A stretch of 64,000 nucleotides of DNA, taken from contig CADASK010000024.1 in the NCBI GenBank assembly GCA_902790495.1, forward strand, positions 5,625-69,624, given 5' to 3'. The translations under genes were made by a program, and so were the position numbers. The stretch's first letter is position 1, and every line of letters starts with the position of its first letter. Below the pieces are notes generated by a model, which searched no databases, was not told the DNA's origin, and worked only from the letters and a program-made list of their open reading frames with translations. This DNA is from an uncultured Eubacteriales bacterium (lineage in GTDB: Bacteria > Bacillota > Clostridia > Christensenellales > Aristaeellaceae). This document shows positions 1 through 64,000 of this stretch, piece by piece.

Positions 1-2
1 GG

Positions 3-191
3 CTTTATCTGGTGGCCTGCCCCATGAAGGGCTGCGCCGGCCCGTCGTCCGACGCCAGCATGACCAGGCTCGTGCACGAGCACACCCAGGAGTCCATCGA
101 CCATGTGAAGGAGTATCTCGGCATGGATCTGCGCATCGGCGCGGAGGCTGTGCTGCCCTCGATCGTGCAGCTGGCGGGATTGCAATTGTAA
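3..191 (+). CDS. 3' end of an unidentified protein gene (start lies upstream of window)
   Basis: Frame 3 is open from the window edge to TAA 189-191 (...LYLVACPMKGCAGPSSDASMTRLVHEHTQESIDHVKEYLGMDLRIGAEAVLPSIVQLAGLQL). GC-rich third codon positions as in neighbours. No family recognised. Confidence 0.5.
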   Translation, partial: LYLVACPMKGCAGPSSDASMTRLVHEHTQESIDHVKEYLGMDLRIGAEAVLPSIVQLAGLQL

Positions 192-227
192 CCCTTTGAC
201 TGTTATCACACCTTAAAGAGCGGCAGG

Positions 228-285
228 CGAAGGGGTGCAGGGGGCGATCGCAAAGCCCCCTGCCCGCGCCCGCAGGCGCGGAACC
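228..285 (+). repeat. Family-1 bipartite hairpin repeat, short form (copy C1)
   Basis: cgaaggggt GCAGGGGG cgatcgcaaag CCCCCTGC CCGCGCC cgca GGCGCGG aacc: two adjacent perfect hairpins (H1, H2). Intergenic. Confidence 0.9.
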
Positions 286-352
286 TGATGCAGTTGAACT
301 ACGGAAGCTCATGAGCTACCGCTACATAGACAAATCAAGGAGGTCAATCGCT

Positions 353-1408
353 ATGGGAATCTTTGACGTGCTGCGCAGCCAGGCCATCGACGTGATCGAA
401 TGGTCCGACAGCAGCTCCAACACCATCGTGCACAAGTACGACATGAACGGCAAGGAGATCATGATGGGCGCGCAGCTCACCGTGCGCGAGAGTCAGGTGG
501 CGATCTTCGTCAACGAGGGTCAGCTCGCCGACATCTTCCAGCCCGGCCGCTACGAGCTGCAGACCTCCAACATGCCGATCATGACCGCGCTGAAGGCCTG
601 GAAGTTCGGCTTCAACAGCCCCTTCAAGGCGGACGTGTACTTCATCAACACCCGCCAGTTCCTCGACCTGAAGTGGGGCACGGCCAACCCCGTGATGATG
701 CGGGACGCCGAGTTCGGCATGATCCGCCTGCGCGCCTTCGGCAACTACGCCTTCCGCGTGGTGGACCCCGAGACCCTGCTGCGCGAGTGCTTCGGCACCG
801 CCAAGACCTACACCGTGGAGGACATCGAGGGCCAGATCAAGCGCACCGTGGTCTCCAATCTCTCCGACGCCATCGCCGAGAGCAAGATCCCCGCGCTGGA
901 CATCGCCGCCAACTACGACGAGCTGGCCGGCTACGTGCTGCAGGCCGTGAACCCCAAGGTCGCGGGCCTGGGCGTGCAGCTGACCGCCTTCACCATTGAG
1001 AACGTGTCCCTGCCCGAGGAGGTCGAGAAGGCGATGGATCGCCGCACCTCCATGGGCGTGGTCGGCGACCTGAACAAGTACACCCAGTACCAGGCGGCCG
1101 AGGCCCTGCGCGAGAGCGCCAACAACCCCTCCGGCATGGCCGGCGCGGGTGTCGGCGTGGGCGCGGGCGTGGCCATGGGCCAGGCCTTCGCCAGCGCGAT
1201 GCAGGCCAACCAGGCGCCCGCCGCCCAGGCTGCCCCCGCGGCCGCTGCCGGCAGCTTCTGCCCCGCCTGCGGCAAGCCCGTGCCCGCCGGCGCGAGGTTC
1301 TGCCCCAACTGCGGCCAGAAGCAGAGCGCCGATCCCGTGTGCCCCGCCTGCGGCGAGCCCGTGCCCGCCGGCGCGAAGTTCTGCCCGAATTGCGGGAAGA
1401 AGATGTAA
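353..1408 (+). CDS. SPFH/band-7 domain protein with two C-terminal zinc-ribbon motifs (YdjI-like)
   Basis: ATG 353 lies 9 nt after AAGGAGG. The long ORF beginning MGIFDVLRSQAIDVIEWSD... resembles SPFH-domain proteins. The C-terminus carries two copies of CPACGxPVPAGAxFCPNCGxK. Confidence 0.75.
   Translation: MGIFDVLRSQAIDVIEWSDSSSNTIVHKYDMNGKEIMMGAQLTVRESQVAIFVNEGQLADIFQPGRYELQTSNMPIMTALKAWKFGFNSPFKADVYFINTRQFLDLKWGTANPVMMRDAEFGMIRLRAFGNYAFRVVDPETLLRECFGTAKTYTVEDIEGQIKRTVVSNLSDAIAESKIPALDIAANYDELAGYVLQAVNPKVAGLGVQLTAFTIENVSLPEEVEKAMDRRTSMGVVGDLNKYTQYQAAEALRESANNPSGMAGAGVGVGAGVAMGQAFASAMQANQAPAAQAAPAAAAGSFCPACGKPVPAGARFCPNCGQKQSADPVCPACGEPVPAGAKFCPNCGKKM
1256..1402 (+). repeat. In-frame tandem duplication (period 81 nt) encoding the two zinc ribbons
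   Basis: ttctgccccgcctgcggcaagcccgtgcccgccggcgcgaggttctgcccc... at 1256 recurs as gtgtgccccgcctgcggcgagcccgtgcccgccggcgcgaagttctgcccg... at 1337. Confidence 0.85.
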
Positions 1409-1429
1409 TCCTGTCCCGATGAAAGCCTT

Positions 1430-1459
1430 GCCCGGAGTCCTTGCGGCTCCGGGCTTTTT
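1430..1459 (+). terminator. Rho-independent terminator after the SPFH gene
   Basis: GCCCGGAG tccttgcgg CTCCGGGC followed by TTTTT. Confidence 0.8.
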
Positions 1460-1504
1460 CTGTCGAAAGCGACGCGCCCCTTCCATATTCATGTCTTTTT
1501 TGTG

Positions 1505-1533
1505 TTGACAATCGACCAGAAATACAGTATACT
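1505..1533 (+). promoter_or_regulatory. Sigma-70-type promoter of the ABC transporter operon
   Basis: TTGACA (1505-1510), 17-nt spacer, TATACT (1528-1533). Confidence 0.6.
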
Positions 1534-1589
1534 TTCAACAGAACAAGAGCAGCGAAATGCTCGGACAATACAGAAAGGGGATCCGTACC

Positions 1590-2621
1590 ATGAAGAAGTT
1601 TTTGGCTGTCGTTCTGGCCCTGACCATGCTGCTGGGCCTGTGCTCCTTTGCCGTCGCCGAGGACGACGTGCTGGTGATCTACTCCGCCCGCAATGAGCGG
1701 CTGAACAACATCGTCATCCCCGCCTTTGAGGCCGCCACCGGCATCAAGGTCGAGATGATCACCGGCTCCTCCGGCGAGGTGCTGCAGCGCGTGAAGAGCG
1801 AGGTCGAGACCGGCAACGTGACCGTGGACATCCACTGGGCCGCCGACGAGACCATGCTGGCCGCCAACCGCGACCTGTTCGAGGTCTATGTCTCCACCGA
1901 GAACGACGCCCTCTATCCGAAGTTCCAGAATGACGGCACCAACGTGTTCAACAACGCCTATGCCGAGCCCAACGTCATGATCGTCAACACCGACGTGCTG
2001 AAGGAGCTGGGCATCGAGGTCAACGGCTACGCCGATCTGCTCCAGCCCCAGCTGAAGGGCAAGATCATCTCCGCCGACCCCGCCAACTCCTCCTCCGCCT
2101 TCCAGTGCCTGATCGGCATGCTCTACGGCATGGGCAACGGTGACCCGATGAGCAAGGAAGCCTGGGACTTCATCGACGAGTTCCTGAAGATCAAGGGCGA
2201 CATCGCCGCCAACTCCTCCTCCCAGGTGTACAACGGCGTGGCCAACGGCGAGTATGCGGTGGGTCTGAGCTATGAGGATCCCTGCGTGGAGCTGCAGGCC
2301 CAGGGCGACAAGCCCGTGAAGGTCGTCTACGCGGTGGAAGGCACCGTGTACCCCGGCGAGTCCGTGCAGATCATCAAGGGCGCGCCCCACATGGAAGCCG
2401 CGAAGAAGTTCGTGGACTTCGTGCTGAGCGAGGAGAGTCAGACCGCCGTGGCCGCGGCCCTGAACCTGCGCCCCCTGCGCCAGGGCATCCCGGTCAACGA
2501 GAAGATGCTGCCCGACAGCGAGATCAAGCAGTTTGAGACCTACTCCACCAAGTTCGTGGCGGAGCACAAGGCCGAGATCGTGAAGATGTATCTCGACCAT
2601 GTGGAAATGAATATGGAATAA
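1590..2621 (+). CDS. ABC transporter substrate-binding protein, Fe(3+)-type (FbpA/AfuA-like)
   Basis: MKKFLAVVLALTMLLGLCSFA signal peptide. VIYSARNERL..AATGIKVEMITGSSGEVLQRVKSE resembles family-1 iron-type solute-binding proteins. RBS aaagggga upstream of ATG 1590. Confidence 0.75.
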   Translation: MKKFLAVVLALTMLLGLCSFAVAEDDVLVIYSARNERLNNIVIPAFEAATGIKVEMITGSSGEVLQRVKSEVETGNVTVDIHWAADETMLAANRDLFEVYVSTENDALYPKFQNDGTNVFNNAYAEPNVMIVNTDVLKELGIEVNGYADLLQPQLKGKIISADPANSSSAFQCLIGMLYGMGNGDPMSKEAWDFIDEFLKIKGDIAANSSSQVYNGVANGEYAVGLSYEDPCVELQAQGDKPVKVVYAVEGTVYPGESVQIIKGAPHMEAAKKFVDFVLSEESQTAVAAALNLRPLRQGIPVNEKMLPDSEIKQFETYSTKFVAEHKAEIVKMYLDHVEMNME

Positions 2622-2671
2622 GGCGTAAGTCTGCTCGTTTATCCTCTCCATCCATATTGCCTGCCAGCAAA

Positions 2672-2730
2672 GGATTCCGCGCCTGCGGGCGCGGGCCGGG
2701 GGCTTTGCGATCGCCCCCGGCACCCCTTCG
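2672..2730 (-). repeat. Family-1 repeat, short form (C2), intercistronic
   Basis: The reverse complement reads cgaaggggt GCCGGGGG cgatcgcaaag CCCCCGGC CCGCGCC cgca GGCGCGG aatcc. Lies between the SBP and ATPase genes of one operon. Confidence 0.9.
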
Positions 2731-2838
2731 CCCGCCCGTCTTATATGGCTGGAAAGAGGCTAGTAACTCAATGAAGCCGGGGCGTTCTGCGGCTGTGCGG
2801 AACAGCCCCGGCTTTTCCAAAAGAAGGAGAGGAATCAT

Positions 2839-3918
2839 ATGGGTGTCGCCATTCATGTGGACAACGTGACCAAAGCCTACGGCAAAAACATCGTCATCCA
2901 GGGTCTCTCCGCCGAGATCAAGCCCGGCGAATTCTTCACCCTGCTGGGCCCCTCCGGCTGCGGCAAAACCACCCTGCTGCGCATGATCATCGGCTTCAAC
3001 TCCATCGAGGGCGGCGAGATCCGCGTGGACGACAAGGTGATCAACAACATCCCCACCAACAAGCGCAACATGGGCATGGTGTTCCAGAACTACGCCGTGT
3101 TCCCCCACATGTCCGTGCGCGACAACGTCGCCTACGGACTCAAGACCCGCCGGGTGCCCCGGGAGGAGCGCTACCGCCGGGCCGATGAGATCCTCAAGCT
3201 GGTGAAAATCGACCAGTACGCCGACCGCATGCCGACCCAGCTCTCCGGCGGCCAGCAGCAGCGCGTCGCCCTGGCCCGCGCCATCGTCATCGAGCCCGAG
3301 GTGCTGCTGATGGACGAGCCGCTGAGCAACCTGGACGCCAAGCTGCGCGTGGAGATGCGCAACGTCATCAAGCAGATCCAGCACCAGATCGGCATCACCA
3401 CGGTCTACGTGACCCACGACCAGGAGGAGGCCCTGGCCATCTCCGACCGCATCGCCGTGATGCACGGCGGCGTGATCCAGCAGATCGGCACGCCGAAGTA
3501 CATCTACCAGCGCCCGGCCAACGAGTTCGTCTCCACCTTCATCGGCCTGAGCAACCTGCTGGACGCCACCTGCAGCAATGACACCCTGGACTTCGGCTGC
3601 GGCTACCGCGTGCCCATGACCACCCTGCGCCCCGGCGTGAACGGCCCCGTGCACGTGGCGGTGCGCCCGGAGGAGTTCACCATCCACCAGGATGGCGCGC
3701 CGGGCATCCCCGCCACGGTGCAGAGCAGTGTGTTCCTGGGCATGACCCAGCACTACTTCATGCGCCTGGAGGGCGGCAAGGAGATCGAGGTGGTGGAGAA
3801 CAGCGACCTGACCGACATCCTGCCAGACGGCGCGAAGGTGACCCTGCAGATCGTGCCCCACAAGGTGAACGTGTTTGACGCCGCCAGCCGCACCACCCTG
3901 ATCCGGGAGGAGGCCTGA
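2839..3918 (+). CDS. ABC transporter ATP-binding protein (FbpC/PotA-like)
   Basis: Walker A GPSGCGKTT, signature LSGGQQQRVALARA, Walker B LLMDEPLS. RBS aaggaga upstream. Confidence 0.9.
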   Translation: MGVAIHVDNVTKAYGKNIVIQGLSAEIKPGEFFTLLGPSGCGKTTLLRMIIGFNSIEGGEIRVDDKVINNIPTNKRNMGMVFQNYAVFPHMSVRDNVAYGLKTRRVPREERYRRADEILKLVKIDQYADRMPTQLSGGQQQRVALARAIVIEPEVLLMDEPLSNLDAKLRVEMRNVIKQIQHQIGITTVYVTHDQEEALAISDRIAVMHGGVIQQIGTPKYIYQRPANEFVSTFIGLSNLLDATCSNDTLDFGCGYRVPMTTLRPGVNGPVHVAVRPEEFTIHQDGAPGIPATVQSSVFLGMTQHYFMRLEGGKEIEVVENSDLTDILPDGAKVTLQIVPHKVNVFDAASRTTLIREEA

Positions 3919-3923
3919 GCGCC

Positions 3924-5579
3924 ATGACAAAACGCCGCTATTCCCCGATCTGGACCTTCCTGGCCCTGGCCATCCTGGCGCTGTTCATCATCTTCGTGGT
4001 GTACCCGCTGGCCCTGGTGCTCTACAAGAGCGTGGTGGACCCCACCACCAACGGCTTCACCCTGGAGAACTTCACCCGCTTCTTCACCCGCAAGTATTAC
4101 ACCAACACCCTGAAGAACTCCTTCAGCGTGACCATCGTGTCCACTCTCATCAGCGCGACGCTGGGCCTGGTGATCGCCTACATCACCCGGCAGTACCGCA
4201 TCGCGGGCAGCAAGTGGCTGAACATCGCCATCGTGGTCAGCTACCTGTCGCCGCCCTTCATCGGCGCCTACGCCTGGATCCAGCTGCTGGGCCGCAACGG
4301 CATCTTCACCCGCTTCATCAACGGGGTCTTCGGCGCGAACTTCGGCGGCATCTACGGCTTCGCGGGCATCGTGCTGGTGTTCTCCCTGCAGTCCTTCCCG
4401 CTGGTGTACATGTACGTCAGCGGCGCGCTGCAGAACCTGGACAACTCCCTGAATGAGGCCGCCGAGAGCCTGGGCGCGAACAACTTCCAACGCGTCACCG
4501 GCATCATCCTGCCGCTGGTGCTGCCCACGGTGCTGGCCTCGGGCCTGCTGGTGTTCATGCGCGTGTTCAGCGACTTCGGCACGCCCATGCTCATCGGCGA
4601 GGGCTACCGCACCTTCCCCGTGGTGCTGTACAACCAGTTCATGGGCGAGGTGACCAACGACAGCTACTTTGCCGCGGCCCTGTGCGTCATCATCATGGCC
4701 ATCACGCTGGTGTTCTTCTTCCTGCAGCGGTGGATTGCCGCGCGCCACAGCTACGCCATGTCGGCCCTGAAGCCCATGCAGCCCCGCGCCCAGCGCCCGC
4801 TGCCGAAGGCTCTGTGCCATATCTTCGTCTACCTCGTGGTGCTCATCGCCCTCCTGCCGCAGATCACGGTCATTGTGACCTCCTTCCTGAAGGAGTCCAC
4901 GCCGGGCATCTTCACCACCGAGCTGTCCCTCATCAACTATGAGACCATCTTCTCCAAGAACCCGCGCGTGATCCCGAACACCTACCTCTTCGGCCTGGCG
5001 GCCATTGCCCTGGTGGTCATCTTCGGCGTGCTGATCTCCTACCTGGCGGTGCGGCGCAAATCCGTCATCACCACCACGGTGGATACCTTGACCATGCTGC
5101 CCTACATCATCCCGGGCTCCGTGCTGGGCATCTGCTTCCTGTACGCCTTCGCCACCAAGCCCCTGGCGCTGACGGGCACCGCGGCCATCATCATCATCGC
5201 GCTGACCGTGCGCCGCATGCCCTACACGATCCGCTCCTCCACCGCCATCATCAGCCAGATCAGCCCCTCCATCGAGGAGGCCGCGGTCTCCCTGGGCGCG
5301 TCCGAGGTGCGCTCCTTCGGCGAGATCATGCTGCCGATGATGATGCCCGGCGTCATCTCCGGCGCCATCATGAGCTGGGTGACGGTGATCAGCGAGCTGT
5401 CCAGCTCCATCATGCTCTACCGCGCATCGACCCAGACCCTGACCGTCGCGGTCTACACAGAGGTCATCCGCGACTGCTTCGGCAACGCCGCGGCCTATTC
5501 CACGGTGCTGACCGTGACGAGCATTGTGTCGCTGCTGCTGTTCTTTAAGCTCACGGGCAGAAGGGATATCAGTGTCTGA
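3924..5579 (+). CDS. ABC transporter permease, duplicated two-domain type (FbpB-like)
   Basis: 551-aa highly hydrophobic protein with two permease halves. Starts 5 nt after the ATPase stop. Confidence 0.85.
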   Translation: MTKRRYSPIWTFLALAILALFIIFVVYPLALVLYKSVVDPTTNGFTLENFTRFFTRKYYTNTLKNSFSVTIVSTLISATLGLVIAYITRQYRIAGSKWLNIAIVVSYLSPPFIGAYAWIQLLGRNGIFTRFINGVFGANFGGIYGFAGIVLVFSLQSFPLVYMYVSGALQNLDNSLNEAAESLGANNFQRVTGIILPLVLPTVLASGLLVFMRVFSDFGTPMLIGEGYRTFPVVLYNQFMGEVTNDSYFAAALCVIIMAITLVFFFLQRWIAARHSYAMSALKPMQPRAQRPLPKALCHIFVYLVVLIALLPQITVIVTSFLKESTPGIFTTELSLINYETIFSKNPRVIPNTYLFGLAAIALVVIFGVLISYLAVRRKSVITTTVDTLTMLPYIIPGSVLGICFLYAFATKPLALTGTAAIIIIALTVRRMPYTIRSSTAIISQISPSIEEAAVSLGASEVRSFGEIMLPMMMPGVISGAIMSWVTVISELSSSIMLYRASTQTLTVAVYTEVIRDCFGNAAAYSTVLTVTSIVSLLLFFKLTGRRDISV

Positions 5580-5629
5580 GTAACTTTTTTCTAACCAGCC
5601 CTATCCTCATGTTCAACGTAAGGGCGATG

Positions 5630-5755
5630 CGAAGGGGTCCCGGGGGCTCGGAGCGCCCGGAAAACGCCATGTTATGGCGTTTTCAGCGGAGAGCGGGCGG
5701 CAGCCCCGGACCGACCGCAAAGCCCCCGGGTCGCGGCCCGCAGGCCGCGAAATCC
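5630..5755 (+). repeat. Family-1 repeat, long form (C3)
   Basis: cgaaggggt CCCGGGGG [ctcggagcgcccgGAAAACGCCATgttATGGCGTTTTCagcggagagcgggcggcagccccggaccga] ccgcaaag CCCCCGGG TCGCGGCC cgca GGCCGCGA aatcc. Confidence 0.9.
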
Positions 5756-5776
5756 TCTTGCTGACATAAAAAGAGA

Positions 5777-5819
5777 CCACAGGTTCCTTACCTTTACAAG
5801 GTAAAGCCTGTGGCCTTTT
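5777..5819. terminator. Bidirectional terminator between the ABC operon and clpB
   Basis: CCACAGG ttcc TTACCTT tac AAGGTAA ag CCTGTGG nested hairpin, flanked by an A-run upstream and a T-run downstream. Confidence 0.7.
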
Positions 5820-5834
5820 CCATATGTAAGCGGA

Positions 5835-5892
5835 GTTTCCGCGCCTGCGGGCGCGGGTCAGGGGCTTTGCGGTCGCCCCTGACAACCCTTCG
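5835..5892 (-). repeat. Family-1 repeat, short form (C4)
   Basis: The reverse complement reads cgaagggtt GTCAGGGG cgaccgcaaag CCCCTGAC CCGCGCC cgca GGCGCGG aaac. Confidence 0.9.
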
Positions 5893-5933
5893 CGTCGCCT
5901 CCTGGTGATCAACGATAAAGTTGATCATGGAAG

Positions 5934-8531
5934 TTACACTGTGACAAACTGTCCATCCCTGACATCGACGGTGATCTCCTCCCCGGGCTTCACCGCGCCG
6001 GCGACGATCTTCCTCGCCACCAAGGTCTCCACGCGGCTCTGCAGGAAGCGCTTGAGCGGGCGCGCGCCGTAGACCGGGTCGAAGCCCTGGTCGATGACCT
6101 GCCGCATGGCCTCGTCGGTCAGCGTCACGTGCAGGCGGCTGTCCTTCAGGCGGTCGTTCAGGCTGTTCACCATCAGGCCCACGATGCGGGTGATCTCCTC
6201 GCGGCCCAGGGGCTTGTAGCAGATGATCTCGTCAATCCGGTTCAGGAACTCGGGGCGGAAGTGGGTCTTCAGCAGGCGGTCCACGATGCCGCGGGCCTCC
6301 TCGGAGATCTCGCCGTCGCGGATGCCCTCGAGGATCGCGTCGCTGCCCAGGTTGCTGGTCATGATGAGGATCGTGTTCTTGAAGTCCACGGTGCGGCCCT
6401 GGCTGTCGGTGATGCGGCCGTCGTCCAGCACCTGCAGCAGCACGTTGAACACATCCGGGTGCGCCTTCTCCACCTCGTCGAACAGCACGACGCTGTAGGG
6501 CTTGCGGCGCACGGCCTCGGTCAGCTGGCCGCCCTCGTCGTAGCCGACGTATCCGGGAGGCGCTCCGATGAGACGGGACACGGAGAACTTCTCCATGTAT
6601 TCCGACATATCGATGCGGATCAGGTTCTTCTCGTCGTCGAACAGGGCCTGGGCCAGAGCCTTGGCGAGCTCGGTCTTGCCGACGCCGGTCGGGCCGAGGA
6701 ACAGGAAGCTGCCCAGCGGGCGGTTCGGGTCCTGGATGCCCGCGCGGCTGCGCAGGATGGCCTCGCTGACCTTGGTCACGGCCTCGTCCTGGCCGATGAC
6801 GCGCTGGTGCAGGATGTCCGGCAGGTGCAGCAGCTTCTCGCGCTCGCCCTCCATGAGCTTGGCGACCGGGATGCCGGTCCAGCGGGCGACGATGCGGGCA
6901 ATCTCCTCGTCGGTCACGCGGTCGTGCAGCAGGCTGTCCTCGCCGCGGGCCTTTTCGGCCTCCGCCTCGGCCTCCTCCAGCTGCTTCTTCAGGGTGGGCA
7001 GGCGGCCGTACTTCAGCTCGGCGGCCTTGTTGAGGTCGTAGGCGCGCTCCGCCTTCTCAATCTCACCGTTCAGCTGCTCCAGCTGCTCGCGCAGGCTCGT
7101 GACCTTCTCGATCACGGCCTTCTCGCCCTCCCACTTGGCCTGCATGGCGTTGAAGCTGTCGCGCTCCTCCGCCAGCTGCTTCTGCACCTCCTCCAGGTGC
7201 GCCTTGGAGAGCTCGTCGTCGTCCTTCTTCAGGGCGGCCTCCTCGATCTCCAGCTGCATCATGCGGCGGCGTACCTCATCCATCTCGGTGGGCATGGAGT
7301 CGATCTCCGTGCGGATCATGGCGCAGGCCTCGTCCACCAGGTCGATGGCCTTGTCCGGCAGGAAGCGGTCGGTGATATAGCGGTTGGAGAGGGTCGCGGC
7401 GGAGATCAGGGCGCTGTCCTGAATCTTCACGCCGTGGAAGACCTCGTAGCGCTCCTTCAGGCCGCGCAGGATGGCGATGGTGTCCTCCACGGAGGGCTCG
7501 CCGACCATCACGGGCTGGAAGCGGCGCTCGAGGGCGGCGTCCTTCTCAATGTACTGGCGGTATTCGTTCAGCGTGGTCGCGCCGATGCAGTGCAGCTCGC
7601 CGCGGGCCAGCATGGGCTTGAGCAGGTTGCCGGCGTCCATGGCGCCCTCCGCCTTGCCCGCGCCGACGATGGTGTGCAGCTCGTCGATGAACAGCAGGAT
7701 GCGGCCCTCGCTCTTCTTAATCTCGGCCAGCACGGCCTTCAAGCGCTCCTCAAACTCGCCGCGGAACTTCGCGCCGGCGATCAGGCTGCCCATGTCCAGG
7801 GAGAACACGGACTTGTCCTTCAGGCTGTCCGGCACGTCGCCGCGCACGATGCGCTGGGCCAGGCCCTCGGCGATGGCGGTCTTGCCGACGCCGGGCTCGC
7901 CGATGAGCACCGGGTTGTTCTTGGTCTTGCGGCTGAGGATGCGGATCACGTTGCGGATCTCCGCGTCACGGCCGATGACCGGGTCGAGCTTCTGCTGCCG
8001 CGCCATCTCCACCAGGTCGGTGCCGTATTTCTTCAGCGAATCGTAGGTCTCCTCGGGGCTGTCGGAAGTCACGCGGGTCGCGCCGCGCACCTCGCTGAGG
8101 GCCTTGAGGAAGCGATTGAGGTCGAAGCCCGCGCGGCTGAGCACGGTCTTCATGCGCTCGTTGGGCTTCGAGGCCAGGCCCATCCACAGATGCTCCACGG
8201 AGATGTACTCGTCCTTCATCTGCTTGGCGCGGGCGTCGGCCTCGTTCAGGGCCTTGTCCAGCTCCTGGGTGATGTAGACCTTGTCGGCCTCCCGCCCGGG
8301 GCCGGAGACCCGCGGCATGCGCTCCAGGGCATCCTGCACGGCGGCCTTCAGGCTGTCCGCGCTGACCCCGCACTTGCCCAGCAGCTGCGGGATCAGCCCG
8401 CCCGCGTCCTCCAGCAGGGCCGAGGCCAGGTGCTCCTGATCCACCTGCATGTGCTGATAATCCACAGCGATGCGCTGCGCGCGCTGGATCGCCTCCAGCG
8501 ACTTCTGCGTATATTGGTTCATGGCTGCCAT
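5934..8531 (-). CDS. clpB: ATP-dependent chaperone ClpB
   Basis: 865 aa. Two AAA+ modules (GEPGVGKT and GPTGVGKT Walker A), a coiled-coil middle domain and a Clp N-domain. RBS aaggag 9 nt upstream of the ATG. Confidence 0.95.
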
Positions 8532-8568
8532 AGCTGTCAGCTCCTTTGCGTTGGTCTGCAGGTCAAAG

Positions 8569-8585
8569 TCTGACTTTCTTTGACC
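8569..8585 (-). promoter_or_regulatory. Candidate CtsR operator upstream of clpB
   Basis: The minus strand reads GGTCAAA gaa AGTCAGA. This has one mismatch to the CtsR heptad direct-repeat consensus (A/G)GTCAAA-NAN-(A/G)GTCAAA. It sits immediately downstream of the -10 box. Confidence 0.5.
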
Positions 8586-8594
8586 TTCATCTGC

Positions 8595-8623
8595 ATTCTA
8601 CAGCATTTGGGGAAAGAATGCAA
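8595..8623 (-). promoter_or_regulatory. Sigma-70-type promoter of clpB
   Basis: Minus strand: TTGCAT, 17-nt spacer, TAGAAT. Confidence 0.55.
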
Positions 8624-8723
8624 GGGGGTGCGGGAAATTTTTGCAAATTCTTTTGCGGGTTATAAGCAGGAAAAGCGCGGACGGGGCAGGCGCAGGATTT
8701 CACCTTGCGTCTTTTCATTTTTA

Positions 8724-8752
8724 TTGAAGGCGCGGCACTTGTGTGATATAAT
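8724..8752 (+). promoter_or_regulatory. Promoter with extended -10 for the RM gene
   Basis: TTGAAG, 17-nt spacer, TGaTATAAT (TG at 8744-8745, TATAAT 8747-8752). Confidence 0.5.
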
Positions 8753-8791
8753 TCAATGGGGTTATGAAAACAGCAATATGGAGGTTTACCC

Positions 8792-11572
8792 ATGAACGAC
8801 GTGCAGCAGCGCGCAGCGGCAAAGCACTTTGCGGATTACTGGAAAGGCAAGGGCTATGAGAAGGGCGACAGTCAAAAGTTCTGGCTTTCCCTGCTGACGG
8901 ATGTGTTCGGCGTGGAACACGCGGCGGAATTCATATCGTTTGAAGATCAAGTTCATCTTGACCACACCAGTTTTATAGATGGATATATCCCTGCCACCCA
9001 TGTTCTGATTGAGCAGAAAAGCATAGGCAAGAGCCTGTCACAGCCCATCCGGCAATCTGACGGTTCCCTGTTGAAGCCGATAGAGCAGGCAAAACGCTAT
9101 GCTAACGAACTGCCTTATTCACAACGTCCGCGCTGGATTGTCATTTCTAATTTTGAGTGTTTCCACGTTTACGATATGGAACACCCGCAGGCAGAAGCCA
9201 TAGAAATCAAGCTTGAAGACTTGCCTGAAGAGTATTACCGGCTTGAATTCCTGGTGAAGACCGGGGATGCGAACCTGCAAAGGGAAATGCAAATATCCTT
9301 TGACGCAGGCAAACTTGTCGGCAAACTGTATGACGCTTTCTTGAAGGAATACAGAGACCCCACCAACGAACACAGCTTGAAAAGCCTGAATGCGCTGTGC
9401 GTCCGCCTTGTTTTCTGCCTGTATGCCGAGGATGCGGGTATATTCGGCCGGCGTTTAATGTTCCATGACTATTTGCAGCACAACGGCATTTCCAAGGCAC
9501 GTCAGGCGTTAATCGACCTGTTCCGCGTGCTGGACACAAAAATCGAAGACCGCGACCCGTATATGGACGACGAGCTTGCATCGTTCCCTTACGTCAACGG
9601 CGGGCTTTTCAGCGATGAAAACATCGAGATACCTCGCATCAATGAAACCATTTTCGATCTGCTGCTGAACCAAGCCAGCGCGGCGTTTAACTGGAGCGAG
9701 ATCAGCCCGACCATATTTGGCGCTGTGTTTGAAAGCACCTTGAACCCGGAAACCCGGCGCAGCGGCGGCATGCACTATACCAGCATTGAAAACATTCACA
9801 AGGTCATTGACCCCTTATTCCTCGACGCATTGAAAACAGAGCTGGAAGACATCAAAGCAATCCAGCAGCCTGGCACAAGAAAGCGTCGTTTGGAAGCATA
9901 TCAGAACAAACTTGCTTCGCTGAAATTTTTGGACCCGGCCGCAGGCAGCGGAAATTTCCTCACCGAGAGCTATCTTTGTCTGCGCAGGCTGGAAAATGAA
10001 GTGATCGACTTGCTGCAGCAGGGGCAGATTGTCATCGGTGAGGCGATCAATCCGATCAAAGTATCCATTGCGCAGTTTTACGGCATTGAAATCAATGACT
10101 TTGCCGTGACCGTTGCTAAAACCGCTTTGTGGATTGCTGAAAGCCAAATGTTGAAGCGGACAGAAGATATAGTGCATTTGCAGCTTGATTTTCTGCCCTT
10201 GAAAAGCTATGTAAACATCGTTGAAGGAAACGCCCTGCGCATTGACTGGAATGATGTTATCCCGGCGCGGGAACTGTCCTATATTATGGGCAATCCGCCG
10301 TTTGTAGGCGCACGGATAATGACAAAAGTGCAAAAGGAAGATATTAATCTTATATTTGCTAAACGGAAAGGCGCAGGAAATCTTGATTATGTGTCGGCAT
10401 GGTATGAAAAAGCTACTGATTATATTTCTGGAACAAGAATCAATGCAGCCTTTGTGTCAACTAATTCCATTACTCAAGGGGAACAGGCAACCATATTATG
10501 GCAGCCTTTAATGGCAAAAGGTGTAGTTATTACTTTTGCATGGACAACTTTTAAGTGGGGCAGTGAATCAAATGACCCAGCCGCAGTTAGCTGTGTTATT
10601 GTTGGTTTTTCCGTAAATCCCCCAACTTCTGAACGTTTACTTTTTCAAAGCGAGCATTCATTTATCAAAGCAAACAACATAAATGCGTACCTGTTGAATG
10701 CGCCGAATATTTTTGTAACAAACAGAGCTAATACTTTGTGTAATGCCCCTGCAATCAATTATGGTAGTTTCGCTTTAGATGATGGAAACTATACAATAAG
10801 CGAAAAGGAATACTCCGAACTTATTGCACAGGATGAAACGATAACTGAATTGATGCGTCCATTTATTGGCGCACAAGAATTGTTGCACAAAAAGAAACGG
10901 TTTTGTGTTTGGCTAAAAGGTGTATCCCCCTCTAAGCTTAATGCTCATCCACTTATCAAAAACAAAGTGGCATTAGTTCAGGAATGGAGAAGCAAAAGTT
11001 CCCGGCAAAATACAGTAGCTTTAGCTGAGACCCCTACACTATTTGCAGAAGTAAGGCAACCAGATACGATGTATCTTGCAATCCCAACTGTTTGTAGTGA
11101 AAAAAGGCGTTATATACCTATGGCATTTTTGACACCAGATATTATAGCATCAAATCAATTATACATTGTTGGAAATGCTGACATATATCATTTTGGCGTC
11201 CTGATGTCAAATGTTCATATGGCGTGGATGCGTGCTGTATGTGGTAGATTAGAGTTAAGATATAGGTATTCGTCCGCCGTTGTTTATAATAATTTTCCAT
11301 GGCCTAATCCTACAGCCCAACAGCAAGAACGAATAAGAAAAACTGCACAGGCTATCATTGATGCACGTGCGCTTTATCCTGATAGCAGCCTTGCAGAGTT
11401 ATATGATGAAGTGTTAATGCCCCCGGAGCTGCGCACAGCCCACCAACAGAATGACCGCGCTGTATGGGAAGCATACGGCAAAGCATGGAACATCGGCAAA
11501 GAAAGTGAATGTGTCGCCTACCTGATGAAGCTTTATCAAACTATGACGGCGGCAGAGGGCAGCAAATCGTAA
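8792..11572 (+). CDS. MmeI-family Type IIL restriction-modification enzyme (fused nuclease, N6-adenine methyltransferase and specificity domain)
   Basis: 926 aa. The N-terminus has a PD-ExK-like IDGYIPATHVLIEQKS segment within an MmeI-like leader (FWLSLLTDVFGV). SAM motif I FLDPAAGSGNFL, motif IV NPPF (MGNPPFVGA), and a long C-terminal TRD. RBS ggagg 7 nt upstream. Confidence 0.85.
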   Translation: MNDVQQRAAAKHFADYWKGKGYEKGDSQKFWLSLLTDVFGVEHAAEFISFEDQVHLDHTSFIDGYIPATHVLIEQKSIGKSLSQPIRQSDGSLLKPIEQAKRYANELPYSQRPRWIVISNFECFHVYDMEHPQAEAIEIKLEDLPEEYYRLEFLVKTGDANLQREMQISFDAGKLVGKLYDAFLKEYRDPTNEHSLKSLNALCVRLVFCLYAEDAGIFGRRLMFHDYLQHNGISKARQALIDLFRVLDTKIEDRDPYMDDELASFPYVNGGLFSDENIEIPRINETIFDLLLNQASAAFNWSEISPTIFGAVFESTLNPETRRSGGMHYTSIENIHKVIDPLFLDALKTELEDIKAIQQPGTRKRRLEAYQNKLASLKFLDPAAGSGNFLTESYLCLRRLENEVIDLLQQGQIVIGEAINPIKVSIAQFYGIEINDFAVTVAKTALWIAESQMLKRTEDIVHLQLDFLPLKSYVNIVEGNALRIDWNDVIPARELSYIMGNPPFVGARIMTKVQKEDINLIFAKRKGAGNLDYVSAWYEKATDYISGTRINAAFVSTNSITQGEQATILWQPLMAKGVVITFAWTTFKWGSESNDPAAVSCVIVGFSVNPPTSERLLFQSEHSFIKANNINAYLLNAPNIFVTNRANTLCNAPAINYGSFALDDGNYTISEKEYSELIAQDETITELMRPFIGAQELLHKKKRFCVWLKGVSPSKLNAHPLIKNKVALVQEWRSKSSRQNTVALAETPTLFAEVRQPDTMYLAIPTVCSEKRRYIPMAFLTPDIIASNQLYIVGNADIYHFGVLMSNVHMAWMRAVCGRLELRYRYSSAVVYNNFPWPNPTAQQQERIRKTAQAIIDARALYPDSSLAELYDEVLMPPELRTAHQQNDRAVWEAYGKAWNIGKESECVAYLMKLYQTMTAAEGSKS

Positions 11573-11585
11573 CCCTTATTGTCTA

Positions 11586-11625
11586 AAGAAAGAGCGCCGT
11601 TCGTGACTGAACGACGCTCTTTCTT
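11586..11625. terminator. Bidirectional hairpin terminator
   Basis: AAGAAAGAGCG c CGTTC gtgact GAACG a CGCTCTTTCTT, between convergent genes. Confidence 0.65.
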
Positions 11626-11649
11626 GCATTGCTCTGTTTCCCTGGAGCC

Positions 11650-11901
11650 TCAGCCGTGCAGGCCCTGCTCCTGGCGCTCCATGTTCTCGACCACCACATC
11701 GTAGATCTCGCCCAGGGACGCGCCGTACTCCAGCACCTTCCAGGGTTCGTTGGTGTGGAAGTGGATCTTGATCAGCTCGTCGTCGCCGACGGCCAGCAGG
11801 CAGTCGCCCTTGAAGTTCTCGGTGATGTAGTCGTTGATGGCGTCCTCGTCGAGGTCATGGCCTTCAATGAGGAGTTGGGTGTCGAATTTGAATTCCAGCA
11901 T
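11650..11901 (-). CDS. Small FakA/YloV (DAK2-fusion) C-terminal-like protein
   Basis: 83 aa. IKIHFHTNEPWKVLEYGASLGEIYDVVVENMERQ resembles the conserved segment of YloV/FakA-type proteins. RBS aaaggag 10 nt upstream. Confidence 0.45.
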   Translation of the reverse strand: MLEFKFDTQLLIEGHDLDEDAINDYITENFKGDCLLAVGDDELIKIHFHTNEPWKVLEYGASLGEIYDVVVENMERQEQGLHG

Positions 11902-11967
11902 CAGGGGTCAGCTCCTTTCAAACTTGATACTGTTTGCAAATGCGTTTGTTCGCGTAAAGGCGAGCGG

Positions 11968-12025
11968 CGAAGGTTTGCAAAGGGCGATCGCAAAGCCCTT
12001 TGCCCGCGCCCGCAGGCGCGGAACC
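11968..12025 (+). repeat. Family-1 repeat, short form (C5)
   Basis: cgaaggttt GCAAAGGG cgatcgcaaag CCCTTTGC CCGCGCC cgca GGCGCGG aacc. Confidence 0.9.
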
Positions 12026-12035
12026 TCTGCGCAGG

Positions 12036-12093
12036 GGATTTCGCCGCCTGCGGGCGGCGACCAGAGGCTTTCCGATCGCCTCTGGACTCTTCG
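12036..12093 (-). repeat. Family-1 repeat, short form, CCAGAGG subtype (C6)
   Basis: The reverse complement reads cgaagagt CCAGAGG cgatcggaaag CCTCTGG TCGCCGCC cgca GGCGGCGA aatcc. Tail-to-tail with C5. Confidence 0.9.
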
Positions 12094-12146
12094 GGGCAGC
12101 CGTTTGGTGAAAGGGCTTTGTGTCGCTCAAGGCAATTGTAAGGAAG

Positions 12147-13970
<1,824 letters not shown>

Positions 13971-14017
13971 AGGCTTGATAAGGCTCCTTGTCTCATAAAA
14001 CAGTTCATCATGTAACA

Positions 14018-14075
14018 TGCTGCGCCCCGAAGAGTCCAGAGGCGATCGGAAAGCCTCTGGTCGCCGCCTGGAGGC
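14018..14075 (+). repeat. Family-1 repeat, short form, CCAGAGG subtype (C7)
   Basis: cgaagagt CCAGAGG cgatcggaaag CCTCTGG TCGCCGCC tgga GGCGGCGA aactcc. Near-identical to C6 but inverted. Confidence 0.9.
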
Positions 14076-14112
14076 GGCGAAACTCCTGCTTCCAGGAGGT
14101 CTTTGGAGGAAG

Positions 14113-15723
14113 TCATTCTTCCTCCGCCTTGCGGGCCGCGGTCTCCGCCAGCTCCAGGCCGGGGTTGTTCTCCATCGCCAGGCGGATGCTCCACTCGTTC
14201 TCAAACAGCAGCACATCCCTGCCGCGGCTGTCCTTGGCGCGTCCGGAGGTCGAGGTCAGCTTCAGCTCCTCCACGGGCTTGGGCGTCTTGGTGACCCAGC
14301 GCACGTGGTGGAAGTTCATGGGCTCCATCACCAGTTCGGCCTGGTACTCGGTGCGCAGGCGGTGTTCCAGCACCTCGAACTGCAGCACGCCGACCACGCC
14401 GACCATGAACTCCTCCCGCCCGGTCTCCGTGCGGGTGAAGGTCTGGATCGCGCCCTCCTCGGCCAGCTGGTTGATGCCCTTCTGGAACTGCTTGCGCTTC
14501 ATGCTGTCCCTGGGCCGCACGCGGTTGAAGAACTCCGGCGCGAAGACCGGGATGTCCTCGTAGTGCAGCTTCGGGCCGTCGGAAAGGGTGTCGCCCAGCT
14601 GGTAGATGCCGGGGTCGAACAGGCCGATGATATCGCCCGCGTAGGCCTCCTCCACCGCCTCGCGCTCGTCCGCCATGAACTGCTGGGGCTGCTTGAGGGC
14701 CACGGGCTTGCCGGTGCCGGAGTGCCAGACCTCCATGCCCTTCTCGAAGGCGCCGGACACGATGCGCATAAAGGCGAGGCGGTCGCGGTGGGCCGGGTTC
14801 ATATTGGCCTGGATCTTGAAGATGAAGCCGGAGAAGTAGTTCTCCTCGGGGCCGATCTCGCCGATGTCGCTGCGGCGCGGCAGGGGCGGCGGCGTGTAGC
14901 GCAGGAAGCGCTCCAGGAAGGGCTCCACGCCGAAGTTGGTCACCGCCGAGCCGAAGAACATGGGCGTCAGCTGGCCCGCGCGCACCTGCTCCAGGTCGAA
15001 GCTCTCGCCGGCCTCCAGCAGGTCCAGCTCCTCGTGCAGGCGCTCGATGTAGCCCTCGTTCAGCGCGTCGTGCAGGGCGGGGTCGTCCAGGGGAATGTCC
15101 GCCTTCTCCACCATGCGCTTGCCGTGGTCGCCGCCGGTGTAGAGCTCCACCAGGTTCGTGTCCCGGTGGTACACGCCCTGGAAGTCGCCGTCCACGCCGA
15201 TGGGCCAGTTGATCGGGCAGGAGCGGATGCCCAGCACGCTCTCGATCTCGTCCATCAGCGCGAAGGGATCCTTCGCCGCGCGGTCCATCTTGTTGACAAA
15301 GGTGAAGATCGGGATGTTGCGCATCCGGCAGACCTTGAACAGCTTGATGGTCTGGGCCTCGACGCCCTTGGCCGCGTCGATCAGCATGACCGCCGCGTCC
15401 GCCGCCACCAGCACACGGTAGGTGTCCTCCGAGAAGTCCTGGTGGCCGGGGGTGTCGAGGATGTTGATGTGGTAGCCGTCAAACTCGAACTGCATGGCGG
15501 AGGAGGTCACGGAGATGCCGCGCTGCTTCTCGATGTCCATCCAGTCGGAGGTGGCGTGCTTGTCGCTCTTGCGCGCCTTGACGCTGCCCGCGGAACGGAT
15601 CGCGCCGCCGTAGAGCAGCAGCTTTTCCGTGAGCGTGGTTTTGCCCGCGTCCGGGTGCGAGATGATGGCGAAGGTTCTTCGCCGCTCCACCTCCCTGTGC
15701 AGCGTCTCCTGGGTTGCCGGCAT
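14113..15723 (-). CDS. prfC: Peptide chain release factor 3
   Basis: MPATQETLHREVERRRTFAIISHPDAGKTTLTEKLLLYGGAI... with DTPGHQDF and NKMD motifs. ATG 15723 preceded by gggaggg. Confidence 0.92.
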   Translation of the reverse strand: MPATQETLHREVERRRTFAIISHPDAGKTTLTEKLLLYGGAIRSAGSVKARKSDKHATSDWMDIEKQRGISVTSSAMQFEFDGYHINILDTPGHQDFSEDTYRVLVAADAAVMLIDAAKGVEAQTIKLFKVCRMRNIPIFTFVNKMDRAAKDPFALMDEIESVLGIRSCPINWPIGVDGDFQGVYHRDTNLVELYTGGDHGKRMVEKADIPLDDPALHDALNEGYIERLHEELDLLEAGESFDLEQVRAGQLTPMFFGSAVTNFGVEPFLERFLRYTPPPLPRRSDIGEIGPEENYFSGFIFKIQANMNPAHRDRLAFMRIVSGAFEKGMEVWHSGTGKPVALKQPQQFMADEREAVEEAYAGDIIGLFDPGIYQLGDTLSDGPKLHYEDIPVFAPEFFNRVRPRDSMKRKQFQKGINQLAEEGAIQTFTRTETGREEFMVGVVGVLQFEVLEHRLRTEYQAELVMEPMNFHHVRWVTKTPKPVEELKLTSTSGRAKDSRGRDVLLFENEWSIRLAMENNPGLELAETAARKAEEE

Positions 15724-15765
15724 CCTGATCCCTCCCGCATTTCTTAAGGAAATAACCAACGATGT

Positions 15766-15795
15766 ATTATAAAGTGGAGATACATGGGTTGTCAA
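15766..15795 (-). promoter_or_regulatory. Sigma-70-type promoter of prfC
   Basis: Minus strand: TTGACA, 18-nt spacer, TATAAT. Confidence 0.6.
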
Positions 15796-15870
15796 GAATG
15801 AAATCTGGGAGGAATTTGGGCAGAAATCGGGAAAGATTGGGTGTTTGCGCGCAAAAAAGAACGGCCTCCG

Positions 15871-15899
15871 TTGACAGGACGCCGCTCCTTCGGTAGAAT
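15871..15899 (+). promoter_or_regulatory. Near-consensus promoter driving a short plus-strand RNA
   Basis: TTGACA (15871-15876), 17-nt spacer, TAGAAT (15894-15899). No plus-strand ORF follows. Confidence 0.6.
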
Positions 15900-15905
15900 T
15901 GTAAT

Positions 15906-15978
15906 GCAGTGGATGTTTCCTGTTGGCAACCCAATGGAAACGGCCTCTGAGTAGCGGCAACTACCCAGAGGCTTTTTC
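15906..15978 (+). ncRNA. Predicted ~73-nt antisense sRNA (type I antitoxin candidate)
   Basis: Bounded by the promoter at 15871-15899 and a terminator (GCCTCTG a GTAG cggcaa CTAC c CAGAGGC + TTTTT, 15943-15977). Convergent with the 26-aa toxin ORF and ends 5 nt from its stop codon. Confidence 0.5.
15943..15977. terminator. Bidirectional terminator shared by the sRNA and toxin mRNA
   Basis: 11-bp interrupted stem. T5 follows on the plus strand; a weaker TTT follows on the minus strand. Confidence 0.65.
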
Positions 15979-15982
15979 TGTC

Positions 15983-16063
15983 TTAGTTCTTATGACCGTA
16001 GTGAACGGTGAGAACAAGACTGATGACAGCAATCAGAGCCATGAACAATTCAAGGTTCGTCAT
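15983..16063 (-). CDS. 26-aa hydrophobic peptide, holin-like type I toxin candidate
   Basis: MTNLELFMALIAVISLVLTVHYGHKN: a single TM helix plus a polar tail. Strong SD AGGGGGTG 5 nt upstream of the ATG. Below the ORF-track size cut-off as an independent gene. Confidence 0.6.
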   Translation of the reverse strand: MTNLELFMALIAVISLVLTVHYGHKN

Positions 16064-16073
16064 GCGCACCACC

Positions 16074-16098
16074 CCCTGTTGTCTTGATTCCAACAGGG
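16074..16098 (-). promoter_or_regulatory. 5' UTR hairpin occluding the toxin Shine-Dalgarno
   Basis: The mRNA reads CCCTGTTG gaatcaaga CAACAGGG ggtggtgcgc ATG. The 3' arm overlaps the first 4 nt of the SD. Confidence 0.55.
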
Positions 16099-16139
16099 TA
16101 AAGCATCCGGGCGATCGCCCAACCAATGACAGCATCCTT

Positions 16140-16168
16140 ATCATAACATAAGCATGAAATCCCGGCAA
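16140..16168 (-). promoter_or_regulatory. Promoter of the toxin mRNA
   Basis: Minus strand: TTGCCG, 17-nt spacer, TATGAT. Predicts a ~70-nt 5' UTR. Confidence 0.5.
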
Positions 16169-16394
16169 GTATACCGGAACTTCAAATTGTTTTGGAATAT
16201 GAGACAGTATTGGGGAATTTGGATGGGCTTTCGCGGTTTTCCACAGCTGATTCCTGCTGTTGAAGCCGGTCTGAGGCATTTGTGGATGTACTGTGATTCC
16301 GCCGAGAGCGGAGCCAAAGTGCCGTTACCGTTGGTGAAGAAATTGATGCAGTCGAATGGAGAAACACAGATCACGGGGATTCATCTCCTAAAGG

Positions 16395-16429
16395 TTAAAA
16401 AGAAAGCGCCACTCACATTGAATGGCGCT
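16395..16429 (-). terminator. Rho-independent terminator of the secreted-protein gene
   Basis: Minus strand: AGCGCCA ttcaatgtgag TGGCGCT ttcttttt. Confidence 0.75.
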
Positions 16430-16457
16430 GAAAGAAACCAAGCGAAAAAGATGCTAC

Positions 16458-17099
16458 TTACTTTAACATATTGTATGCATTTTCAAAGAAAGATGTATCT
16501 TCCATCTTGAAAAGATAATCAGAAGAAGCAAATTGTCCTTGTTCGGTAATTTTGAACGTTACAGATGAATTCTTCTTCAGTGCTTCCAAAACAGTTGATT
16601 CATAAGACGAATCTATATAGATTCGGTCTCCACCTTTCCACATTGTTCCGGTCATTTTAACTTTTTTTCCATCAGGATCAAGCATAACAATTGAATAGTA
16701 TGTGGTATCATATGAACTCTTTACGACATTTCGACCGTATTCAACAAGTTTGAGGGCTACATCATCTTTATCAATCAACCAAATAACATACAGTTTACTG
16801 TTGGTAGTAGCTGAATTGTTGAAAGTTCCTTCAACATATTCCTTTGTTGTGATATATCCCTCGGTGGTAGGATTCTTAAACTCATCAACGTAATATTTGA
16901 TCTGCCAGATACCGGTATTAGTCGGATCTGAAGCCCCCGCGGCATTTTTAGCGGCTGTAATTCTTGATTCCAATTCGCTTTCGAGTGCAATTAATTCTTC
17001 CAACGACATTCCTTCTAAAAAAGAATAGTCAGCTGCTATGGCAGAGAAAGAAAGCGAGCAAACAAGAATCGCAAGTAAAACACTCACCAATTTTTTCAT
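16458..17099 (-). CDS. Secreted protein of unknown function
   Basis: MKKLVSVLLAILVCSLSFSAIA signal peptide. ATG 17099 lies 8 nt after AGGAGG. AT-rich codon usage unlike the host. No family recognised. Confidence 0.7.
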   Translation of the reverse strand: MKKLVSVLLAILVCSLSFSAIAADYSFLEGMSLEELIALESELESRITAAKNAAGASDPTNTGIWQIKYYVDEFKNPTTEGYITTKEYVEGTFNNSATTNSKLYVIWLIDKDDVALKLVEYGRNVVKSSYDTTYYSIVMLDPDGKKVKMTGTMWKGGDRIYIDSSYESTVLEALKKNSSVTFKITEQGQFASSDYLFKMEDTSFFENAYNMLK

Positions 17100-17134
17100 C
17101 ACCAAATCCTCCTTTGAGCAAACTTTCTTTATAG

Positions 17135-17163
17135 ATTATAACCTCACAGCCCAGAAAAAGCAA
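17135..17163 (-). promoter_or_regulatory. Promoter of the secreted-protein gene
   Basis: Minus strand: TTGCTT, 17-nt spacer, TATAAT. Confidence 0.5.
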
Positions 17164-17237
17164 TATACTAAATGGTTATTCTGGTGAATTGTTAATATAT
17201 TTTTCCCATTTACTCTGACACCCGTCTTCACTGCTGT

Positions 17238-17438
17238 TCATGTCCAGCTTTTCGCATTCAAGCCAAACTTCAGTACAAGAAATACTCCGTTTATGTGATC
17301 GTTCATCAAAGTAGTGCCCTTATAGGCTTCCTGTAATACGGATTCAATGACTATGTACTCAGAGATTTCCTCCAGTGCCGCGATCTTTGAGGTTGCCCAT
17401 TCACTCAGCAGAACTTTTCTTCCTCCAGCTCTTTCCAA
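17238..17438 (-). CDS. Small hypothetical ORF or gene fragment
   Basis: 66-codon frame beginning at TTG with no good SD. A 4-codon ATG ORF (MKKV stop) lies just upstream in another frame, suggesting a degraded gene. Confidence 0.2.
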   Translation of the reverse strand: MERAGGRKVLLSEWATSKIAALEEISEYIVIESVLQEAYKGTTLMNDHINGVFLVLKFGLNAKSWT

Positions 17439-17482
17439 ATGCCTTTTTGTTCAAACTTTCTTCATTCTTGCGTAATAACATC

Positions 17483-17512
17483 TTGACAAAAACAGCGCAT
17501 TTAGGTTACAAT
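17483..17512 (+). promoter_or_regulatory. Promoter of the surface-protein gene
   Basis: TTGACA (17483-17488), 18-nt spacer, TACAAT (17507-17512). Confidence 0.55.
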
Positions 17513-17597
17513 AGGCTTGGTATCGAATACCCATGCCTTGCCCGGCCTGGCCGGGAACGGAAGGAGGAAGGGCGGTGCCCCGCACGGCCCAAACACG

Positions 17598-19268
17598 ATG
17601 ATGAAACGTCGACTGATTGTGCTCATGCTCTGCGTGGCCGCGCTGCTGGTGGCACTCAGCGCAACAGCCATGGCGGATTTTGACCCGCTGAAGGTGAGCA
17701 TGAGTCTGTCCAGCAATACCTTCACCGAGCCGAAGACCATCACGGTGTCCATCAAGGTGTCCAACACCGGCGAGAGCGATATGCCCGGCCCGGTGACGCT
17801 GTATTATCCCAACGGCAAGCAGGTGGAGGAGTTCGGCTCGCCCACCCTGTCCGTCGGCGCGTCCCAAAGCTGGACGGGCACCTGGCGCGTGACCCAGAAG
17901 CAGCTGGAGAACGGCAAGATCACCTTCAAGATCGAATACACCCTTTATAACGAGAACGACGAGCTGGTCCGCAAGCAGAAGAGCTTCTCCAAGGCCATCA
18001 ACTACGAGGGCGGCGTCGCCTCCGTGGAGGTCAACCGCACCATCTCGCCCACCACGGCCAACAAGGGCCAGAAGGTCAGCGTCACCTACGACGTGGTGAA
18101 CACCGGCACCCTCGACATCAGCGATGTGACCATCACCGAGGACAAGAGCATCTCCTCCAAGAAGGGCACCATCGCCTCCATCAAGGCCGGCGAGAAGGGC
18201 AGCTACACCTTCACCGCCACCATGGGCTCCAAGGACCTGACCAGCAAGGCCACCATCACCTACAACGCCGAGGGCAAGAAGAACACCGTCACCAAGGAAG
18301 CCGCCACCGTGAAGTACGGCGAGGTGAAGCTCTCCGCCTCCCTGGACGCGGACAAGAAGGGCGGCATGTCCGGCGACACGGTGACGCTGACCCTGAAGCT
18401 CAAGAACTCCGGCAAGACCGACTATGAGAACATCTCCGTCACCGACCCGGTGCTGGGCCAGGTCGCCGCGAACGTCACCGTGCCCGCGGGTGAGACCGTG
18501 ACCGTGGAGAAGGAGATCTCCATCTCCGACACCACGGATTACCAGTTCACCGTGGCCGGCCAGGACACCGACGGCGCGGATGTGAGCACCACCAGCCCCC
18601 GCGTGACCGTCACCGCCATCGACCCCAAGCAGGTGGTCAGCCTGGCGGTGGATACCAGCGTGGACCGCGAGGTGGTCTACCAGCTGCCCGGCACCGTGCG
18701 CTTCCGCACCAGCGTGACCAACCTCTCCACCAGCGACGTCAGCGACGTGAACGTCTACGCCACCGGCGTGCTGATGTACACCTTCTCCAAGATTCCCGCC
18801 GGCCAGACCAAGGAATTCACCCGCGACGTCGACGTCACGATGGCCGGCCAGTACCAGTTCGTGGCCCGCGTGAAGAACCAGCTGGGCGAAACCCAGAGCT
18901 TTGACGGCAACATCGTGCGCATCGCCTACACCGCGCCCACGCCCGTGCCCACCGAGGCCCCGATCGTGACCCCCGTCGCGCCGGTGTACCTGGAGATGCC
19001 CACCGAGGCCGACCTGAGCCGCGACTACTCCACCCTGCAGCGCTACCTGCGCTACGCGAGCATCGCCCTGGCCGTGCCCGCCGTGCTGGGCCTGGGCCTG
19101 GTGCTGATCGGCGGCGTGCGCCGCGCCCGCCATGCAGCGGAATCCGCCAAGGCCGTGGATCACCTGGAGCGCGGCAACGTTCGCGACTACACTGAAAAGT
19201 CCGCCAGCCCGAATGTGATCGCCTCCGGTGAGGAGGCCGCCGAGGAAGCGGAAACCGCGGATGTCTGA
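17598..19268 (+). CDS. Membrane-anchored surface protein with repeated Ig-like (CARDB/DUF11-like) domains
   Basis: Signal peptide MMKRRLIVLMLCVAALLVALSATAMA. Repeated ~100-aa units with the pattern V.N.G..D...V.V. C-terminal TM segment IALAVPAVLGLGLVLIGGV followed by RRARH. No LPXTG motif. Confidence 0.7.
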   Translation: MMKRRLIVLMLCVAALLVALSATAMADFDPLKVSMSLSSNTFTEPKTITVSIKVSNTGESDMPGPVTLYYPNGKQVEEFGSPTLSVGASQSWTGTWRVTQKQLENGKITFKIEYTLYNENDELVRKQKSFSKAINYEGGVASVEVNRTISPTTANKGQKVSVTYDVVNTGTLDISDVTITEDKSISSKKGTIASIKAGEKGSYTFTATMGSKDLTSKATITYNAEGKKNTVTKEAATVKYGEVKLSASLDADKKGGMSGDTVTLTLKLKNSGKTDYENISVTDPVLGQVAANVTVPAGETVTVEKEISISDTTDYQFTVAGQDTDGADVSTTSPRVTVTAIDPKQVVSLAVDTSVDREVVYQLPGTVRFRTSVTNLSTSDVSDVNVYATGVLMYTFSKIPAGQTKEFTRDVDVTMAGQYQFVARVKNQLGETQSFDGNIVRIAYTAPTPVPTEAPIVTPVAPVYLEMPTEADLSRDYSTLQRYLRYASIALAVPAVLGLGLVLIGGVRRARHAAESAKAVDHLERGNVRDYTEKSASPNVIASGEEAAEEAETADV

Positions 19269-19288
19269 CCTTATCCCATGAATGCTTT

Positions 19289-19318
19289 CCCCGCTGGGCA
19301 ATGCTCGGCGGGGATTTT
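19289..19318 (+). terminator. Probable terminator after the surface-protein gene
   Basis: CCCCGC tgggcaatgctcg GCGGGG atttt. Confidence 0.5.
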
Positions 19319-19366
19319 CAATTCCCAAGCTCAAGCAAAGAACTGATCCCTTTCTAAGGCGATGCC

Positions 19367-19426
19367 CGAAGGTTTCCAAAGGGCGATCGGAAAGCCCTTT
19401 GGTCGCCGCCCGCAGGCGGCGAAATC
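19367..19426 (+). repeat. Family-1 repeat, short form (C8)
   Basis: cgaaggttt CCAAAGGG cgatcggaaag CCCTTTGG TCGCCGCC cgca GGCGGCGA aatc. Confidence 0.9.
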
Positions 19427-19465
19427 TCTTGGATACAAATCTATCTGCTGCCGAAACAGGCAATG

Positions 19466-19591
19466 CGAAGGGGTCCCGGGGGTTCGGAGCGCCCGGAAAA
19501 CGCCATGTTATGGCGTTTTCAGCGGAGAACGGGCGGCAGCCCTGGACCGATCGCAAAGCCCCCGGGTCGCCGCCCGCAGGCGGCGAAATCC
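19466..19591 (+). repeat. Family-1 repeat, long form (C9)
   Basis: cgaaggggt CCCGGGGG [ttcggagcgcccgGAAAACGCCATgttATGGCGTTTTCagcggagaacgggcggcagccctggaccga] tcgcaaag CCCCCGGG TCGCCGCC cgca GGCGGCGA aatcc. Confidence 0.9.
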
Positions 19592-19601
19592 CCCTGCACC
19601 C

Positions 19602-19630
19602 TTGCGCCACCCAGCGTCCTGCGCTATAAT
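19602..19630 (+). promoter_or_regulatory. Promoter of galM
   Basis: TTGCGC, 17-nt spacer, TATAAT (19625-19630). Confidence 0.5.
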
Positions 19631-19672
19631 ACCCTCACAGACATCCAACAAACCGCAAAGGAGGCACTCCCC

Positions 19673-20737
19673 ATGGCCATCACCCAAAAACCCTTCGGCA
19701 CCACGCCCGAGGGCAAGCAGGTCACCCTCTATACCCTGACCAATTCCACCGGCTCCTCCGTCTCCGTCACCGATTACGGCGCGATCCTGACCTCCATTCT
19801 CGTCCCGGACAAGGACGGCAACCTCGCCGACGTCTGCCTGGGCTTCGACACCCTGGACGGCTACCTGAAGAAGCACGGCTCCATGGGCGACGTGGTCGGC
19901 CGCCACGCCAACCGCATCGGCGGCGCGTCCTTCGACCTGGACGGCGTGCACTACGAGCTGGCGAAGAACCACGGCCCCAACAACCTGCACTCCGGCCCGG
20001 ACAACTTCGCGCTGAAGGTGTGGGACGCCTGCTGCGAGAGCGGCGTCATGGGCGACAGCGTGGTCTTCACCTGCGTCAGCCCCGACGGCGAGAGCGGCTT
20101 CCCCGGCACGATGCAGGTCAAAATGACCTACACCTGGACCGAGCAGGACGATCTGATCCTCCGCTACGAGGCCACCACCGACAAGGCCACCCTGTGCAAC
20201 ATGACCCATCACGCCTACTTCAACCTGGCCGGTCATGACCACGGCACCGTGCGCGATCAGGTGATCTACATCGACGCGGACGTGTTCACCCCCGTGGACG
20301 AGGGGCTGATTCCCCTGGGCACCTACATGCCCGTGGCCTGCACGCCGCTGGATCTGCGCGAGGGCGCGCTGCTGGGCGACGGCATCGACCACTGGCAGGA
20401 ATGGCCCATCATGCAGGCCGCCGGCGGCTATGACCACAACTTTGTGTTGCGCAAGGGCTGCGCCATGGGCCTGGCCGCCTGCGCCCACGACGAGAACAGC
20501 GGCCGCACCATGGAGGTCATCACCGACCAGCCCGCCATCCAGCTCTACACCGCCAACACCACCAACCTGGAGGGCGGCAAGGACGGCGCGGTCTACGGCC
20601 CCTTCTCCGGCTTCTGCCTGGAGACCCAGCACTGCCCGGACAGCATTCATCATCCCAACTTCCCCGGCACGGTTGTGCTTCGCCCCGGCGAGAAGTACGA
20701 CACCACCACCATCTACGCCTTCCGGGTGGATGACTGA
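19673..20737 (+). CDS. galM: Aldose 1-epimerase (galactose mutarotase)
   Basis: MAITQKPFGTTPEGKQVTLYTLTN...GRHANRIGGASFDLDGVHYELAKNHGPNNLHSGP... is typical of mutarotases. RBS aaaggagg upstream of ATG 19673. Confidence 0.88.
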   Translation: MAITQKPFGTTPEGKQVTLYTLTNSTGSSVSVTDYGAILTSILVPDKDGNLADVCLGFDTLDGYLKKHGSMGDVVGRHANRIGGASFDLDGVHYELAKNHGPNNLHSGPDNFALKVWDACCESGVMGDSVVFTCVSPDGESGFPGTMQVKMTYTWTEQDDLILRYEATTDKATLCNMTHHAYFNLAGHDHGTVRDQVIYIDADVFTPVDEGLIPLGTYMPVACTPLDLREGALLGDGIDHWQEWPIMQAAGGYDHNFVLRKGCAMGLAACAHDENSGRTMEVITDQPAIQLYTANTTNLEGGKDGAVYGPFSGFCLETQHCPDSIHHPNFPGTVVLRPGEKYDTTTIYAFRVDD

Positions 20738-20770
20738 GCCCTCTCAGTCATCCACAAGGGGAGCCAAGGC

Positions 20771-20820
20771 CCTCATCCGTCAGCCCTGCGGGCTGACACC
20801 TTCCCCCAGAGGGGGAAGGC
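20771..20820 (+). repeat. Family-2 double-hairpin repeat (D1)
   Basis: cctcatcc GTCAGCCC tgc GGGCTGAC ac CTTCCCCC aga GGGGGAAG gc. Confidence 0.85.
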
Positions 20821-20880
20821 AAGGGGGTTCGTCTGCAACATGAAAGCCATTCACAATAGCTGCCAAAACAAGTGCGGCTG

Positions 20881-20977
20881 CGAAGGGTTGGAGGGGGCTC
20901 GGAGCGCCCGGAAAACGCCATGTTATGGCGTTTTCAGCGGAGAGCGGGCGGCAGCCCCGGACCGACCGCAAAGCCCC
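20881..20977 (+). repeat. Family-1 repeat, long form, 3'-truncated (C10)
   Basis: cgaagggtt GGAGGGGG [insert] ccgcaaag cccc, after which the H1 3' arm and H2 are missing. Confidence 0.85.
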
Positions 20978-20987
20978 AAGTGCGGCG

Positions 20988-21047
20988 CGAAGGTTTCCAA
21001 AGGGCGATCGCAAAGCCCTTTGGTCGCCGCCCGCAGGCGGCGAAATC
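20988..21047 (+). repeat. Family-1 repeat, short form (C11)
   Basis: cgaaggttt CCAAAGGG cgatcgcaaag CCCTTTGG TCGCCGCC cgca GGCGGCGA aatc. Lies 10 nt after truncated C10. Confidence 0.9.
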
Positions 21048-21102
21048 TCCTGCAGCCAAAAGGAAAAGCCCTCCATTTCCGGAAGGGCTTTTCTTTATGC
21101 CA

Positions 21103-22230
21103 TCAGGATTCAGCCCAGTCCTGATACAAACTCCTTCTCGTGCGCCTCCTGGTCATCTCCACCAGCCCCAGGGAGGTGTACCCGTGCACAACGGTCTTCA
21201 CGCGGTCCCGGGCCAGGGCCTCCCGCAGGGCGGCCAGCACGGCCTCGCGGTCCGCCTCCTCCGCCATGTCGATCAGGTCCATGATGATGATCCCGCCCAG
21301 GCTGCGCAGGCGAATCTGCCTCGCGGCCTCGCGCACGGCCTCCAGGTTGGTCTCCAGCAGCGTGCGGCGCAGGCTCTCGCCGGTGTGGCGGGCGGTGTTC
21401 ACGTCGATCACCGTCAGCGCCTCGCAGGGGTCGATCACGAGGTTCCCGCCGCCGGGCAGGGGCACGCGGCGCTGCAAAGCGGCGTCCCGCTGGCGGATCA
21501 GGCCGTGGCGCTCCATCACGCCGGGCGCCTCCACCTCGCAGGGCAGGCGAGCCGCGTATTGCTCCGCTAAAGCGGCGTCCTCGGTCACCAGGCCGTCGAG
21601 GCCGCGGGGCAGCTCGTCCTCCAGCAGGGCGTCCAGCAGCGTGCGCGGGCGGTCGACGCAGGACGGCGCGTGGGCGGTGGGCAGTCTTTCGGCTACCTCC
21701 TCCCAGTGGGCGAGCAAGGCCTCCGCCTCGCCGCGCACCGCCGTCTCCGAGGCGTCCGCCGCCGCGTGGCGCAGCACCAGGCCGAAGCGTCCCCGGGCGA
21801 TCTCCGCGCCGAGGGCCTTCAGGCCGGCGATCTCCCCGGCGTCCGTCACGCGGGCGGAGACGCCAATGTGGCGGTTCATAGGCATCAGCAGCACATACTC
21901 CCCGCACAGGGTGATGTCCCGGGTGAGGAAGGCGCCCTTCGTGCCCTGGGCGGCGCGGCGCACCTGCACCGGCACGCGCATGCCCGTGCGCAGGGGCTGG
22001 CCCTCGAAGGTGGCGCTGTTCTCCTTCAGCGGCAAAAACCCCATCTTCTCCTCGCCGATGTCCACAAAGGCCGCGCTCATACCCAGCATCACGCGGCGCA
22101 CCACGCCCAGGTAGATGGCCTCGGTGGACGCGGCGGAGGCGTCCTCGCGCAGGTATTCGATCAGCACCCCGTCCTCGGTCAGGGCGATCTCCCGGTTAGG
22201 GACGGTGGTGGTATAAACGATTCTCTTCAT
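21103..22230 (-). CDS. rng: Ribonuclease E/G family protein (RNase G-like)
   Basis: MKRIVYTTTVPNREIALTEDGVLIEYL... with an S1-like N-terminus (AAFVDIGEEKMGFLP) and the catalytic segment ALTVIDVNTARHTG. Start 22230 is 8 nt downstream of the upstream gene's stop. Confidence 0.8.
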   Translation of the reverse strand: MKRIVYTTTVPNREIALTEDGVLIEYLREDASAASTEAIYLGVVRRVMLGMSAAFVDIGEEKMGFLPLKENSATFEGQPLRTGMRVPVQVRRAAQGTKGAFLTRDITLCGEYVLLMPMNRHIGVSARVTDAGEIAGLKALGAEIARGRFGLVLRHAAADASETAVRGEAEALLAHWEEVAERLPTAHAPSCVDRPRTLLDALLEDELPRGLDGLVTEDAALAEQYAARLPCEVEAPGVMERHGLIRQRDAALQRRVPLPGGGNLVIDPCEALTVIDVNTARHTGESLRRTLLETNLEAVREAARQIRLRSLGGIIIMDLIDMAEEADREAVLAALREALARDRVKTVVHGYTSLGLVEMTRRRTRRSLYQDWAES

Positions 22231-22237
22231 AGCGTCA

Positions 22238-22909
22238 TCAGAGCGTTTCCAGCGCCGCCAGCTGCCCGTCCGCACCGCGTCCCAGCAGCCCCAGACGGGT
22301 CACGCCGAAGCGGGGCTTTTCGCAGCCGGCGTCGGCGCACAGGGCGGTCACCAGCATGTCCGGCTTGCAGTTCTCCGTCTCGGAGAGGGCCAGCACCGCG
22401 TGGAGCGTGCCGCCCTCCATGGACAGCTCAAAGATCCACGGGCGGATGTTGACCTCCTTCACGCCGCTCTTGGTCTTCCGCTCGGCGAGGATTTCCTCCC
22501 GCGCCAGGAAGCCCGGCAGCGCGGCGCGGCAGCTCTCCGCCGCCTGGGCGTTCAGCAGGGTGATGCGGTAGTCCGCGGCCTGCACCATCGCCATCAGGGC
22601 GGGGTGCCGGTCGTCCAGGGCCCGGGCGGAGACCAGCTGCATCTCCGGCGGCAGGGCCCGGTTCATGGTCGCCACAAAATCCTCCGGGGTCATTTCCCGG
22701 CTCAGGGTCACGTCCATCAGCTCCCGCTCGCCGCTGGCGCCCACGGACAGGGCCGAGGCGAAGGTCAGCAGGATGTGCGGGTTGAAGCCGTTGGAGTAGG
22801 CCACCGGCACGCCCGAGCGGCGCAGCGCCCGCTGCATCGCCCGCATGATGTCCAGATGCCCGATGTGCCTCAGGCGCTCACCCTTGCGAAACACGGCCAG
22901 CATCCGCAT
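22238..22909 (-). CDS. TIGR03936-family radical-SAM-associated protein (DUF2344)
   Basis: MLAVFRKGERLRHIGHLDIMRAMQRALRRSGVPVAYSNGFNPHILLTFASAL matches the conserved N-terminus of this family. Overlaps the upstream gene by about 30 nt. Confidence 0.75.
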   Translation of the reverse strand: MRMLAVFRKGERLRHIGHLDIMRAMQRALRRSGVPVAYSNGFNPHILLTFASALSVGASGERELMDVTLSREMTPEDFVATMNRALPPEMQLVSARALDDRHPALMAMVQAADYRITLLNAQAAESCRAALPGFLAREEILAERKTKSGVKEVNIRPWIFELSMEGGTLHAVLALSETENCKPDMLVTALCADAGCEKPRFGVTRLGLLGRGADGQLAALETL

Positions 22910-24752
22910 AGCTGCACACCCCCTTGTAGCGCTGAATGCCGCAGCCGTTGCAGCCCTGGCGGCAGTCGCGGGTCGTTTCGGCGGCGAGAGCCTTTTCCCA
23001 CTCGCGCCAGAGGAAGGGCTTCACAATCCCGCTGTCGATGAAATCCCAGGGCAGAAGCTCGTCCTTCTCCCTGCGGCGGTTGGCGTAGAAGGCCGGGTCG
23101 AGACCGCAGTCCGCGAAGGCCTGCAGCCAGGCGTCCAGCTTGAACAGCTCGGTCCAGCCGTCCAGCATGCAGCCCAGCTCGTGGGCGCGCAGCAGCACGC
23201 CGCCCAGCCGGCGGTCGCCCCGGGCGAAGCAGGCCTCCAGGAAGCTCAGCCCGCTCTCATGGTAGTTGAAGGTGACGCCCTTCACGCCCTTGAACTTTTC
23301 GCGGAGGTAGGCCTGCTTCTGCTGCAGGGTCTCGCGGGTGTCCTGGGGCTCCCACTGGAAGGGGGTCACCGGCTTGGGCACGAAGGAGGAGGCGCTCACG
23401 GTGACGCGCAGGCCCTTCGCCCGAACGCCCTTGGGCACGGCGAAATAGCAGGCAACCACCTTGCGCGCCAGCTCCACCATGCCGTCCAGATCCTCGTAGG
23501 TCTCCGTCGGCAGGCCGATCATAAAGTAGAGCTTCACGCTGCTCCAGCCGCCCTGGAAGGCGTCGGAGACCTTCTCCATCAGGTCCTCCTCGGTGACGCC
23601 CTTGTTGATGACGTCCCGCAGGCGCTGGGTGCCGGCCTCCGGAGCGAAGGTCAGGGAGGTCTTGCGCACCTTCTGGGTCTCCTCGAGGGATTCCTTCAGC
23701 ACGCTGTCCAGGCGCAGGGACGGCAGCGAGATGGAGACGCGCTCCTGCTGCAGATCCTTCATCAGCTGGCGGATCAGATCGGCCAGGCAGGTGTAGTCGC
23801 CGCTGGAGAGGCTGGAGAGGCTCATCTCCTCATAGCCGGTGGATTTTTCGAGGGCGAGGGCAAGCTGCACCAGGCGCTTGAGGCTGCGTTCGCGCACCGG
23901 GCGGTAGAGCATGCCGGCCTGGCAGAAGCGGCAGCCCCGGGTGCAGCCGCGCATGATCTCCAGCATGATGCGGTCGTGCACGATCTCCGTGTAGGGCACG
24001 GGGATCTCCTCGGGATAGTAGGCGCTGTCCAGGTCGGTGACGATGCACTTCTCGACCTTCGCGGGGGCCTCCGGGCAGTTGGGCGTCATGGCGGCCAGGG
24101 TGCCGTCCGGGTTGTAGGTCACGTCGTAGAGGGCCGGCACATAGACGCCCTTGATCTTCGCCAGGGTCTTCAGGCAGTCCATGCGCGGCGCGCCGCTCTT
24201 CTTCCAGTCGCGGATGGTGGCGGTCACCTCCAGGGTGACCTCCTCGCCGTCGCCGATCATGAAGGCGTCGATGAAGTCCGCCAAAGGCTCCGGGTTGAAA
24301 GCGCAGGGGCCGCCCGCCACCACGATGGGCTCCTCGCGCCGCCGGTCGCGGCTGAGCAGGGTCACGCGCCCCAGCTCCATCATCGCCAGGATGTTGGAGT
24401 AGCTCATCTCGTACTGCAGCGTGAAGCCGATCATGTCGAAATCACACAAGGCGCGGCGGCTCTCCATGGAAAACAGCGGCACGTCCTCCTGCCGCATCAG
24501 CTCCATCATATCCGTCCAGGGCATGAAAAAGCGCTCGCACACGCTGTCCGGCTCGCGGTTGACCAGGCCGTAGAGGATCTTCATGCCCAGGTGGCTCATG
24601 CCCACCTCGTAGGTATCCGGGAAGCAGAAGCCGTAGTGCAGGGCCACCTCGTCCCAGGGCTTCACCACGGTGTTCATCTCTCCGCCCGTGTAGCGCGGCG
24701 CCTTCTGCACCTGCTCCAGCAGGGCTTCGATCTTTTCGTTCGATACAGTCAA
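22878..24752 (-). CDS. TIGR03960-family B12-binding-domain radical SAM protein
   Basis: QKAPRYTGGEMN leader, CTRGCRFCQAG radical SAM cluster motif. Preferred start is TTG 24752, 7 nt after GAAGGAGG. An ATG at 24776 lacks an SD. Confidence 0.8.
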   Translation of the reverse strand: MTVSNEKIEALLEQVQKAPRYTGGEMNTVVKPWDEVALHYGFCFPDTYEVGMSHLGMKILYGLVNREPDSVCERFFMPWTDMMELMRQEDVPLFSMESRRALCDFDMIGFTLQYEMSYSNILAMMELGRVTLLSRDRRREEPIVVAGGPCAFNPEPLADFIDAFMIGDGEEVTLEVTATIRDWKKSGAPRMDCLKTLAKIKGVYVPALYDVTYNPDGTLAAMTPNCPEAPAKVEKCIVTDLDSAYYPEEIPVPYTEIVHDRIMLEIMRGCTRGCRFCQAGMLYRPVRERSLKRLVQLALALEKSTGYEEMSLSSLSSGDYTCLADLIRQLMKDLQQERVSISLPSLRLDSVLKESLEETQKVRKTSLTFAPEAGTQRLRDVINKGVTEEDLMEKVSDAFQGGWSSVKLYFMIGLPTETYEDLDGMVELARKVVACYFAVPKGVRAKGLRVTVSASSFVPKPVTPFQWEPQDTRETLQQKQAYLREKFKGVKGVTFNYHESGLSFLEACFARGDRRLGGVLLRAHELGCMLDGWTELFKLDAWLQAFADCGLDPAFYANRRREKDELLPWDFIDSGIVKPFLWREWEKALAAETTRDCRQGCNGCGIQRYKGVCSYADAGRVSQG

Positions 24753-24854
24753 GGGGCGGCCTCCTTCGTCTGTCATGGGTCTTAGGGGAATTGTAGCATC
24801 GATGACCGGGTTTGTCTATCGGCAAATACCATGAAAAAAGGATCGCCGCGGCAT

Positions 24855-24896
24855 ACAAAAAGCCGGGCTTCACGCCGACTGACGTGTTTGCCCGGC
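24855..24896 (-). terminator. Rho-independent terminator of the Rpn-like gene
   Basis: Minus strand: GCCGGGC aaacacgtcagtcggcgtgaa GCCCGGC ttttt. Confidence 0.7.
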
Positions 24897-24905
24897 CTGA
24901 TTGCC

Positions 24906-25790
24906 TCATACCGGCAGCCGTTTCCTCTCCTGCAGCAGCGCCTCAAATTCCGGCAGGGTCTTGTTCGCCCGCCTCGCGCCCTCCTGCACGGGCAGGATGC
25001 CGTCCAGCACCAGCTGGATCAGCGTGTCCAAGGCACCCTCAGCCCGGCCCTCCATGCGGCCTTCCTTGCGGCCCGTCTCCAGCGCCAGCTTGCTCTGCGC
25101 CTTTGCATATTGCTCAATGGCATATTCCTGGTTGAACAGCGTCACCATGATGTCGATGACCTCCTTCTCCTGCTCGTTGAGGTAGTTGATCAGAACGCCC
25201 CGATCCTTGCAGATGCGAATGGCCTCCTGCGCCGCTTCCCTGGTTCTGCCGAGCAGCTGAACCTGCCTGTCCAGCACATGGCAGAAGATGATATACTGGC
25301 CGATGATATCCTCCGTCTCCGCGGTGAAGACCCGCGCCTCCAGCTCCAGCGGCAAATCGGCCCGCCCGAAGAAATCCTTTCTCAGCGAGATGATTTCCGG
25401 CACCGTCTGCGCGCCGGTGTAGATCACATAGAATTCCGGGAACGGCAGCTCCAGCTTCCGGGTGTCGTGGATGTCGTACACATTCCTGTGGATGTATTCC
25501 TGCATGGTGTCCGCCAGGTACAGCAGGGTGCGGATCAGGATATTGACCGACCAGGTGGCCTGCGCCTCCACAAAGATCATCAGCTTGTCCCTGACCACGA
25601 AGGCGAGATCGTTGTACTGATGATTGGTGATCACCTGCTTGAGGGTGATGGGTTTGATGTCCGAGGCGAGCACATCGGTCATATCCGGATGCAGGGTCTG
25701 GAACAGCTGAAGCCGGTAGTCGTCCCGCTCAAACAGATCGATAAAGACAGAGTTCTTGAAATCCCGCTTGACACCAGGCTCCATATGCAT
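24906..25790 (-). CDS. Rpn-family recombination-promoting nuclease / putative transposase (PD-(D/E)xK, YhgA-like)
   Basis: DLAFVVRDKLMIFVEAQAT (D...E.Q nuclease core) and a C-terminal KEGRMEGRAEG repeat segment typical of this family. The start is among three close ATGs (25805, 25790, 25784). Confidence 0.6.
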   Translation of the reverse strand: MHMEPGVKRDFKNSVFIDLFERDDYRLQLFQTLHPDMTDVLASDIKPITLKQVITNHQYNDLAFVVRDKLMIFVEAQATWSVNILIRTLLYLADTMQEYIHRNVYDIHDTRKLELPFPEFYVIYTGAQTVPEIISLRKDFFGRADLPLELEARVFTAETEDIIGQYIIFCHVLDRQVQLLGRTREAAQEAIRICKDRGVLINYLNEQEKEVIDIMVTLFNQEYAIEQYAKAQSKLALETGRKEGRMEGRAEGALDTLIQLVLDGILPVQEGARRANKTLPEFEALLQERKRLPV

Positions 25791-25901
25791 CCCTTCTTTC
25801 CTCATTTCTATTATATCGGCCGGAGCAGGGAGAGTCAAGCATGGAAAGAAGAAAAGCCCTCCCAACCGGGAAGGCTTGAAGGCTTACCCTCTGCTCCTCC
25901 G

Positions 25902-27026
25902 TCAGTCCAGCATCCCGCTGGCTTCCTGCAGCAGCTGGATGATCGGCAGGTGCTGGGGGCAGACGCTCTCGCACTGGCCGCACTGGATGCAGGCGCTGGC
26001 CGCGCCGGACTTGCCGGAGGAGACCAGGCCCTTGTAGAAGTTCTTGGGGCGGAAAGTCTCGTTGTAGAGCTTCATCGTGTTCACGGCCTTGAACACGTCG
26101 GGGATCGCGATGCCCATGGGGCAGCCGTCCGTGCAGTAGCGGCAGGCGGTGCAGCCGATCTGGGGCACGTTGAGCATGATCGCGCGCACCTCGTCGATGG
26201 TCTCGCGCTCCTTCTCCGTCAGCGGCTCGAAGTGGGTGAAGGTGTGCAGGTTGTCCGCCATCTGCTCCTCGCTGCTCATGCCGGAGAGGATCGTCATCAC
26301 CCCAGGCAGGGAGGCCACGAAGCGCAAGGCCCAACTGGCGATGCTGCTCTCGGGCCGCACGGCCTTGAACTTCGCCTCCAGCTCGGGCGTCAGGGAGACC
26401 AGGATGCCGCCCTTGACCGGCTCCATGATGACCATCGGGATATTCCGCGCGTGCAGGATCTCGTAGAGGCGGCCGCTCTGCACCACGGGGTTCGTCCAGT
26501 CGGCGTAGTTCAGCTGAATCTGCACAAACTCCACCTCGGGGTGCTGATCCAGCAGGCGCTCCAGCAGCTCGGGCGAGCCGTGGAAGGAGAAGCCGAAGTG
26601 GCGGATCTTGCCCTCGGCCTTCTTCTGCATGCCCCAGTTGAAGCAGTCGTACTTGTCGTAGGTCTCCGCGTTGCTGCCGTCCTCGACGGAGTGCAGCAGA
26701 TAGAAGTCGAAGTAGTCGGTGCAGGCGCGGGCCAGCTGCTCGTTGAAGATGCGGTCGCGATCCTCGGCGCAGTGCATCTCCCAGGCCGGCAGCTTGGTGG
26801 CCAGGTAGAAACTGTCCCGGGGATAGCGCTTCACGAGGGCCTCGCCCGCCGCGCTCTCGGATTTGCCCTTGTGATAGACATAAGCCGTGTCAAAATAATT
26901 CAGGCCGGCCGCCATGTAGGCGTCGACCATGCGGCACACCTGGGCCATGTCGATGGCGTCGTCCTTCTGGGGCAGGCGCATCAGGCCAAAGCCCAGCTTC
27001 GGCATTTCGTTCAGGTTGATGGACAC
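25902..27026 (-). CDS. Aldo/keto reductase with C-terminal 4Fe-4S ferredoxin domain
   Basis: MPKLGFGLMRLP...NYFDTAYVYHKGKSE AKR core. C-terminal CTACRYCTDGCP and CIQCGQCESVCP cluster motifs. GTG start 27026 lies 7 nt after AGGAGG. Confidence 0.8.
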   Translation of the reverse strand: MSINLNEMPKLGFGLMRLPQKDDAIDMAQVCRMVDAYMAAGLNYFDTAYVYHKGKSESAAGEALVKRYPRDSFYLATKLPAWEMHCAEDRDRIFNEQLARACTDYFDFYLLHSVEDGSNAETYDKYDCFNWGMQKKAEGKIRHFGFSFHGSPELLERLLDQHPEVEFVQIQLNYADWTNPVVQSGRLYEILHARNIPMVIMEPVKGGILVSLTPELEAKFKAVRPESSIASWALRFVASLPGVMTILSGMSSEEQMADNLHTFTHFEPLTEKERETIDEVRAIMLNVPQIGCTACRYCTDGCPMGIAIPDVFKAVNTMKLYNETFRPKNFYKGLVSSGKSGAASACIQCGQCESVCPQHLPIIQLLQEASGMLD

Positions 27027-27077
27027 TGTGACTCCTCCTTCGATGGGTCGGGGGTGAATGCGAACCGGCGGGGTACA

Positions 27078-27146
27078 GGCCTGCCGTCCCATGCGGCAGG
27101 CCCTCTCAGTCAGCCTTCGGCTGACAGCTCTCCCAGAGGGAGAGCC
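27078..27146 (+). repeat. Family-2 double-hairpin repeat (D2) preceded by an extra hairpin
   Basis: GGCCTGCCG tcccatg CGGCAGGCC, then ccctctca GTCAGCC ttc GGCTGAC agc TCTCCC aga GGGAGA gcc. Intergenic between the GH39 and AKR genes. Confidence 0.85.
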
Positions 27147-27156
27147 AGGGTTTCGC

Positions 27157-28761
27157 TTATTCTTTGATCCGGATGAACGCCACGTCGTTGACGCCCAGCT
27201 CCGCCTCGGCAGACAGCACGCCGTCAGCATAGGCGGCTGACAGCGGCTCGTCGGTCACGGCGCTGCGGGTCTTCAGGCTTTCCACCTCCGCTGGTGTCAG
27301 CTGCACGGGGGAACCCATCTCCTGCCACAGCTTTAGCGGGTTGCTGTGCGTCTCGTCGATGCGGCGCACAGTCACCGCCGCCGGGGCCTTGGGCAGCTCC
27401 ACGGCGATACGAACCTTCTCCGCCGGGAGCTCCAGGTTCTTCATCCTCTGGCGGAACAGGAGCACCTGGGTCTCGCCGTCCCCGCGGAAGGCCGCGCAGC
27501 CGATCTCGCCCAGGGTCGCGTTCGGGCCCAGGTCGACGCGGGCGTCCCCCGCCTCCCGGAGCATCCGCAGGGCGTGGTAGACCGGCTTGGGAATCCCGTG
27601 CTGGGTCAGCATGCCGAAGCCGCCGTGGAACTCCTGCGGGAAGGGATGCAGCTCCTCAAAGATATCGGAGAAGCACCAGATGGAGGAGCCGTCCACATGG
27701 TCGGCCACCTCCAGCGCCGCCTTCACGTCGTAGGCCGCCACCTTGCGGGTGTCGTTGGTCGCGGCGGAGAAGATGGCGTTCTCGTTCCACTCGGTGTAGT
27801 ACAGCGGCAGGCTGCCGGCCTGGAGCCGCACCTTCGCCGCGTTCTTGCGGAACAGATCGTTGGGGATGTCGGTGGTCTCGGACTTGTCCGGCGACAGGGC
27901 GCGGAAGCCGTTCAGGAAGCTCTTCTCCTCCACGGTCTTCAGGGTCTCCGCTCCCCTGCGCATGCGCTCCTCCCAGGACTCGCCGGGAACGGCCTGGCCC
28001 TCCTCGTCGCCCTGGTCGTCCACGCCGCCCAGCGGATCGCCCGCGTACTGGTGGGTCGAGATGAAATCCACGGGCACGCCGTGGGCCTTGCAGAAATCGG
28101 TGAAGCTGACCACCCACTTGCTGCTGCTGGTGGCCGGGCCGCCCACGCGGATGAGCGGGTCCACGTCCTTGATGGCGCGGGCCGTGATCTCGTAGAGGTG
28201 GAAATACTCCTCCCGCGTGCCGTTCCAGAAGGCGTAGGGCAGGTCGGGCTCGTTCCACACCTCGAAGTCCCAGCTGCGCACCTCCTCCGCGCCGTAGCGG
28301 CGGATCAGGAAGCGCACGAAGGCCTGGATGTAATCCCGCCAGGCGGCATCGTCCGCCGGGGGCACGATGTTGGGCTTGTAGAAGAACGCGCCCTTGAGCG
28401 GCCGGCCTTCCTCCTTCAGCGCCAGCTTCTCCGGCATGAAGGACAGCTCCACGAAGGGCTTCATGCCCGCGGCCAGCACGTTGTCGTAGGCCAGGGCGCA
28501 GGCGTTGAAGTTGTATTCCTCAAACTGCTCAGCGCCGGCCACGGCCATCTGCATGGAGAGGTCGGTCAGGGTGCGCATGTCGTCGCAGAAGATGCCGTGG
28601 AAGCGCACGCGCTCGATGCCCAGGGTGTCATGGATGAACCGGAGCTGGGCCGTCCAGTCGGTGCGCAGGGCCAGCAGGGCGTGGCCGGAGCCCACGCAGT
28701 ACTGCCAGTGGCGCTTATGGGGCTTCACCGGGGCGTTTTGCGGAATCCGAAACTCTGTCAT
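27157..28761 (-). CDS. Glycoside hydrolase family 39 (beta-xylosidase-like)
   Basis: HWQYCVGSGHALLALRTDWTAQLRFIHDTLGIERVRFHGIF and WNEPDL (acid/base Glu region) resemble XynB-type GH39 enzymes. Confidence 0.8.
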   Translation of the reverse strand: MTEFRIPQNAPVKPHKRHWQYCVGSGHALLALRTDWTAQLRFIHDTLGIERVRFHGIFCDDMRTLTDLSMQMAVAGAEQFEEYNFNACALAYDNVLAAGMKPFVELSFMPEKLALKEEGRPLKGAFFYKPNIVPPADDAAWRDYIQAFVRFLIRRYGAEEVRSWDFEVWNEPDLPYAFWNGTREEYFHLYEITARAIKDVDPLIRVGGPATSSSKWVVSFTDFCKAHGVPVDFISTHQYAGDPLGGVDDQGDEEGQAVPGESWEERMRRGAETLKTVEEKSFLNGFRALSPDKSETTDIPNDLFRKNAAKVRLQAGSLPLYYTEWNENAIFSAATNDTRKVAAYDVKAALEVADHVDGSSIWCFSDIFEELHPFPQEFHGGFGMLTQHGIPKPVYHALRMLREAGDARVDLGPNATLGEIGCAAFRGDGETQVLLFRQRMKNLELPAEKVRIAVELPKAPAAVTVRRIDETHSNPLKLWQEMGSPVQLTPAEVESLKTRSAVTDEPLSAAYADGVLSAEAELGVNDVAFIRIKE

Positions 28762-28773
28762 AGGCGCACCTCG

Positions 28774-29136
28774 TCAGGCCCGGTCGATGTGCTTGGTGAC
28801 GATCACGTCGCTGCCCAGGCCGAGGACGTCGGCGATCACCACGTCGCCGATGTGCACCGGGGCGGTCAGGGTCTGCCGGTTGATCTCCGCCATCACGTCG
28901 AAGATGCGGTCCTTCGGGATGGCCTTGGTCAGCCGCACGCTGGTCAGGGGCAGGGAACCGCCCTCCACCCGCACGCTGGTGGCGATGGTGCGGCGGGGAT
29001 CCACCAGCTCCTGGGTCACATAGGCCTTGCCCTTGGGGCAGAGGTTGCCGGTCACGGAGAGCACGGTCGTGCCCTCGTACTCCGCCTCGACCTCGCAGCC
29101 GTTGGGGCACACAATGCAGGTAAACGTCCGTTTCAT
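28774..29136 (-). CDS. DUF1667 domain protein
   Basis: MKRTFTCIVCPNGCEVEAEYEG..VTGNLCPKGKAYVTQELVDPRRTIATSVRV matches the DUF1667 pattern. ATGA start/stop overlap with the upstream gene. Confidence 0.8.
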   Translation of the reverse strand: MKRTFTCIVCPNGCEVEAEYEGTTVLSVTGNLCPKGKAYVTQELVDPRRTIATSVRVEGGSLPLTSVRLTKAIPKDRIFDVMAEINRQTLTAPVHIGDVVIADVLGLGSDVIVTKHIDRA

Positions 29137-30368
29137 TCCACACACACCTCCATGTCGGCGCTGTCGGTCAGCTTCGCGGCCTTGATGGGCAGCTGGATCA
29201 TCTCGGCGGGCAGGGCCTTGCGCATCTTTTTGCGCAGCACCTCGCGGCCGTCCTGGCGCACCACCACGCTCACGTCGCGCAGGGGCTGGCGCACGCGCAG
29301 GGACAGGGTGAAGTCCCGGGTGCCGCTGATGCGCTGGGGAATCACATGGCCCACGTTCTGCCCGGCCCTGACCTCCAGGCGGCACGCGGGCAGGCTGCCG
29401 GTCAGCAGGTACTCCGCCGCGCTGTCCGCCAGGGCCTCCGCCTCCAGGGAGACGAAGTCCACCAGGTCGTGCACGTGCAGCACGTTGCCCGCGGCGAAGA
29501 TGCCGGGCACCTGGGTCTGGCAGTGCTCGTCCACAAACGCGCCGCGGGTGCGGGCGTCCAGCTCCACGCCGGCGGCCAGGCTCAGCTCGTTCTCCGGGAT
29601 CAGGCCCACGGAGAGGATCAGCGTGTCGCAGGGGATCTCCTCCTCGGTGCCGGGGATCGGGCGGAAGCGCTCGTCGCACTGGGCCACCACCACGCTGGTC
29701 AGCCGCTCGCGGCCCCGGATGTCCACCACCGTGTGGCTCAGGTGCAGCGGGATGCCGTAGTCGTTCAGGCACTGCTCAATGTTGCGGGGCAGGCCGCTGG
29801 GGTAGGACTGCACCTCGTACACGCCCTTCACGTGAGCGCCCTCCAGCGTCATGCGCCGGGCCATGATCAGGCCGATGTCGCCGGAGCCGAGGATGACCAC
29901 CTCGTGGCCCACCATGATATTCTGCAGGTTGATGTAGTTCTGGGCCACGCCGGCGGTGTAGACGCCCGCGGGCCGGGTGCCCGGGATCGCCAGCGCGCCG
30001 CGGGTGCGCTCCCGGCAGCCCATGGTCAGCAGCACCGCGTCGGCCTGGATCTGCAATAGGCCCTTCTCCCGGCTCGCGGCGGTCACCAGCTTTTCCGGGG
30101 TGATGTCCAGCACGGTGCAGTCCGTCAGGCACTCGATGCCCTCCGCCTGCACGCGGTCGATAAAGCGCTGGGCGTACTCCGGGCCGGACAGGGACTCGCC
30201 GAAGCGGGTCAGGCCGAAGCCGTCGTGGATGCACTGGCGCAGGATGCCGCCCAACAGGCGCTCCCGCTCAAGAATCAGAATGTCATTGACGCCCTTTTCC
30301 TTCAGGCGCAGGGCTGCCGCCAGACCGGCCGGGCCGCCGCCCACAATCACCGCTTGCTTGTGCATCAT
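29133..30368 (-). CDS. NAD(P)/FAD-dependent pyridine nucleotide-disulfide-type oxidoreductase
   Basis: AVIVGGGPAGLAAALRLKEKG dinucleotide fold and a second GxGxxG (VVILGSGDIGL). Overlaps both neighbours by 4 nt. Confidence 0.8.
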   Translation of the reverse strand: MMHKQAVIVGGGPAGLAAALRLKEKGVNDILILERERLLGGILRQCIHDGFGLTRFGESLSGPEYAQRFIDRVQAEGIECLTDCTVLDITPEKLVTAASREKGLLQIQADAVLLTMGCRERTRGALAIPGTRPAGVYTAGVAQNYINLQNIMVGHEVVILGSGDIGLIMARRMTLEGAHVKGVYEVQSYPSGLPRNIEQCLNDYGIPLHLSHTVVDIRGRERLTSVVVAQCDERFRPIPGTEEEIPCDTLILSVGLIPENELSLAAGVELDARTRGAFVDEHCQTQVPGIFAAGNVLHVHDLVDFVSLEAEALADSAAEYLLTGSLPACRLEVRAGQNVGHVIPQRISGTRDFTLSLRVRQPLRDVSVVVRQDGREVLRKKMRKALPAEMIQLPIKAAKLTDSADMEVCVE

Positions 30369-31831
30369 GCCTGCTCGCCTCCTTTGACATAGCCCGTGAA
30401 CATCCTGGAATCACCGTTGGTCAGCCGCACGTCGGTCACGGCCTTGCCCAGCTCCTCGCGGATCAGGGCCGTGATGCGGGTCTCGCAGTAGCCGCCCTGG
30501 CAGCGGCCCATGCTGGCGCGGGTGCGCACCTTGATGCCGTTGACCGTGCACACGCCCAGGGGATTGTGGATCGCGGCCACGATCTCGGCGCGGGTGATGG
30601 TCTCGCAGCGGCAGATGATCTCGCCGTAGTCGGGGTTCTCCGCGATCAGCCTCGCCTGCTCCTCGCGGCTCTGCTCGTGGAAGCGGGCCACGCCGCGGCG
30701 GATGGGATCGAAGGCCGGGTTCGGGATCAGCTCCTCCTTCTCGCGGATCAGGTTCACCGCGCGGCGGGCGATGGGCAGGGCGCTGGTCAGGCCGGGGCTC
30801 TCGATGCCCACCAGGTTGATGACGCCGGGCACCTCGTCGCGGCGCTCGATCAGGAAGTCCTGGATCTCGCCGGTGGCCGGGTCGATGCGCTTGGGCCGCG
30901 CGCCCGCGAAGGTGCGGATGTAGTACTCGCGCTTCATGTGCTTGAACATGCGCGCGCCGCTCTCCTGCAGGCCGTCCATGCCCACCTGGCGCACGCTGTA
31001 GTCCTCGCCGTCGACCACGTTGAAGCTGTTGGGGCCGACCAGCACGTTGCCGTCCACGGTGGGGGTGGCGTGGGTGTCGAAGGTGTTGCGCTCGGTGGGC
31101 GCGGGATAGACCGGGATCTTCGCGAAGGCGCCGGCCTTCTTGTCCAGCACGAAGTATTCGCCCTTCACCGGCTGGATCACATAGCCGGGGATGCCGAGCA
31201 TCGCGCTGATCTCGGCGCTGCGCAGGCCCGCGCTGTTGACCACCCAGCGGCAGGCGAAGTCGCCCTTGGTGGTGTGCAGCACGTGACGGCCGTCCGCGAT
31301 GACCTCCGCGCCGGTCACCTCGGTGTAGAGGTGGTACTCCGCGCCGTTCTTCACCGCGTTCTCCGCCAGGGCGATGGTATAGATGAACGGGTCGAGGATG
31401 CCGCTGGAGGGGCAGTGGATCGCGAAGTTGCCGCCGGCGGAGGGGTCGATCTCGTCCATCCGCTGGCGGTCGATCAGCTCCATGCCGGGCACGCCGTTGG
31501 CGCGGCCGCGCTCGATCATGGTCAGCAGGCGCTGGCGGTGCTCCTCGGTGAAGCCCACGATCAGCTTGCCCGTGCGTTTGAAGGGCACATCCAGCTCCTT
31601 GGCCACCTGGTCGAACTCGCGGTTGCCCTCCACGCAGCACTGGGCCTTCAGGCTGCCCGTCTTATAGAGGAAGCCGGCGTGCAGCATGCCCGTGTTGCGC
31701 CCGCTGGTGTGGGTCACCACGTCGCTCTCCTTCTCCAGCACGGCGACGCGCAGCTTGTAGCGCGTCAGCTCCCGGGCGATGGCGCTGCCGATGACGCCGC
31801 CGCCGATGATGATGATGTCATACTCCCGCAT
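30365..31831 (-). CDS. FAD-dependent oxidoreductase (GlpA / glycerol-3-phosphate dehydrogenase-like) with BFD-like [2Fe-2S] domain
   Basis: YDIIIIGGGVIGSAIARELTR FAD fold. C-terminal ICRCETITRAEIVAAI...GRCQGGYC BFD-like motif. ATG 31831 lies 9 nt after aaaggag. Confidence 0.8.
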   Translation of the reverse strand: MREYDIIIIGGGVIGSAIARELTRYKLRVAVLEKESDVVTHTSGRNTGMLHAGFLYKTGSLKAQCCVEGNREFDQVAKELDVPFKRTGKLIVGFTEEHRQRLLTMIERGRANGVPGMELIDRQRMDEIDPSAGGNFAIHCPSSGILDPFIYTIALAENAVKNGAEYHLYTEVTGAEVIADGRHVLHTTKGDFACRWVVNSAGLRSAEISAMLGIPGYVIQPVKGEYFVLDKKAGAFAKIPVYPAPTERNTFDTHATPTVDGNVLVGPNSFNVVDGEDYSVRQVGMDGLQESGARMFKHMKREYYIRTFAGARPKRIDPATGEIQDFLIERRDEVPGVINLVGIESPGLTSALPIARRAVNLIREKEELIPNPAFDPIRRGVARFHEQSREEQARLIAENPDYGEIICRCETITRAEIVAAIHNPLGVCTVNGIKVRTRASMGRCQGGYCETRITALIREELGKAVTDVRLTNGDSRMFTGYVKGGEQA

Positions 31832-31923
31832 GAGCCTGGCTCCTTTCCCGTACAAAAGGGTTGCTTTTTGACCGGATCAGCCTTATGATACAGGAGGTGA
31901 AACCCTTTGTCAATTTCGTATAT

Positions 31924-31951
31924 TTGACAGATATGTTAGCTGTGCTAACAT
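31924..31951 (+). promoter_or_regulatory. Candidate promoter with overlapping palindrome
   Basis: TTGACA (31924-31929), 16-nt spacer, TAACAT. The inverted repeat TGTTAGC tgt GCTAACA (31934-31950) overlaps the spacer and -10. Confidence 0.35.
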
Positions 31952-31966
31952 TAGAGAGGACATTCC

Positions 31967-32626
31967 ATGAACGGAAAGAAGAAACGCGAATCGATCTTCC
32001 TCAGCGAGCGCTTCATGCAGGCCGCCTGCATCTTCGCCATCGCCACCGGCCTGGCCTCCATGATCCTCCGCCTGCGCGAGGGCGACGCCTTCGCGGTGTT
32101 TGAATCCCTGACCAAGCTCCTCGCCGCGGGCGCCATGTACCTGGCCTTCAGCTTCTTCAAGTGGGACGTGGCCAAGGGTCTCATGGGCGGCTTCCTGTTC
32201 TCCCTGATGTACCAGGAGGCCCACCTCGTGCTGGCGCAGCTCTGGGCCGCCCAGGATTTTGACGTCTACCTCGTGGCGGGCGTCCAGGGCAGCCTCTACA
32301 TCGCCGCGGCCGGCATGTCCTTCCTGATGACCGTCATCATCACCGTCAACCACTTCTTCATCAACTACGCGACCAGCGGCAACCCGAAGGACGTCATCTT
32401 CAACCGCATGGCCATCCTCTTCAAGCTCTTCGTGTACATCCTGCTGGTGGCGGCCAACAGCGGGCTGGGGTTTGCCTCCGTCATCCTCTGGCGCAACGCC
32501 CTCGGGTATCTGTCGGACATCGGCCTGCTCCTGCTGCTGGTCAGCGTGGAAGCCCAGATGTACACCTTCAGCGTGCTGCGGAAGGAGCTGCTGAAGCAAA
32601 AGCGCGAGAGGGGGAAGAAAGCATGA
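31967..32626 (+). CDS. Polytopic membrane protein, unknown function
   Basis: 219 aa, about 6 hydrophobic segments, lysine-rich C-tail. 4-nt overlap with the next gene. Confidence 0.65.
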   Translation: MNGKKKRESIFLSERFMQAACIFAIATGLASMILRLREGDAFAVFESLTKLLAAGAMYLAFSFFKWDVAKGLMGGFLFSLMYQEAHLVLAQLWAAQDFDVYLVAGVQGSLYIAAAGMSFLMTVIITVNHFFINYATSGNPKDVIFNRMAILFKLFVYILLVAANSGLGFASVILWRNALGYLSDIGLLLLLVSVEAQMYTFSVLRKELLKQKRERGKKA

Positions 32627-33597
32627 GCACCCGGGAACGCCTCTCCGGCATCTGGCTGACGGCGACGACCCTGCTCGCGCTGTTCGCCTTCACCGTGTTT
32701 TTCGTGGCGCAGATGTGGCTGAACGTGCTCTTCGCGGTGTACCTGGGACTGGTCATCGTGCAGAGCGCGGCCCTGATCCTCTACCTGTGGGGCCCCGAGA
32801 AGCTCAAGAGCAAACCGCTCAGGATCCTCTACCGCCTGATGTACGCCTCCTCCCTGCTCGTGATCCCCTGCTTCCTGTTCATCTTCACCGGCCTCGTCTC
32901 CCAGTATCACGCGGAGCTGCGGGACAGCATCGACGCCTCCGCGATGCCGGTGGAGCAGATTCTCCCGGCCGAGCGCACGACGGTCTACAAGACCGGCGAG
33001 GTGTACGTCATCTTCCCCGAATACAGCCAGGTGGAGCTGGCCTGCCAAAGCCGTCCCTCCAAGGGCGATCCCTCCATCACCTGGTGCAGCGGGGCGGCCT
33101 TTCAGCACACCGTGAGCCTCGGCTTCTCCCAGGAGGACATCGAGGGCGACCACGCGGTGAAGGGCGCCCTCTACGAAAGCCCCTACAGCAAGGACAGCTA
33201 CGCGGCCTTTACCTTCGCCGAGGGCCGCTTCGCCTTCACCTTCGACGACGCGCCCGGGGCCGTCCGGCGGGCGGCGGAGGCCGGCGGAAGCGGCTTCATG
33301 CAGTTCGGGCTGATCCGGGACGGGGAAACCGTCATGATGATCAACCGGCCCAGGGCGCGCTGCTACCGGGCGCTGGCGGAGCTGAACGGGCACCTGTGCA
33401 TCATCGATTCCGTCAACATGCTGCACTTCGAGGCCTTCATGGAGGAGCTGCACCGTCTCGGCGTGACCAACGCCCTGTACATGGACATGGGCGCGGGCTG
33501 GAACTACTCCTGGCTCAGGGACGCGGCCGACCGCGTGGTGACGCTGTTCGGGCTCCCGGTGCCCTGGTCGCACAACTGGCTTGTCTTCCGGAAATAA
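32623..33597 (+). CDS. Membrane-anchored protein with possible phosphodiester glycosidase (NAGPA/DUF2233)-like C-terminal domain
   Basis: Three N-terminal TM segments. The soluble domain contains RCYRALAELNGHLCIIDS...LGVTNALYMDMGAGWNYSW, loosely resembling the DUF2233 core. Confidence 0.4.
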   Translation: MSTRERLSGIWLTATTLLALFAFTVFFVAQMWLNVLFAVYLGLVIVQSAALILYLWGPEKLKSKPLRILYRLMYASSLLVIPCFLFIFTGLVSQYHAELRDSIDASAMPVEQILPAERTTVYKTGEVYVIFPEYSQVELACQSRPSKGDPSITWCSGAAFQHTVSLGFSQEDIEGDHAVKGALYESPYSKDSYAAFTFAEGRFAFTFDDAPGAVRRAAEAGGSGFMQFGLIRDGETVMMINRPRARCYRALAELNGHLCIIDSVNMLHFEAFMEELHRLGVTNALYMDMGAGWNYSWLRDAADRVVTLFGLPVPWSHNWLVFRK

Positions 33598-33626
33598 TGC
33601 GCAACGCGCGAGGAGCGTGAACCGCC

Positions 33627-34538
33627 ATGGATCTGCACCTGTTGGAGAACATCGTGTGCATCGCCGATGAGAAGAGCATCACCCGCGCGGCGGAGAAGCG
33701 CTTCGTGACCCAGAGCGCCCTCAACCAGCAGCTGCAGAAGCTGGAGGAGGAGCTGGGCGCGCCCCTGTTCATCCGCTCCCGGGGCAACTGGCAGCCCACC
33801 GAGGCCGGCGAGGCCTACCTGAGCGCCGCCCGGCAGATGCTGCTGCTGCGCAAGGACACCTACCGCCGCATCGCGGACGTGGCCGAGGAGAGCCGCCGTC
33901 ACCTCGCAGTGGGGCTGATCCCGGAGCGCGGGGTGGAAATGTTCACCGCGGTCTATCCCGCCTTCCACCGCTCCTTCCCCCAGACCCGGGTGGAGCCGGT
34001 GGAGTGCCGCGTCACCGAGATGCAGCGGATGATCTCCGCCGGCCAGCTGGACCTGGGCCTGGCGACCCTGGCCGAGCACCAGCGCGACGGCAACCTCTAC
34101 CACGTGATGGCCGAGGAGGAGATTCTGCTGGCCGTCCCCGCCGTCAGTCCCCTGGCCGCGGGCGGGAGCCCCGACTGGCGGCGCGCGCCGGAGACGGAGT
34201 TGGGCCGCTTCGCGGAGGAGTCCTTCGTGCGCATCTACCAGCGCTCGACCCTCTTCAGCCTGACCAGCGCCCTGTTCGAGGCCGCGGGCTTCACGCCCAA
34301 GGTGCTCTTCTCCACCGCCAGCAACGCCAGCAAGTACCGCATCGTGGCCCTGGGCCTGGGCTGCGCCCTGCTCCCGGCCCTCTACGCCCTGCGCGGCGAC
34401 GACGTGGTCTATTTCCGCCTCCCCCAGCGCCCTCGCTGGCAGGTCACCCTGTGCAGCCGCCGCGGCGGCTACCTCGGCCGCGCCGAGAAGCGCTACATCG
34501 AGCTGTGCAGGGAATACTGGCGAAGGCTGGAAGCGTAA
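33627..34538 (+). CDS. LysR-family transcriptional regulator
   Basis: N-terminal HTH ITRAAEKRFVTQSALNQQLQKLEEELGAPLFIR and a C-terminal substrate-binding fold; length is typical. Confidence 0.9.
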   Translation: MDLHLLENIVCIADEKSITRAAEKRFVTQSALNQQLQKLEEELGAPLFIRSRGNWQPTEAGEAYLSAARQMLLLRKDTYRRIADVAEESRRHLAVGLIPERGVEMFTAVYPAFHRSFPQTRVEPVECRVTEMQRMISAGQLDLGLATLAEHQRDGNLYHVMAEEEILLAVPAVSPLAAGGSPDWRRAPETELGRFAEESFVRIYQRSTLFSLTSALFEAAGFTPKVLFSTASNASKYRIVALGLGCALLPALYALRGDDVVYFRLPQRPRWQVTLCSRRGGYLGRAEKRYIELCREYWRRLEA

Positions 34539-34554
34539 AAACCAAAGCAAAAGT

Positions 34555-34601
34555 GCCTGTCCGGGCATGGGATTTCCCGGACAGGCGCCTCTTTGTTGTT
34601 T
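34555..34601 (+). terminator. Terminator after the LysR gene
   Basis: GCCTGTCCGGG catgggattt CCCGGACAGGC followed by a T-rich tract. Confidence 0.7.
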
Positions 34602-35955
34602 ACGCCGTCCTCTCCTCCCCCGTCAGCCCGTCCACCTCCTCGGGCTGGAGGTAGGGGTTCAGGCGCAGGGCGGTGGCGCGGTCGATGTCAGGGCGCATCA
34701 CCTGGATGTTGCGGATGATCTCGCTCTCGTCGGCGATGGTCTGGCGGGTGAAGCGCACGGCCTCGGTGTCCGCGTCCAGCAGGGCGAGGATGCCTCGCAC
34801 GAAAGCGTAGGCCTGCCACTCGAAGCGGTTGGCCTTCAGGTCGAGGCTGGCACAGGCGGCGCGGATGGCCACGTTGGTCAGGCTGCCGCCGGTCAGCTCC
34901 TCCATGTTCAGGGCCATGTAGTCCTGGTAGAGGGCCTTCTCCAGCAGCTTCAGCGCGGCCTGCCGGGCCTCGTAGGGCACACTGATCGTGTGGGGCTCGG
35001 CGGTGGACGCGCCGCCCGCGCCGTCGGAGATGCTGGTCACGGCCTTCAGCCGCTGGATGGTCTCCAGCACCTCGGCGATGTCGTCGAGGGTGCCGCCGAA
35101 GTTGTTGAGCACCCAGTAGACGTCGTTGGCGCGGTCGAGGTTGTCCGCGAAGTCCGAGAGGATGCGGTCGTAGCAGTCGATCTTGGAGCGGATGGCCGGG
35201 GTCAGCTCGCTGCGGCGCTCCTCGTTGGCCCAGAAGGGCACCAGCGGCAGGGCCCGCACCGCCTCGGCCACCAGCTCCGTGCCCAGCACGCTCTCGCGGC
35301 GGATGAGCCGGTAGGGGCGGAAATCCCCTGCGGGCACCAGCTGACCCTTCTCCTCCCGCCACATCGAGACGCCCTGGGGCTCGAACAGCCGCACGCACAG
35401 CGGCGAGCGGGCCTCCAGCTGCCAGAACTGCACACCCATCCGGGCCTCGCCGCTCACCTCGTCGATCAGCGGAAAGAAGCCGGAACAGGGGTCGCGCACC
35501 GCCTCCACGATCTCCAGGTGGTCGGTGTTCCAGTAGCCCCAGCACACGCCGTGCTGCAGGGCTTTTTCGCCCATGCGGGCAAGGGTGAGGTCGAAGTCCG
35601 CGCCGAGGCGCGCCTTGAGGCCCGGGTCGCCAAGGGTGACGCCGTTGCCCAGCAGGTACTGGGCCTGCTGGGTCACGAAGCGGCCGAAGAAGCCCGAGTA
35701 CACGCGGCTGCCGACCACGTCCTTCATCCGCGTGCGCACGCGGCGGCGGCCCGAGGCGTCTGTGGTCTCCACCTTGGAGGCGCGCAGCACGGTCTTCTGG
35801 GCGATGGCCGGGTTCTCCCCGCGGAAGTACGCACTGGCCTGCAGTCCGTCGCGGAAGAACGGCGACACCCGGTACGCGCGGATCGCCTGAAGCAGGCATT
35901 TGCCCTTGTCTGGGGAGGAAAGATAGGTTTGGTAGGTGATGGGGGTATGGTACAT
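34600..35955 (-). CDS. Phage portal protein (SPP1 Gp6-like)
   Basis: 451 aa, located directly downstream of terL. FFGRFVTQQAQYLLGNGVTL resembles the conserved N-terminal portal segment. Confidence 0.65.
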   Translation of the reverse strand: MYHTPITYQTYLSSPDKGKCLLQAIRAYRVSPFFRDGLQASAYFRGENPAIAQKTVLRASKVETTDASGRRRVRTRMKDVVGSRVYSGFFGRFVTQQAQYLLGNGVTLGDPGLKARLGADFDLTLARMGEKALQHGVCWGYWNTDHLEIVEAVRDPCSGFFPLIDEVSGEARMGVQFWQLEARSPLCVRLFEPQGVSMWREEKGQLVPAGDFRPYRLIRRESVLGTELVAEAVRALPLVPFWANEERRSELTPAIRSKIDCYDRILSDFADNLDRANDVYWVLNNFGGTLDDIAEVLETIQRLKAVTSISDGAGGASTAEPHTISVPYEARQAALKLLEKALYQDYMALNMEELTGGSLTNVAIRAACASLDLKANRFEWQAYAFVRGILALLDADTEAVRFTRQTIADESEIIRNIQVMRPDIDRATALRLNPYLQPEEVDGLTGEERTA

Positions 35956-35968
35956 AGGATACTCCTTT

Positions 35969-37222
35969 TCAAATTTTCGGTTCGATTCGCAGCGCCCTCA
36001 CCAGCGACGCGGCGCTGTCCGGCGCGTCATCATGCTCCGCCTGGGGCGTGTAGCCCAAAATCTCCCGCAGCCACGCGGGATCCGTGCCCGCCACCAGTGT
36101 CACCCGCGGCCACCAGGCCCGCAGATAGGTGCTGATCTTGATGTGCTTGTTCATCCGCTCGGCGTAGGGATGCGCCGCGATCCCCCTGCGCCGGGCCTCC
36201 CGGGCGAGATAGCCCCTGTCGCCGTTGGTCTCCATCCACAGCGGGCCACAGAGCAGCCGCTCGCACACGTCCCCGATCTCCTCCAGGCAGTCGTTCACGT
36301 GGGCGCGCCACAGCCGGCCGTAGAGGTACAGCCGCTCGCCGTCGAAGCGGCCACAAGTCAGGGCGGTGCCCTCGCCGCCGCCGTAGCCCGCGTCCACGTG
36401 GGCGATGCCGTCCCGCAGGCAGTCCGTGTCCTCCGTGAAGGGCGGCATCAGGGCGAACAGGGCGTCCGCCTCGGCGATGTGCCGCAGCTCATAGTTGGCC
36501 GCGAAGAGGCTGGGACTCATGGACGCGCGCAGGGCCCGCAGCTCCTCCGGCGCGATCAGCCCGGTGCTGTAGCAGTCGAAGCGCTGCGGGGCCGGCATCA
36601 GGCTGATGGCGTCCTCCGGGTGCCAGGGCGTGCCCATGTTGATCATCCGCCCACCGCGGTTGCGGATGTTCTGCAGCTCCTGGTACACCGTGCGCGTCCG
36701 CTGGCGCTCGGCGCTGCTGAGCCGGTCGGTCAGGTTCACGATGTCGTCGGTCAGGATGAGGTCGGCGTGTTTGCCGGTGAGACTGCCGCCGATGCCCTGG
36801 CCGCGCAGCTGGGGCGCGCCGCGGGCCGCCGTGTACACGCTGGTGACGAGGGTGTCCTCCGTGGCGCGGGCGAGGGTCACCGGCTCGCCCCAGACCCGCG
36901 CCGTCAGCTCCCGCAGGGCGGGATGCCGGAGGATCGCGGCGGTCTGGGCAATGACCTCGCGCACATCCGTGTCGGTCTTCCGCAGGAAGAGCAGGGTTTT
37001 CTCCGGCTGCAGGGCCAGGGTCAGCGCCATGGCCAGAGAGAGGCAGGTGGTCTTGTAGCTGCCGCGGTGGGCCAGCAGCGTCATGTCGGTTTCGCCGAGG
37101 AGCATTTGGCGAAGCCAGTCACCGTGGAGGGCATCGGTCAGGCGGGTGAAGCCGCAGAGGCGGCCGACGGCGGCGGGGTGGGCGGCGAGGAAGGTAATGG
37201 CATCACGATTTCTTTGCTGCAT
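35969..37222 (-). CDS. Phage terminase large subunit
   Basis: Walker-A-like LAHRGSYKTTCLS. Length and position upstream of portal fit. ATG 37222 follows aaggaa. The longer ORF extension runs through repeat C12. Confidence 0.7.
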   Translation of the reverse strand: MQQRNRDAITFLAAHPAAVGRLCGFTRLTDALHGDWLRQMLLGETDMTLLAHRGSYKTTCLSLAMALTLALQPEKTLLFLRKTDTDVREVIAQTAAILRHPALRELTARVWGEPVTLARATEDTLVTSVYTAARGAPQLRGQGIGGSLTGKHADLILTDDIVNLTDRLSSAERQRTRTVYQELQNIRNRGGRMINMGTPWHPEDAISLMPAPQRFDCYSTGLIAPEELRALRASMSPSLFAANYELRHIAEADALFALMPPFTEDTDCLRDGIAHVDAGYGGGEGTALTCGRFDGERLYLYGRLWRAHVNDCLEEIGDVCERLLCGPLWMETNGDRGYLAREARRRGIAAHPYAERMNKHIKISTYLRAWWPRVTLVAGTDPAWLREILGYTPQAEHDDAPDSAASLVRALRIEPKI

Positions 37223-37232
37223 CAATTCCTTC

Positions 37233-37646
37233 TTATGTGTTTCTTTCAGCTTGGACAGCTGGAGATTCCGCGCCTGCGGGCGCGGGCAAAGGGCTTTGCG
37301 ATCGGTCCGGGGCTGGTCGCCCGCTCTCCGCTGAAAACTCCATAACATGGAGTTTTCCGGGCGCTCCGAGCCCCCTCCACCCCTTCGCCCCTTCGCCTGA
37401 GTGAGCTTCTTCCGCAATCTCAGCAAGAAGCTGGGTGATCTCGCGGGAGAGGCGGCGGGTGTCGGGCGGAGCGGCTTCGGGGCGCTCGAAGAGGCCGTAG
37501 TGGCGGCCCAGCAGCTCGGCGGCCTTGTAGCGCTCGCTGGTCTTCACGGCGGCGTCCTCCGGCTGCTCGCCGCGCAGGATGGACGTCATCACCCGCAGCA
37601 CCTCCTCCGGCTGGGCGATGGCCGGGTCGCTCGTGCGTCTGGTCAT
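37233..37646 (-). CDS. Terminase small subunit-like protein (C-terminal half only; tail encoded by a repeat)
   Basis: VKTSERYKAAELLGRHYGLF matches the conserved Terminase_2-type motif, but the N-terminal HTH is absent. The last ~50 codons are read through family-1 copy C12. ATGA overlap with the upstream gene. Confidence 0.5.
   Translation of the reverse strand: MTRRTSDPAIAQPEEVLRVMTSILRGEQPEDAAVKTSERYKAAELLGRHYGLFERPEAAPPDTRRLSREITQLLAEIAEEAHSGEGAKGWRGLGAPGKLHVMEFSAESGRPAPDRSQSPLPAPAGAESPAVQAERNT
37264..37387 (-). repeat. Family-1 repeat, long form, chimeric (C12)
   Basis: The reverse complement reads cgaaggggt GGAGGGGG [..GAAAACTCCATgttATGGAGTTTTC..] tcgcaaag CCCTTTGC CCGCGCC cgca GGCGCGG aatc. 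The H1 arms do not match each other. The inner hairpin carries a compensatory G-C to T-A change. Confidence 0.9.
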
Positions 37647-38059
37647 GCGGCCGCCTCCAACCTGCGGGTGAATTCCGCGCGGATGCGCTGCACATGCCGC
37701 GGCGACAGCCGGGTTGTCTCGGCGATGGCCTCGCAGGTTTCCCCGTAGGCGTAGTAGTCCTCGAGAATGGCCCGGTTGCGGCTGTTCGGCGCCAGGCGCA
37801 GGATCTGCCTCAGCCGGGGACGGATGGCCGCCAGGCGCTGTTCGTTCTCCTCCAGCTGCCTCAGGTAGGCGTCTCGGTGCTGCTCCGCCGCGTAGCGCGG
37901 CTCGTTGGTGCCGGGCAGTTGTCCCGGCGCGCAGGACCCTCGCAGGCCCGCCGGCCCCAGCCGCTCCTCCAGGCTGTCCAGCGTTCTCCTCAGCGCCCGC
38001 GATTCCCGCGCCATCTCCCGGCAAAGGCTCAGGCATTCCAGATCGGTCAGGGTTTCCAT
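37643..38059 (-). CDS. Sigma-70 region-4-type HTH protein (phage late regulator, ArpU/RinA/DUF1492-like)
   Basis: RNRAILEDYYAYGETCEAIAETTRLSPRHVQRIRAEFTRRL is a region-4-like HTH. Lies directly upstream of the packaging genes. Confidence 0.55.
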   Translation of the reverse strand: METLTDLECLSLCREMARESRALRRTLDSLEERLGPAGLRGSCAPGQLPGTNEPRYAAEQHRDAYLRQLEENEQRLAAIRPRLRQILRLAPNSRNRAILEDYYAYGETCEAIAETTRLSPRHVQRIRAEFTRRLEAAA

Positions 38060-38113
38060 GCTTCATTCTCCTCTCTATGCGAATGTTTGTTCGCTCAGTG
38101 CGTCTGCATCATA

Positions 38114-38132
38114 CATCAACTTGCGGTTGATG
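38114..38132. promoter_or_regulatory. Inverted repeat in the divergent regulatory region (candidate repressor operator)
   Basis: CATCAAC ttgcg GTTGATG. Confidence 0.4.
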
Positions 38133-38145
38133 TCAAGGGCTCGGC

Positions 38146-38174
38146 TTGATTTTTTTCAACCTTTGGTGTAGAAT
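38146..38174 (+). promoter_or_regulatory. Promoter of the XRE-ImmA operon
   Basis: TTGATT, 17-nt spacer, TAGAAT. Confidence 0.5.
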
Positions 38175-38232
38175 GAAGACAGTTCCAACAGATGGCCAAT
38201 CCCGACAGACAGCGATCAGATGGGGTGATCCC

Positions 38233-38556
38233 GTGTTAGGCTCCAACATCCGTACACTGCGCAAAGCGCGCAAAATGAGCCAGAGTGAGCTGGCGGAGCT
38301 CTTCGGCGTATCCGTCAACGCGGTGTCCAAGTGGGAGAAGGGCGTGGCTGAACCCAACGTTGAACGGCTGACCGCCATGGCGGAGCTCTTCGGCGTGACG
38401 CTGGACGAGCTGTGCGGCGAGCTGCCCTCCCCCGACATGTCCACGCTGAAGGTGATGAACCGCGCCTTCGCCCAGATGACCCCGGACGAGCAGGAGAAGC
38501 TGCTGGCCGTGGGCCGCGCGCTGTTCGCCCACGCCTTCGAGGGCCTCGGCGAATGA
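38233..38556 (+). CDS. XRE-family HTH transcriptional regulator
   Basis: LGSNIRTLRKARKMSQSELAELFGVSVNAVSKWEKGVAEP. GTG 38233 follows ggggtg. An in-frame ATG at 38146 is the alternative start. Confidence 0.8.
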   Translation: MLGSNIRTLRKARKMSQSELAELFGVSVNAVSKWEKGVAEPNVERLTAMAELFGVTLDELCGELPSPDMSTLKVMNRAFAQMTPDEQEKLLAVGRALFAHAFEGLGE

Positions 38557-39149
38557 GTCCCGACCGTCTGCGCGGCGCGGACGCGGCCTGCAAGTGTCTC
38601 CTCCGCCTGCAATGGGCCGCGCTGCCCGTGGAGCCCATGGACCTGTTCAAGCATCTGCGGCGGATGGTGAAGCTCATCAGCTACGAGGAGCTGGCGCAAG
38701 CCGACAGCGAGGCGGAATACGCGCTGCGCCACACCGCGCCCGAGGCGGAGGGCCAGACCTTCACCGCCCGCACGGAGGACGGCCGGCATGAGATCCTCTT
38801 CGTGCTCTACCGCGCGAGCGGGCACCCGGGCCGCGTGCGGCACACCCTCGCCCACGAGCTGGGCCACGTGGCCCTGGGGCACAGGGAGGACAGCGCGGCC
38901 TGCGACGCCCAGGCGGAGGCCTTCGCGTCCGCCCTGCTGTGTCCGCCCGGGCTGCCGGAGAGGCTGGCCGAGGCCCTCGGCGCGGCGCTCACGGCGGAGC
39001 AGCTGGCGGCTGTCTGCGGGATTTCGCGGGAAGCCGCGCGCCTGGCGCTGAGGACGCCGGAGGAGCTGAGGGAGCTGCCCTCGGCAAAGGAGGCAGCGGA
39101 GATGCTGCTTCCGGCAGGGGTTGCAAGGGTAAGGCTGTTTGGCTTTTGA
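38553..39149 (+). CDS. ImmA/IrrE-family metallopeptidase
   Basis: HEXXH motif in TLAHELGHVALGH. ATGA overlap with the XRE gene, the classic ImmR/ImmA-type pairing. Confidence 0.75.
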   Translation: MSPDRLRGADAACKCLLRLQWAALPVEPMDLFKHLRRMVKLISYEELAQADSEAEYALRHTAPEAEGQTFTARTEDGRHEILFVLYRASGHPGRVRHTLAHELGHVALGHREDSAACDAQAEAFASALLCPPGLPERLAEALGAALTAEQLAAVCGISREAARLALRTPEELRELPSAKEAAEMLLPAGVARVRLFGF

Positions 39150-39161
39150 ACACGTGAAAAA

Positions 39162-39197
39162 AGCTCTTCCTGTGCTTTTGTGCGGTAAGAGCTTTTT
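39162..39197. terminator. Bidirectional terminator
   Basis: A-run, AGCTCTT cctgtgcttttgtgcggt AAGAGCT, T-run; lies between convergent genes. Confidence 0.65.
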
Positions 39198-39229
39198 CTA
39201 TGGATTTGGTTTGTCAGGCTTTTATCTCC

Positions 39230-40270
39230 TTATTTCGCCGGCAGATAATCCTGCTCCGCATACCCCAGCTCGCTGTCATAGGGATTCAGCCGGAAATTCG
39301 TGTCATCCTGAATCAGACTCATCACATAGTCCGCGTCCTGGCCGGTGACCAGCTTCGGCTGGAAATTGCTGTTCGGGTAGGTGCCGGAGATGTGGGCGGG
39401 ATAGAGCCGCAGCTGCTGGCCCTTGTAGGTGCCGTCGTCCGCGAAGGTGAAGGTCACCTGGGCGATGGCCGTGTACAGCTCGCGCACCTCGCAGTTGCCG
39501 CCGAAGCAGAAATTGCCCAGCGACCACAGCACGTTGCGGTTGCCCATCACGTCGATGCCCTGGAGCACGTGGGGATGGTGCATCACCACCAGGTCGCAGC
39601 CCTGCTGCAGGGCGAAGCTGGCGAAGTTGGCCTGGCTGTCGCCGTGGCGCCGCGCGTACTCCGTGCCGCAGTGGAAGGTGAACACGATGGAGTTGACCCC
39701 GTCCGCCTTCAGCGCCTGGATCTTCTTCATGAACCACTCGCGGTTGTCCAGGTAATCGCTCTGCCACACGCCGAGGAAGCCCATGCGGATGCCGCCGAAA
39801 TCGTGCACGTACACATAGCGGTTCCCGAAGAAGCCGATGCCATTGCCCTTGAGGGTCGCGCGGGTGGCCTTCAGGCCCTGGGAGCCGTAGTCGGCGGTGT
39901 GGTTGTTGGCCAGGTTCACCGCCTCGATGGAGGCGTTTTTCAGGATGTCCGCGTAGCTCGGGCGGCCCCGGAAGCGGTAGGTCTTGCCCGTGTTCTCCGA
40001 GGAGGAGGAGTCGCTGAGCACGCCCTCGAGGTTGACCACGGTCAGGTCGTCTGCCTCAAAGATGTGCTTCACATTGGCGAAGAACCAGTCGAAGCCCTCG
40101 CTGCGGGCAAAGCCGTTGAAGGCATAATCCTTGTCGCGCAGGCGCTCCTCGCAGCCCAGGGTCACGTCGCCGGTGAAGGTGACGGTGATCTGCCTGTCCG
40201 CCAGAGCGGGCGCAGCCAGGGTCAGCAGCAGGGCAGCGAGCAGGAGCAGGGAGAGCAGGCGGTTTTTCAT
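39230..40270 (-). CDS. CapA-family (PGA_cap metallophosphatase-like) protein
   Basis: Signal peptide. VTFTGDVTLG and NLANNHTADYG motifs are typical of the CapA family. Confidence 0.8.
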   Translation of the reverse strand: MKNRLLSLLLLAALLLTLAAPALADRQITVTFTGDVTLGCEERLRDKDYAFNGFARSEGFDWFFANVKHIFEADDLTVVNLEGVLSDSSSSENTGKTYRFRGRPSYADILKNASIEAVNLANNHTADYGSQGLKATRATLKGNGIGFFGNRYVYVHDFGGIRMGFLGVWQSDYLDNREWFMKKIQALKADGVNSIVFTFHCGTEYARRHGDSQANFASFALQQGCDLVVMHHPHVLQGIDVMGNRNVLWSLGNFCFGGNCEVRELYTAIAQVTFTFADDGTYKGQQLRLYPAHISGTYPNSNFQPKLVTGQDADYVMSLIQDDTNFRLNPYDSELGYAEQDYLPAK

Positions 40271-40318
40271 AAGATGGTACCTCCCGGAGCATCAAAGATT
40301 GTTGATCGTGCAGGCAAA

Positions 40319-40366
40319 CCTCATCCGGCCTCGCAAAGCTTGGCCACCTTCCCCAAGGGGGAAGGC
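40319..40366 (+). repeat. Family-2 repeat (D3)
   Basis: cctcatcc GGCC tcgcaaagctt GGCC ac CTTCCCC aag GGGGAAG gc. The first hairpin is degenerate. Confidence 0.75.
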
Positions 40367-40384
40367 AAAGACGAAACGCGGCAA

Positions 40385-40437
40385 GCCTTCCCCATAGGGG
40401 AAGGTGGCATCGCGCTTCAGCGCGATGACGGATGAGG
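40385..40437 (-). repeat. Family-2 repeat (D4)
   Basis: The plus strand reads gc CTTCCCC ata GGGGAAG gtgg CATCGCGC ttca GCGCGATG acggatgagg. It contains the flippase stop codon (tca at 40417-40419) in the hairpin loop. Confidence 0.85.
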
Positions 40438-41865
40438 TCCTTCTTTCCTCCTCAGCAGGCGAAGAATCCCCTGATTCTTCGTCAGCCTCCACAGGGCGAG
40501 GCAGCACACGCCGTAGACCGCCGCGCCGACGAGCATCGCCGCGGCCAGGGCCGTCCAGCCGCCGGGCAGCAGGCGGAACACCAGCCGCACCGCGCAGGTC
40601 ATCACCGCGCCGATGCCGCAGTAGGTCAGGGCGTAGCGCAGGAAGCGGCCGTAGGGCAGCTCGCCGCGCAGGTGCAGATATTGTACCACGGGAACCGTCC
40701 CTTCCGCAAGCACCGTGCCGATCACCGCGCCCATGGCCCCCATGCGGGGGATCAGCAGGCTGTTGGCAACCAGGTTGACCGCCGCCCCCGCCGTGACCGA
40801 GCGCACCACGATCCTGTCCCGCTCCTGGGGCAGAATCCACTGGGTGCGCACCACGTTGGCGAAGCCGATGAGGATCAGCGTGGCCGCCAGCGGGATCATC
40901 AGCGCGCCGGAGCGCCTGAAGTCCTCGCCGTAATAGAGCGGAGCCAGCTCGGGCGCGACGCTGGCGATGCCGAAGCCCAGGGCGCACACCATGCACAGCA
41001 CCAGCTGCATGCTCAGGTCGATGTGGCGGCGGATGTCCTCCACCCGGCCCTGCTTCCACATGTGGCTGACCTTGGGCATCATCACCGTGCCCACGGCCGA
41101 GATGAAACCGGAGAGACAGTAGATGATCTTCTCCGCGTTCTCGTACAGGCCGTTCTCCGCCATGCCCGCCATGGCGCCCACCATCACCTTGTCCATGGTG
41201 CGGTAGACGCTGACGGCCAGCACCGAGAGGAAGAGCACCGCGCAGGGCTTCAGGTGGCGCAGGGCCTCCGCCCGGGTCACCGGGGTCAGGGACACGAGGC
41301 TCCGCAGGCTAAGCGCGGTGAGCAGGCAGCCCACCAGCGTCGCCAGGGCCCACACCAGGCCGTAGATCCACAGGTCGTCCGGCGACTTCACGAAGATGAA
41401 CACACAGGCTGCCGCCGCCAGCTTGACCGCCGTGTTTTTCAGGGCGATGGGCTTGAAGCGGTCGAGGCCCATCAGGCACCAGTCCAGGTTGACCAGGCAC
41501 GAGAGGGACGCCGGGGTCAGCGCCCAGGCGATGGCCTTCTCCTCGTCCGCCACCAGGGCCGCGTAGGCGATCCACACCGCCAGCGTCAGCCCGGCGACGA
41601 TGCGCTGCATCCGCCACACGGAGGAGAACACGCGGCTCAGCGCTGCCCTGTCGTCCCGGGCCCGGGCGACGGCGCGCACGCCGTAATTTTCCAGGCCGAG
41701 CATGGCCACCAGGCAGAAGAAATAGCTGATGTTCCAGGCATAGCTGTACAGCCCCACGCCCGCCTGCCCGCACACCCGCGAGAGGTACGGCGCGGTGACC
41801 AGGGGCAGCAGCACCGAGAAGACCCGGTAGCCCACATTGTAAAGGGTGTTTTTGCGTGTGCTCAA
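40417..41865 (-). CDS. Polysaccharide biosynthesis flippase (Wzx-like, MOP superfamily)
   Basis: About 12-14 TM segments. KNTLYNVGYRVFSVLLPLVTAPYLSRVCG is a typical N-terminus. The likely start is TTG 41865, 11 nt after aaaggag. The longer ORF to 41922 runs into repeat D5. Confidence 0.75.
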   Translation of the reverse strand: MSTRKNTLYNVGYRVFSVLLPLVTAPYLSRVCGQAGVGLYSYAWNISYFFCLVAMLGLENYGVRAVARARDDRAALSRVFSSVWRMQRIVAGLTLAVWIAYAALVADEEKAIAWALTPASLSCLVNLDWCLMGLDRFKPIALKNTAVKLAAAACVFIFVKSPDDLWIYGLVWALATLVGCLLTALSLRSLVSLTPVTRAEALRHLKPCAVLFLSVLAVSVYRTMDKVMVGAMAGMAENGLYENAEKIIYCLSGFISAVGTVMMPKVSHMWKQGRVEDIRRHIDLSMQLVLCMVCALGFGIASVAPELAPLYYGEDFRRSGALMIPLAATLILIGFANVVRTQWILPQERDRIVVRSVTAGAAVNLVANSLLIPRMGAMGAVIGTVLAEGTVPVVQYLHLRGELPYGRFLRYALTYCGIGAVMTCAVRLVFRLLPGGWTALAAAMLVGAAVYGVCCLALWRLTKNQGILRLLRRKEGPHPSSR

Positions 41866-41894
41866 AGGAAAGAGATCTCCTTTCACGCGATATA

Positions 41895-41949
41895 GCCTTC
41901 CCCCGGAGGGGGAAGGTGGCATCGGGCTTCAGCCCGATGACGGATGAGG
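41895..41949 (-). repeat. Family-2 repeat (D5)
   Basis: gc CTTCCCCC gga GGGGGAAG gtgg CATCGGGC ttca GCCCGATG acggatgagg. A direct repeat of D4 with compensatory stem changes. Confidence 0.85.
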
Positions 41950-41967
41950 ATCTGTGTTGTCTGCTGG

Positions 41968-42014
41968 CCCTCTCAGTCAGCCTTACGGCTGACAGCTCTC
42001 CCAGAGGGAGAGCC
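41968..42014 (+). repeat. Family-2 repeat (D6)
   Basis: ccctctca GTCAGCC tta GGCTGAC agc TCTCCC aga GGGAGA gcc. Confidence 0.85.
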
Positions 42015-42025
42015 AAGAAATACGC

Positions 42026-42049
42026 GGCCTTTCCCCTCCGGGGAAAGCC
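42026..42049 (+). repeat. Family-2-like single hairpin (D7)
   Basis: gg c CTTTCCCC tcc GGGGAAAG cc followed by TTTT. Confidence 0.6.
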
Positions 42050-42059
42050 TTTTATACAC

Positions 42060-42087
42060 TTGACAAAGCCTCCGCGATGAGTATAAT
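42060..42087 (+). promoter_or_regulatory. Promoter of bioY
   Basis: TTGACA, 16-nt spacer, TATAAT. Confidence 0.6.
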
Positions 42088-42119
42088 GCGTAAACTGTAA
42101 ACTATATTTTGGTTTACGC
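42088..42119 (+). promoter_or_regulatory. Candidate BirA operator
   Basis: GCGTAAAC - 16 nt (AT-rich) - GTTTACGC inverted repeat immediately downstream of the -10 box of a biotin transporter gene. Confidence 0.5.
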
Positions 42120-42145
42120 AAATTCTCACAGCGAGGTCCTCTGCC

Positions 42146-42709
42146 ATGTCTGATACGAAAACCGTTTCTTCCTCCCGCATCCCGACCGCCCAGCTGGTGC
42201 TCTGCGCCCTGTTCGCGGCGCTGACCGCCGTTTGCGCGCAGATCATCATCCCCATCGGGCCGGTGCCCGTGTCGCTGTCGCTGCTGCCGGTGCTGCTGTG
42301 CGGCGCGCTGCTGGAGACCCGATACGCCCTGCTGTCCATGGCGGTGTACATGCTGCTGGGCCTGGCGGGCGCGCCGGTCTTCTCCAACCTGACGGGCGGC
42401 GCGGCGAAGCTCTTCGGCGTCACGGGCGGCTACATCATCGGCTACCTGCCCTGCGTGGCCCTGACGGCCATGCTCATCCGCAAATGGGGCCGCGCCTACT
42501 GGAAGCAGTGCCTGGCCATGGCCATCGGCGTCATCGTCTGCTATGCCTTCGGCACGGCCTGGTTCATGGTGACCAAGCACACCGGGCTGATGGCCAGTCT
42601 GAGCGCCTGCGTGCTGCCCTTCCTGCCCTTCGACGCGGTGAAGATCGCCCTGGCGGCCTTCCTCTCCCTGCGCCTGTACGAGCCGATGAAGCGCGCCGCG
42701 CATCTGTGA
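42146..42709 (+). CDS. bioY: Biotin transporter BioY (ECF S-component)
   Basis: LVLCALFAALTAVCAQIIIPIGPVPVSLSLLPVLLCGALL...GGYIIGYL is typical of BioY; 187 aa. Confidence 0.88.
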   Translation: MSDTKTVSSSRIPTAQLVLCALFAALTAVCAQIIIPIGPVPVSLSLLPVLLCGALLETRYALLSMAVYMLLGLAGAPVFSNLTGGAAKLFGVTGGYIIGYLPCVALTAMLIRKWGRAYWKQCLAMAIGVIVCYAFGTAWFMVTKHTGLMASLSACVLPFLPFDAVKIALAAFLSLRLYEPMKRAAHL

Positions 42710-42760
42710 GGCCTGCCCTTCACGAGGCGGAGACGCACCTGTTCGGCCTACAAGAACAAA

Positions 42761-42787
42761 ACCCGGCCTTTGAAGCCGGGTCTTTTT
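42761..42787. terminator. Bidirectional terminator between bioY and rubredoxin
   Basis: caaa ACCCGGC ctttgaa GCCGGGT cttttt. Confidence 0.8.
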
Positions 42788-42789
42788 GT

Positions 42790-42948
42790 TCACTCAACCT
42801 TGGTGAACGCGTCCTTGCCCAGGCCGCAGGTGGGGCACACCCAATCCTCGGGCACGTCTTCCCAGGCAGTGCCGGGGGCGATGCCGTTGTCCGGATCTCC
42901 CTCAGCGGGGTCATACACATAGCCGCAGGGGCATTCCCATTTGTCCAT
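42790..42948 (-). CDS. Rubredoxin
   Basis: Not in the ORF track (52 aa): [52 protein letters not shown], with CxxCG...CPxCG iron-binding pairs. GGAGG lies 7 nt upstream. Confidence 0.9.
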
Positions 42949-43033
42949 TGCGAGGCCTCCTTTATGCTTTAGGATAGAAAAAGCATAGCATAGTTTGCGG
43001 GGGAAGTCAATTGCCCGGCGCGCGATTCAGGGC

Positions 43034-43061
43034 TTGCAAAGGGGTGGAAAGGTGGTATGAT
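43034..43061 (+). promoter_or_regulatory. Promoter of the Fic gene
   Basis: TTGCAA, 16-nt spacer, TATGAT. Confidence 0.45.
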
Positions 43062-43120
43062 GAAAGATGGCGAGCTTGTGTTGATAATTCAATGATAGAA
43101 GCTGCCGAAAGGATTCCATC

Positions 43121-44113
43121 ATGCATGAAGCCTACACTCCGCCCTTCCATATGACGGACGAAATCACTGCCCTGGCCATCGAGATCGGCGAGATGATCGG
43201 CCGGCTCTCCGTCAGCGCGGGTCTCAGCCCCGACCCAACGCTGCGCAGGGAAAGCCATATCCGCCGGGTCTATTCCTCGCTGGCCATCGAGCACAATACC
43301 CTTTCCCTCGACCAGGTGACGGATGTCATCGACGGGCACCGCGTGCTGGGGCCGCCCAAAGATATCCGGGAGGTCAAGAACGCCTACGAGGCCTACGAGC
43401 GCCTGAACAGCCTGAACCCCGCCTCGCAGGAAGATCTGCTGCTGGCCCACAGGCTGATGATGCAGGATCTGATCCCGGACGCGGGCTGTTACCGCAGCCG
43501 GGATGTCGGTGTGTACAGCGAGGGCCAGCTGATCCACGCCGGGACACCGGCGGCCTATGTGCCGGAGGTGATGAATCAGCTCTTCTCATGGCTGAACGAC
43601 GCCGCGGTGCATCCGCTCATCGCGGGCTGTATCTTCCACTATGAGTTTGAATTCATCCATCCGTTCTCGGATGGCAACGGACGCACAGGCAGGCTGTGGC
43701 ATTCGCTGATCCTGCAGAGATGGCAGCCCATTTTCGCCTGGCTTCCGGTGGAGAGCATGATCCACGAGCACCAGGCCGCCTATTATCAGGCCCTCGGCGC
43801 GTCAGACAGCACGGCCTTTGTCACGCTCATGCTGACCATCATCCGGGACATCCTGCGCGATCTGCGGCAGAACGCTTCAGAAGATGGCCATGTAAATGGC
43901 AGTGTAAATGGCAGTGTAAATGGCAGTGTAAACGAGGAAACCATCCTGCTGATTCTGCAAAAGAGACCCAAAGCCACCATCAAGCAGATCGCAGCGTGGA
44001 CCCATCTGTCTGTCCGACAGGTTTCCCGTCTGCTGGCAGGTCTGAAAGACAGCGGGAAGATTATCCGGCACGGGGCACCCAAGAACGGCTATTGGGAAGT
44101 GTCCTCCAACTGA
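43121..44113 (+). CDS. Fic-family protein (AMPylase-type) with C-terminal winged-helix domain
   Basis: Fic motif HPFSDGNGRTGR. N-terminal Fic_N-like SLAIEHNTL. C-terminal wHTH (IKQIAAWTHLSVRQVSRLLAGLKDSGKI). Confidence 0.85.
   Translation: MHEAYTPPFHMTDEITALAIEIGEMIGRLSVSAGLSPDPTLRRESHIRRVYSSLAIEHNTLSLDQVTDVIDGHRVLGPPKDIREVKNAYEAYERLNSLNPASQEDLLLAHRLMMQDLIPDAGCYRSRDVGVYSEGQLIHAGTPAAYVPEVMNQLFSWLNDAAVHPLIAGCIFHYEFEFIHPFSDGNGRTGRLWHSLILQRWQPIFAWLPVESMIHEHQAAYYQALGASDSTAFVTLMLTIIRDILRDLRQNASEDGHVNGSVNGSVNGSVNEETILLILQKRPKATIKQIAAWTHLSVRQVSRLLAGLKDSGKIIRHGAPKNGYWEVSSN
43892..43933 (+). repeat. 12-nt tandem repeat (3.5 copies) inside the Fic gene
   Basis: gtaaatggcagt x3 plus gtaaac, encoding VNGS-VNGS-VNGS-VN in the linker before the wHTH domain. 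Confidence 0.9.
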
Positions 44114-44130
44114 CCTCAAAGGAGTCCACC

Positions 44131-44784
44131 ATGCGCACCATAGGCCTGACAGGCGGCATTGCCTGCGGAAAAAGCAACGTATCTGCCGAGCTGAAGCGGC
44201 TTGGCGCCTTTGTCATCGACGGGGACGTCCTCACCCGGGAGCTGCAGGCCCCCGGCGGCGCGGCCCTGCCCGCCCTGCGCGAGGCCTTCGGCGACGGGAT
44301 CTTTGCCGCCGATGCGCCCGAAACCCTCGACCGCAAGGCCCTCGCCGCCCTGGTCTTCTCGGACAGCGCCGCGCTGGAAAAACTGGACGCGGTGATGCAG
44401 CCCCTCATCCTCGGCGAGATCCTCCGCCGCATGGAGGAGGCCCGCGCCCGGGGCGAGAGGCTGTGCGTGCTGGACATGCCCCTGCTCTACGAGAAGGGCC
44501 TGGAGCGCCTGTGCGACGCGGTGTGGTGCGTCAGCCTGCCGGAGGAGGAGCAGCTGGAGCGCCTCATGGCCCGGGACGGCATCGGCCGCGAGGCCGCCCT
44601 CGCCCGCATCCGCAGCCAGCTGCCCGCCGCCGAGAAGGCGCGCCGCGCGGACGTGGTGATTGACACGAGCGGCTCCATCGGGTACACTAAGAGCCTGGTT
44701 CCGCCCCTGGTTCGGCAGGAGCTTGCAAAGGAGGGGAGTGTCCTTGGATCAGCAGCCATGGCAGAGACGCACGGCGCGCTATGA
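44131..44784 (+). CDS. coaE: Dephospho-CoA kinase
   Basis: MRTIGLTGGIACGKSNV P-loop and typical length. RBS aaaggag upstream. Confidence 0.88.
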   Translation: MRTIGLTGGIACGKSNVSAELKRLGAFVIDGDVLTRELQAPGGAALPALREAFGDGIFAADAPETLDRKALAALVFSDSAALEKLDAVMQPLILGEILRRMEEARARGERLCVLDMPLLYEKGLERLCDAVWCVSLPEEEQLERLMARDGIGREAALARIRSQLPAAEKARRADVVIDTSGSIGYTKSLVPPLVRQELAKEGSVLGSAAMAETHGAL

Positions 44785-45790
44785 GCAGCCGGAGCGCCCC
44801 TCCTATGCCCCCAGAATCACAAAGGAATACGAGCTGCCGCAGCAGGGCTATGCGCCGCCCGCGCCCCAGGCCTTTCCCCAGCGCAGGGCCAGAGCCGCGG
44901 CCCAGCCCGAGCGCCGCATCCCGACCCCCGCGGCCCACGGCGTCTATGAGACAGAGGAGGAGGACGCTCCCCAGCCCCGCTACCAGGCGGCCTGGGAGCC
45001 CCAGCCCGTCGCCCGCTCGCGCATCCAGCGCGGCCGCCGCGACATCGAGGACCGCACGGAGGCCGAGGAGCGGGACGAGCGCCGCTCCCGCCGGGTGCGC
45101 GAGCGGACACCCTCCCGCATGCCGCGGCTGCTGTCCTTCGCCCTGGCGCTGATGCTCCTGGTGGTCATGGGGCTGCTGGCCTCGGACGCCATGATGTCCG
45201 CCTACCTCAAGCGCCAGCAGGAGGCCCGCGAGGCCGCCTACCAGGAGGTGCTGTCCAAGCATCCCCTCGACTACCGCGCCTACATCGAGCGCTACGCCGC
45301 GGAGTACAACCTGCAGCCCGCCTACGTGGCGGCCATCATCCTCAACGAATCCAGCTTCAACCCCTCCGCCGTGTCCAACGTGGGTGCGCGCGGGCTGATG
45401 CAGCTGATGGAGGACACCGCCGAGTGGATCAACGGCAAGCTGAACGTCTCGGGCTACAGCTTCCAGATGATGTACGACCCGGAGACCAACATCCGCTTCG
45501 GCTGCTGGTACCTGAGCTACCTGGCGCGCATGTTCGGCGGCGACCCGGTGTGCGTCACCAGCGCCTACCACGCGGGGCAGGGCACGGTGAGCAACTGGCT
45601 GCAGAACGGCCAGCTGCAGCGCGGCGGCGGCAACGCGGCCATCGAGGCCATGCCCGAGGGCCCCACAAAAACCTACGCAGGAAGGGTGACACGAGCCTAT
45701 GGCATCTACGACGCGCTCTACTACCACGCGTTCAACAGCGCTGCTGACGGCGCTGCTTCTGCTGCTCCTGGCGCTGACGCCGGCGGCTGA
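44744..45790 (+). CDS. Lytic transglycosylase (SLT domain) with disordered charged N-region and one TM segment
   Basis: AAIILNESSFNPSAVSNVGARGLMQLM SLT catalytic region. The start is uncertain: TTG 44744 lies 9 nt after aaggagg and overlaps the end of coaE. Confidence 0.7.
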   Translation: MDQQPWQRRTARYEQPERPSYAPRITKEYELPQQGYAPPAPQAFPQRRARAAAQPERRIPTPAAHGVYETEEEDAPQPRYQAAWEPQPVARSRIQRGRRDIEDRTEAEERDERRSRRVRERTPSRMPRLLSFALALMLLVVMGLLASDAMMSAYLKRQQEAREAAYQEVLSKHPLDYRAYIERYAAEYNLQPAYVAAIILNESSFNPSAVSNVGARGLMQLMEDTAEWINGKLNVSGYSFQMMYDPETNIRFGCWYLSYLARMFGGDPVCVTSAYHAGQGTVSNWLQNGQLQRGGGNAAIEAMPEGPTKTYAGRVTRAYGIYDALYYHAFNSAADGAASAAPGADAGG

Positions 45791-47288
45791 GGCCACCAAC
45801 GTGCGCGACACGCTGGTGGTGGGCATCCAGTCCACCAAGACCTCCGTGATCCGCCCCCTCGATCCGCTGGAGCGCGACATCCTCAGCGTCTACAACCTGG
45901 TCTATGAGTCCCTCGTCGTCATCGACGACAACTACCTGCCCCAGCCCGGCCTGGCCGAGAGCTGGGAGGAGAGCGGCGGCGGGCGCACCTGGACCTTCCA
46001 CATCCGCAGCGGCGTCACCTTCTCCGACGGCTCGCCGCTGACCGCCCGGGACGTGGTGGCCACCGCCGAGTACATCCTTGCCCGCGCGACGGACGAGAGC
46101 TCCGCCTCGCCGGGGTATTACTCCAACCTGCGCTATTTCTGCTCGAAGATCACCGCCTCCGACGATTACACCGTGGTCGTGCGCACGCCCACGGGCCGCA
46201 GCTATTTCGGCGTGCTCTACGCGATGACCTTCCCCGTGCTGCCCGCTGCCCTGGTGGACACCGACAACCCGCCGGGCACGGGCCCCTACGTCATCACCTC
46301 CTTCACCCCCAGCACCTACATCTCCCTGGACGCGAACATGAGCTGGTGGAAGAGCCTCCCCCAGGTGCGCTCCATCTCCTTCATGCTGCACGACACCCAG
46401 AAGGCCGTGATCGAGAGCTACGAGTACGCGCGGGTCAACACGATCTTCACCCGCTCCATCGCCGCGGCCCAGTACAAGTCCGGCATGAACTCCCTCTCCC
46501 TGGACTACCGCACCAACCAGCTGGAGGTGCTGCTGCTCAACCAGAGCTACGCCAAGCTCAAGAGCGAGGCCGTGCGCAAGGCCATCCGCTACGCGGTCAA
46601 CGTGGATTACATCGCCCAGAACGTCTACATGGGCATGGTGGACCGCACGGACACGCCCATGATCCCCGGCTCCTGGATGTACAACGACACCCTCGGCAGC
46701 TACTTCGTCAACGACGTGCAGGCCGCCCGCCAGCTGCTGGCCGACGACGGCTGGAGCGACACCAACGAGGACGGCGTGCTGGACAAGTTCACCGAGGAGG
46801 GCGAGACCCTCGACCTCAACCTGCGCCTCTACGTCTACGAGGAGCCGGACAACGACGTGCGCATCGAGACCGCCAACGTCATCAAGCAGCAGCTGGCGGA
46901 GATCGGCATGAACGTGGAGATCATCACCACCACCTACCTCGACATCCAGGAGAAGCTCTCCGCGGGCTCCTTCCACCTGGCGCTGTGCTCCTTCGCCATG
47001 GACGTCTGCCCCGACCCCGGCTTCCTGCTGATGAGCGGCAACACCGGCAACTACGGCCGCTACCGCTCCACCGCCATGACGGATCTGTGCAAGGAGCTGC
47101 GCGCCTGCGTCAACCAGCAGGACTACCGCGCCAAGCTGATGGACATCCAGCGGCGCTTCGCCGAGGACTGTCCCTTCATCTGCATGTTCTACCGCTCCGG
47201 CGCGGTGCTGACCCGGATGATGTACACCACCGCCAGGGATGTGCGGGAGGGCGAGCTGCTGCGGGGCATCGAGACCTTCAGGCCCTGA
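45699..47288 (+). CDS. ABC transporter substrate-binding protein, family 5 (peptide/nickel-type), orphan
   Basis: Signal peptide LLTALLLLLLALTPAAEA. GLAESWEESGGGRTWTFHIRSGVTFSDGSPLTARDV is typical of family-5 SBPs. No adjacent permease genes. Confidence 0.8.
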   Translation: MASTTRSTTTRSTALLTALLLLLLALTPAAEATNVRDTLVVGIQSTKTSVIRPLDPLERDILSVYNLVYESLVVIDDNYLPQPGLAESWEESGGGRTWTFHIRSGVTFSDGSPLTARDVVATAEYILARATDESSASPGYYSNLRYFCSKITASDDYTVVVRTPTGRSYFGVLYAMTFPVLPAALVDTDNPPGTGPYVITSFTPSTYISLDANMSWWKSLPQVRSISFMLHDTQKAVIESYEYARVNTIFTRSIAAAQYKSGMNSLSLDYRTNQLEVLLLNQSYAKLKSEAVRKAIRYAVNVDYIAQNVYMGMVDRTDTPMIPGSWMYNDTLGSYFVNDVQAARQLLADDGWSDTNEDGVLDKFTEEGETLDLNLRLYVYEEPDNDVRIETANVIKQQLAEIGMNVEIITTTYLDIQEKLSAGSFHLALCSFAMDVCPDPGFLLMSGNTGNYGRYRSTAMTDLCKELRACVNQQDYRAKLMDIQRRFAEDCPFICMFYRSGAVLTRMMYTTARDVREGELLRGIETFRP

Positions 47289-47315
47289 GGCGTCTGGATC
47301 CTTCTGACGATAAAA

Positions 47316-47356
47316 GGCTCCGGAATCCATGTCGCTGTGGATTCCGGAGCCTTTTT
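47316..47356 (+). terminator. Rho-independent terminator
   Basis: GGCTCCGGAATCCA tgtcgctg TGGATTCCGGAGCC ttttt. Confidence 0.85.
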
Positions 47357-47377
47357 GTGTTTTCTTCATGTTAGCAA

Positions 47378-47482
47378 GGGTTCCGCGCCTGCGGGCGCGG
47401 GCAAAGGGCTTTGCGATCGGTCCGGGGCTGCCGCCCGCTCTCCGCTGAAAACGCCATAACATGGCGTTTTCCGTTCCGCGCC
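47378..47482 (-). repeat. Family-1 repeat, long form, 5'-truncated/rearranged (C13)
   Basis: The reverse complement reads ggcgcggaac gGAAAACGCCATgttATGGCGTTTTCagcggagagcgggcggcagccccggaccga tcgcaaag CCCTTTGC CCGCGCC cgca GGCGCGG aaccc. Abuts the DUF2812 stop codon. Confidence 0.85.
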
Positions 47483-47483
47483 T

Positions 47484-47990
47484 TTATTCGTGAAGCAGGC
47501 GTTCCTTCTCCAGGGCTTCCTTTTTCCCGTGGATGCGGCCCAGGGCGTACATCAGCAGCGTGGCGCACAGCAGGTTCGCCCAGCCGAAGCGGGACGGGCT
47601 GAAGCTGTTGACAAAGCCGATCAGCAGGTTCGCGCCGCCCACCGCGGCCAGCATCTTGCCGATCTTGTCCAGGTGGCCGATGCGCGAATCGATGTCGGAA
47701 AACAGATCAAAGGGGCCGTCCGCCGTCTTTTTTCGGAAGTAGATCCACATCGCGTATCGGCCGATGTATTCCGCGCCGGTCTCCTGCATGAAGGAGATAT
47801 AGGCCTCGTCATAGGGGTGCATTTCCAGCCGCACGCTGTACTCGCCCGGCTCGCAGCACACAAAATGGTAGGTGGCGAGCCCCACGTCCTCCAGCACCCA
47901 GCCGTTCATCGCCATCTCGTTGAGCCAGGTCTCTTCCTTTTCAAAGCTCCAAACCCAGAACCATTTCCGGATCGTCTTTCTGTTCTCCAT
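47484..47990 (-). CDS. DUF2812 domain membrane protein
   Basis: RKWFWVWSFEKEETWLNEMAMNGWVL matches the DUF2812 N-terminus. Typical partner of PadR regulators. Confidence 0.7.
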   Translation of the reverse strand: MENRKTIRKWFWVWSFEKEETWLNEMAMNGWVLEDVGLATYHFVCCEPGEYSVRLEMHPYDEAYISFMQETGAEYIGRYAMWIYFRKKTADGPFDLFSDIDSRIGHLDKIGKMLAAVGGANLLIGFVNSFSPSRFGWANLLCATLLMYALGRIHGKKEALEKERLLHE

Positions 47991-47992
47991 CG

Positions 47993-48307
47993 TTACGCCT
48001 CCCGCAGTATCCTTTCCCCGTTGTCCGCCAGCTCCCGCAGCCTCGCCGTCTCCCGGCGCAGCACCTGCAGGCCGTCCTCCGTCAGTTTGTATTCCTTCCG
48101 CCGGCTGTCGTCCTGGGACGGCAGCTGGATGATCCAGCCCTTGTCGGTCAGGGCGCTCAGCGCGCCATACAGCGTCCCCGCCGCCAGGTGCACCCGGCCG
48201 CCGGACAGCTCCTCGGTCAGCTGCATGATGCCGTAGCCGTGGCGCGGCCTGACCAGGGAAAGAAGGATGTAGTACGTGGCCTCCGTCAGCGCGTATCCCT
48301 CCGCCAT
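47993..48307 (-). CDS. PadR-family transcriptional regulator
   Basis: YYILLSLVRPRHGYGIMQLTEELSGGRVHLAAGTLYGALSALTDKGWI is a PadR winged helix. Confidence 0.88.
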   Translation of the reverse strand: MAEGYALTEATYYILLSLVRPRHGYGIMQLTEELSGGRVHLAAGTLYGALSALTDKGWIIQLPSQDDSRRKEYKLTEDGLQVLRRETARLRELADNGERILREA

Positions 48308-48325
48308 GTTCTCACTCCCATCGTC

Positions 48326-48381
48326 GTTCGATATATCGATGTTCGATATATCGTGACTGCATTATATCGATGCCCGATATA
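48326..48381 (-). promoter_or_regulatory. Array of ATATCG-type palindromes (candidate PadR operators)
   Basis: gttCGATATATCg at 48326-48338 and 48341-48353 (period 15), plus TATATCG atgcc CGATATA at 48363-48381 inside the promoter spacer. Confidence 0.5.
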
Positions 48382-48389
48382 TTTGTCAA
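48361..48389 (-). promoter_or_regulatory. Consensus sigma-70 promoter of the padR operon
   Basis: Minus strand: TTGACA, 17-nt spacer, TATAAT (perfect consensus hexamers). Confidence 0.7.
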
Positions 48390-48490
48390 GAGGGTTTTTC
48401 AAATTTTCTTGATTGAGCGGCGGCACGAAAAAAAAGACCGCCGAACGCGGTCTATCATATTCAAGTTTACCATCCAAAACCTCTGCATGG

Positions 48491-48543
48491 GGATTCCGCG
48501 CCTGCGGGCGCGGCCAGGGCCTTCCGATCGCCCTGGACCTTCG
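48491..48543 (-). repeat. Family-1 repeat, short form (C14)
   Basis: The reverse complement reads cgaaggt CCAGGG cgatcggaagg CCCTGG CCGCGCC cgca GGCGCGG aatcc. Confidence 0.9.
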
Positions 48544-48613
48544 GGCTGCCCGCTTTGCAAACGTTTTGCTTTCTGATCTGAAGCAGAAGCCTTTCTGGTT
48601 CAAATACCCAAGC

Positions 48614-49876
48614 TCACTCTTCCTCATCCCGATACAGATCCGGCGCGGAGAAGTAGAGGTGATCCAGGGCGATGAAGGCGCCCTCGGCGTCCATTTCGGA
48701 GATGGAGCGGTGGTCGGCGATCAGCTGGAAGGGCACGCCGTCGGCGTAGTAGCGGAAGCCCGCCATCTCCTGCCACAGGGTCTCGCGGAACACCTCGTCC
48801 GCCGCGGCGTAGTCGCCCTGGAGAATCACCGTGTCCGGGTCGAACACGAGGCTCACGTTGCGCAGTACCGGCGCGAAGATGTGGGCCAGGGCCTTCGACA
48901 CGGCCTGGGCGGCGGCGTCCCCCTCCGCCGAGGCGCGGAACAGCTCGGAGATGGTGCAGTCCTCCTCATGGCCCGCCAGCGCGGAGTCCGGGTGTTTGGC
49001 TGTCTCCGCCGCGAGCATCACGCGCATCCTCCGCGGGCTGATCATCCGCTCGAAGCAGCCCCGGCTCCCGCAGCCGCAGGGCTCGGGGTCGTCCGGCGCC
49101 ACGGTCATGTGGCCGATCTCGCCGATGAGCGAGTGCCGTCCGTTGGTGATGCGCCCGTGCTCGATGAAGCTGCTCGATACGCCCCAGGTGGTGAACAGCA
49201 CCAGCACCCGCTGGTTCCGCAGGGTGGAATCCAGGAGGAAGGGCCGCGCGCACATCTTCCCGGCGTTCTCCAGCAGGATGGGCGTCTCGGTGCCCAGCAG
49301 GGCGGAGAGGCTGTCCAGCAGGTGGACGTGAGTGCCCCACTGCGGGGTGTGGGAGGAGAACATCAGCGTATTCGTCGCCCGGTCCACCGTGCCGCTGGTG
49401 GAGACGCTGGCGGCGCACACGTCCTGGGGCAGCACGCACTGCTCCCGCAGCAGCCGGGCGGCCAGGGCGGCGGCCTGCTTCGCCGTCTCCTCCGCCGTGG
49501 CGGGCAGGGGCTGGGGCAGGTTCAGCTTGCCGATCAGCGTGTGGCCGATGCTGTAGAGGCTCGCCCGCAGCTCCCTGGGCCACAGGGCGATGCTGAGGAA
49601 GTAACGGTTTTCCGAGAGGGTATAGTATTCCGGACGCTTGCCGCCCGCCGCCGTCGAGGAGCCCTTGCCCCTGGAGATCAGCAGGCCCTTGTCCTGGAAG
49701 AAGCGGATGCACTTGACCACCGTGGGCCGCGAGATGCCGGTCATTTGGCTGATGTCGCCCGCGCTCAGCCTCGCGCCCCGCCGGAAGGCGGACAGGACGC
49801 TGCGCCGGTTGACGATCTTCAGGTCGGCCAGCATGGCGGGGGAACCGGTCTCGGGGCGTATATCGATCTTTTCCAT
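48614..49876 (-). CDS. ROK-family transcriptional regulator (XylR-like)
   Basis: N-terminal wHTH (LSAGDISQMTGISRPTVVKCIRFFQDKGLL) and a ROK sugar-kinase-like body with a CGCGSRGC zinc motif. Confidence 0.85.
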   Translation of the reverse strand: MEKIDIRPETGSPAMLADLKIVNRRSVLSAFRRGARLSAGDISQMTGISRPTVVKCIRFFQDKGLLISRGKGSSTAAGGKRPEYYTLSENRYFLSIALWPRELRASLYSIGHTLIGKLNLPQPLPATAEETAKQAAALAARLLREQCVLPQDVCAASVSTSGTVDRATNTLMFSSHTPQWGTHVHLLDSLSALLGTETPILLENAGKMCARPFLLDSTLRNQRVLVLFTTWGVSSSFIEHGRITNGRHSLIGEIGHMTVAPDDPEPCGCGSRGCFERMISPRRMRVMLAAETAKHPDSALAGHEEDCTISELFRASAEGDAAAQAVSKALAHIFAPVLRNVSLVFDPDTVILQGDYAAADEVFRETLWQEMAGFRYYADGVPFQLIADHRSISEMDAEGAFIALDHLYFSAPDLYRDEEE

Positions 49877-50004
49877 GGAAGATCCCGTCCTCCTTTCGGT
49901 TTGGTAAGAGAGATGCGTAACTTATTGTCCGAACAAAGTGTACCACAAGATGTGCCTTTTTGCAAACATTACGGCACAGAATCAGAAAATTTTCGACAGG
50001 GTGC

Positions 50005-50033
50005 TTGACAGACGGGCGGGCATGCTGTACAAT
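50005..50033 (+). promoter_or_regulatory. Promoter of the chvE-gguAB-xylB operon
   Basis: TTGACA, 17-nt spacer, TACAAT. Confidence 0.65.
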
Positions 50034-50045
50034 AGCATCAAGTTA

Positions 50046-50071
50046 AGAAAGAATGTTGCGTAACATTCTTT
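50046..50071 (+). promoter_or_regulatory. Perfect 11-bp inverted repeat (candidate ROK repressor operator)
   Basis: GAAAGAATGTT gcgt AACATTCTTTC, 13 nt downstream of the -10 box. Confidence 0.55.
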
Positions 50072-50119
50072 CACAATCTCATCAAACGCCCGAAAGGGCA
50101 AGAAAAGGAGTGCTCCTGT

Positions 50120-51166
50120 ATGAAGAAGCTCGTATCAATTCTCCTCGTCCTGGCGCTCTGCCTGTCCGCGACCGCCGCGATGGCTGCCGGCAAGGTCGGC
50201 GTGGCCATGCCCACCGAGAGCCTGCAGCGCTGGAATCAGGACGGCGCCAACATGAAGGCCCAGCTGGAGGCCGCCGGCTATGAGGTCGACCTGCAGTACG
50301 CCAACAACGACGTGGCCCTCCAGGTCAGTCAGCTTGAGAACATGATCCTGGGCGGCGCTCAGGTGCTGGTCGTCGCCTCCATCGACGGCGGCGCGCTGGA
50401 CACCGTGCTGGCCCAGGCCAAGGAAGCCGGCATCCCGGTCATCGCCTATGACCGTCTGCTGACCGGCACCAAGAACGTCGACTACTACACCACCTTCGAC
50501 AACTACGGCGTGGGCACCATCCAGGGCACCTATGTGAAGGAAAAGCTGGATCTGGACAACGCCGAGGGCCCCTTCACCATCGAGTTCACCGCCGGCTCCC
50601 CCGACGACAACAACGCGCTGCTGTTCTTCCAGGGCGCCTATGACGTGCTGGCTCCCTACATCGAGGCCGGCAAGCTGGTCGTCAAGTCCGGCCAGACCAC
50701 TTTCGAGCAGTGCGCCACCCCCGCCTGGAAGTCTGAGACCGCCCAGGCCCGCATGGACAACATCCTGACCGCCAACTACTCCGACGGCACCAAGCTGGAT
50801 GTGGCCCTGTGCTCCAACGACTCCACCGCTCTGGGCGTGACCAACTCCCTGATCTCCTTCGGCCTCACGGCTGACGAGATGCCCATCATCACCGGTCAGG
50901 ACTGCGACAAGCCCAACACCAAGAACATGATCGCGGGCCTGCAGAGCATGTCCGTGTTCAAGGATACCCGCGTGCTGGCCGAGCAGACCGTGAAGATGGT
51001 CGGCGACCTGCTGGAAGGCAAGACCCCCGAGACCAACGCCACCTATGCCAACGGCGTGATGGATGTTCCTTCCTACAACTGCACGCCCCTGTTTGCCGAC
51101 GTGAACAACTACGCCGAGCTGCTGCTGGATTCCGGCTACTACACCGCCGAGGATCTGGCCAACTGA
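50120..51166 (+). CDS. chvE: Multiple-monosaccharide ABC transporter substrate-binding protein (ChvE-like)
   Basis: Extended similarity to Agrobacterium ChvE as I recall it (VGVAMPT..RW..DG...QL..AGY..DLQYA..D...Q..Q.ENM...G..VLV.ASIDG; SPDDNNA; GKLVVKSGQ; AQARMDN; FKDTR). Confidence 0.88.
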
Positions 51167-51251
51167 TCTCGGACGCCCAGGCAAGGATCCCAGGGACGGA
51201 CGGCCTTCGTCCGTCCCTGATTTTCCATTCGGACAAAGGGGGAAGCGTACT

Positions 51252-52799
51252 TTGGGCAAGAACATTCTCGAGATGAGAAATATCACCAAGGTGTTCCCGG
51301 GCGTGAAGGCGCTTGACCAGGTCAATATCGAGGTGGAGGAGGGCGAGATTCACGCCCTGTGCGGCGAGAACGGCGCGGGCAAATCCACCCTGATGAAGGT
51401 GCTCAGCGGCATTCACCCCTACGGCACCTACGAGGGCGACATCATCTATCAGGGTGAGGAGTGCCGTTTCCGCAACATCAAGGACAGCGAGCGCAAGGGC
51501 ATCGTCATCATCCACCAGGAGCTGGCGCTGGTCCCCTACCTGAGCATCGCCGAGAACATGTTTCTGGGCAACGAGCAGCAGAAGCGCAGGGGCGTGGTGG
51601 ACTGGGACAAGACCTACTCCACCTGCTCGAAATACCTGGAGATGGTCGGCCTGCACGAGAACCCGCGCACGCTGATCAAGGACATCGGCGTGGGCAAGCA
51701 GCAACTGGTCGAGATCGCCAAGGCGCTGGCCAAGAACGTGAAGCTGCTGATCCTCGACGAGCCCACCTCCTCCCTGAATGAACAGGACGCCAAGAACCTG
51801 CTGGACATGCTCATCCGCTTCAAGGGCCAGGGCATCACCAGCATCCTGATCTCGCACAAGCTCAACGAGATCAGCTACTGCTCGGACAAGATCACCATCA
51901 TCCGCGACGGCCACACCATCGAGACGCTGGACAAGGCCGTGGACGACATCAGCGAATCCCGGATCATCAAGGGCATGGTGGGCCGCGAGATGACGAACCG
52001 CTTCCCCCAGCGCGAGCACCACATCGGCGACGTCTCGCTGGAGATCAGGAACTGGAACGTCTACCATCCGCAGTTCACCGAGCGCAAGGTGGTGGACAAC
52101 GTCTCCATCACGCTGCGCAAGGGCGAGGTCGTCGGCATCTCCGGCCTGATCGGCGCCGGGCGCACCGAGCTGTGCATGTCGGTCTTCGGCCGGGCCTACG
52201 GCAACCGCATCTCCGGCGAGCTGCTGCTGGACGGCAAGCCGATCCAGCTGCACGACATCCCCACCGCCATCCGGCACGGCATCATGTACGTCACCGAGGA
52301 CCGAAAGGGCGACGGCCTGATCGTCTCGGACTCCATCAAGCACAACATCTCCCTCGCCCGGCCGGCCTTTATCTCCTCGCGCGGCGTGATCGACCAGGAC
52401 CTGGAAGCCATCAAGGGCAAGGAATTCAGCCAGGAGCTGGGGGTCAAGACCCCCACCATCGAGCAGCTGGTCGGCAACCTCTCCGGCGGCAACCAGCAGA
52501 AGGTGCTGCTGGCCAAGAGCCTCTTCGCCGAGCCGGACATCCTCATGCTCGACGAGCCGACCCGCGGTGTCGACGTCGGCGCTAAGTACGAAATCTACGA
52601 AATCATCAACAAGATGGTCGGGGACGGGAAGTCCGTGCTGATGATTTCTTCTGAACTGCCTGAGTTGTTAGGCATGGCCGACCGCATCTACGTGATGAAC
52701 GAAGGCCATGTGGTTGCCGAGCTGCAGAACGACGGCACCGTGACCCAGGAGGAGATCATGGGCTACATCCTGCGCGACAGCAACAGGAATATTCAATAA
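51252..52799 (+). CDS. gguA: Multiple-monosaccharide ABC transporter ATP-binding protein (duplicated ATPase)
   Basis: Two ABC cassettes (GENGAGKST; LSGGNQQK). [20 protein letters not shown] is a typical N-terminus. TTG start 51252 follows aaggggga. Confidence 0.88.
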
Positions 52800-52812
52800 C
52801 GGGGGTTCAAGC

Positions 52813-54027
52813 ATGAAAAAGAAGTCGCTTATGAAGGGCAATATGCGCGAGATGAGCATGCTGATTGCCCTCGTCATCATCATCGTTCTCTTCACCATTC
52901 TCACCAAGGGCATCCTCCTGAGGCCCATGAACATCGCCAACCTGATCAACCAGAACGCCTACGTGGTGATCCTGGCCTGCGGCATGCTGCTGTGCATCCT
53001 CACCGGCGGCAACATCGACCTGAGCGTTGGCTCCACCGTCGCCCTGGTCGGCGCCTTCGCCGGCACCTTCATCATCACCTGGGGCTGGAACCCCTACCTG
53101 AGCATCGTCCTGTGCCTGCTCATCGGCATCGGCCTGGGCGCGTGGCAGGGCTTCTGGATTGCCTATGTGGGCATCCCGCCCTTCATCTGCACCTTGAGCG
53201 GCATGCTGGTGTTCCGCGGCATCACCCTGCTCATCCTGAACGGCCTGACGCTCGCGCCCTTCCCGGCGGCCTACACCCAGCTGTCCACGGGCTTCATCCC
53301 CGATATCGCGCCCGATGGCATCACCCTGTTCGGCACGAAGCTGAACCTGCTGTGCCTGCTGGTGGGCGTCGCCATCGCCGTGGCCTATGTGGCCCTGCAG
53401 ATCAAGAACAACGCCACCCGCAAGAAGAAGGGCTATGAGACCGAGCCCCTGCCCAGCCTGCTGATCAAGACCGTCATCATCTGCGCGGCCGTGATCGCGG
53501 TGTTCTGGAAGCTGGCCCAGCACAAGGGCATCCCCACCGTGCTGATCATCCTGGGCATCCTGCTGCTGGTGTATAACTTCATCACCCAGAAGACGGTGAT
53601 GGGCCGTCACCTCTACGCCATCGGCGGCAACAAGAAGGCCGCCGAGCTCTCCGGCGTCAAGACCAAGAAGATGATGTTCCTGGCCTATACCAACATGAGC
53701 TTCATCGCGGCCATCGCCGGCCTGGTCTTCGCGGCCCGTCTGAACAGCGCCAGCCCGGTGGCCGGCCAGAGCTTTGAGATGGACGCCATCGCCTCCTGCT
53801 TCATCGGCGGCGCGTCCGCCTACGGCGGCACCGGCACCATCGGCGGCGCCCTGATCGGCGCCCTGATCATGGGCACGCTGAACAACGGCATGTCCATCAT
53901 GGGCATCTCCTCCAACACGCAGCAGGTGGTCAAGGGCCTTGTGCTGCTGATCGCCGTCGCCATCGACGTGCTGGGCAAGAAGAACTTCAACTGGAAGTCT
54001 CTGCTGAACCTGGGCAAGAAGGCGTGA
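52813..54027 (+). CDS. gguB: Multiple-monosaccharide ABC transporter permease
   Basis: 404-aa polytopic permease of the ribose/xylose type (GGNIDLSVGS motif). Confidence 0.85.
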   Translation: MKKKSLMKGNMREMSMLIALVIIIVLFTILTKGILLRPMNIANLINQNAYVVILACGMLLCILTGGNIDLSVGSTVALVGAFAGTFIITWGWNPYLSIVLCLLIGIGLGAWQGFWIAYVGIPPFICTLSGMLVFRGITLLILNGLTLAPFPAAYTQLSTGFIPDIAPDGITLFGTKLNLLCLLVGVAIAVAYVALQIKNNATRKKKGYETEPLPSLLIKTVIICAAVIAVFWKLAQHKGIPTVLIILGILLLVYNFITQKTVMGRHLYAIGGNKKAAELSGVKTKKMMFLAYTNMSFIAAIAGLVFAARLNSASPVAGQSFEMDAIASCFIGGASAYGGTGTIGGALIGALIMGTLNNGMSIMGISSNTQQVVKGLVLLIAVAIDVLGKKNFNWKSLLNLGKKA

Positions 54028-54070
54028 CATGGCCTTCCGCCATGACCAACCAAGGAGGGAATGGGCAGAC

Positions 54071-55594
54071 ATGCGCTACGTATTGGGTGTCGACCTCGGA
54101 ACCAGCGGAACCAAGACCGTTCTCTTTGACGAAAACGGCATTGCCGCCGCGTCCGCGTCCCGGGAGTATCCGATGGATCAGCCCTACAACGGCTGGGCCG
54201 AGCAGGATCCCGACGACTGGTGGCGCGCCGCGCGGGACACCATCCGCGAGATTCTGGACAAGAGCGGCGTGAAGGCCGCCGACATCTGCGGTCTGGGCAT
54301 CAGCGGCCAGATGCACGGCCTGGTGATGACCGACGACGCGGGCGCCGCCCTGCGCAAGGCCATCCTCTGGTGCGACGGCCGCACCGGCGAGGAGTGCCGC
54401 GAGCTGACCGAGCGGGTCGGCAAGGAGCGGCTGATCGCCATCTCCGCCAACCCGGCCCTCACCGGCTTCACCGCCGGCAAGATCCTCTGGGTGCAGAAGC
54501 ACGAGCCGGAGCTGTGGGCGCAGGTGCGCCACGTGATGCTCCCCAAGGACTATGTGCGGCTGAAGCTGACCGGCGTCTTCGCCTCCGAGATGAGCGACGC
54601 CAGCGGCACCAACATGCTGGACGTGCCGAACCGCCGCTGGTCGGAGGAGATCGCCGCGGCCCTGAACCTGCCCATGGCCTACCTGCCGCCGCTGTGCGAG
54701 AGCCCCGACGTGGCCGGACGCATCAGCGCCGAGGCCGCGAAGGAGACCGGCCTGCTGGAGGGCATGCCCGTGGCGGGCGGCGCGGCGGACAACATGGCCG
54801 GCGCCATCGGCACAGGCGTGGTGCGTGCGGGCAAGGCCTTCACCACCATCGGCACCAGCGGCGTGGTGTTCGCCCACAGCGACACCGTGCAGATCGACCC
54901 GGCAGGCCGGGTGCACACCTTCTGCGCGGCAGTGCCCGGGGCCTACACCGTGATGAGCTGCACGCTGGCGGCAGGCCTGTCGCTGAAGTGGTTCCGCGAC
55001 ACCTTCTGTCAGGCGGAGATCCAGACCGCCGACGGCATGGGCACCGACCCCTATGTGCTGATGAACGAGCAGGCCGCCCAGAGCCCCATCGGCTCCAACC
55101 GGCTGATCTTCCTGCCCTACCTGATGGGCGAGCGCAGCCCGCTGCTGGACAGCGACGCCCGCGGCGCCTTCATCGGCCTGAGCGCGATCCATCAGCGCCG
55201 CGACCTGCTGCGCGCGGTGATGGAGGGCGTCATCTTCTCTCAGCGGCAGAACCTGGACATCCTGCGCGGCATGCACGTGGTGCCGGAGACCATGCTGGCC
55301 TGCGGCGGCGGCGCGAAGAGTCCCTTCTGGCGGCAGATGATGGCGGACGTCTTCGGGATGCCCGTGGCCACGGTGCAGAACACCGAGGGCCCGGCCCTGG
55401 GCGCGGCCATCCTGGCCGGCACGGCGGCGGGGCTGTACGAGAGCGTCCCCGCGGCCTGCGAAAAGATGATCCGCGAGAGCGAGCCCCTGCAGCCTGACCA
55501 GGCGCGCGGCGCGGCCTACGAACCGTTCTTTGAGATTTACGAGAAGCTGTATCCCCAGCTGAAGAGCGCTTACGCCGAGTTAGCGAAGCTGTAA
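54071..55594 (+). CDS. xylB: Xylulokinase (FGGY family)
   Basis: MRYVLGVDLGTSGTKTVLFDENG...GWAEQDPDDWW...GISGQMHGLV are typical XylB motifs. Confidence 0.85.
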   Translation: MRYVLGVDLGTSGTKTVLFDENGIAAASASREYPMDQPYNGWAEQDPDDWWRAARDTIREILDKSGVKAADICGLGISGQMHGLVMTDDAGAALRKAILWCDGRTGEECRELTERVGKERLIAISANPALTGFTAGKILWVQKHEPELWAQVRHVMLPKDYVRLKLTGVFASEMSDASGTNMLDVPNRRWSEEIAAALNLPMAYLPPLCESPDVAGRISAEAAKETGLLEGMPVAGGAADNMAGAIGTGVVRAGKAFTTIGTSGVVFAHSDTVQIDPAGRVHTFCAAVPGAYTVMSCTLAAGLSLKWFRDTFCQAEIQTADGMGTDPYVLMNEQAAQSPIGSNRLIFLPYLMGERSPLLDSDARGAFIGLSAIHQRRDLLRAVMEGVIFSQRQNLDILRGMHVVPETMLACGGGAKSPFWRQMMADVFGMPVATVQNTEGPALGAAILAGTAAGLYESVPAACEKMIRESEPLQPDQARGAAYEPFFEIYEKLYPQLKSAYAELAKL

Positions 55595-55623
55595 GAGATT
55601 CCGCTGCCATATCAACGCGGCGG

Positions 55624-55747
55624 CGAAGGGGTGCAGGGGGTTCGGAGCGCCCGGAAAACGCCATGTTATGGCGTTTTCAGCGGAGAACGGGCGGCAGCCC
55701 CGGACCGACCGCAAAGCCCCCTGCCCGCGCCCGCAGGCGTGGAATCC
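55624..55747 (+). repeat. Family-1 repeat, long form (C15)
   Basis: cgaaggggt GCAGGGGG [insert] ccgcaaag CCCCCTGC CCGCGCC cgca GGCGTGG aatcc. The H2 stem has a G-T (G-U) pair only if read on the plus strand. Confidence 0.9.
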
Positions 55748-55792
55748 CTGTGCCAAAGCACAAAGCTTTCAAACCAGAAAGGATGACAACCC

Positions 55793-56428
55793 ATGAAAAT
55801 CCTTCCCGTCAGTGATCCGGCATTCCGCCCCTATGGGCGCATCGTCGGAGGCTACCCGGTCGAGGGCCTGCTGGAGGCCCTGACCAAGACGCCGCTGCCC
55901 GAGGGCACCGAGTATGTGCCCAAGGACGAAACCCTGCACGCCGCGAAGGACGCGGAGGCCGTCGGCGAGGCCCTCTTCGGCGGCATGCCCTTCCAGCTGG
56001 GCTGGTGCAACGGCCACAACACCAGGCTGAACTGCCTGGAGTACCACCGCGACAGCGAGTTCAACCTCTCCCCCGAGGCTTTCATCCTCCTGCTGGCGAA
56101 GATGGACGACATCGCGGAGGACGGCACCCTGGACACCGCGAAGGTCAAGGCCTTCTGCGTGCCGGCGGGCGTGATGGTCGAGGTCTACGCCACCACCCTG
56201 CACTATGCCCCCTGCCACGTCGACCCGGCCAAGGGCTTCCACGTGATGGTGGGCCTGCCCGCGGGCACCAACACCGACTACCGCCCGGTGAACGCGGCAA
56301 ACGTCGCCGACAGCACGATCTGGGCGCGGAACAAGTGGCTGCTGGCCCATCCCGAGAGCAGCGAGGCCGCCCAGGGCGCGAAGGCGCTGCTGGTGGGCGA
56401 AAACATCGATATCGCCAAGGATCTGTAA
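55793..56428 (+). CDS. DUF4867-family protein
   Basis: MKILPVSDPAFRPYGRIV... at 211 aa resembles the DUF4867 proteins found next to sugar kinase/isomerase genes. Family assignment is from memory. Confidence 0.55.
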   Translation: MKILPVSDPAFRPYGRIVGGYPVEGLLEALTKTPLPEGTEYVPKDETLHAAKDAEAVGEALFGGMPFQLGWCNGHNTRLNCLEYHRDSEFNLSPEAFILLLAKMDDIAEDGTLDTAKVKAFCVPAGVMVEVYATTLHYAPCHVDPAKGFHVMVGLPAGTNTDYRPVNAANVADSTIWARNKWLLAHPESSEAAQGAKALLVGENIDIAKDL

Positions 56429-56434
56429 AAAACT

Positions 56435-56471
56435 GCCCTCTCCGTCAGCGCTTCGCGCTGACGGAGAGGGC
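56435..56471 (+). repeat. Family-2-related 17-bp perfect hairpin (D8)
   Basis: GCCCTCTCCGTCAGCGC ttc GCGCTGACGGAGAGGGC, 7 nt after the DUF4867 stop. No T-tract. Confidence 0.8.
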
Positions 56472-56542
56472 AAGCAAGCAAAGCATCCAAATATCCCATC
56501 ATTTTATCACCCCATCGACTATTTTGAGAGGAGCTACCGCCT

Positions 56543-58021
56543 ATGATCACCAATATCCCCGAGGTCAAGCTGGGCATCGTCGCCGTCAGCCGTGACTGCT
56601 TCCCGATCCAGCTGTCCGAAAAGCGCCGCGCGGCCATCGTCGCCGCCTACGGCAAGGATCTGTACGAGTGCCCCGTGACCGTCGAGAACGAGCTCGACAT
56701 GCAGAAGGCCATCGCGGACGTCAAGGCCGCGGGCATCAACGCCCTGGTCGTCTTCCTGGGCAACTTCGGCCCCGAGACCCCCGAGACCCTGCTGGCCAAG
56801 TACTTCGACGGCCCGACCATGTTCGTGGCAGCGGCCGAGGGCGACGGCGACATGATCAACGGCCGCGGCGACGCCTACTGCGGCATGCTCAACTGCTCCT
56901 ACAACCTCGGCATGCGCCACCTCGCCGGGTACATCCCCTCCTACCCCGTGGGCACCGCGGAGGACGTGGCCGGCATGATCTGCGAGTTCGTGCCGATCGC
57001 CCGCGCCATCATCGGCGTGAAGAACCTGAAGATCATCACCTTCGGCCCGCGTCCCCAGGACTTCTTCGCCTGCAACGCCCCCATCAAGGGCCTGTATGAG
57101 CTGGGCGTGGAGATCGAGGAGAACAGCGAGCTGGATCTGCTGGTCAGCTACAAGGAGCACGCGAACGATCCCCGCATCCCCGAGGTCTGCGCGGACATGG
57201 CCAAGGAGATGGGCGAGGGCGCGTACTATCCGGATATGAGCGTGCGCCTGGCGCAGTTTGAGCTGACCCTGCTGGACTGGGCCGAGAAGCACAAGGGCGA
57301 CCGCAAGTATGTGGCCTTCGCCGACAAGTGCTGGCCCGCCTTCCCGAGCCAGTTCGGCTTCGAGCCCTGCTATGTCAACAGCCGTCTGGTCAGCCGGGGC
57401 ATCCCGGTCTCCTGCGAGGTGGACATCTACGGCGCGCTGTCCGAGTACATCGGCCTGTGCGTCTCCGCCGACCCGGTCACCCTGCTGGACATCAACAACA
57501 GCGTGCCGAAGTACATCTATGACGAGGACATCAAGGGCAAGTACAACTACAGCCTGACCGATACCTTCATGGGCTTCCACTGCGGCAACACGCCCGAGTG
57601 CAAGCTGTGCTCCGACCGCGCCGTGAAGTATCAGCTGATCCAGCACCGCCTGCTCGAGCCGGAGGGAAGCGAGCCCGACTTCACCCGCGGCACCCTCGAG
57701 GGCGACCTGGCCGCCAGCGACATCACCTTCTACCGCCTGCAGTGCGACAGCGAGGGCTGCCTGCGCGCCTACATCGCCGAGGGCGAGATTCTGGACGTGA
57801 AGACCCGCAGCTTCGGCGGCATCGGCGTGTTCGCCATCCCGGAGATGGGCCGCTTCTATCGCCACGTGCTGATCGAGAAGCGCTATCCGCACCACGGCGC
57901 CGTGGCCTTCAGCCATGTGGGCAAGGCCCTGTTCGAGGTCTTCCGCTTCCTGGGCGTGAAGGACATCGCCTACAACCAGCCCGCCTCCCTGCCCTATCCC
58001 ACGGAGAACCCCTTTAAGTAA
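56543..58021 (+). CDS. L-fucose/L-arabinose isomerase-family protein
   Basis: 492 aa. KLGIVAVSRDCFP...VVFLGNFGPE...GDAYCGMLNCSYNLGMR resembles the FucI-like isomerase family. Confidence 0.7.
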   Translation: MITNIPEVKLGIVAVSRDCFPIQLSEKRRAAIVAAYGKDLYECPVTVENELDMQKAIADVKAAGINALVVFLGNFGPETPETLLAKYFDGPTMFVAAAEGDGDMINGRGDAYCGMLNCSYNLGMRHLAGYIPSYPVGTAEDVAGMICEFVPIARAIIGVKNLKIITFGPRPQDFFACNAPIKGLYELGVEIEENSELDLLVSYKEHANDPRIPEVCADMAKEMGEGAYYPDMSVRLAQFELTLLDWAEKHKGDRKYVAFADKCWPAFPSQFGFEPCYVNSRLVSRGIPVSCEVDIYGALSEYIGLCVSADPVTLLDINNSVPKYIYDEDIKGKYNYSLTDTFMGFHCGNTPECKLCSDRAVKYQLIQHRLLEPEGSEPDFTRGTLEGDLAASDITFYRLQCDSEGCLRAYIAEGEILDVKTRSFGGIGVFAIPEMGRFYRHVLIEKRYPHHGAVAFSHVGKALFEVFRFLGVKDIAYNQPASLPYPTENPFK

Positions 58022-58145
58022 GCTATACACCGCCCAGCCCAGCGGTCATCTGACCTGAAAGGGGGACCGACCATCTTCAGACCGCGGCACGGCGGTTCAA
58101 AAACACATGAATATTTCATGCAAAAAAACGTACAGGAGGATTACC

Positions 58146-59393
58146 ATGAAGAAGTTTGTAGCTATGCTGCTGGCAGCCATGATGCTGCTGTCCATGACCT
58201 CTGCCTTCGCCGAGGCCGAAAAGACCACCCTGACCATGTGGTGCATCGCCACCGAGAGCGACGCCAACCGCCCCGCCTATGAGAAGGCCATCGCGGAATT
58301 CGAGGAAGCCCATCCCGACATCGAGATCAAGTGGGAAGCCTTTGAGAACCAGTCCTACAAGACCAAGATCAAGACCGCGATGTCTGATCCCTCCACCCTG
58401 CCGGACATCTTCTTCACCTGGGCCGGCGCCTTCTGCGGCGACTTCGCCGAGCAGGGCAATGTGTACTGCCTGAACGACGCCTACAAGGGCTTCGCGGATC
58501 AGCTGCCCGAGGTCATGATGCAGAACGCCTCCTACGGCGAGAACGGCGACCACTATGCGGTGCCGCTGACCATGAACATCGTGACCCTGTTCGCCAACAT
58601 GGACCTGCTGGCCCAGGCCGGCTGGGATCATGTGCCCACCACCTATGACGACCTGATCGCCTGCTGCGACGCCCTGGTCGCCGCCGGCATCACCCCCTTC
58701 GGCTGCGCCGGCTCCGAGACCTGGTGCGTGACCGAGTACCTGGAGCCCATGATCGAGAAGACCATCGGCTACGAGGCGCTGAACGCCATCTTCGCCGGCA
58801 AGGCCACCTGGAATGACGAAGCCATCGCCAAGGCTGTGGACGCCTTCCAGGAGATGATCGTGAAGGGCTACTTCGATCCCGACGGTCTGACCCTGGGCAA
58901 CGACCAGGTCAAGGCCAACTTCATCGCCGGCAAGTACGCCTTCTATCAGAACGGTTCCTGGAACTGCGGCGAGATCAACGACGCCGAGGGCAACTTCCAG
59001 GTCGCGCTGTTCCCCGTGATGGACACCGAGAAGGCCACCTACGGCCAGGTCATCGGCGGCCCCTCTGACTCCCTGGCTGTCGCCGCCACCTCCAAGAACC
59101 CCGAGCTGGCCGCTCAGGCTGCCTTCGAGCTGGGCCGCGCCATCTGCCACTACGGCTATCTGGCTGGCTCCGGCCTGCCCGCCTGGACTCCCGACTACGA
59201 CACCAGCGCTGTGAAGCCTCTGGTGGCTGACGTGGCCAAGATCGTGGCCGAGTCCGAGGGCATGGTGCTCTTCGGCGACACTGCCATGAGCGCTGACCCC
59301 GCCAACATCTACCTGAACTATGTCTCCCAGGTGTACGGCTGCGAGATCGACGGCGCGCAGTTCGTCGACGGCCTGACCAACACCCTGCAGTAA
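58146..59393 (+). CDS. Carbohydrate ABC transporter substrate-binding protein (family 1, CUT1)
   Basis: Signal peptide MKKFVAMLLAAMMLLSMTSAFA. RBS aggagg 7 nt upstream. Followed by two CUT1 permease genes. Confidence 0.85.
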   Translation: MKKFVAMLLAAMMLLSMTSAFAEAEKTTLTMWCIATESDANRPAYEKAIAEFEEAHPDIEIKWEAFENQSYKTKIKTAMSDPSTLPDIFFTWAGAFCGDFAEQGNVYCLNDAYKGFADQLPEVMMQNASYGENGDHYAVPLTMNIVTLFANMDLLAQAGWDHVPTTYDDLIACCDALVAAGITPFGCAGSETWCVTEYLEPMIEKTIGYEALNAIFAGKATWNDEAIAKAVDAFQEMIVKGYFDPDGLTLGNDQVKANFIAGKYAFYQNGSWNCGEINDAEGNFQVALFPVMDTEKATYGQVIGGPSDSLAVAATSKNPELAAQAAFELGRAICHYGYLAGSGLPAWTPDYDTSAVKPLVADVAKIVAESEGMVLFGDTAMSADPANIYLNYVSQVYGCEIDGAQFVDGLTNTLQ

Positions 59394-59419
59394 GCGATTG
59401 CATCAGCAATGATGGAACC

Positions 59420-59472
59420 GGAGACGGCCCGTCGAGGGAGAATATTCCGAAGAGGGCCGTCTCCCTCTTTTT
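59420..59472 (+). terminator. Intra-operon terminator/attenuator hairpin after the SBP gene
   Basis: GGAGACGGCCC ...23 nt... GGGCCGTCTCC ctcttttt. Confidence 0.7.
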
Positions 59473-59493
59473 ATACAATGCCTTGACAGCAGG

Positions 59494-59551
59494 GGTTCCG
59501 CGCCTGCGGGCGCGGGCAAAGGGCTTTGCGATCGCCCTTTGCAAACCTTCG
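59494..59551 (-). repeat. Family-1 repeat, short form (C16), intercistronic
   Basis: The reverse complement reads cgaaggttt GCAAAGGG cgatcgcaaag CCCTTTGC CCGCGCC cgca GGCGCGG aacc. Confidence 0.9.
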
Positions 59552-59612
59552 CCTGCATCCCTCGCGATCGCATTGTAAGAAAAGAATGGTCTAACAAAAA
59601 GGACTGCGAAAG

Positions 59613-60581
59613 ATGAAGAAGCATTGGTCTTATCGGCTGAGCGTGTTCGCCTTCCTGCTGCCGGGTCTCATCCTCTTCGTCGGCATCCTCATCGCGCCCA
59701 TCATCATGTCGGTGTTCTACAGCCTGAATGACTTCAAGGCCATCTCCGGCTCCGATATGACCTTCGTGGGCCTGAGGAACTACGTGGAGCTGTTCAGCCG
59801 GCAGCTGGCCAACGAGAAGGGCACGCTCTTCGCCAACGTCAACTACATGGGAGACGCCCTGGTCAACGCCCTGGTGCTGGGCGCGCTGTCCGTGTTCATC
59901 CAGCTGCCCCTCGCCCTCATCATCGCCCTCAAGCTCAGCAAGGGCATCCGCGGCGAGCGGGCCTACCTGTCCATCTACTTCATGCCCGTGCTGATCTCCA
60001 CGGTCATCATCGGCCAGCTGTGGATGAACATCTACGAGCCCGACGGCCTGCTGAACGCGGCGCTGGGCGCGCTGGGTGTCCGCGACCAGGTGTTCACCTG
60101 GATCACCTCCCACATCCACTCCACCAAGATGCCCTTCAAGGGCGGCTGGACGGGCTACAAGGAGACCGCCCTGATCGCCGCCTTTGTGCCGATCCTGTGG
60201 CAGTACATCGGCTACCACATGCTGCTGATGTACGCGGGCATCAAGGGCGTGCCGGCGGACCTGCTCGAGGCCGCGCAGCTGGACGGCTGCACCGAGGGCC
60301 AGGTCAACCGCCACATCGTGATTCCCTACATCAAGCCGATCCTCAAGGTCTGTGTCATCTTCGCGGTGACGGGCTCGCTCAAGTCCTTCGACCTCATCTA
60401 CACCCTGATGAAGGACACCCGCCGGGCTGAGCTGCCCAGCACGTTGATGTACAAGCTGACCTTCCTCAACAACCGCTACGGCCTGGGCAGCGCCATCGCC
60501 GTGGTGCTGATCGTGCTGTGCTTCGCCTTCGCGCTGCTGATCAGCCTTGCGTTCAGGGACAGGGGGGAGAAAGTCGCATGA
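59613..60581 (+). CDS. Carbohydrate ABC transporter permease (CUT1, MalF-like)
   Basis: 322-aa polytopic protein containing the EAA-loop region LLEAAQLDGCTEGQVNRHIVIPYIKP. Confidence 0.85.
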   Translation: MKKHWSYRLSVFAFLLPGLILFVGILIAPIIMSVFYSLNDFKAISGSDMTFVGLRNYVELFSRQLANEKGTLFANVNYMGDALVNALVLGALSVFIQLPLALIIALKLSKGIRGERAYLSIYFMPVLISTVIIGQLWMNIYEPDGLLNAALGALGVRDQVFTWITSHIHSTKMPFKGGWTGYKETALIAAFVPILWQYIGYHMLLMYAGIKGVPADLLEAAQLDGCTEGQVNRHIVIPYIKPILKVCVIFAVTGSLKSFDLIYTLMKDTRRAELPSTLMYKLTFLNNRYGLGSAIAVVLIVLCFAFALLISLAFRDRGEKVA

Positions 60582-61480
60582 AAGTCGGAAAGAAAAAGGC
60601 GTCCCTCATCCTGGTGCACCTACTGCTGCTCGTGCTGGTGGTCATCAACCTGTTTCCCCTGTACTGGATGCTGACCTTCTCCCTGAAGGACAACGACGAG
60701 ATCTTCGGCGGCTACCTCAAGGACGACACCGGCGCCATCATCTACGATGCCAGCGGCGAGAAGATCCCCGTGGCGCGCAACATGATCGGCTTGCCGCGCA
60801 CCTGGCGCTGGAGCAACTACACCAAGGCGCTGAACACAGGCAACATGGGGCGCTACTTCCTCAACAGCCTGATCGTGTCCGCCTCGGCCATCATCATCAC
60901 GCTGATGGCGGCCTTCATGGCCACCTACGCCATGACGCGGCTGGTGTGGAAGGGCCGGAAGATGATGAACAAGTTCTTCATGCTCGGCCTGACCATCCCG
61001 ATCCACGCCGCCCTGGTGCCCGTGTTCCTGATCCTCTCGCGGCTGAAGCTGCTGGATACCTACACGGCCCTGATCGTGCCCTACGCGGCCTTCTCGCTGT
61101 CCATGGGCATCCTGATTAGCGCGGGCTTCATGGGGGATATCCCCTATGACCTGGACGAGGCCGCCTTCCTGGACGGCTGCACCGAGTGGGGCATCTTCGG
61201 CCGGGTGATCCTGCCGCTGATGATGCCCGCCACCGCCACCGTGGGCATCTACACCTTCCTGCAGTGCTGGAACGAGCTGCTCTTCGCCACCATCTTCGTC
61301 AGCAAGGGCGAGTACGTCACCCTGCCCGTGGGCGTCAAGCAGCTGGTGGGCCAGCACACCACCGACTGGGGCCCTGTGGGCGCGGCGCTGGCCATCGCGA
61401 CCATCCCGACGATGATCGTCTATGTGCTGCTGAGCCGGAAGATTCAGGAGGGCTTCATCGCCGGTGCGGTCAAGGGCTAA
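60578..61480 (+). CDS. Carbohydrate ABC transporter permease (CUT1, MalG-like)
   Basis: ATGA overlap with the upstream gene. EAA loop LDEAAFLDGCTEWGIFGRVILPLMMP. Confidence 0.85.
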   Translation: MKVGKKKASLILVHLLLLVLVVINLFPLYWMLTFSLKDNDEIFGGYLKDDTGAIIYDASGEKIPVARNMIGLPRTWRWSNYTKALNTGNMGRYFLNSLIVSASAIIITLMAAFMATYAMTRLVWKGRKMMNKFFMLGLTIPIHAALVPVFLILSRLKLLDTYTALIVPYAAFSLSMGILISAGFMGDIPYDLDEAAFLDGCTEWGIFGRVILPLMMPATATVGIYTFLQCWNELLFATIFVSKGEYVTLPVGVKQLVGQHTTDWGPVGAALAIATIPTMIVYVLLSRKIQEGFIAGAVKG

Positions 61481-61513
61481 AACCCTTTCAACAGACCAAA
61501 TTCAAGCGGCAGG

Positions 61514-61633
61514 CGAAGGGGTGGAGGGGGCGCCGAACGCCCGGAAAACTCCACAGTGTGGAGTTTTCAGTGAGGCGAAAGCGGCAGCGACATGATCGCA
61601 AAGCCCCCTCCCCGCGCCCGCAGGCGCGGAACC
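61514..61633 (+). repeat. Family-1 repeat, divergent long form (C17)
   Basis: cgaaggggt GGAGGGGG [cgccgaacgcccgGAAAACTCCACagtGTGGAGTTTTCagtgaggcgaaagcggcagcgacatga] tcgcaaag CCCCCTCC CCGCGCC cgca GGCGCGG aacc. Confidence 0.9.
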
Positions 61634-61656
61634 TCCGCTGGCAAACAATGCAAAAA

Positions 61657-61690
61657 GCCTTTCTCACCGATGCTGGGAGAAAGGCTTTTT
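61657..61690 (+). terminator. Rho-independent terminator of the sugar ABC operon
   Basis: GCCTTTCTC accgatgctgg GAGAAAGGC ttttt. Confidence 0.85.
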
Positions 61691-61696
61691 GTATGC

Positions 61697-61725
61697 TTGA
61701 TTCATCCCGGGAGGTGTGGTAAAAT
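61697..61725 (+). promoter_or_regulatory. Promoter of glgB
   Basis: TTGATT, 17-nt spacer, TAAAAT. Confidence 0.5.
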
Positions 61726-61781
61726 CAGATCATCATCGATACCGAAACATCCATCCTCACGCGAGAGAAAGGTGATTGCCT

Positions 61782-63761
61782 ATGCTGCGTATCCTCAAAA
61801 CCCACCCGGAGCTGCAGCCCTACGAATCCGACCTCGAGCTGCGCATGCGGCTCTACAAAGATAAGAAGCGCCAGCTGGTGGACGACAAGACCCCGCTGAG
61901 CAGCTTCGCCAACGCCCACCACTGGTACGGCTTCCACCAGGAGCCGGACGGCTGGGTCTACCGCGAGTGGGCCCCCGCCGCGGATCAGCTCTACCTGACC
62001 GGCGACTTCAACAGCTGGGCCTGGACGAAGACGCCCATGACTCGCCTGGACAACGGCAACTGGGAGCTGAAGCTGCCCGGCAACACCCTGCAGCAGGGCA
62101 GCCGGGTCATGACCATCGTGCGCAACGGCGACCGGCTGACCCAGCACATCCCGCTCTTCGCCCGCCGCGTGACCCAGGACTGGGTGACCCAGAGCTGGTG
62201 CTGCGAGGTGTGGGACGACATGACGCCCTACCCCTGGACGGATCAGGACTTTACCTGCGACGAGGCCCCGCTGATCTACGAGGCCCACGTGGGCATGTCC
62301 AGCGAGGAGTACCGCATCGCCACCTACCGCGAGTTTGCGGACAATGTGCTGCCCCACGTGCAGGACGCCGGCTACAACACCGTGCAGCTGATGGCCGTGA
62401 TGGAGCACCCCTACTACGGCTCCTTCGGCTACCAGGTCAGCAGCTTCTACGCCGCCTCCAGCCGCTTCGGCTACCCGGACGACCTGAAGTACCTCGTCAA
62501 CAAGGCCCACGCCATGGGCATCCGCGTGCTGCTGGACGTGGTGCACTCCCACGCGGTGGGCAACACGCTGGAGGGCATCAACCTCTTCGACGGCACCTCC
62601 TACCAGTTCTTCCACGAGGGGCCGGAGGGCGACCATCCCGCCTGGGGCACCAAGCTGTTCAACTACGCCAAGCCCGAGGTGCTGCACTTCCTGCTCAGCA
62701 ACCTGAAGTTCTGGCTGGAGGAGTACCACTTCGACGGCTTCCGCTTTGACGGCGTCACCTCCATGCTCTACCACGACCACGGCCTGGGCGTGGCCTTCAG
62801 CGACCTGAGCAAGTACTTCACCATGAACACGGACACCGAGGCCGTGACCTACCTGCAGCTGGCCAACGAGCTGATCCGCCAGGTGAACCCCCACGCCCTG
62901 ACCATCGCCGAGGACATGAGCGGCATGCCCGGCATGTGCGAGCCCATCGCGGACGGCGGCATCGGCTTTGACGCCCGCCTGGGCATGGGCATCCCCGACC
63001 TGTGGATCCGCTGGGTGAAGGAGCGCCGCGACGAGGACTGGAACCTGGGCGAGGTGTGGAAGGAGCTGACCTTCCGCAACGCCCCCACCATCGCCTATGT
63101 GGAGAGCCACGACCAGGCCCTCGTGGGCGACCAGACCATGATGTTCCGCCTGGCCGGGGCCGCCATGTACGACCAGATGAGCGCCGACTGCCACACCCAA
63201 GTGATCGACCGTGCCATCGCCCTGCACAAGATGATCCGCCTGCTGACCATGGCCGCCGGCGGCACGGGCTACCTGACCTTCATGGGCAACGAGTTCGGCC
63301 ATCCGGAGTGGATCGACTTCCCGCGCCCCGGCAACGGCAACAGCTTCCAGTACTGCCGCCGCCAGTGGAGCCTGATGACGAACCCCGCGCTGAAATACCA
63401 GGGCCTGTACAACTTCGACCATGACATGATCCACACCGCCCGGCGCTACCACATCTTCAAGGAGGGCTGGCCCACGCTGCAGTACATCCACGAGGATCAG
63501 CACGTGCTGGCCTTTGAGCGCGGCGGGCTGCTGTTCGTGTTCAACTTCTCGCCCAACCAGAGCTACACCGACTACCCGATCCCGGTGAGCCGCGGCGTGG
63601 ATTACCGTCCGCTCTTCTCCACGGACGACACGCGCTACGGCGGCTTCGGCCGCGTGGGCCACGACCCGGTGAGCGCCTATGTGCCCGGGATGGAGGGCAA
63701 TCACGTGCGGCTCTATCTCCCCGCCAGGACGGCGATGGTGCTGGCGCCAACCGATCTGTAA
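61782..63761 (+). CDS. glgB: 1,4-alpha-glucan branching enzyme (GH13)
   Basis: GH13 catalytic regions DVVHSH, GFRFDGVTSM, AEDMSG and VESHDQ. N-terminal CBM48-like segment. ATG 61782 lies 7 nt after aaaggtg. Confidence 0.88.
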   Translation: MLRILKTHPELQPYESDLELRMRLYKDKKRQLVDDKTPLSSFANAHHWYGFHQEPDGWVYREWAPAADQLYLTGDFNSWAWTKTPMTRLDNGNWELKLPGNTLQQGSRVMTIVRNGDRLTQHIPLFARRVTQDWVTQSWCCEVWDDMTPYPWTDQDFTCDEAPLIYEAHVGMSSEEYRIATYREFADNVLPHVQDAGYNTVQLMAVMEHPYYGSFGYQVSSFYAASSRFGYPDDLKYLVNKAHAMGIRVLLDVVHSHAVGNTLEGINLFDGTSYQFFHEGPEGDHPAWGTKLFNYAKPEVLHFLLSNLKFWLEEYHFDGFRFDGVTSMLYHDHGLGVAFSDLSKYFTMNTDTEAVTYLQLANELIRQVNPHALTIAEDMSGMPGMCEPIADGGIGFDARLGMGIPDLWIRWVKERRDEDWNLGEVWKELTFRNAPTIAYVESHDQALVGDQTMMFRLAGAAMYDQMSADCHTQVIDRAIALHKMIRLLTMAAGGTGYLTFMGNEFGHPEWIDFPRPGNGNSFQYCRRQWSLMTNPALKYQGLYNFDHDMIHTARRYHIFKEGWPTLQYIHEDQHVLAFERGGLLFVFNFSPNQSYTDYPIPVSRGVDYRPLFSTDDTRYGGFGRVGHDPVSAYVPGMEGNHVRLYLPARTAMVLAPTDL

Positions 63762-63784
63762 TCCCCCAAGCTTTCACATGAAAA

Positions 63785-63827
63785 GCCTCATCTGTCAGTT
63801 TTTGCGCATCTGGCCGATGAGGCTTTT
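63785..63827 (+). terminator. Terminator after glgB
   Basis: GCCTCATC ...23 nt... GATGAGGC tttt. Confidence 0.7.
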
Positions 63828-63927
63828 GCGATTGCTGCATTTTCCCATTGCCACACCCCCGTTCTTTGTGGTATACTGGGAGCAGCGAAAATGCGTTCCC
63901 AATTTCATACCACAGGAGGCTCAGGTT

Positions 63928-64000
63928 ATGCTGAAGGATTTTGAACCACGCGAAACCGAGGACAAGGAGCAGCTCAAAGCGGAAATCAAGCAGCTCAAGG
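63928..64000 (+). CDS. 5' end of an unidentified gene (continues beyond window)
   Basis: ATG 63928 lies 8 nt after aggagg. Reads MLKDFEPRETEDKEQLKAEIKQLK. Confidence 0.5.
   Translation, partial: MLKDFEPRETEDKEQLKAEIKQLK

Follow-up and report, generated by a model that had tools for sequence, protein, structure and literature searches.

A dispersed CGTC-tagged intergenic repeat of Clostridia and other bacteria with a predicted hairpin-in-triplex fold

Repeat units and neighbouring genes in the window

The window, i.e., the whole 64-kb stretch of DNA analysed, lies in the 2.47 Mb genome of an uncultured ruminant-gut Clostridia bacterium (the source genome), and contains eight features of a repeat referred to as family 2, namely six full units, a palindromic variant and a lone hairpin. 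These lie where the original prediction had placed eight units of a second double-hairpin family, and the sequence proved to be as described at all eight sites, six of which are full units. Covariance model R1, built from the genome-wide copies, matched these six and, weakly, 56435-56471, and each of the six folds into a pair of hairpins (z-scores between -2.6 and -6.1). A unit of 45-60 nt is composed of a 5' pyrimidine box, hairpin A, a tail of 1-3 nt (CCA, ACA or CAG) and hairpin B, in which a 3-nt loop joins a pyrimidine arm to a purine arm. The stem of hairpin A, a hairpin of the CGTC-tagged REP type, varies freely in sequence so long as it remains paired. Three of the window units are on the minus strand, a point not noted in the original prediction, the full ones being 40385-40438 and 41895-41950.

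The first full unit (20770..20820, plus strand, subtype 2a-I, model match 56.9 bits) has the box CCCTCATCC at 20770-20778, hairpin A GTCAGCCC-tgc-GGGCTGAC at 20779-20797, the linker A at 20798 and hairpin B CCTTCCCCC-aga-GGGGGAAGG at 20799-20819, and its DNA fold (-18.9 kcal/mol, z -5.2) leaves the box unpaired. Immediately before it, a decayed, internally deleted plus-strand unit (GCCCTCTCAGTCATCC..ACAAGGGGAGCCAAGG, 20736..20769) comes directly behind the stop codon that closes the gene at 19463-20737; this unit, which was missed in the original prediction and is not detected by the covariance model, was recognised by comparison with the 2b/2d consensus. The unit at 27100..27146 (plus strand, subtype 2b, 65.1 bits, z -4.2) is made up of the box GCCCTCTCA, hairpin A GTCAGCC-ttc-GGCTGAC, the linker A and hairpin B GCTCTCCC-aga-GGGAGAGC.

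The next two units belong to subtype 2a-II and face each other, tags outside, the left half at 40318..40366 (plus strand, 44 bits, with a degenerate hairpin A, GGCC..GGCC) and the right half at 40385..40438 (minus strand, 58.1 bits). The stems CATCGCGC and CATCGGGC, which are present as originally listed although their strand had gone unnoted, are minus-strand copies, and 40318-40438 is therefore one inverted doublet, whose fold as a whole has an energy of -46.9 kcal/mol and a z of -9.2. A minus-strand flippase-like gene takes its last 8 codons from the box and the hairpin-A 5' arm of unit 40385..40438, in such a way that the stop codon of the gene (TGA, 40417-40419) sits in the hairpin-A loop.

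Upstream of the same gene lies the unit at 41895..41950 (minus strand, subtype 2a-I, 46.2 bits), the stem-B loop of which is inverted (TCC on the unit strand), followed by that at 41967..42014 (plus strand, subtype 2b, 64.3 bits, z -5.2). The feature at 42026..42049 is a lone stem-B-like hairpin, GGCTTTCCCC-tcc-GGGGAAAGCC, which has no covariance-model match and is not a full unit; the TTGACA..TATAAT promoter of a bioY-like gene is directly downstream. Finally, 56435..56471 is a palindromic variant without stem B, with weak model matches on both strands, in which the box GCCCTCTCC and its reverse complement flank hairpin A (GTCAGCGC-ttc-GCGCTGAC), and the three together form one perfect 17-bp hairpin (-23.7 kcal/mol, z -9.0), located 6 nt past the stop codon that closes the gene at 55793-56428.

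Genome-wide copies, stem covariation and turnover

The source genome yielded 143 covariance-model matches at E<=0.01, i.e., about 140 copies, and 87 of 93 perfect-stem units are intergenic. The units stand singly or in inverted doublets of ~120 bp, in either orientation, and show no strand bias relative to the gene majority or the GC skew. The tendency to occur in pairs or clusters was borne out, given that 19 of 73 clusters have multiple units and that ten of the 11 two-unit 2a-II clusters are clean doublets of 108-122 bp, with the boxes outward in all. The adjacency to family 1 was found as a weak co-occurrence only, in nine common intergenic regions (odds ratio 2.4, p=0.03).

The compensatory change of the stems, originally seen among the window copies, holds for the source genome, where a set preselected for a stem A that pairs perfectly over 5 bp or more has both-sided change in 6/9 stem-A pairs and 4/8 stem-B pairs, with none of 500 shuffles as good. 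The signal is not lost in a larger alignment, for which about 100 other genomes supplied 127 distinct copies; there, 14 of 16 pairs change on both sides (matched by 0/500 shuffles). The members of family 2 are genuine copies of an intergenic DNA repeat widespread in bacteria, a CGTC-tagged REP.

The same covariation could be read as selection on an RNA fold, as the original prediction implied, in which case the hairpins, lying in 3' UTRs or intercistronic regions, would act as transcription terminators or stabilise the mRNA upstream, with possible further protection from an RNA triple helix of the pyrimidine motif. This agrees with the strong stems, with the frequent position of units close behind stop codons, with a modest bias of single units between same-direction genes (21 sense, 10 antisense) and with the T-rich tails of some 2a copies (at least 5 T in 12 nt in 7 of 25). 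We nonetheless consider a structured RNA decidedly unlikely, given that both orientations and inverted doublets are common, that seven clusters lie between divergent genes (in addition to 42 between same-direction and 14 between convergent genes), that a U-tract is not general, subtypes 2b-2e having none, and that no Rfam family matches. The stem-B loops, including that of unit 41895..41950, are also flipped to the reverse complement between strains ~98% identical, which is the behaviour of a palindrome at the DNA level and means that the loop sequence is not fixed.

Gain of the copies postdates the divergence from the nearest species, and among strains they are stable. Both clusters around the flippase gene, with the doublet 40318-40438 and unit 41895..41950, are absent in the closest species, and 55 of 56 orthologous loci in other species are without the unit, while all strains at >=98% identity carry the units. 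Copy number is patchy across the genera of the family, from 0 to 132, and the same sequence occurs in Clostridia, Negativicutes, Dehalococcoidia, Bifidobacterium and Alphaproteobacteria.

Species-level gain and patchy copy number among genera would suit a classical MITE, in which the ~120-bp doublet is moved by a DDE transposase via ACCTCATCCG terminal inverted repeats and the single units are broken halves, as would the uniform length and identical termini of the ten doublets. Neither a target-site duplication nor an exact empty site was found, nor was a parent insertion sequence; stem A differs between the two halves of a doublet, the single units form conserved subtypes of their own (2a-I, 2b-2e) and so are not decayed halves, and a MITE would not usually be conserved across phyla, all of which makes this origin extremely improbable.

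The 5' box as a mirror of stem B

Previously regarded simply as a conserved leader, the box mirrors the pyrimidine arm of stem B, and the two co-vary; this relation is new. Among 45 distinct box/stem-B types from the source genome and about 200 others, identity is 82% in mirror register 0, against 45-53% in shifted registers and at most 72% in any direct-repeat register. The observed value was attained in 0 of 20,000 permutations, a figure that overstates independence, since box and arm are both C/T strings of low complexity and the types share descent. Match at non-C positions is exact in 19/45 types (null mean 3.4, maximum 11), F1 is 0.85 in the mirror register and no higher than 0.65 in the 13 others tested, and covariation is present at levels 1, 4, 5, 7 and 8. 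Exact mirror variants pair the boxes CTCCCTCC, CTCCTTCC and CCCTCTCC with the stem-B pyrimidine arms CCTCCCTC, CCTTCCTC and CCTCTCCC, respectively, while Bifidobacterium has CTCCCTCT with TCTCCCTC and sphingomonads have CCCCTCC with CCTCCCC.

The box base is T or A opposite T-A pairs and A opposite an inverted G-C pair, and the purine-motif triad rules (as in PMC4666352) are obeyed by 325 of 360 triads; the A/T alternation opposite T-A pairs belongs to this DNA-only motif and not to the pyrimidine motif of RNA, which further argues against a structured RNA. The three conserved segments co-change as expected of a DNA triple helix. Minimum-energy folds leave the box unpaired, and in doublets it may alternatively pair with the box of the partner, as judged by folding.

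A double-hairpin REP without any triplex, in which the box is kept as, for example, a protein or nuclease recognition or cleavage site by the CGTC tag, and its mirror relation derives from low-complexity C/T sequence and shared descent, is possible, though rather unlikely. Hairpin A agrees with the CGTC-REP description, the cleavage of the Neisseria NTS hairpin by SsnA is governed by the bases just upstream of it (PMC11893778), one direct-repeat register attains 72% identity, and the most abundant subtype, 2a, is an imperfect mirror, with 6/8 triads by identity and 7/8 by the purine-motif rule (one triad is also mismatched in subtype 2e and some others). Against this view stand the lead of the mirror register over all 13 others, the exact match of several asymmetric variants in different phyla, covariation spread over five levels, and the canonical short-loop BoxC-like triplex motifs that also occur in the source genome.

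At the level of sequence, box and stem B co-vary in the manner that marks intrastrand triplexes of the BoxC/TMECO type, with hairpin A as the predicted second loop. Family 2 is best read as a DNA-level, REP-type structural or selfish repeat, and we give a probability of roughly 55% to a non-coding REP/BIME-type repeat with a predicted hairpin-in-triplex fold, as opposed to a structured-RNA gene; the triplex fold and any mobilising enzyme are what we infer.

Given the mirror relation between the box and the hairpin-B pyrimidine arm, a single strand can fold as hairpin A plus a three-stranded helix, hairpin A replacing, in this proposal, the 3-nt second loop of the BoxC/TMECO repeats. The G-rich strand would adopt a purine-motif (class II) triplex with G.GC, A.AT and T.AT triads, and the C-rich strand its pyrimidine-motif (class IV) counterpart. 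The triplex would form most likely in single-stranded DNA at replication, repair or DNA uptake, given that RNA does not form purine-motif triplexes. The units may be recognised, and may have been spread, in trans by a structure-specific enzyme of single-stranded DNA, in the manner of SsnA with NTS or RAYT with REPs; as this enzyme is not identifiable in the source genome, the present copies may be orphans. Effects on neighbouring genes, such as new stop codons, operon-junction spacing and RNA hairpins, would be by-products.

Relation to known repeat systems

The NTS/SRM repeats and the GIY-YIG single-stranded DNA nuclease SsnA (Nat Commun 2025, PMC11893778), which cuts the NTS hairpin of Neisseria and limits or shapes recombination, offer a precedent for the recognition of a CGTC hairpin, with the cut just upstream of the tag and the repeat acting as single-stranded DNA. 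NTS (CGTCATTCCCGCG..CGCGGGAATCYRG) and family 2 share an oriented, intergenic, clustered CGTC-tagged hairpin, whereas no second hairpin or triplex is described for NTS/SRM (PMC11893778). Family 2 could itself be the target of an Ssn-like nuclease in incoming or replicating single-stranded DNA, with a similar effect on recombination, given the common plan of CGTC tag, hairpin and C after the palindrome, the position around surface-polysaccharide genes (the flippase) and the wide occurrence of the repeat in sphingomonads, named as SRM-rich in PMC11893778. This appears very improbable, since the published SRM motif fits 0/93 units, the true SRM matches in sphingomonad loci are a different CGTC hairpin, and, unlike NTS/SRM, the source genome has no Ssn-type or single-domain GIY-YIG gene, its sole GIY-YIG protein being UvrC. 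Across 41 genera of the family, three genomes have small GIY-YIG ORFs, of which the two checked in repeat-bearing genomes are YhbQ-like; these ORFs have no flanking units, and their occurrence does not follow copy number. A search for genes with units on either side found none.

In E. coli and Pseudomonas, GTAG REPs, BIMEs and REPINs go with RAYT (Y1) transposases. Family 2 resembles them as a dispersed intergenic palindrome found as singletons and inverted doublets, with copy number differing among relatives, and departs from them in its CGTC tag, in the added second hairpin and mirror box, and in that no Y1/RAYT transposase gene was found in the source genome.

The match to a known repeat family that would have told against the original prediction exists in part, in that hairpin A fits the CGTC-tagged REP superfamily (PMC3733652) and the plan of three segments that of the intrastrand-triplex repeats (PMC4666352), neither of which has an established mechanism applicable to the source genome. 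Like family 2, the CGTC-tagged REPs (Di Nocera, De Gregorio and Rocco 2013, BMC Genomics 14:522, PMC3733652) are short, intergenic, high-copy palindromes that run from an unpaired CGTC tag to a CCA-type tail, with stems that differ among subsets, dimers mostly with tags outside, no associated transposase and a range over distant phyla, especially Alphaproteobacteria. They are single hairpins with a stem of 8-9 bp and a loop of 4-5 nt (5-12 bp and 3-4 nt in family 2), and only in family 2 is the hairpin flanked by a pyrimidine box and another hairpin, both conserved; the tag of family 2 is AGTC in 23/93 units and missing in 11/93. That paper covers five phyla, with no mention of Firmicutes/Clostridia, where family 2 occurs, and the words 'triplex' and 'mirror' are absent from its text.

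The BoxC, PIT and TMECO intrastrand triplex repeats (Hoyne et al. 2000; Holder et al. 2015, NAR 43:10126, PMC4666352) share with family 2 the three G/C-rich segments, pyrimidine, purine and purine-mirror (class II), the C-G-G, T-A-A and T-A-T triads, a strictly intergenic position (in family 2, for the proportion of units given above) with no strand bias, inverted pairs of two different subtypes and no tie to known mobile elements. Their plan, CCCTCNCCC-N3-6-GGGNGAGGG-N3-GGGNGAGGG, compares with CCTCTCCC-tct-GGGAGAGG-[loop]-GGAGAGGG in family 2, in which the second loop is not of 3 nt but a CGTC hairpin of 17-35 nt and the stems, unlike theirs, have 7-9 triads. The published triplex finder would miss family 2 because it allows loops of 1-6 nt (PMC4666352). 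TMECO is reported in Proteobacteria, while family 2 is also present in Clostridia and other phyla, and the TMECO triplex was shown in vitro (PMC4666352), that of family 2 being predicted from its base sequence. Family 2 unites two repeat types hitherto described only apart, the CGTC-tagged REP and the intrastrand-triplex repeat.

Organization and genomic census of the family 2 units

Each unit of family 2 is composed of a 5' pyrimidine box (CCCTCATCC, ACCTCATCC or GCCCTCTCA), hairpin A, a linker of 1-3 nt, and a C-rich/G-rich hairpin B. A reading of the sequence finds this plan at all eight places in the window (20771-56471) for which the original prediction had claimed a unit, and six of them were recovered as full units by covariance models (A4 and R1) built on copies from across the genome that carries the window (G000), while those at 42026-42049 and 56435-56471 are not full units. 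Folding of each full unit as single-stranded DNA yields exactly the two hairpins, with the 9-nt box remaining unpaired (z from -2.6 to -6.1). The units at 40385-40438 (the right half of the pair at 40318-40438) and 41895-41950 lie on the minus strand, so that the stems initially read as CATCGCGC and CATCGGGC are the GTCATCG-type stem read backwards.

The element at 56435-56471 lacks stem B: it consists of a box, hairpin A and a reverse-complement box, which together make a perfect 17-bp palindrome, and was matched by the covariance model weakly, on both strands. A lone GC-rich, stem-B-like hairpin (GGCTTTCCCC-tcc-GGGGAAAGCC), followed by TTTTAT, occupies 42026-42049, directly upstream of the near-consensus TTGACA..TATAAT promoter of a bioY-like gene (42026-42100); the promoter is kept in the closest species, the hairpin is not. 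A decayed unit, previously overlooked, lies at 20736-20769.

The draft genome (2.47 Mb, 64% GC, 94.5% complete), in which the window belongs to contig C24 and whose relatives are uncultured Clostridia sampled from rumen, omasum and gut, contains 93 perfect-stem units of five subtypes according to a structure scan, and 143 matches to the covariance model at E<=0.01. The subtypes are 2a-I (25 copies, box CCCTCATCC, stem B of 9 bp), 2a-II (32 copies, box ACCTCATCC, stem B of 8 bp), 2b/2c (28 copies, box CCCTCTC[A/C], stem B CTCTCCC), 2d (six copies, box CCCCTCA, stem B CTCCCCT) and 2e (two copies, box CCCTCTCA, stem B CTCCCCC). On its G-rich strand, a 2c unit runs from CCTCTCCC-tct-GGAGAGG.. through ..GGAGAGGG. 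The same scan found two copies of another double hairpin, which is not family 2, at C11:3833 and C27:40871 (CCATCA-caagt-TGATGG-CTCTA-CTTTCCC-atgt-GGGAAAG-TAGCAAAG).

Most units (87 of 93, by a crude GC3-based gene caller) are intergenic, and their clusters lie between same-direction (42), convergent (14) or divergent (seven) genes, approximately following the overall make-up of the intergenic regions of this genome. Single units between same-direction genes are in the sense orientation in 21 cases and antisense in 10, and no significant orientation bias of the units was found relative to the gene-strand majority or GC skew. The claimed tendency to pair is borne out by subtype 2a-II, which occurs mostly in inverted doublets: 10 of its 11 two-unit clusters are clean doublets of 108-122 bp, with the boxes facing outward in all 10. 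The supposed adjacency to family 1, the other dispersed double-hairpin repeat of the window, holds to the extent that the two share intergenic regions mildly more often than expected by chance (odds ratio 2.4, p=0.03), but the link is weak.

The terminal inverted repeats of the doublets recall a classical MITE. Neither a target-site duplication nor a conserved target was found flanking the doublets and the single units, however, and no parent element was seen, which makes an origin of this kind highly improbable.

In alignments from the same genome, changes on both sides of the pair occur in six of the nine stem-A pairs and four of the eight stem-B pairs, with a covariation score that none of 500 shuffles reached, and all the slid registers collapse. 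As a perfect stem A of 5 bp or more had been a condition for entering this set, the test was repeated on some 100 other genomes, in which the loci were collected by an exact pattern whose only fixed parts are the box, the tag and the beginning of stem B. The compensatory changes persist in this larger alignment of 127 distinct rows, with double changes in 14 of 16 pairs and none of 500 shuffles as good, in an alignment fitted to the model and thus favouring its structure. Sequence, covariance model, folding and covariation all confirm that the double-hairpin repeat family is real.

For a DNA palindrome, covariation alone is no proof of RNA function. Rfam returned no match in the window at the gathering score, and only chance-level miRNA or viral matches at E up to 10. 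The mean number of T residues in the 12 nt downstream is 1.0-1.8 in subtypes 2b-2e and 3.1-3.8 in 2a, and only 13 of the 93 units have at least five; an intrinsic terminator was rejected given that no general T-tract follows the units. An RNA element is thus quite improbable, and the most likely reading, at a probability of roughly 0.55, is that of a structural or selfish repeat acting at the DNA level.

The mirror box and a candidate triplex

When the subtypes are aligned, the box proves to be the pyrimidine arm of stem B in reverse order rather than complemented, such that, counting outward from hairpin A, the same base is found at each level on both sides. Exact mirror variants pair box CTCCCTCC with arm CCTCCCTC and box CTCCTTCC with arm CCTTCCTC in other genomes, CTCCCTCT with TCTCCCTC in a Bifidobacterium, CCCTCTCC with CCTCTCCC in G000 and others, and CCCCTCC with CCTCCCC in many sphingomonads. 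Over 45 distinct box/stem-B types, identity is 82% in the mirror register, 45-53% in shifted registers and at most 72% in any direct-repeat register; the mirror score was reached by none of 20,000 permutations, and box and arm share the same set of non-C positions in 19 of the 45 types (null mean 3.4, maximum 11), all of which refers to low-complexity sequences of types related by descent. The mirror register also has an F1 of 0.85, against at most 0.65 for 13 others. A direct-repeat model, in which the box and stem B would derive from a duplication, fits worse than the mirror model, and Watson-Crick pairing of the box with the loop or the purine arm can be discarded by reasoning, as it is inconsistent across subtypes.

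In an intrastrand triple helix, the third strand mirrors the pyrimidine strand of a hairpin, which is the arrangement seen here as far as sequence can indicate. The box presents T or A opposite T-A pairs and A opposite the inverted G-C pair, and reading the G-rich strand gives G.GC, A.AT and T.AT, plus T opposite C-G, where T is the preferred third-strand base. Stacked in this way, the three segments would follow a recognized scheme: G.GC, A.AT and T.AT are the purine-motif (class II) triads in Holder et al. 2015 (PMC4666352), where the ITxF definition of a triplex calls for three consecutive segments with C-G-G, T-A-A or T-A-T triads, stems of 6-15 and no more than one mismatch. This rule is obeyed by 325 of the 360 triads in the 45 types, with fits of 7-8 of 8 levels in 2b, 2c and 2d and 7 of 8 in 2a.

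A plain double-hairpin REP, with no triplex, would account for the two stems, and one or two levels of 2a, the commonest subtype, do not fit a triplex. Such a repeat is rather unlikely in view of the mirror register, and it may be inferred that the units are able to form triplexes.

Gain, stability and spread

Neither of the clusters around a flippase-like gene is present in the closest species-level relative (G005), whose flanking genes are 86% identical at the nucleotide level, and the two intergenic regions concerned measure approximately 40-50 nt there, against 146 and 223 nt here. At 55 of 56 orthologous loci in other species there is no unit within 600 nt, while the units are kept in all the same-species assemblies (98-100% identity). 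No exact empty site was found, the intergenic DNA of the nearest species being too diverged to fix the boundaries.

Between strains that are approximately 98% identical, the stem-B loops at 40404-40406 and 41911-41913 of the window are reverse-complemented relative to the strain loci L134 and L135 (ATA/TAT and GGA/TCC), with the stems unchanged. These are hairpin-loop inversions, a behaviour typical of DNA palindromes; throughout the genome, the stem-B loops are strongly purine-biased on the unit strand, and mostly AGA. A strain-variable slot lies at approximately 43015-44117, downstream of a rubredoxin gene, when compared with L134 and L136, and holds a Fic-domain gene here and a RelB/ParE toxin-antitoxin pair in other strains of the species.

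The doublet at 40318-40438 is located in an operon junction, and the minus-strand flippase-like gene (Polysacc_synt) ends inside the unit at 40385-40438, with its stop codon at 40417-40419, the box and hairpin A supplying its last eight codons (TSSVIAL*) and the stop. In the closest species, this gene directly abuts the next one (PGA_cap). In the annotation of gut and rumen Clostridia, family 2 accounts for altered gene ends, such as this one, as well as for spurious ORFs and stretched operon junctions.

The number of units ranges from 0 to 132 in 41 genera of the family. A search for the architecture in related Clostridia finds the exact box-tag-stem-B pattern in Oscillospiraceae and Lachnospiraceae, and the pattern also occurs in Selenomonas, Dehalococcoidia, Bifidobacterium, Bosea and Roseiarcus, while a sister form is common in sphingomonads.

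The units may have been mobilised in trans by an enzyme acting on single-stranded DNA. A broader and more tentative proposal, which is possible rather than probable, is that of a nested non-B DNA device, in which a CGTC hairpin sits in the loop of a purine-motif triplex formed on single-stranded DNA in vivo, and serves as the substrate of a nuclease or recombinase that spread the units across phyla. If this were true, the three-way covariation would be the first comparative evidence of selection for intrastrand DNA triplexes in bacteria, and would link CGTC REPs to BoxC/TMECO repeats and to Ssn-type biology.

Comparison with Ssn targets, CGTC REPs and BoxC-type triplex repeats

The Neisseria NTS (PMC11893778, 2025) is a CGTC-tagged hairpin that SsnA binds solely in single-stranded form and cleaves a few bases upstream; SsnA is a single-domain GIY-YIG nuclease of 94 aa whose gene is flanked by NTS copies. 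The family 2 units resemble the NTS, and differ from the SRM/NTS-Ssn system in two respects: none of the 93 matches the published SRM motif (HGTCWYN(0-2)YYVSBRHN(0-5)WNVSBRGN(0-2)RNCYNB), and no single-domain GIY-YIG Ssn was found in G000 (94.5% complete), where the sole PF01541 match is a 642-aa UvrC-like ORF. Small GIY-YIG ORFs occur in three genomes among the 41 genera; the two checked, from repeat-bearing relatives, are YhbQ-like and not flanked by units, and the presence of such ORFs does not track unit copy number. Despite the shared tag, a target of an Ssn-type nuclease is thus very doubtful. The SRM matches in sphingomonad loci belong to a different CGTC hairpin (CGTCACCCCCGCG-aaa-GCGGGGGCC), without triplex flanks, at 3135 and 4778 of L192 (Sphingomonas koreensis) and 4364 of L257; given its presence beside the sister form of family 2, two CGTC families coexist there.

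The CGTC-tagged REPs (Di Nocera et al. 2013, PMC3733652) carry at one end an unpaired CGTC, or one of its variants, TGTC and CCTC; their short stem measures 8-9 bp and begins with two A-T pairs, the loop has 4-5 nt, and the tail is 3 nt long, mostly CCA. Their dimers mostly have the tags outside (HH), they have no associated transposase, and they are commonest in Alphaproteobacteria, with no mention of Firmicutes or Clostridia. Family 2 shares with them the short palindrome, the high copy number and the mostly intergenic placement (143 model matches; 87/93 intergenic), together with the unpaired tag, which is CGTC in 57 units, TGTC in one, CGAC in one and absent from 11, and differs in the AGTC of 23 of the 93, a variant absent from that survey. 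A 3-nt tail is also shared, CCA being the most frequent (34 of 93), followed by ACA (31) and CAG (22). The sizes of hairpin A do not fit, with perfect stems of 5-12 bp and loops of 3 nt in 48 units and 4 nt in 43, and GTC is followed by an A-T pair and then by G-C or T-A.

In all 10 measured 2a-II doublets the tags are outside, as in the REPs, and there is likewise no dedicated transposase: a RAYT-associated GTAG REP or REPIN is ruled out by the CGTC tag and by the absence of any match to the Y1 transposase (PF01797) in G000, where the only genes bracketed by units, in the manner of a REPtron, are housekeeping ones (such as Obg, a lipoprotein and a macro-domain protein). Family 2 behaves like a CGTC REP, outside the SRM/Ssn system as defined. 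These REPs are abundant in many bacteria, with origin and function unsolved and no dedicated enzyme in the 2013 survey.

The BoxC/PIT/TMECO repeats, described by Hoyne et al. 2000 as cited in Holder et al. 2015 (PMC4666352), have the layout CCCTCNCCC-N3-6-GGGNGAGGG-N3-GGGNGAGGG; according to the latter, they are intergenic, without strand bias, occur as inverted pairs of two subtypes, have no link to mobile elements, fold into triplexes in vitro and show an association with genome instability. Canonical short-loop motifs of this kind (e.g., CCCCTCCCC-GCTTGC-GGGGAGGGG-TCG-GGGGTGGGG) are also present in G000, on contigs C15 (~18988, minus), C19 (~25224, minus), C35 (~59447, minus) and C76 (~135, plus), and the first three adjoin another conserved repeat (..ggtcgcccggggg..cctttcctccggaaag). 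Triplexes are not mentioned in the REP (PMC3733652) or Ssn (PMC11893778) papers, a literature search found no paper linking CGTC REPs with triplex repeats, and searches with the repeat sequences returned only primer noise.

Family 2 has the three segments in common with BoxC/PIT/TMECO, but has an entire CGTC hairpin as its second loop. The ITxF definition allows 1-6 nt in both loops, whereas here loop 1 has 3 nt and loop 2 (hairpin A plus linker) 17-35 nt, so that family 2 units would escape the published finder, restricted to 1-6-nt loops (PMC4666352), and such short-loop finders overlook a large class of candidates. The place of the TMECO 3-nt loop is probably filled by the G-C pair that closes hairpin A, together with a one-base linker. 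Judged on its sequence, family 2 is best classified as a nested repeat, with a CGTC-tagged REP inside a putative BoxC-type intrastrand triplex motif, and it occurs in Clostridia as well as in many other phyla. For BoxC/TMECO it has been unclear whether selection acts on the triplex itself, and family 2 bears on this question, as it unites both classes, with the CGTC hairpin exactly in the short-loop place of the triplex and three segments that co-vary across phyla.
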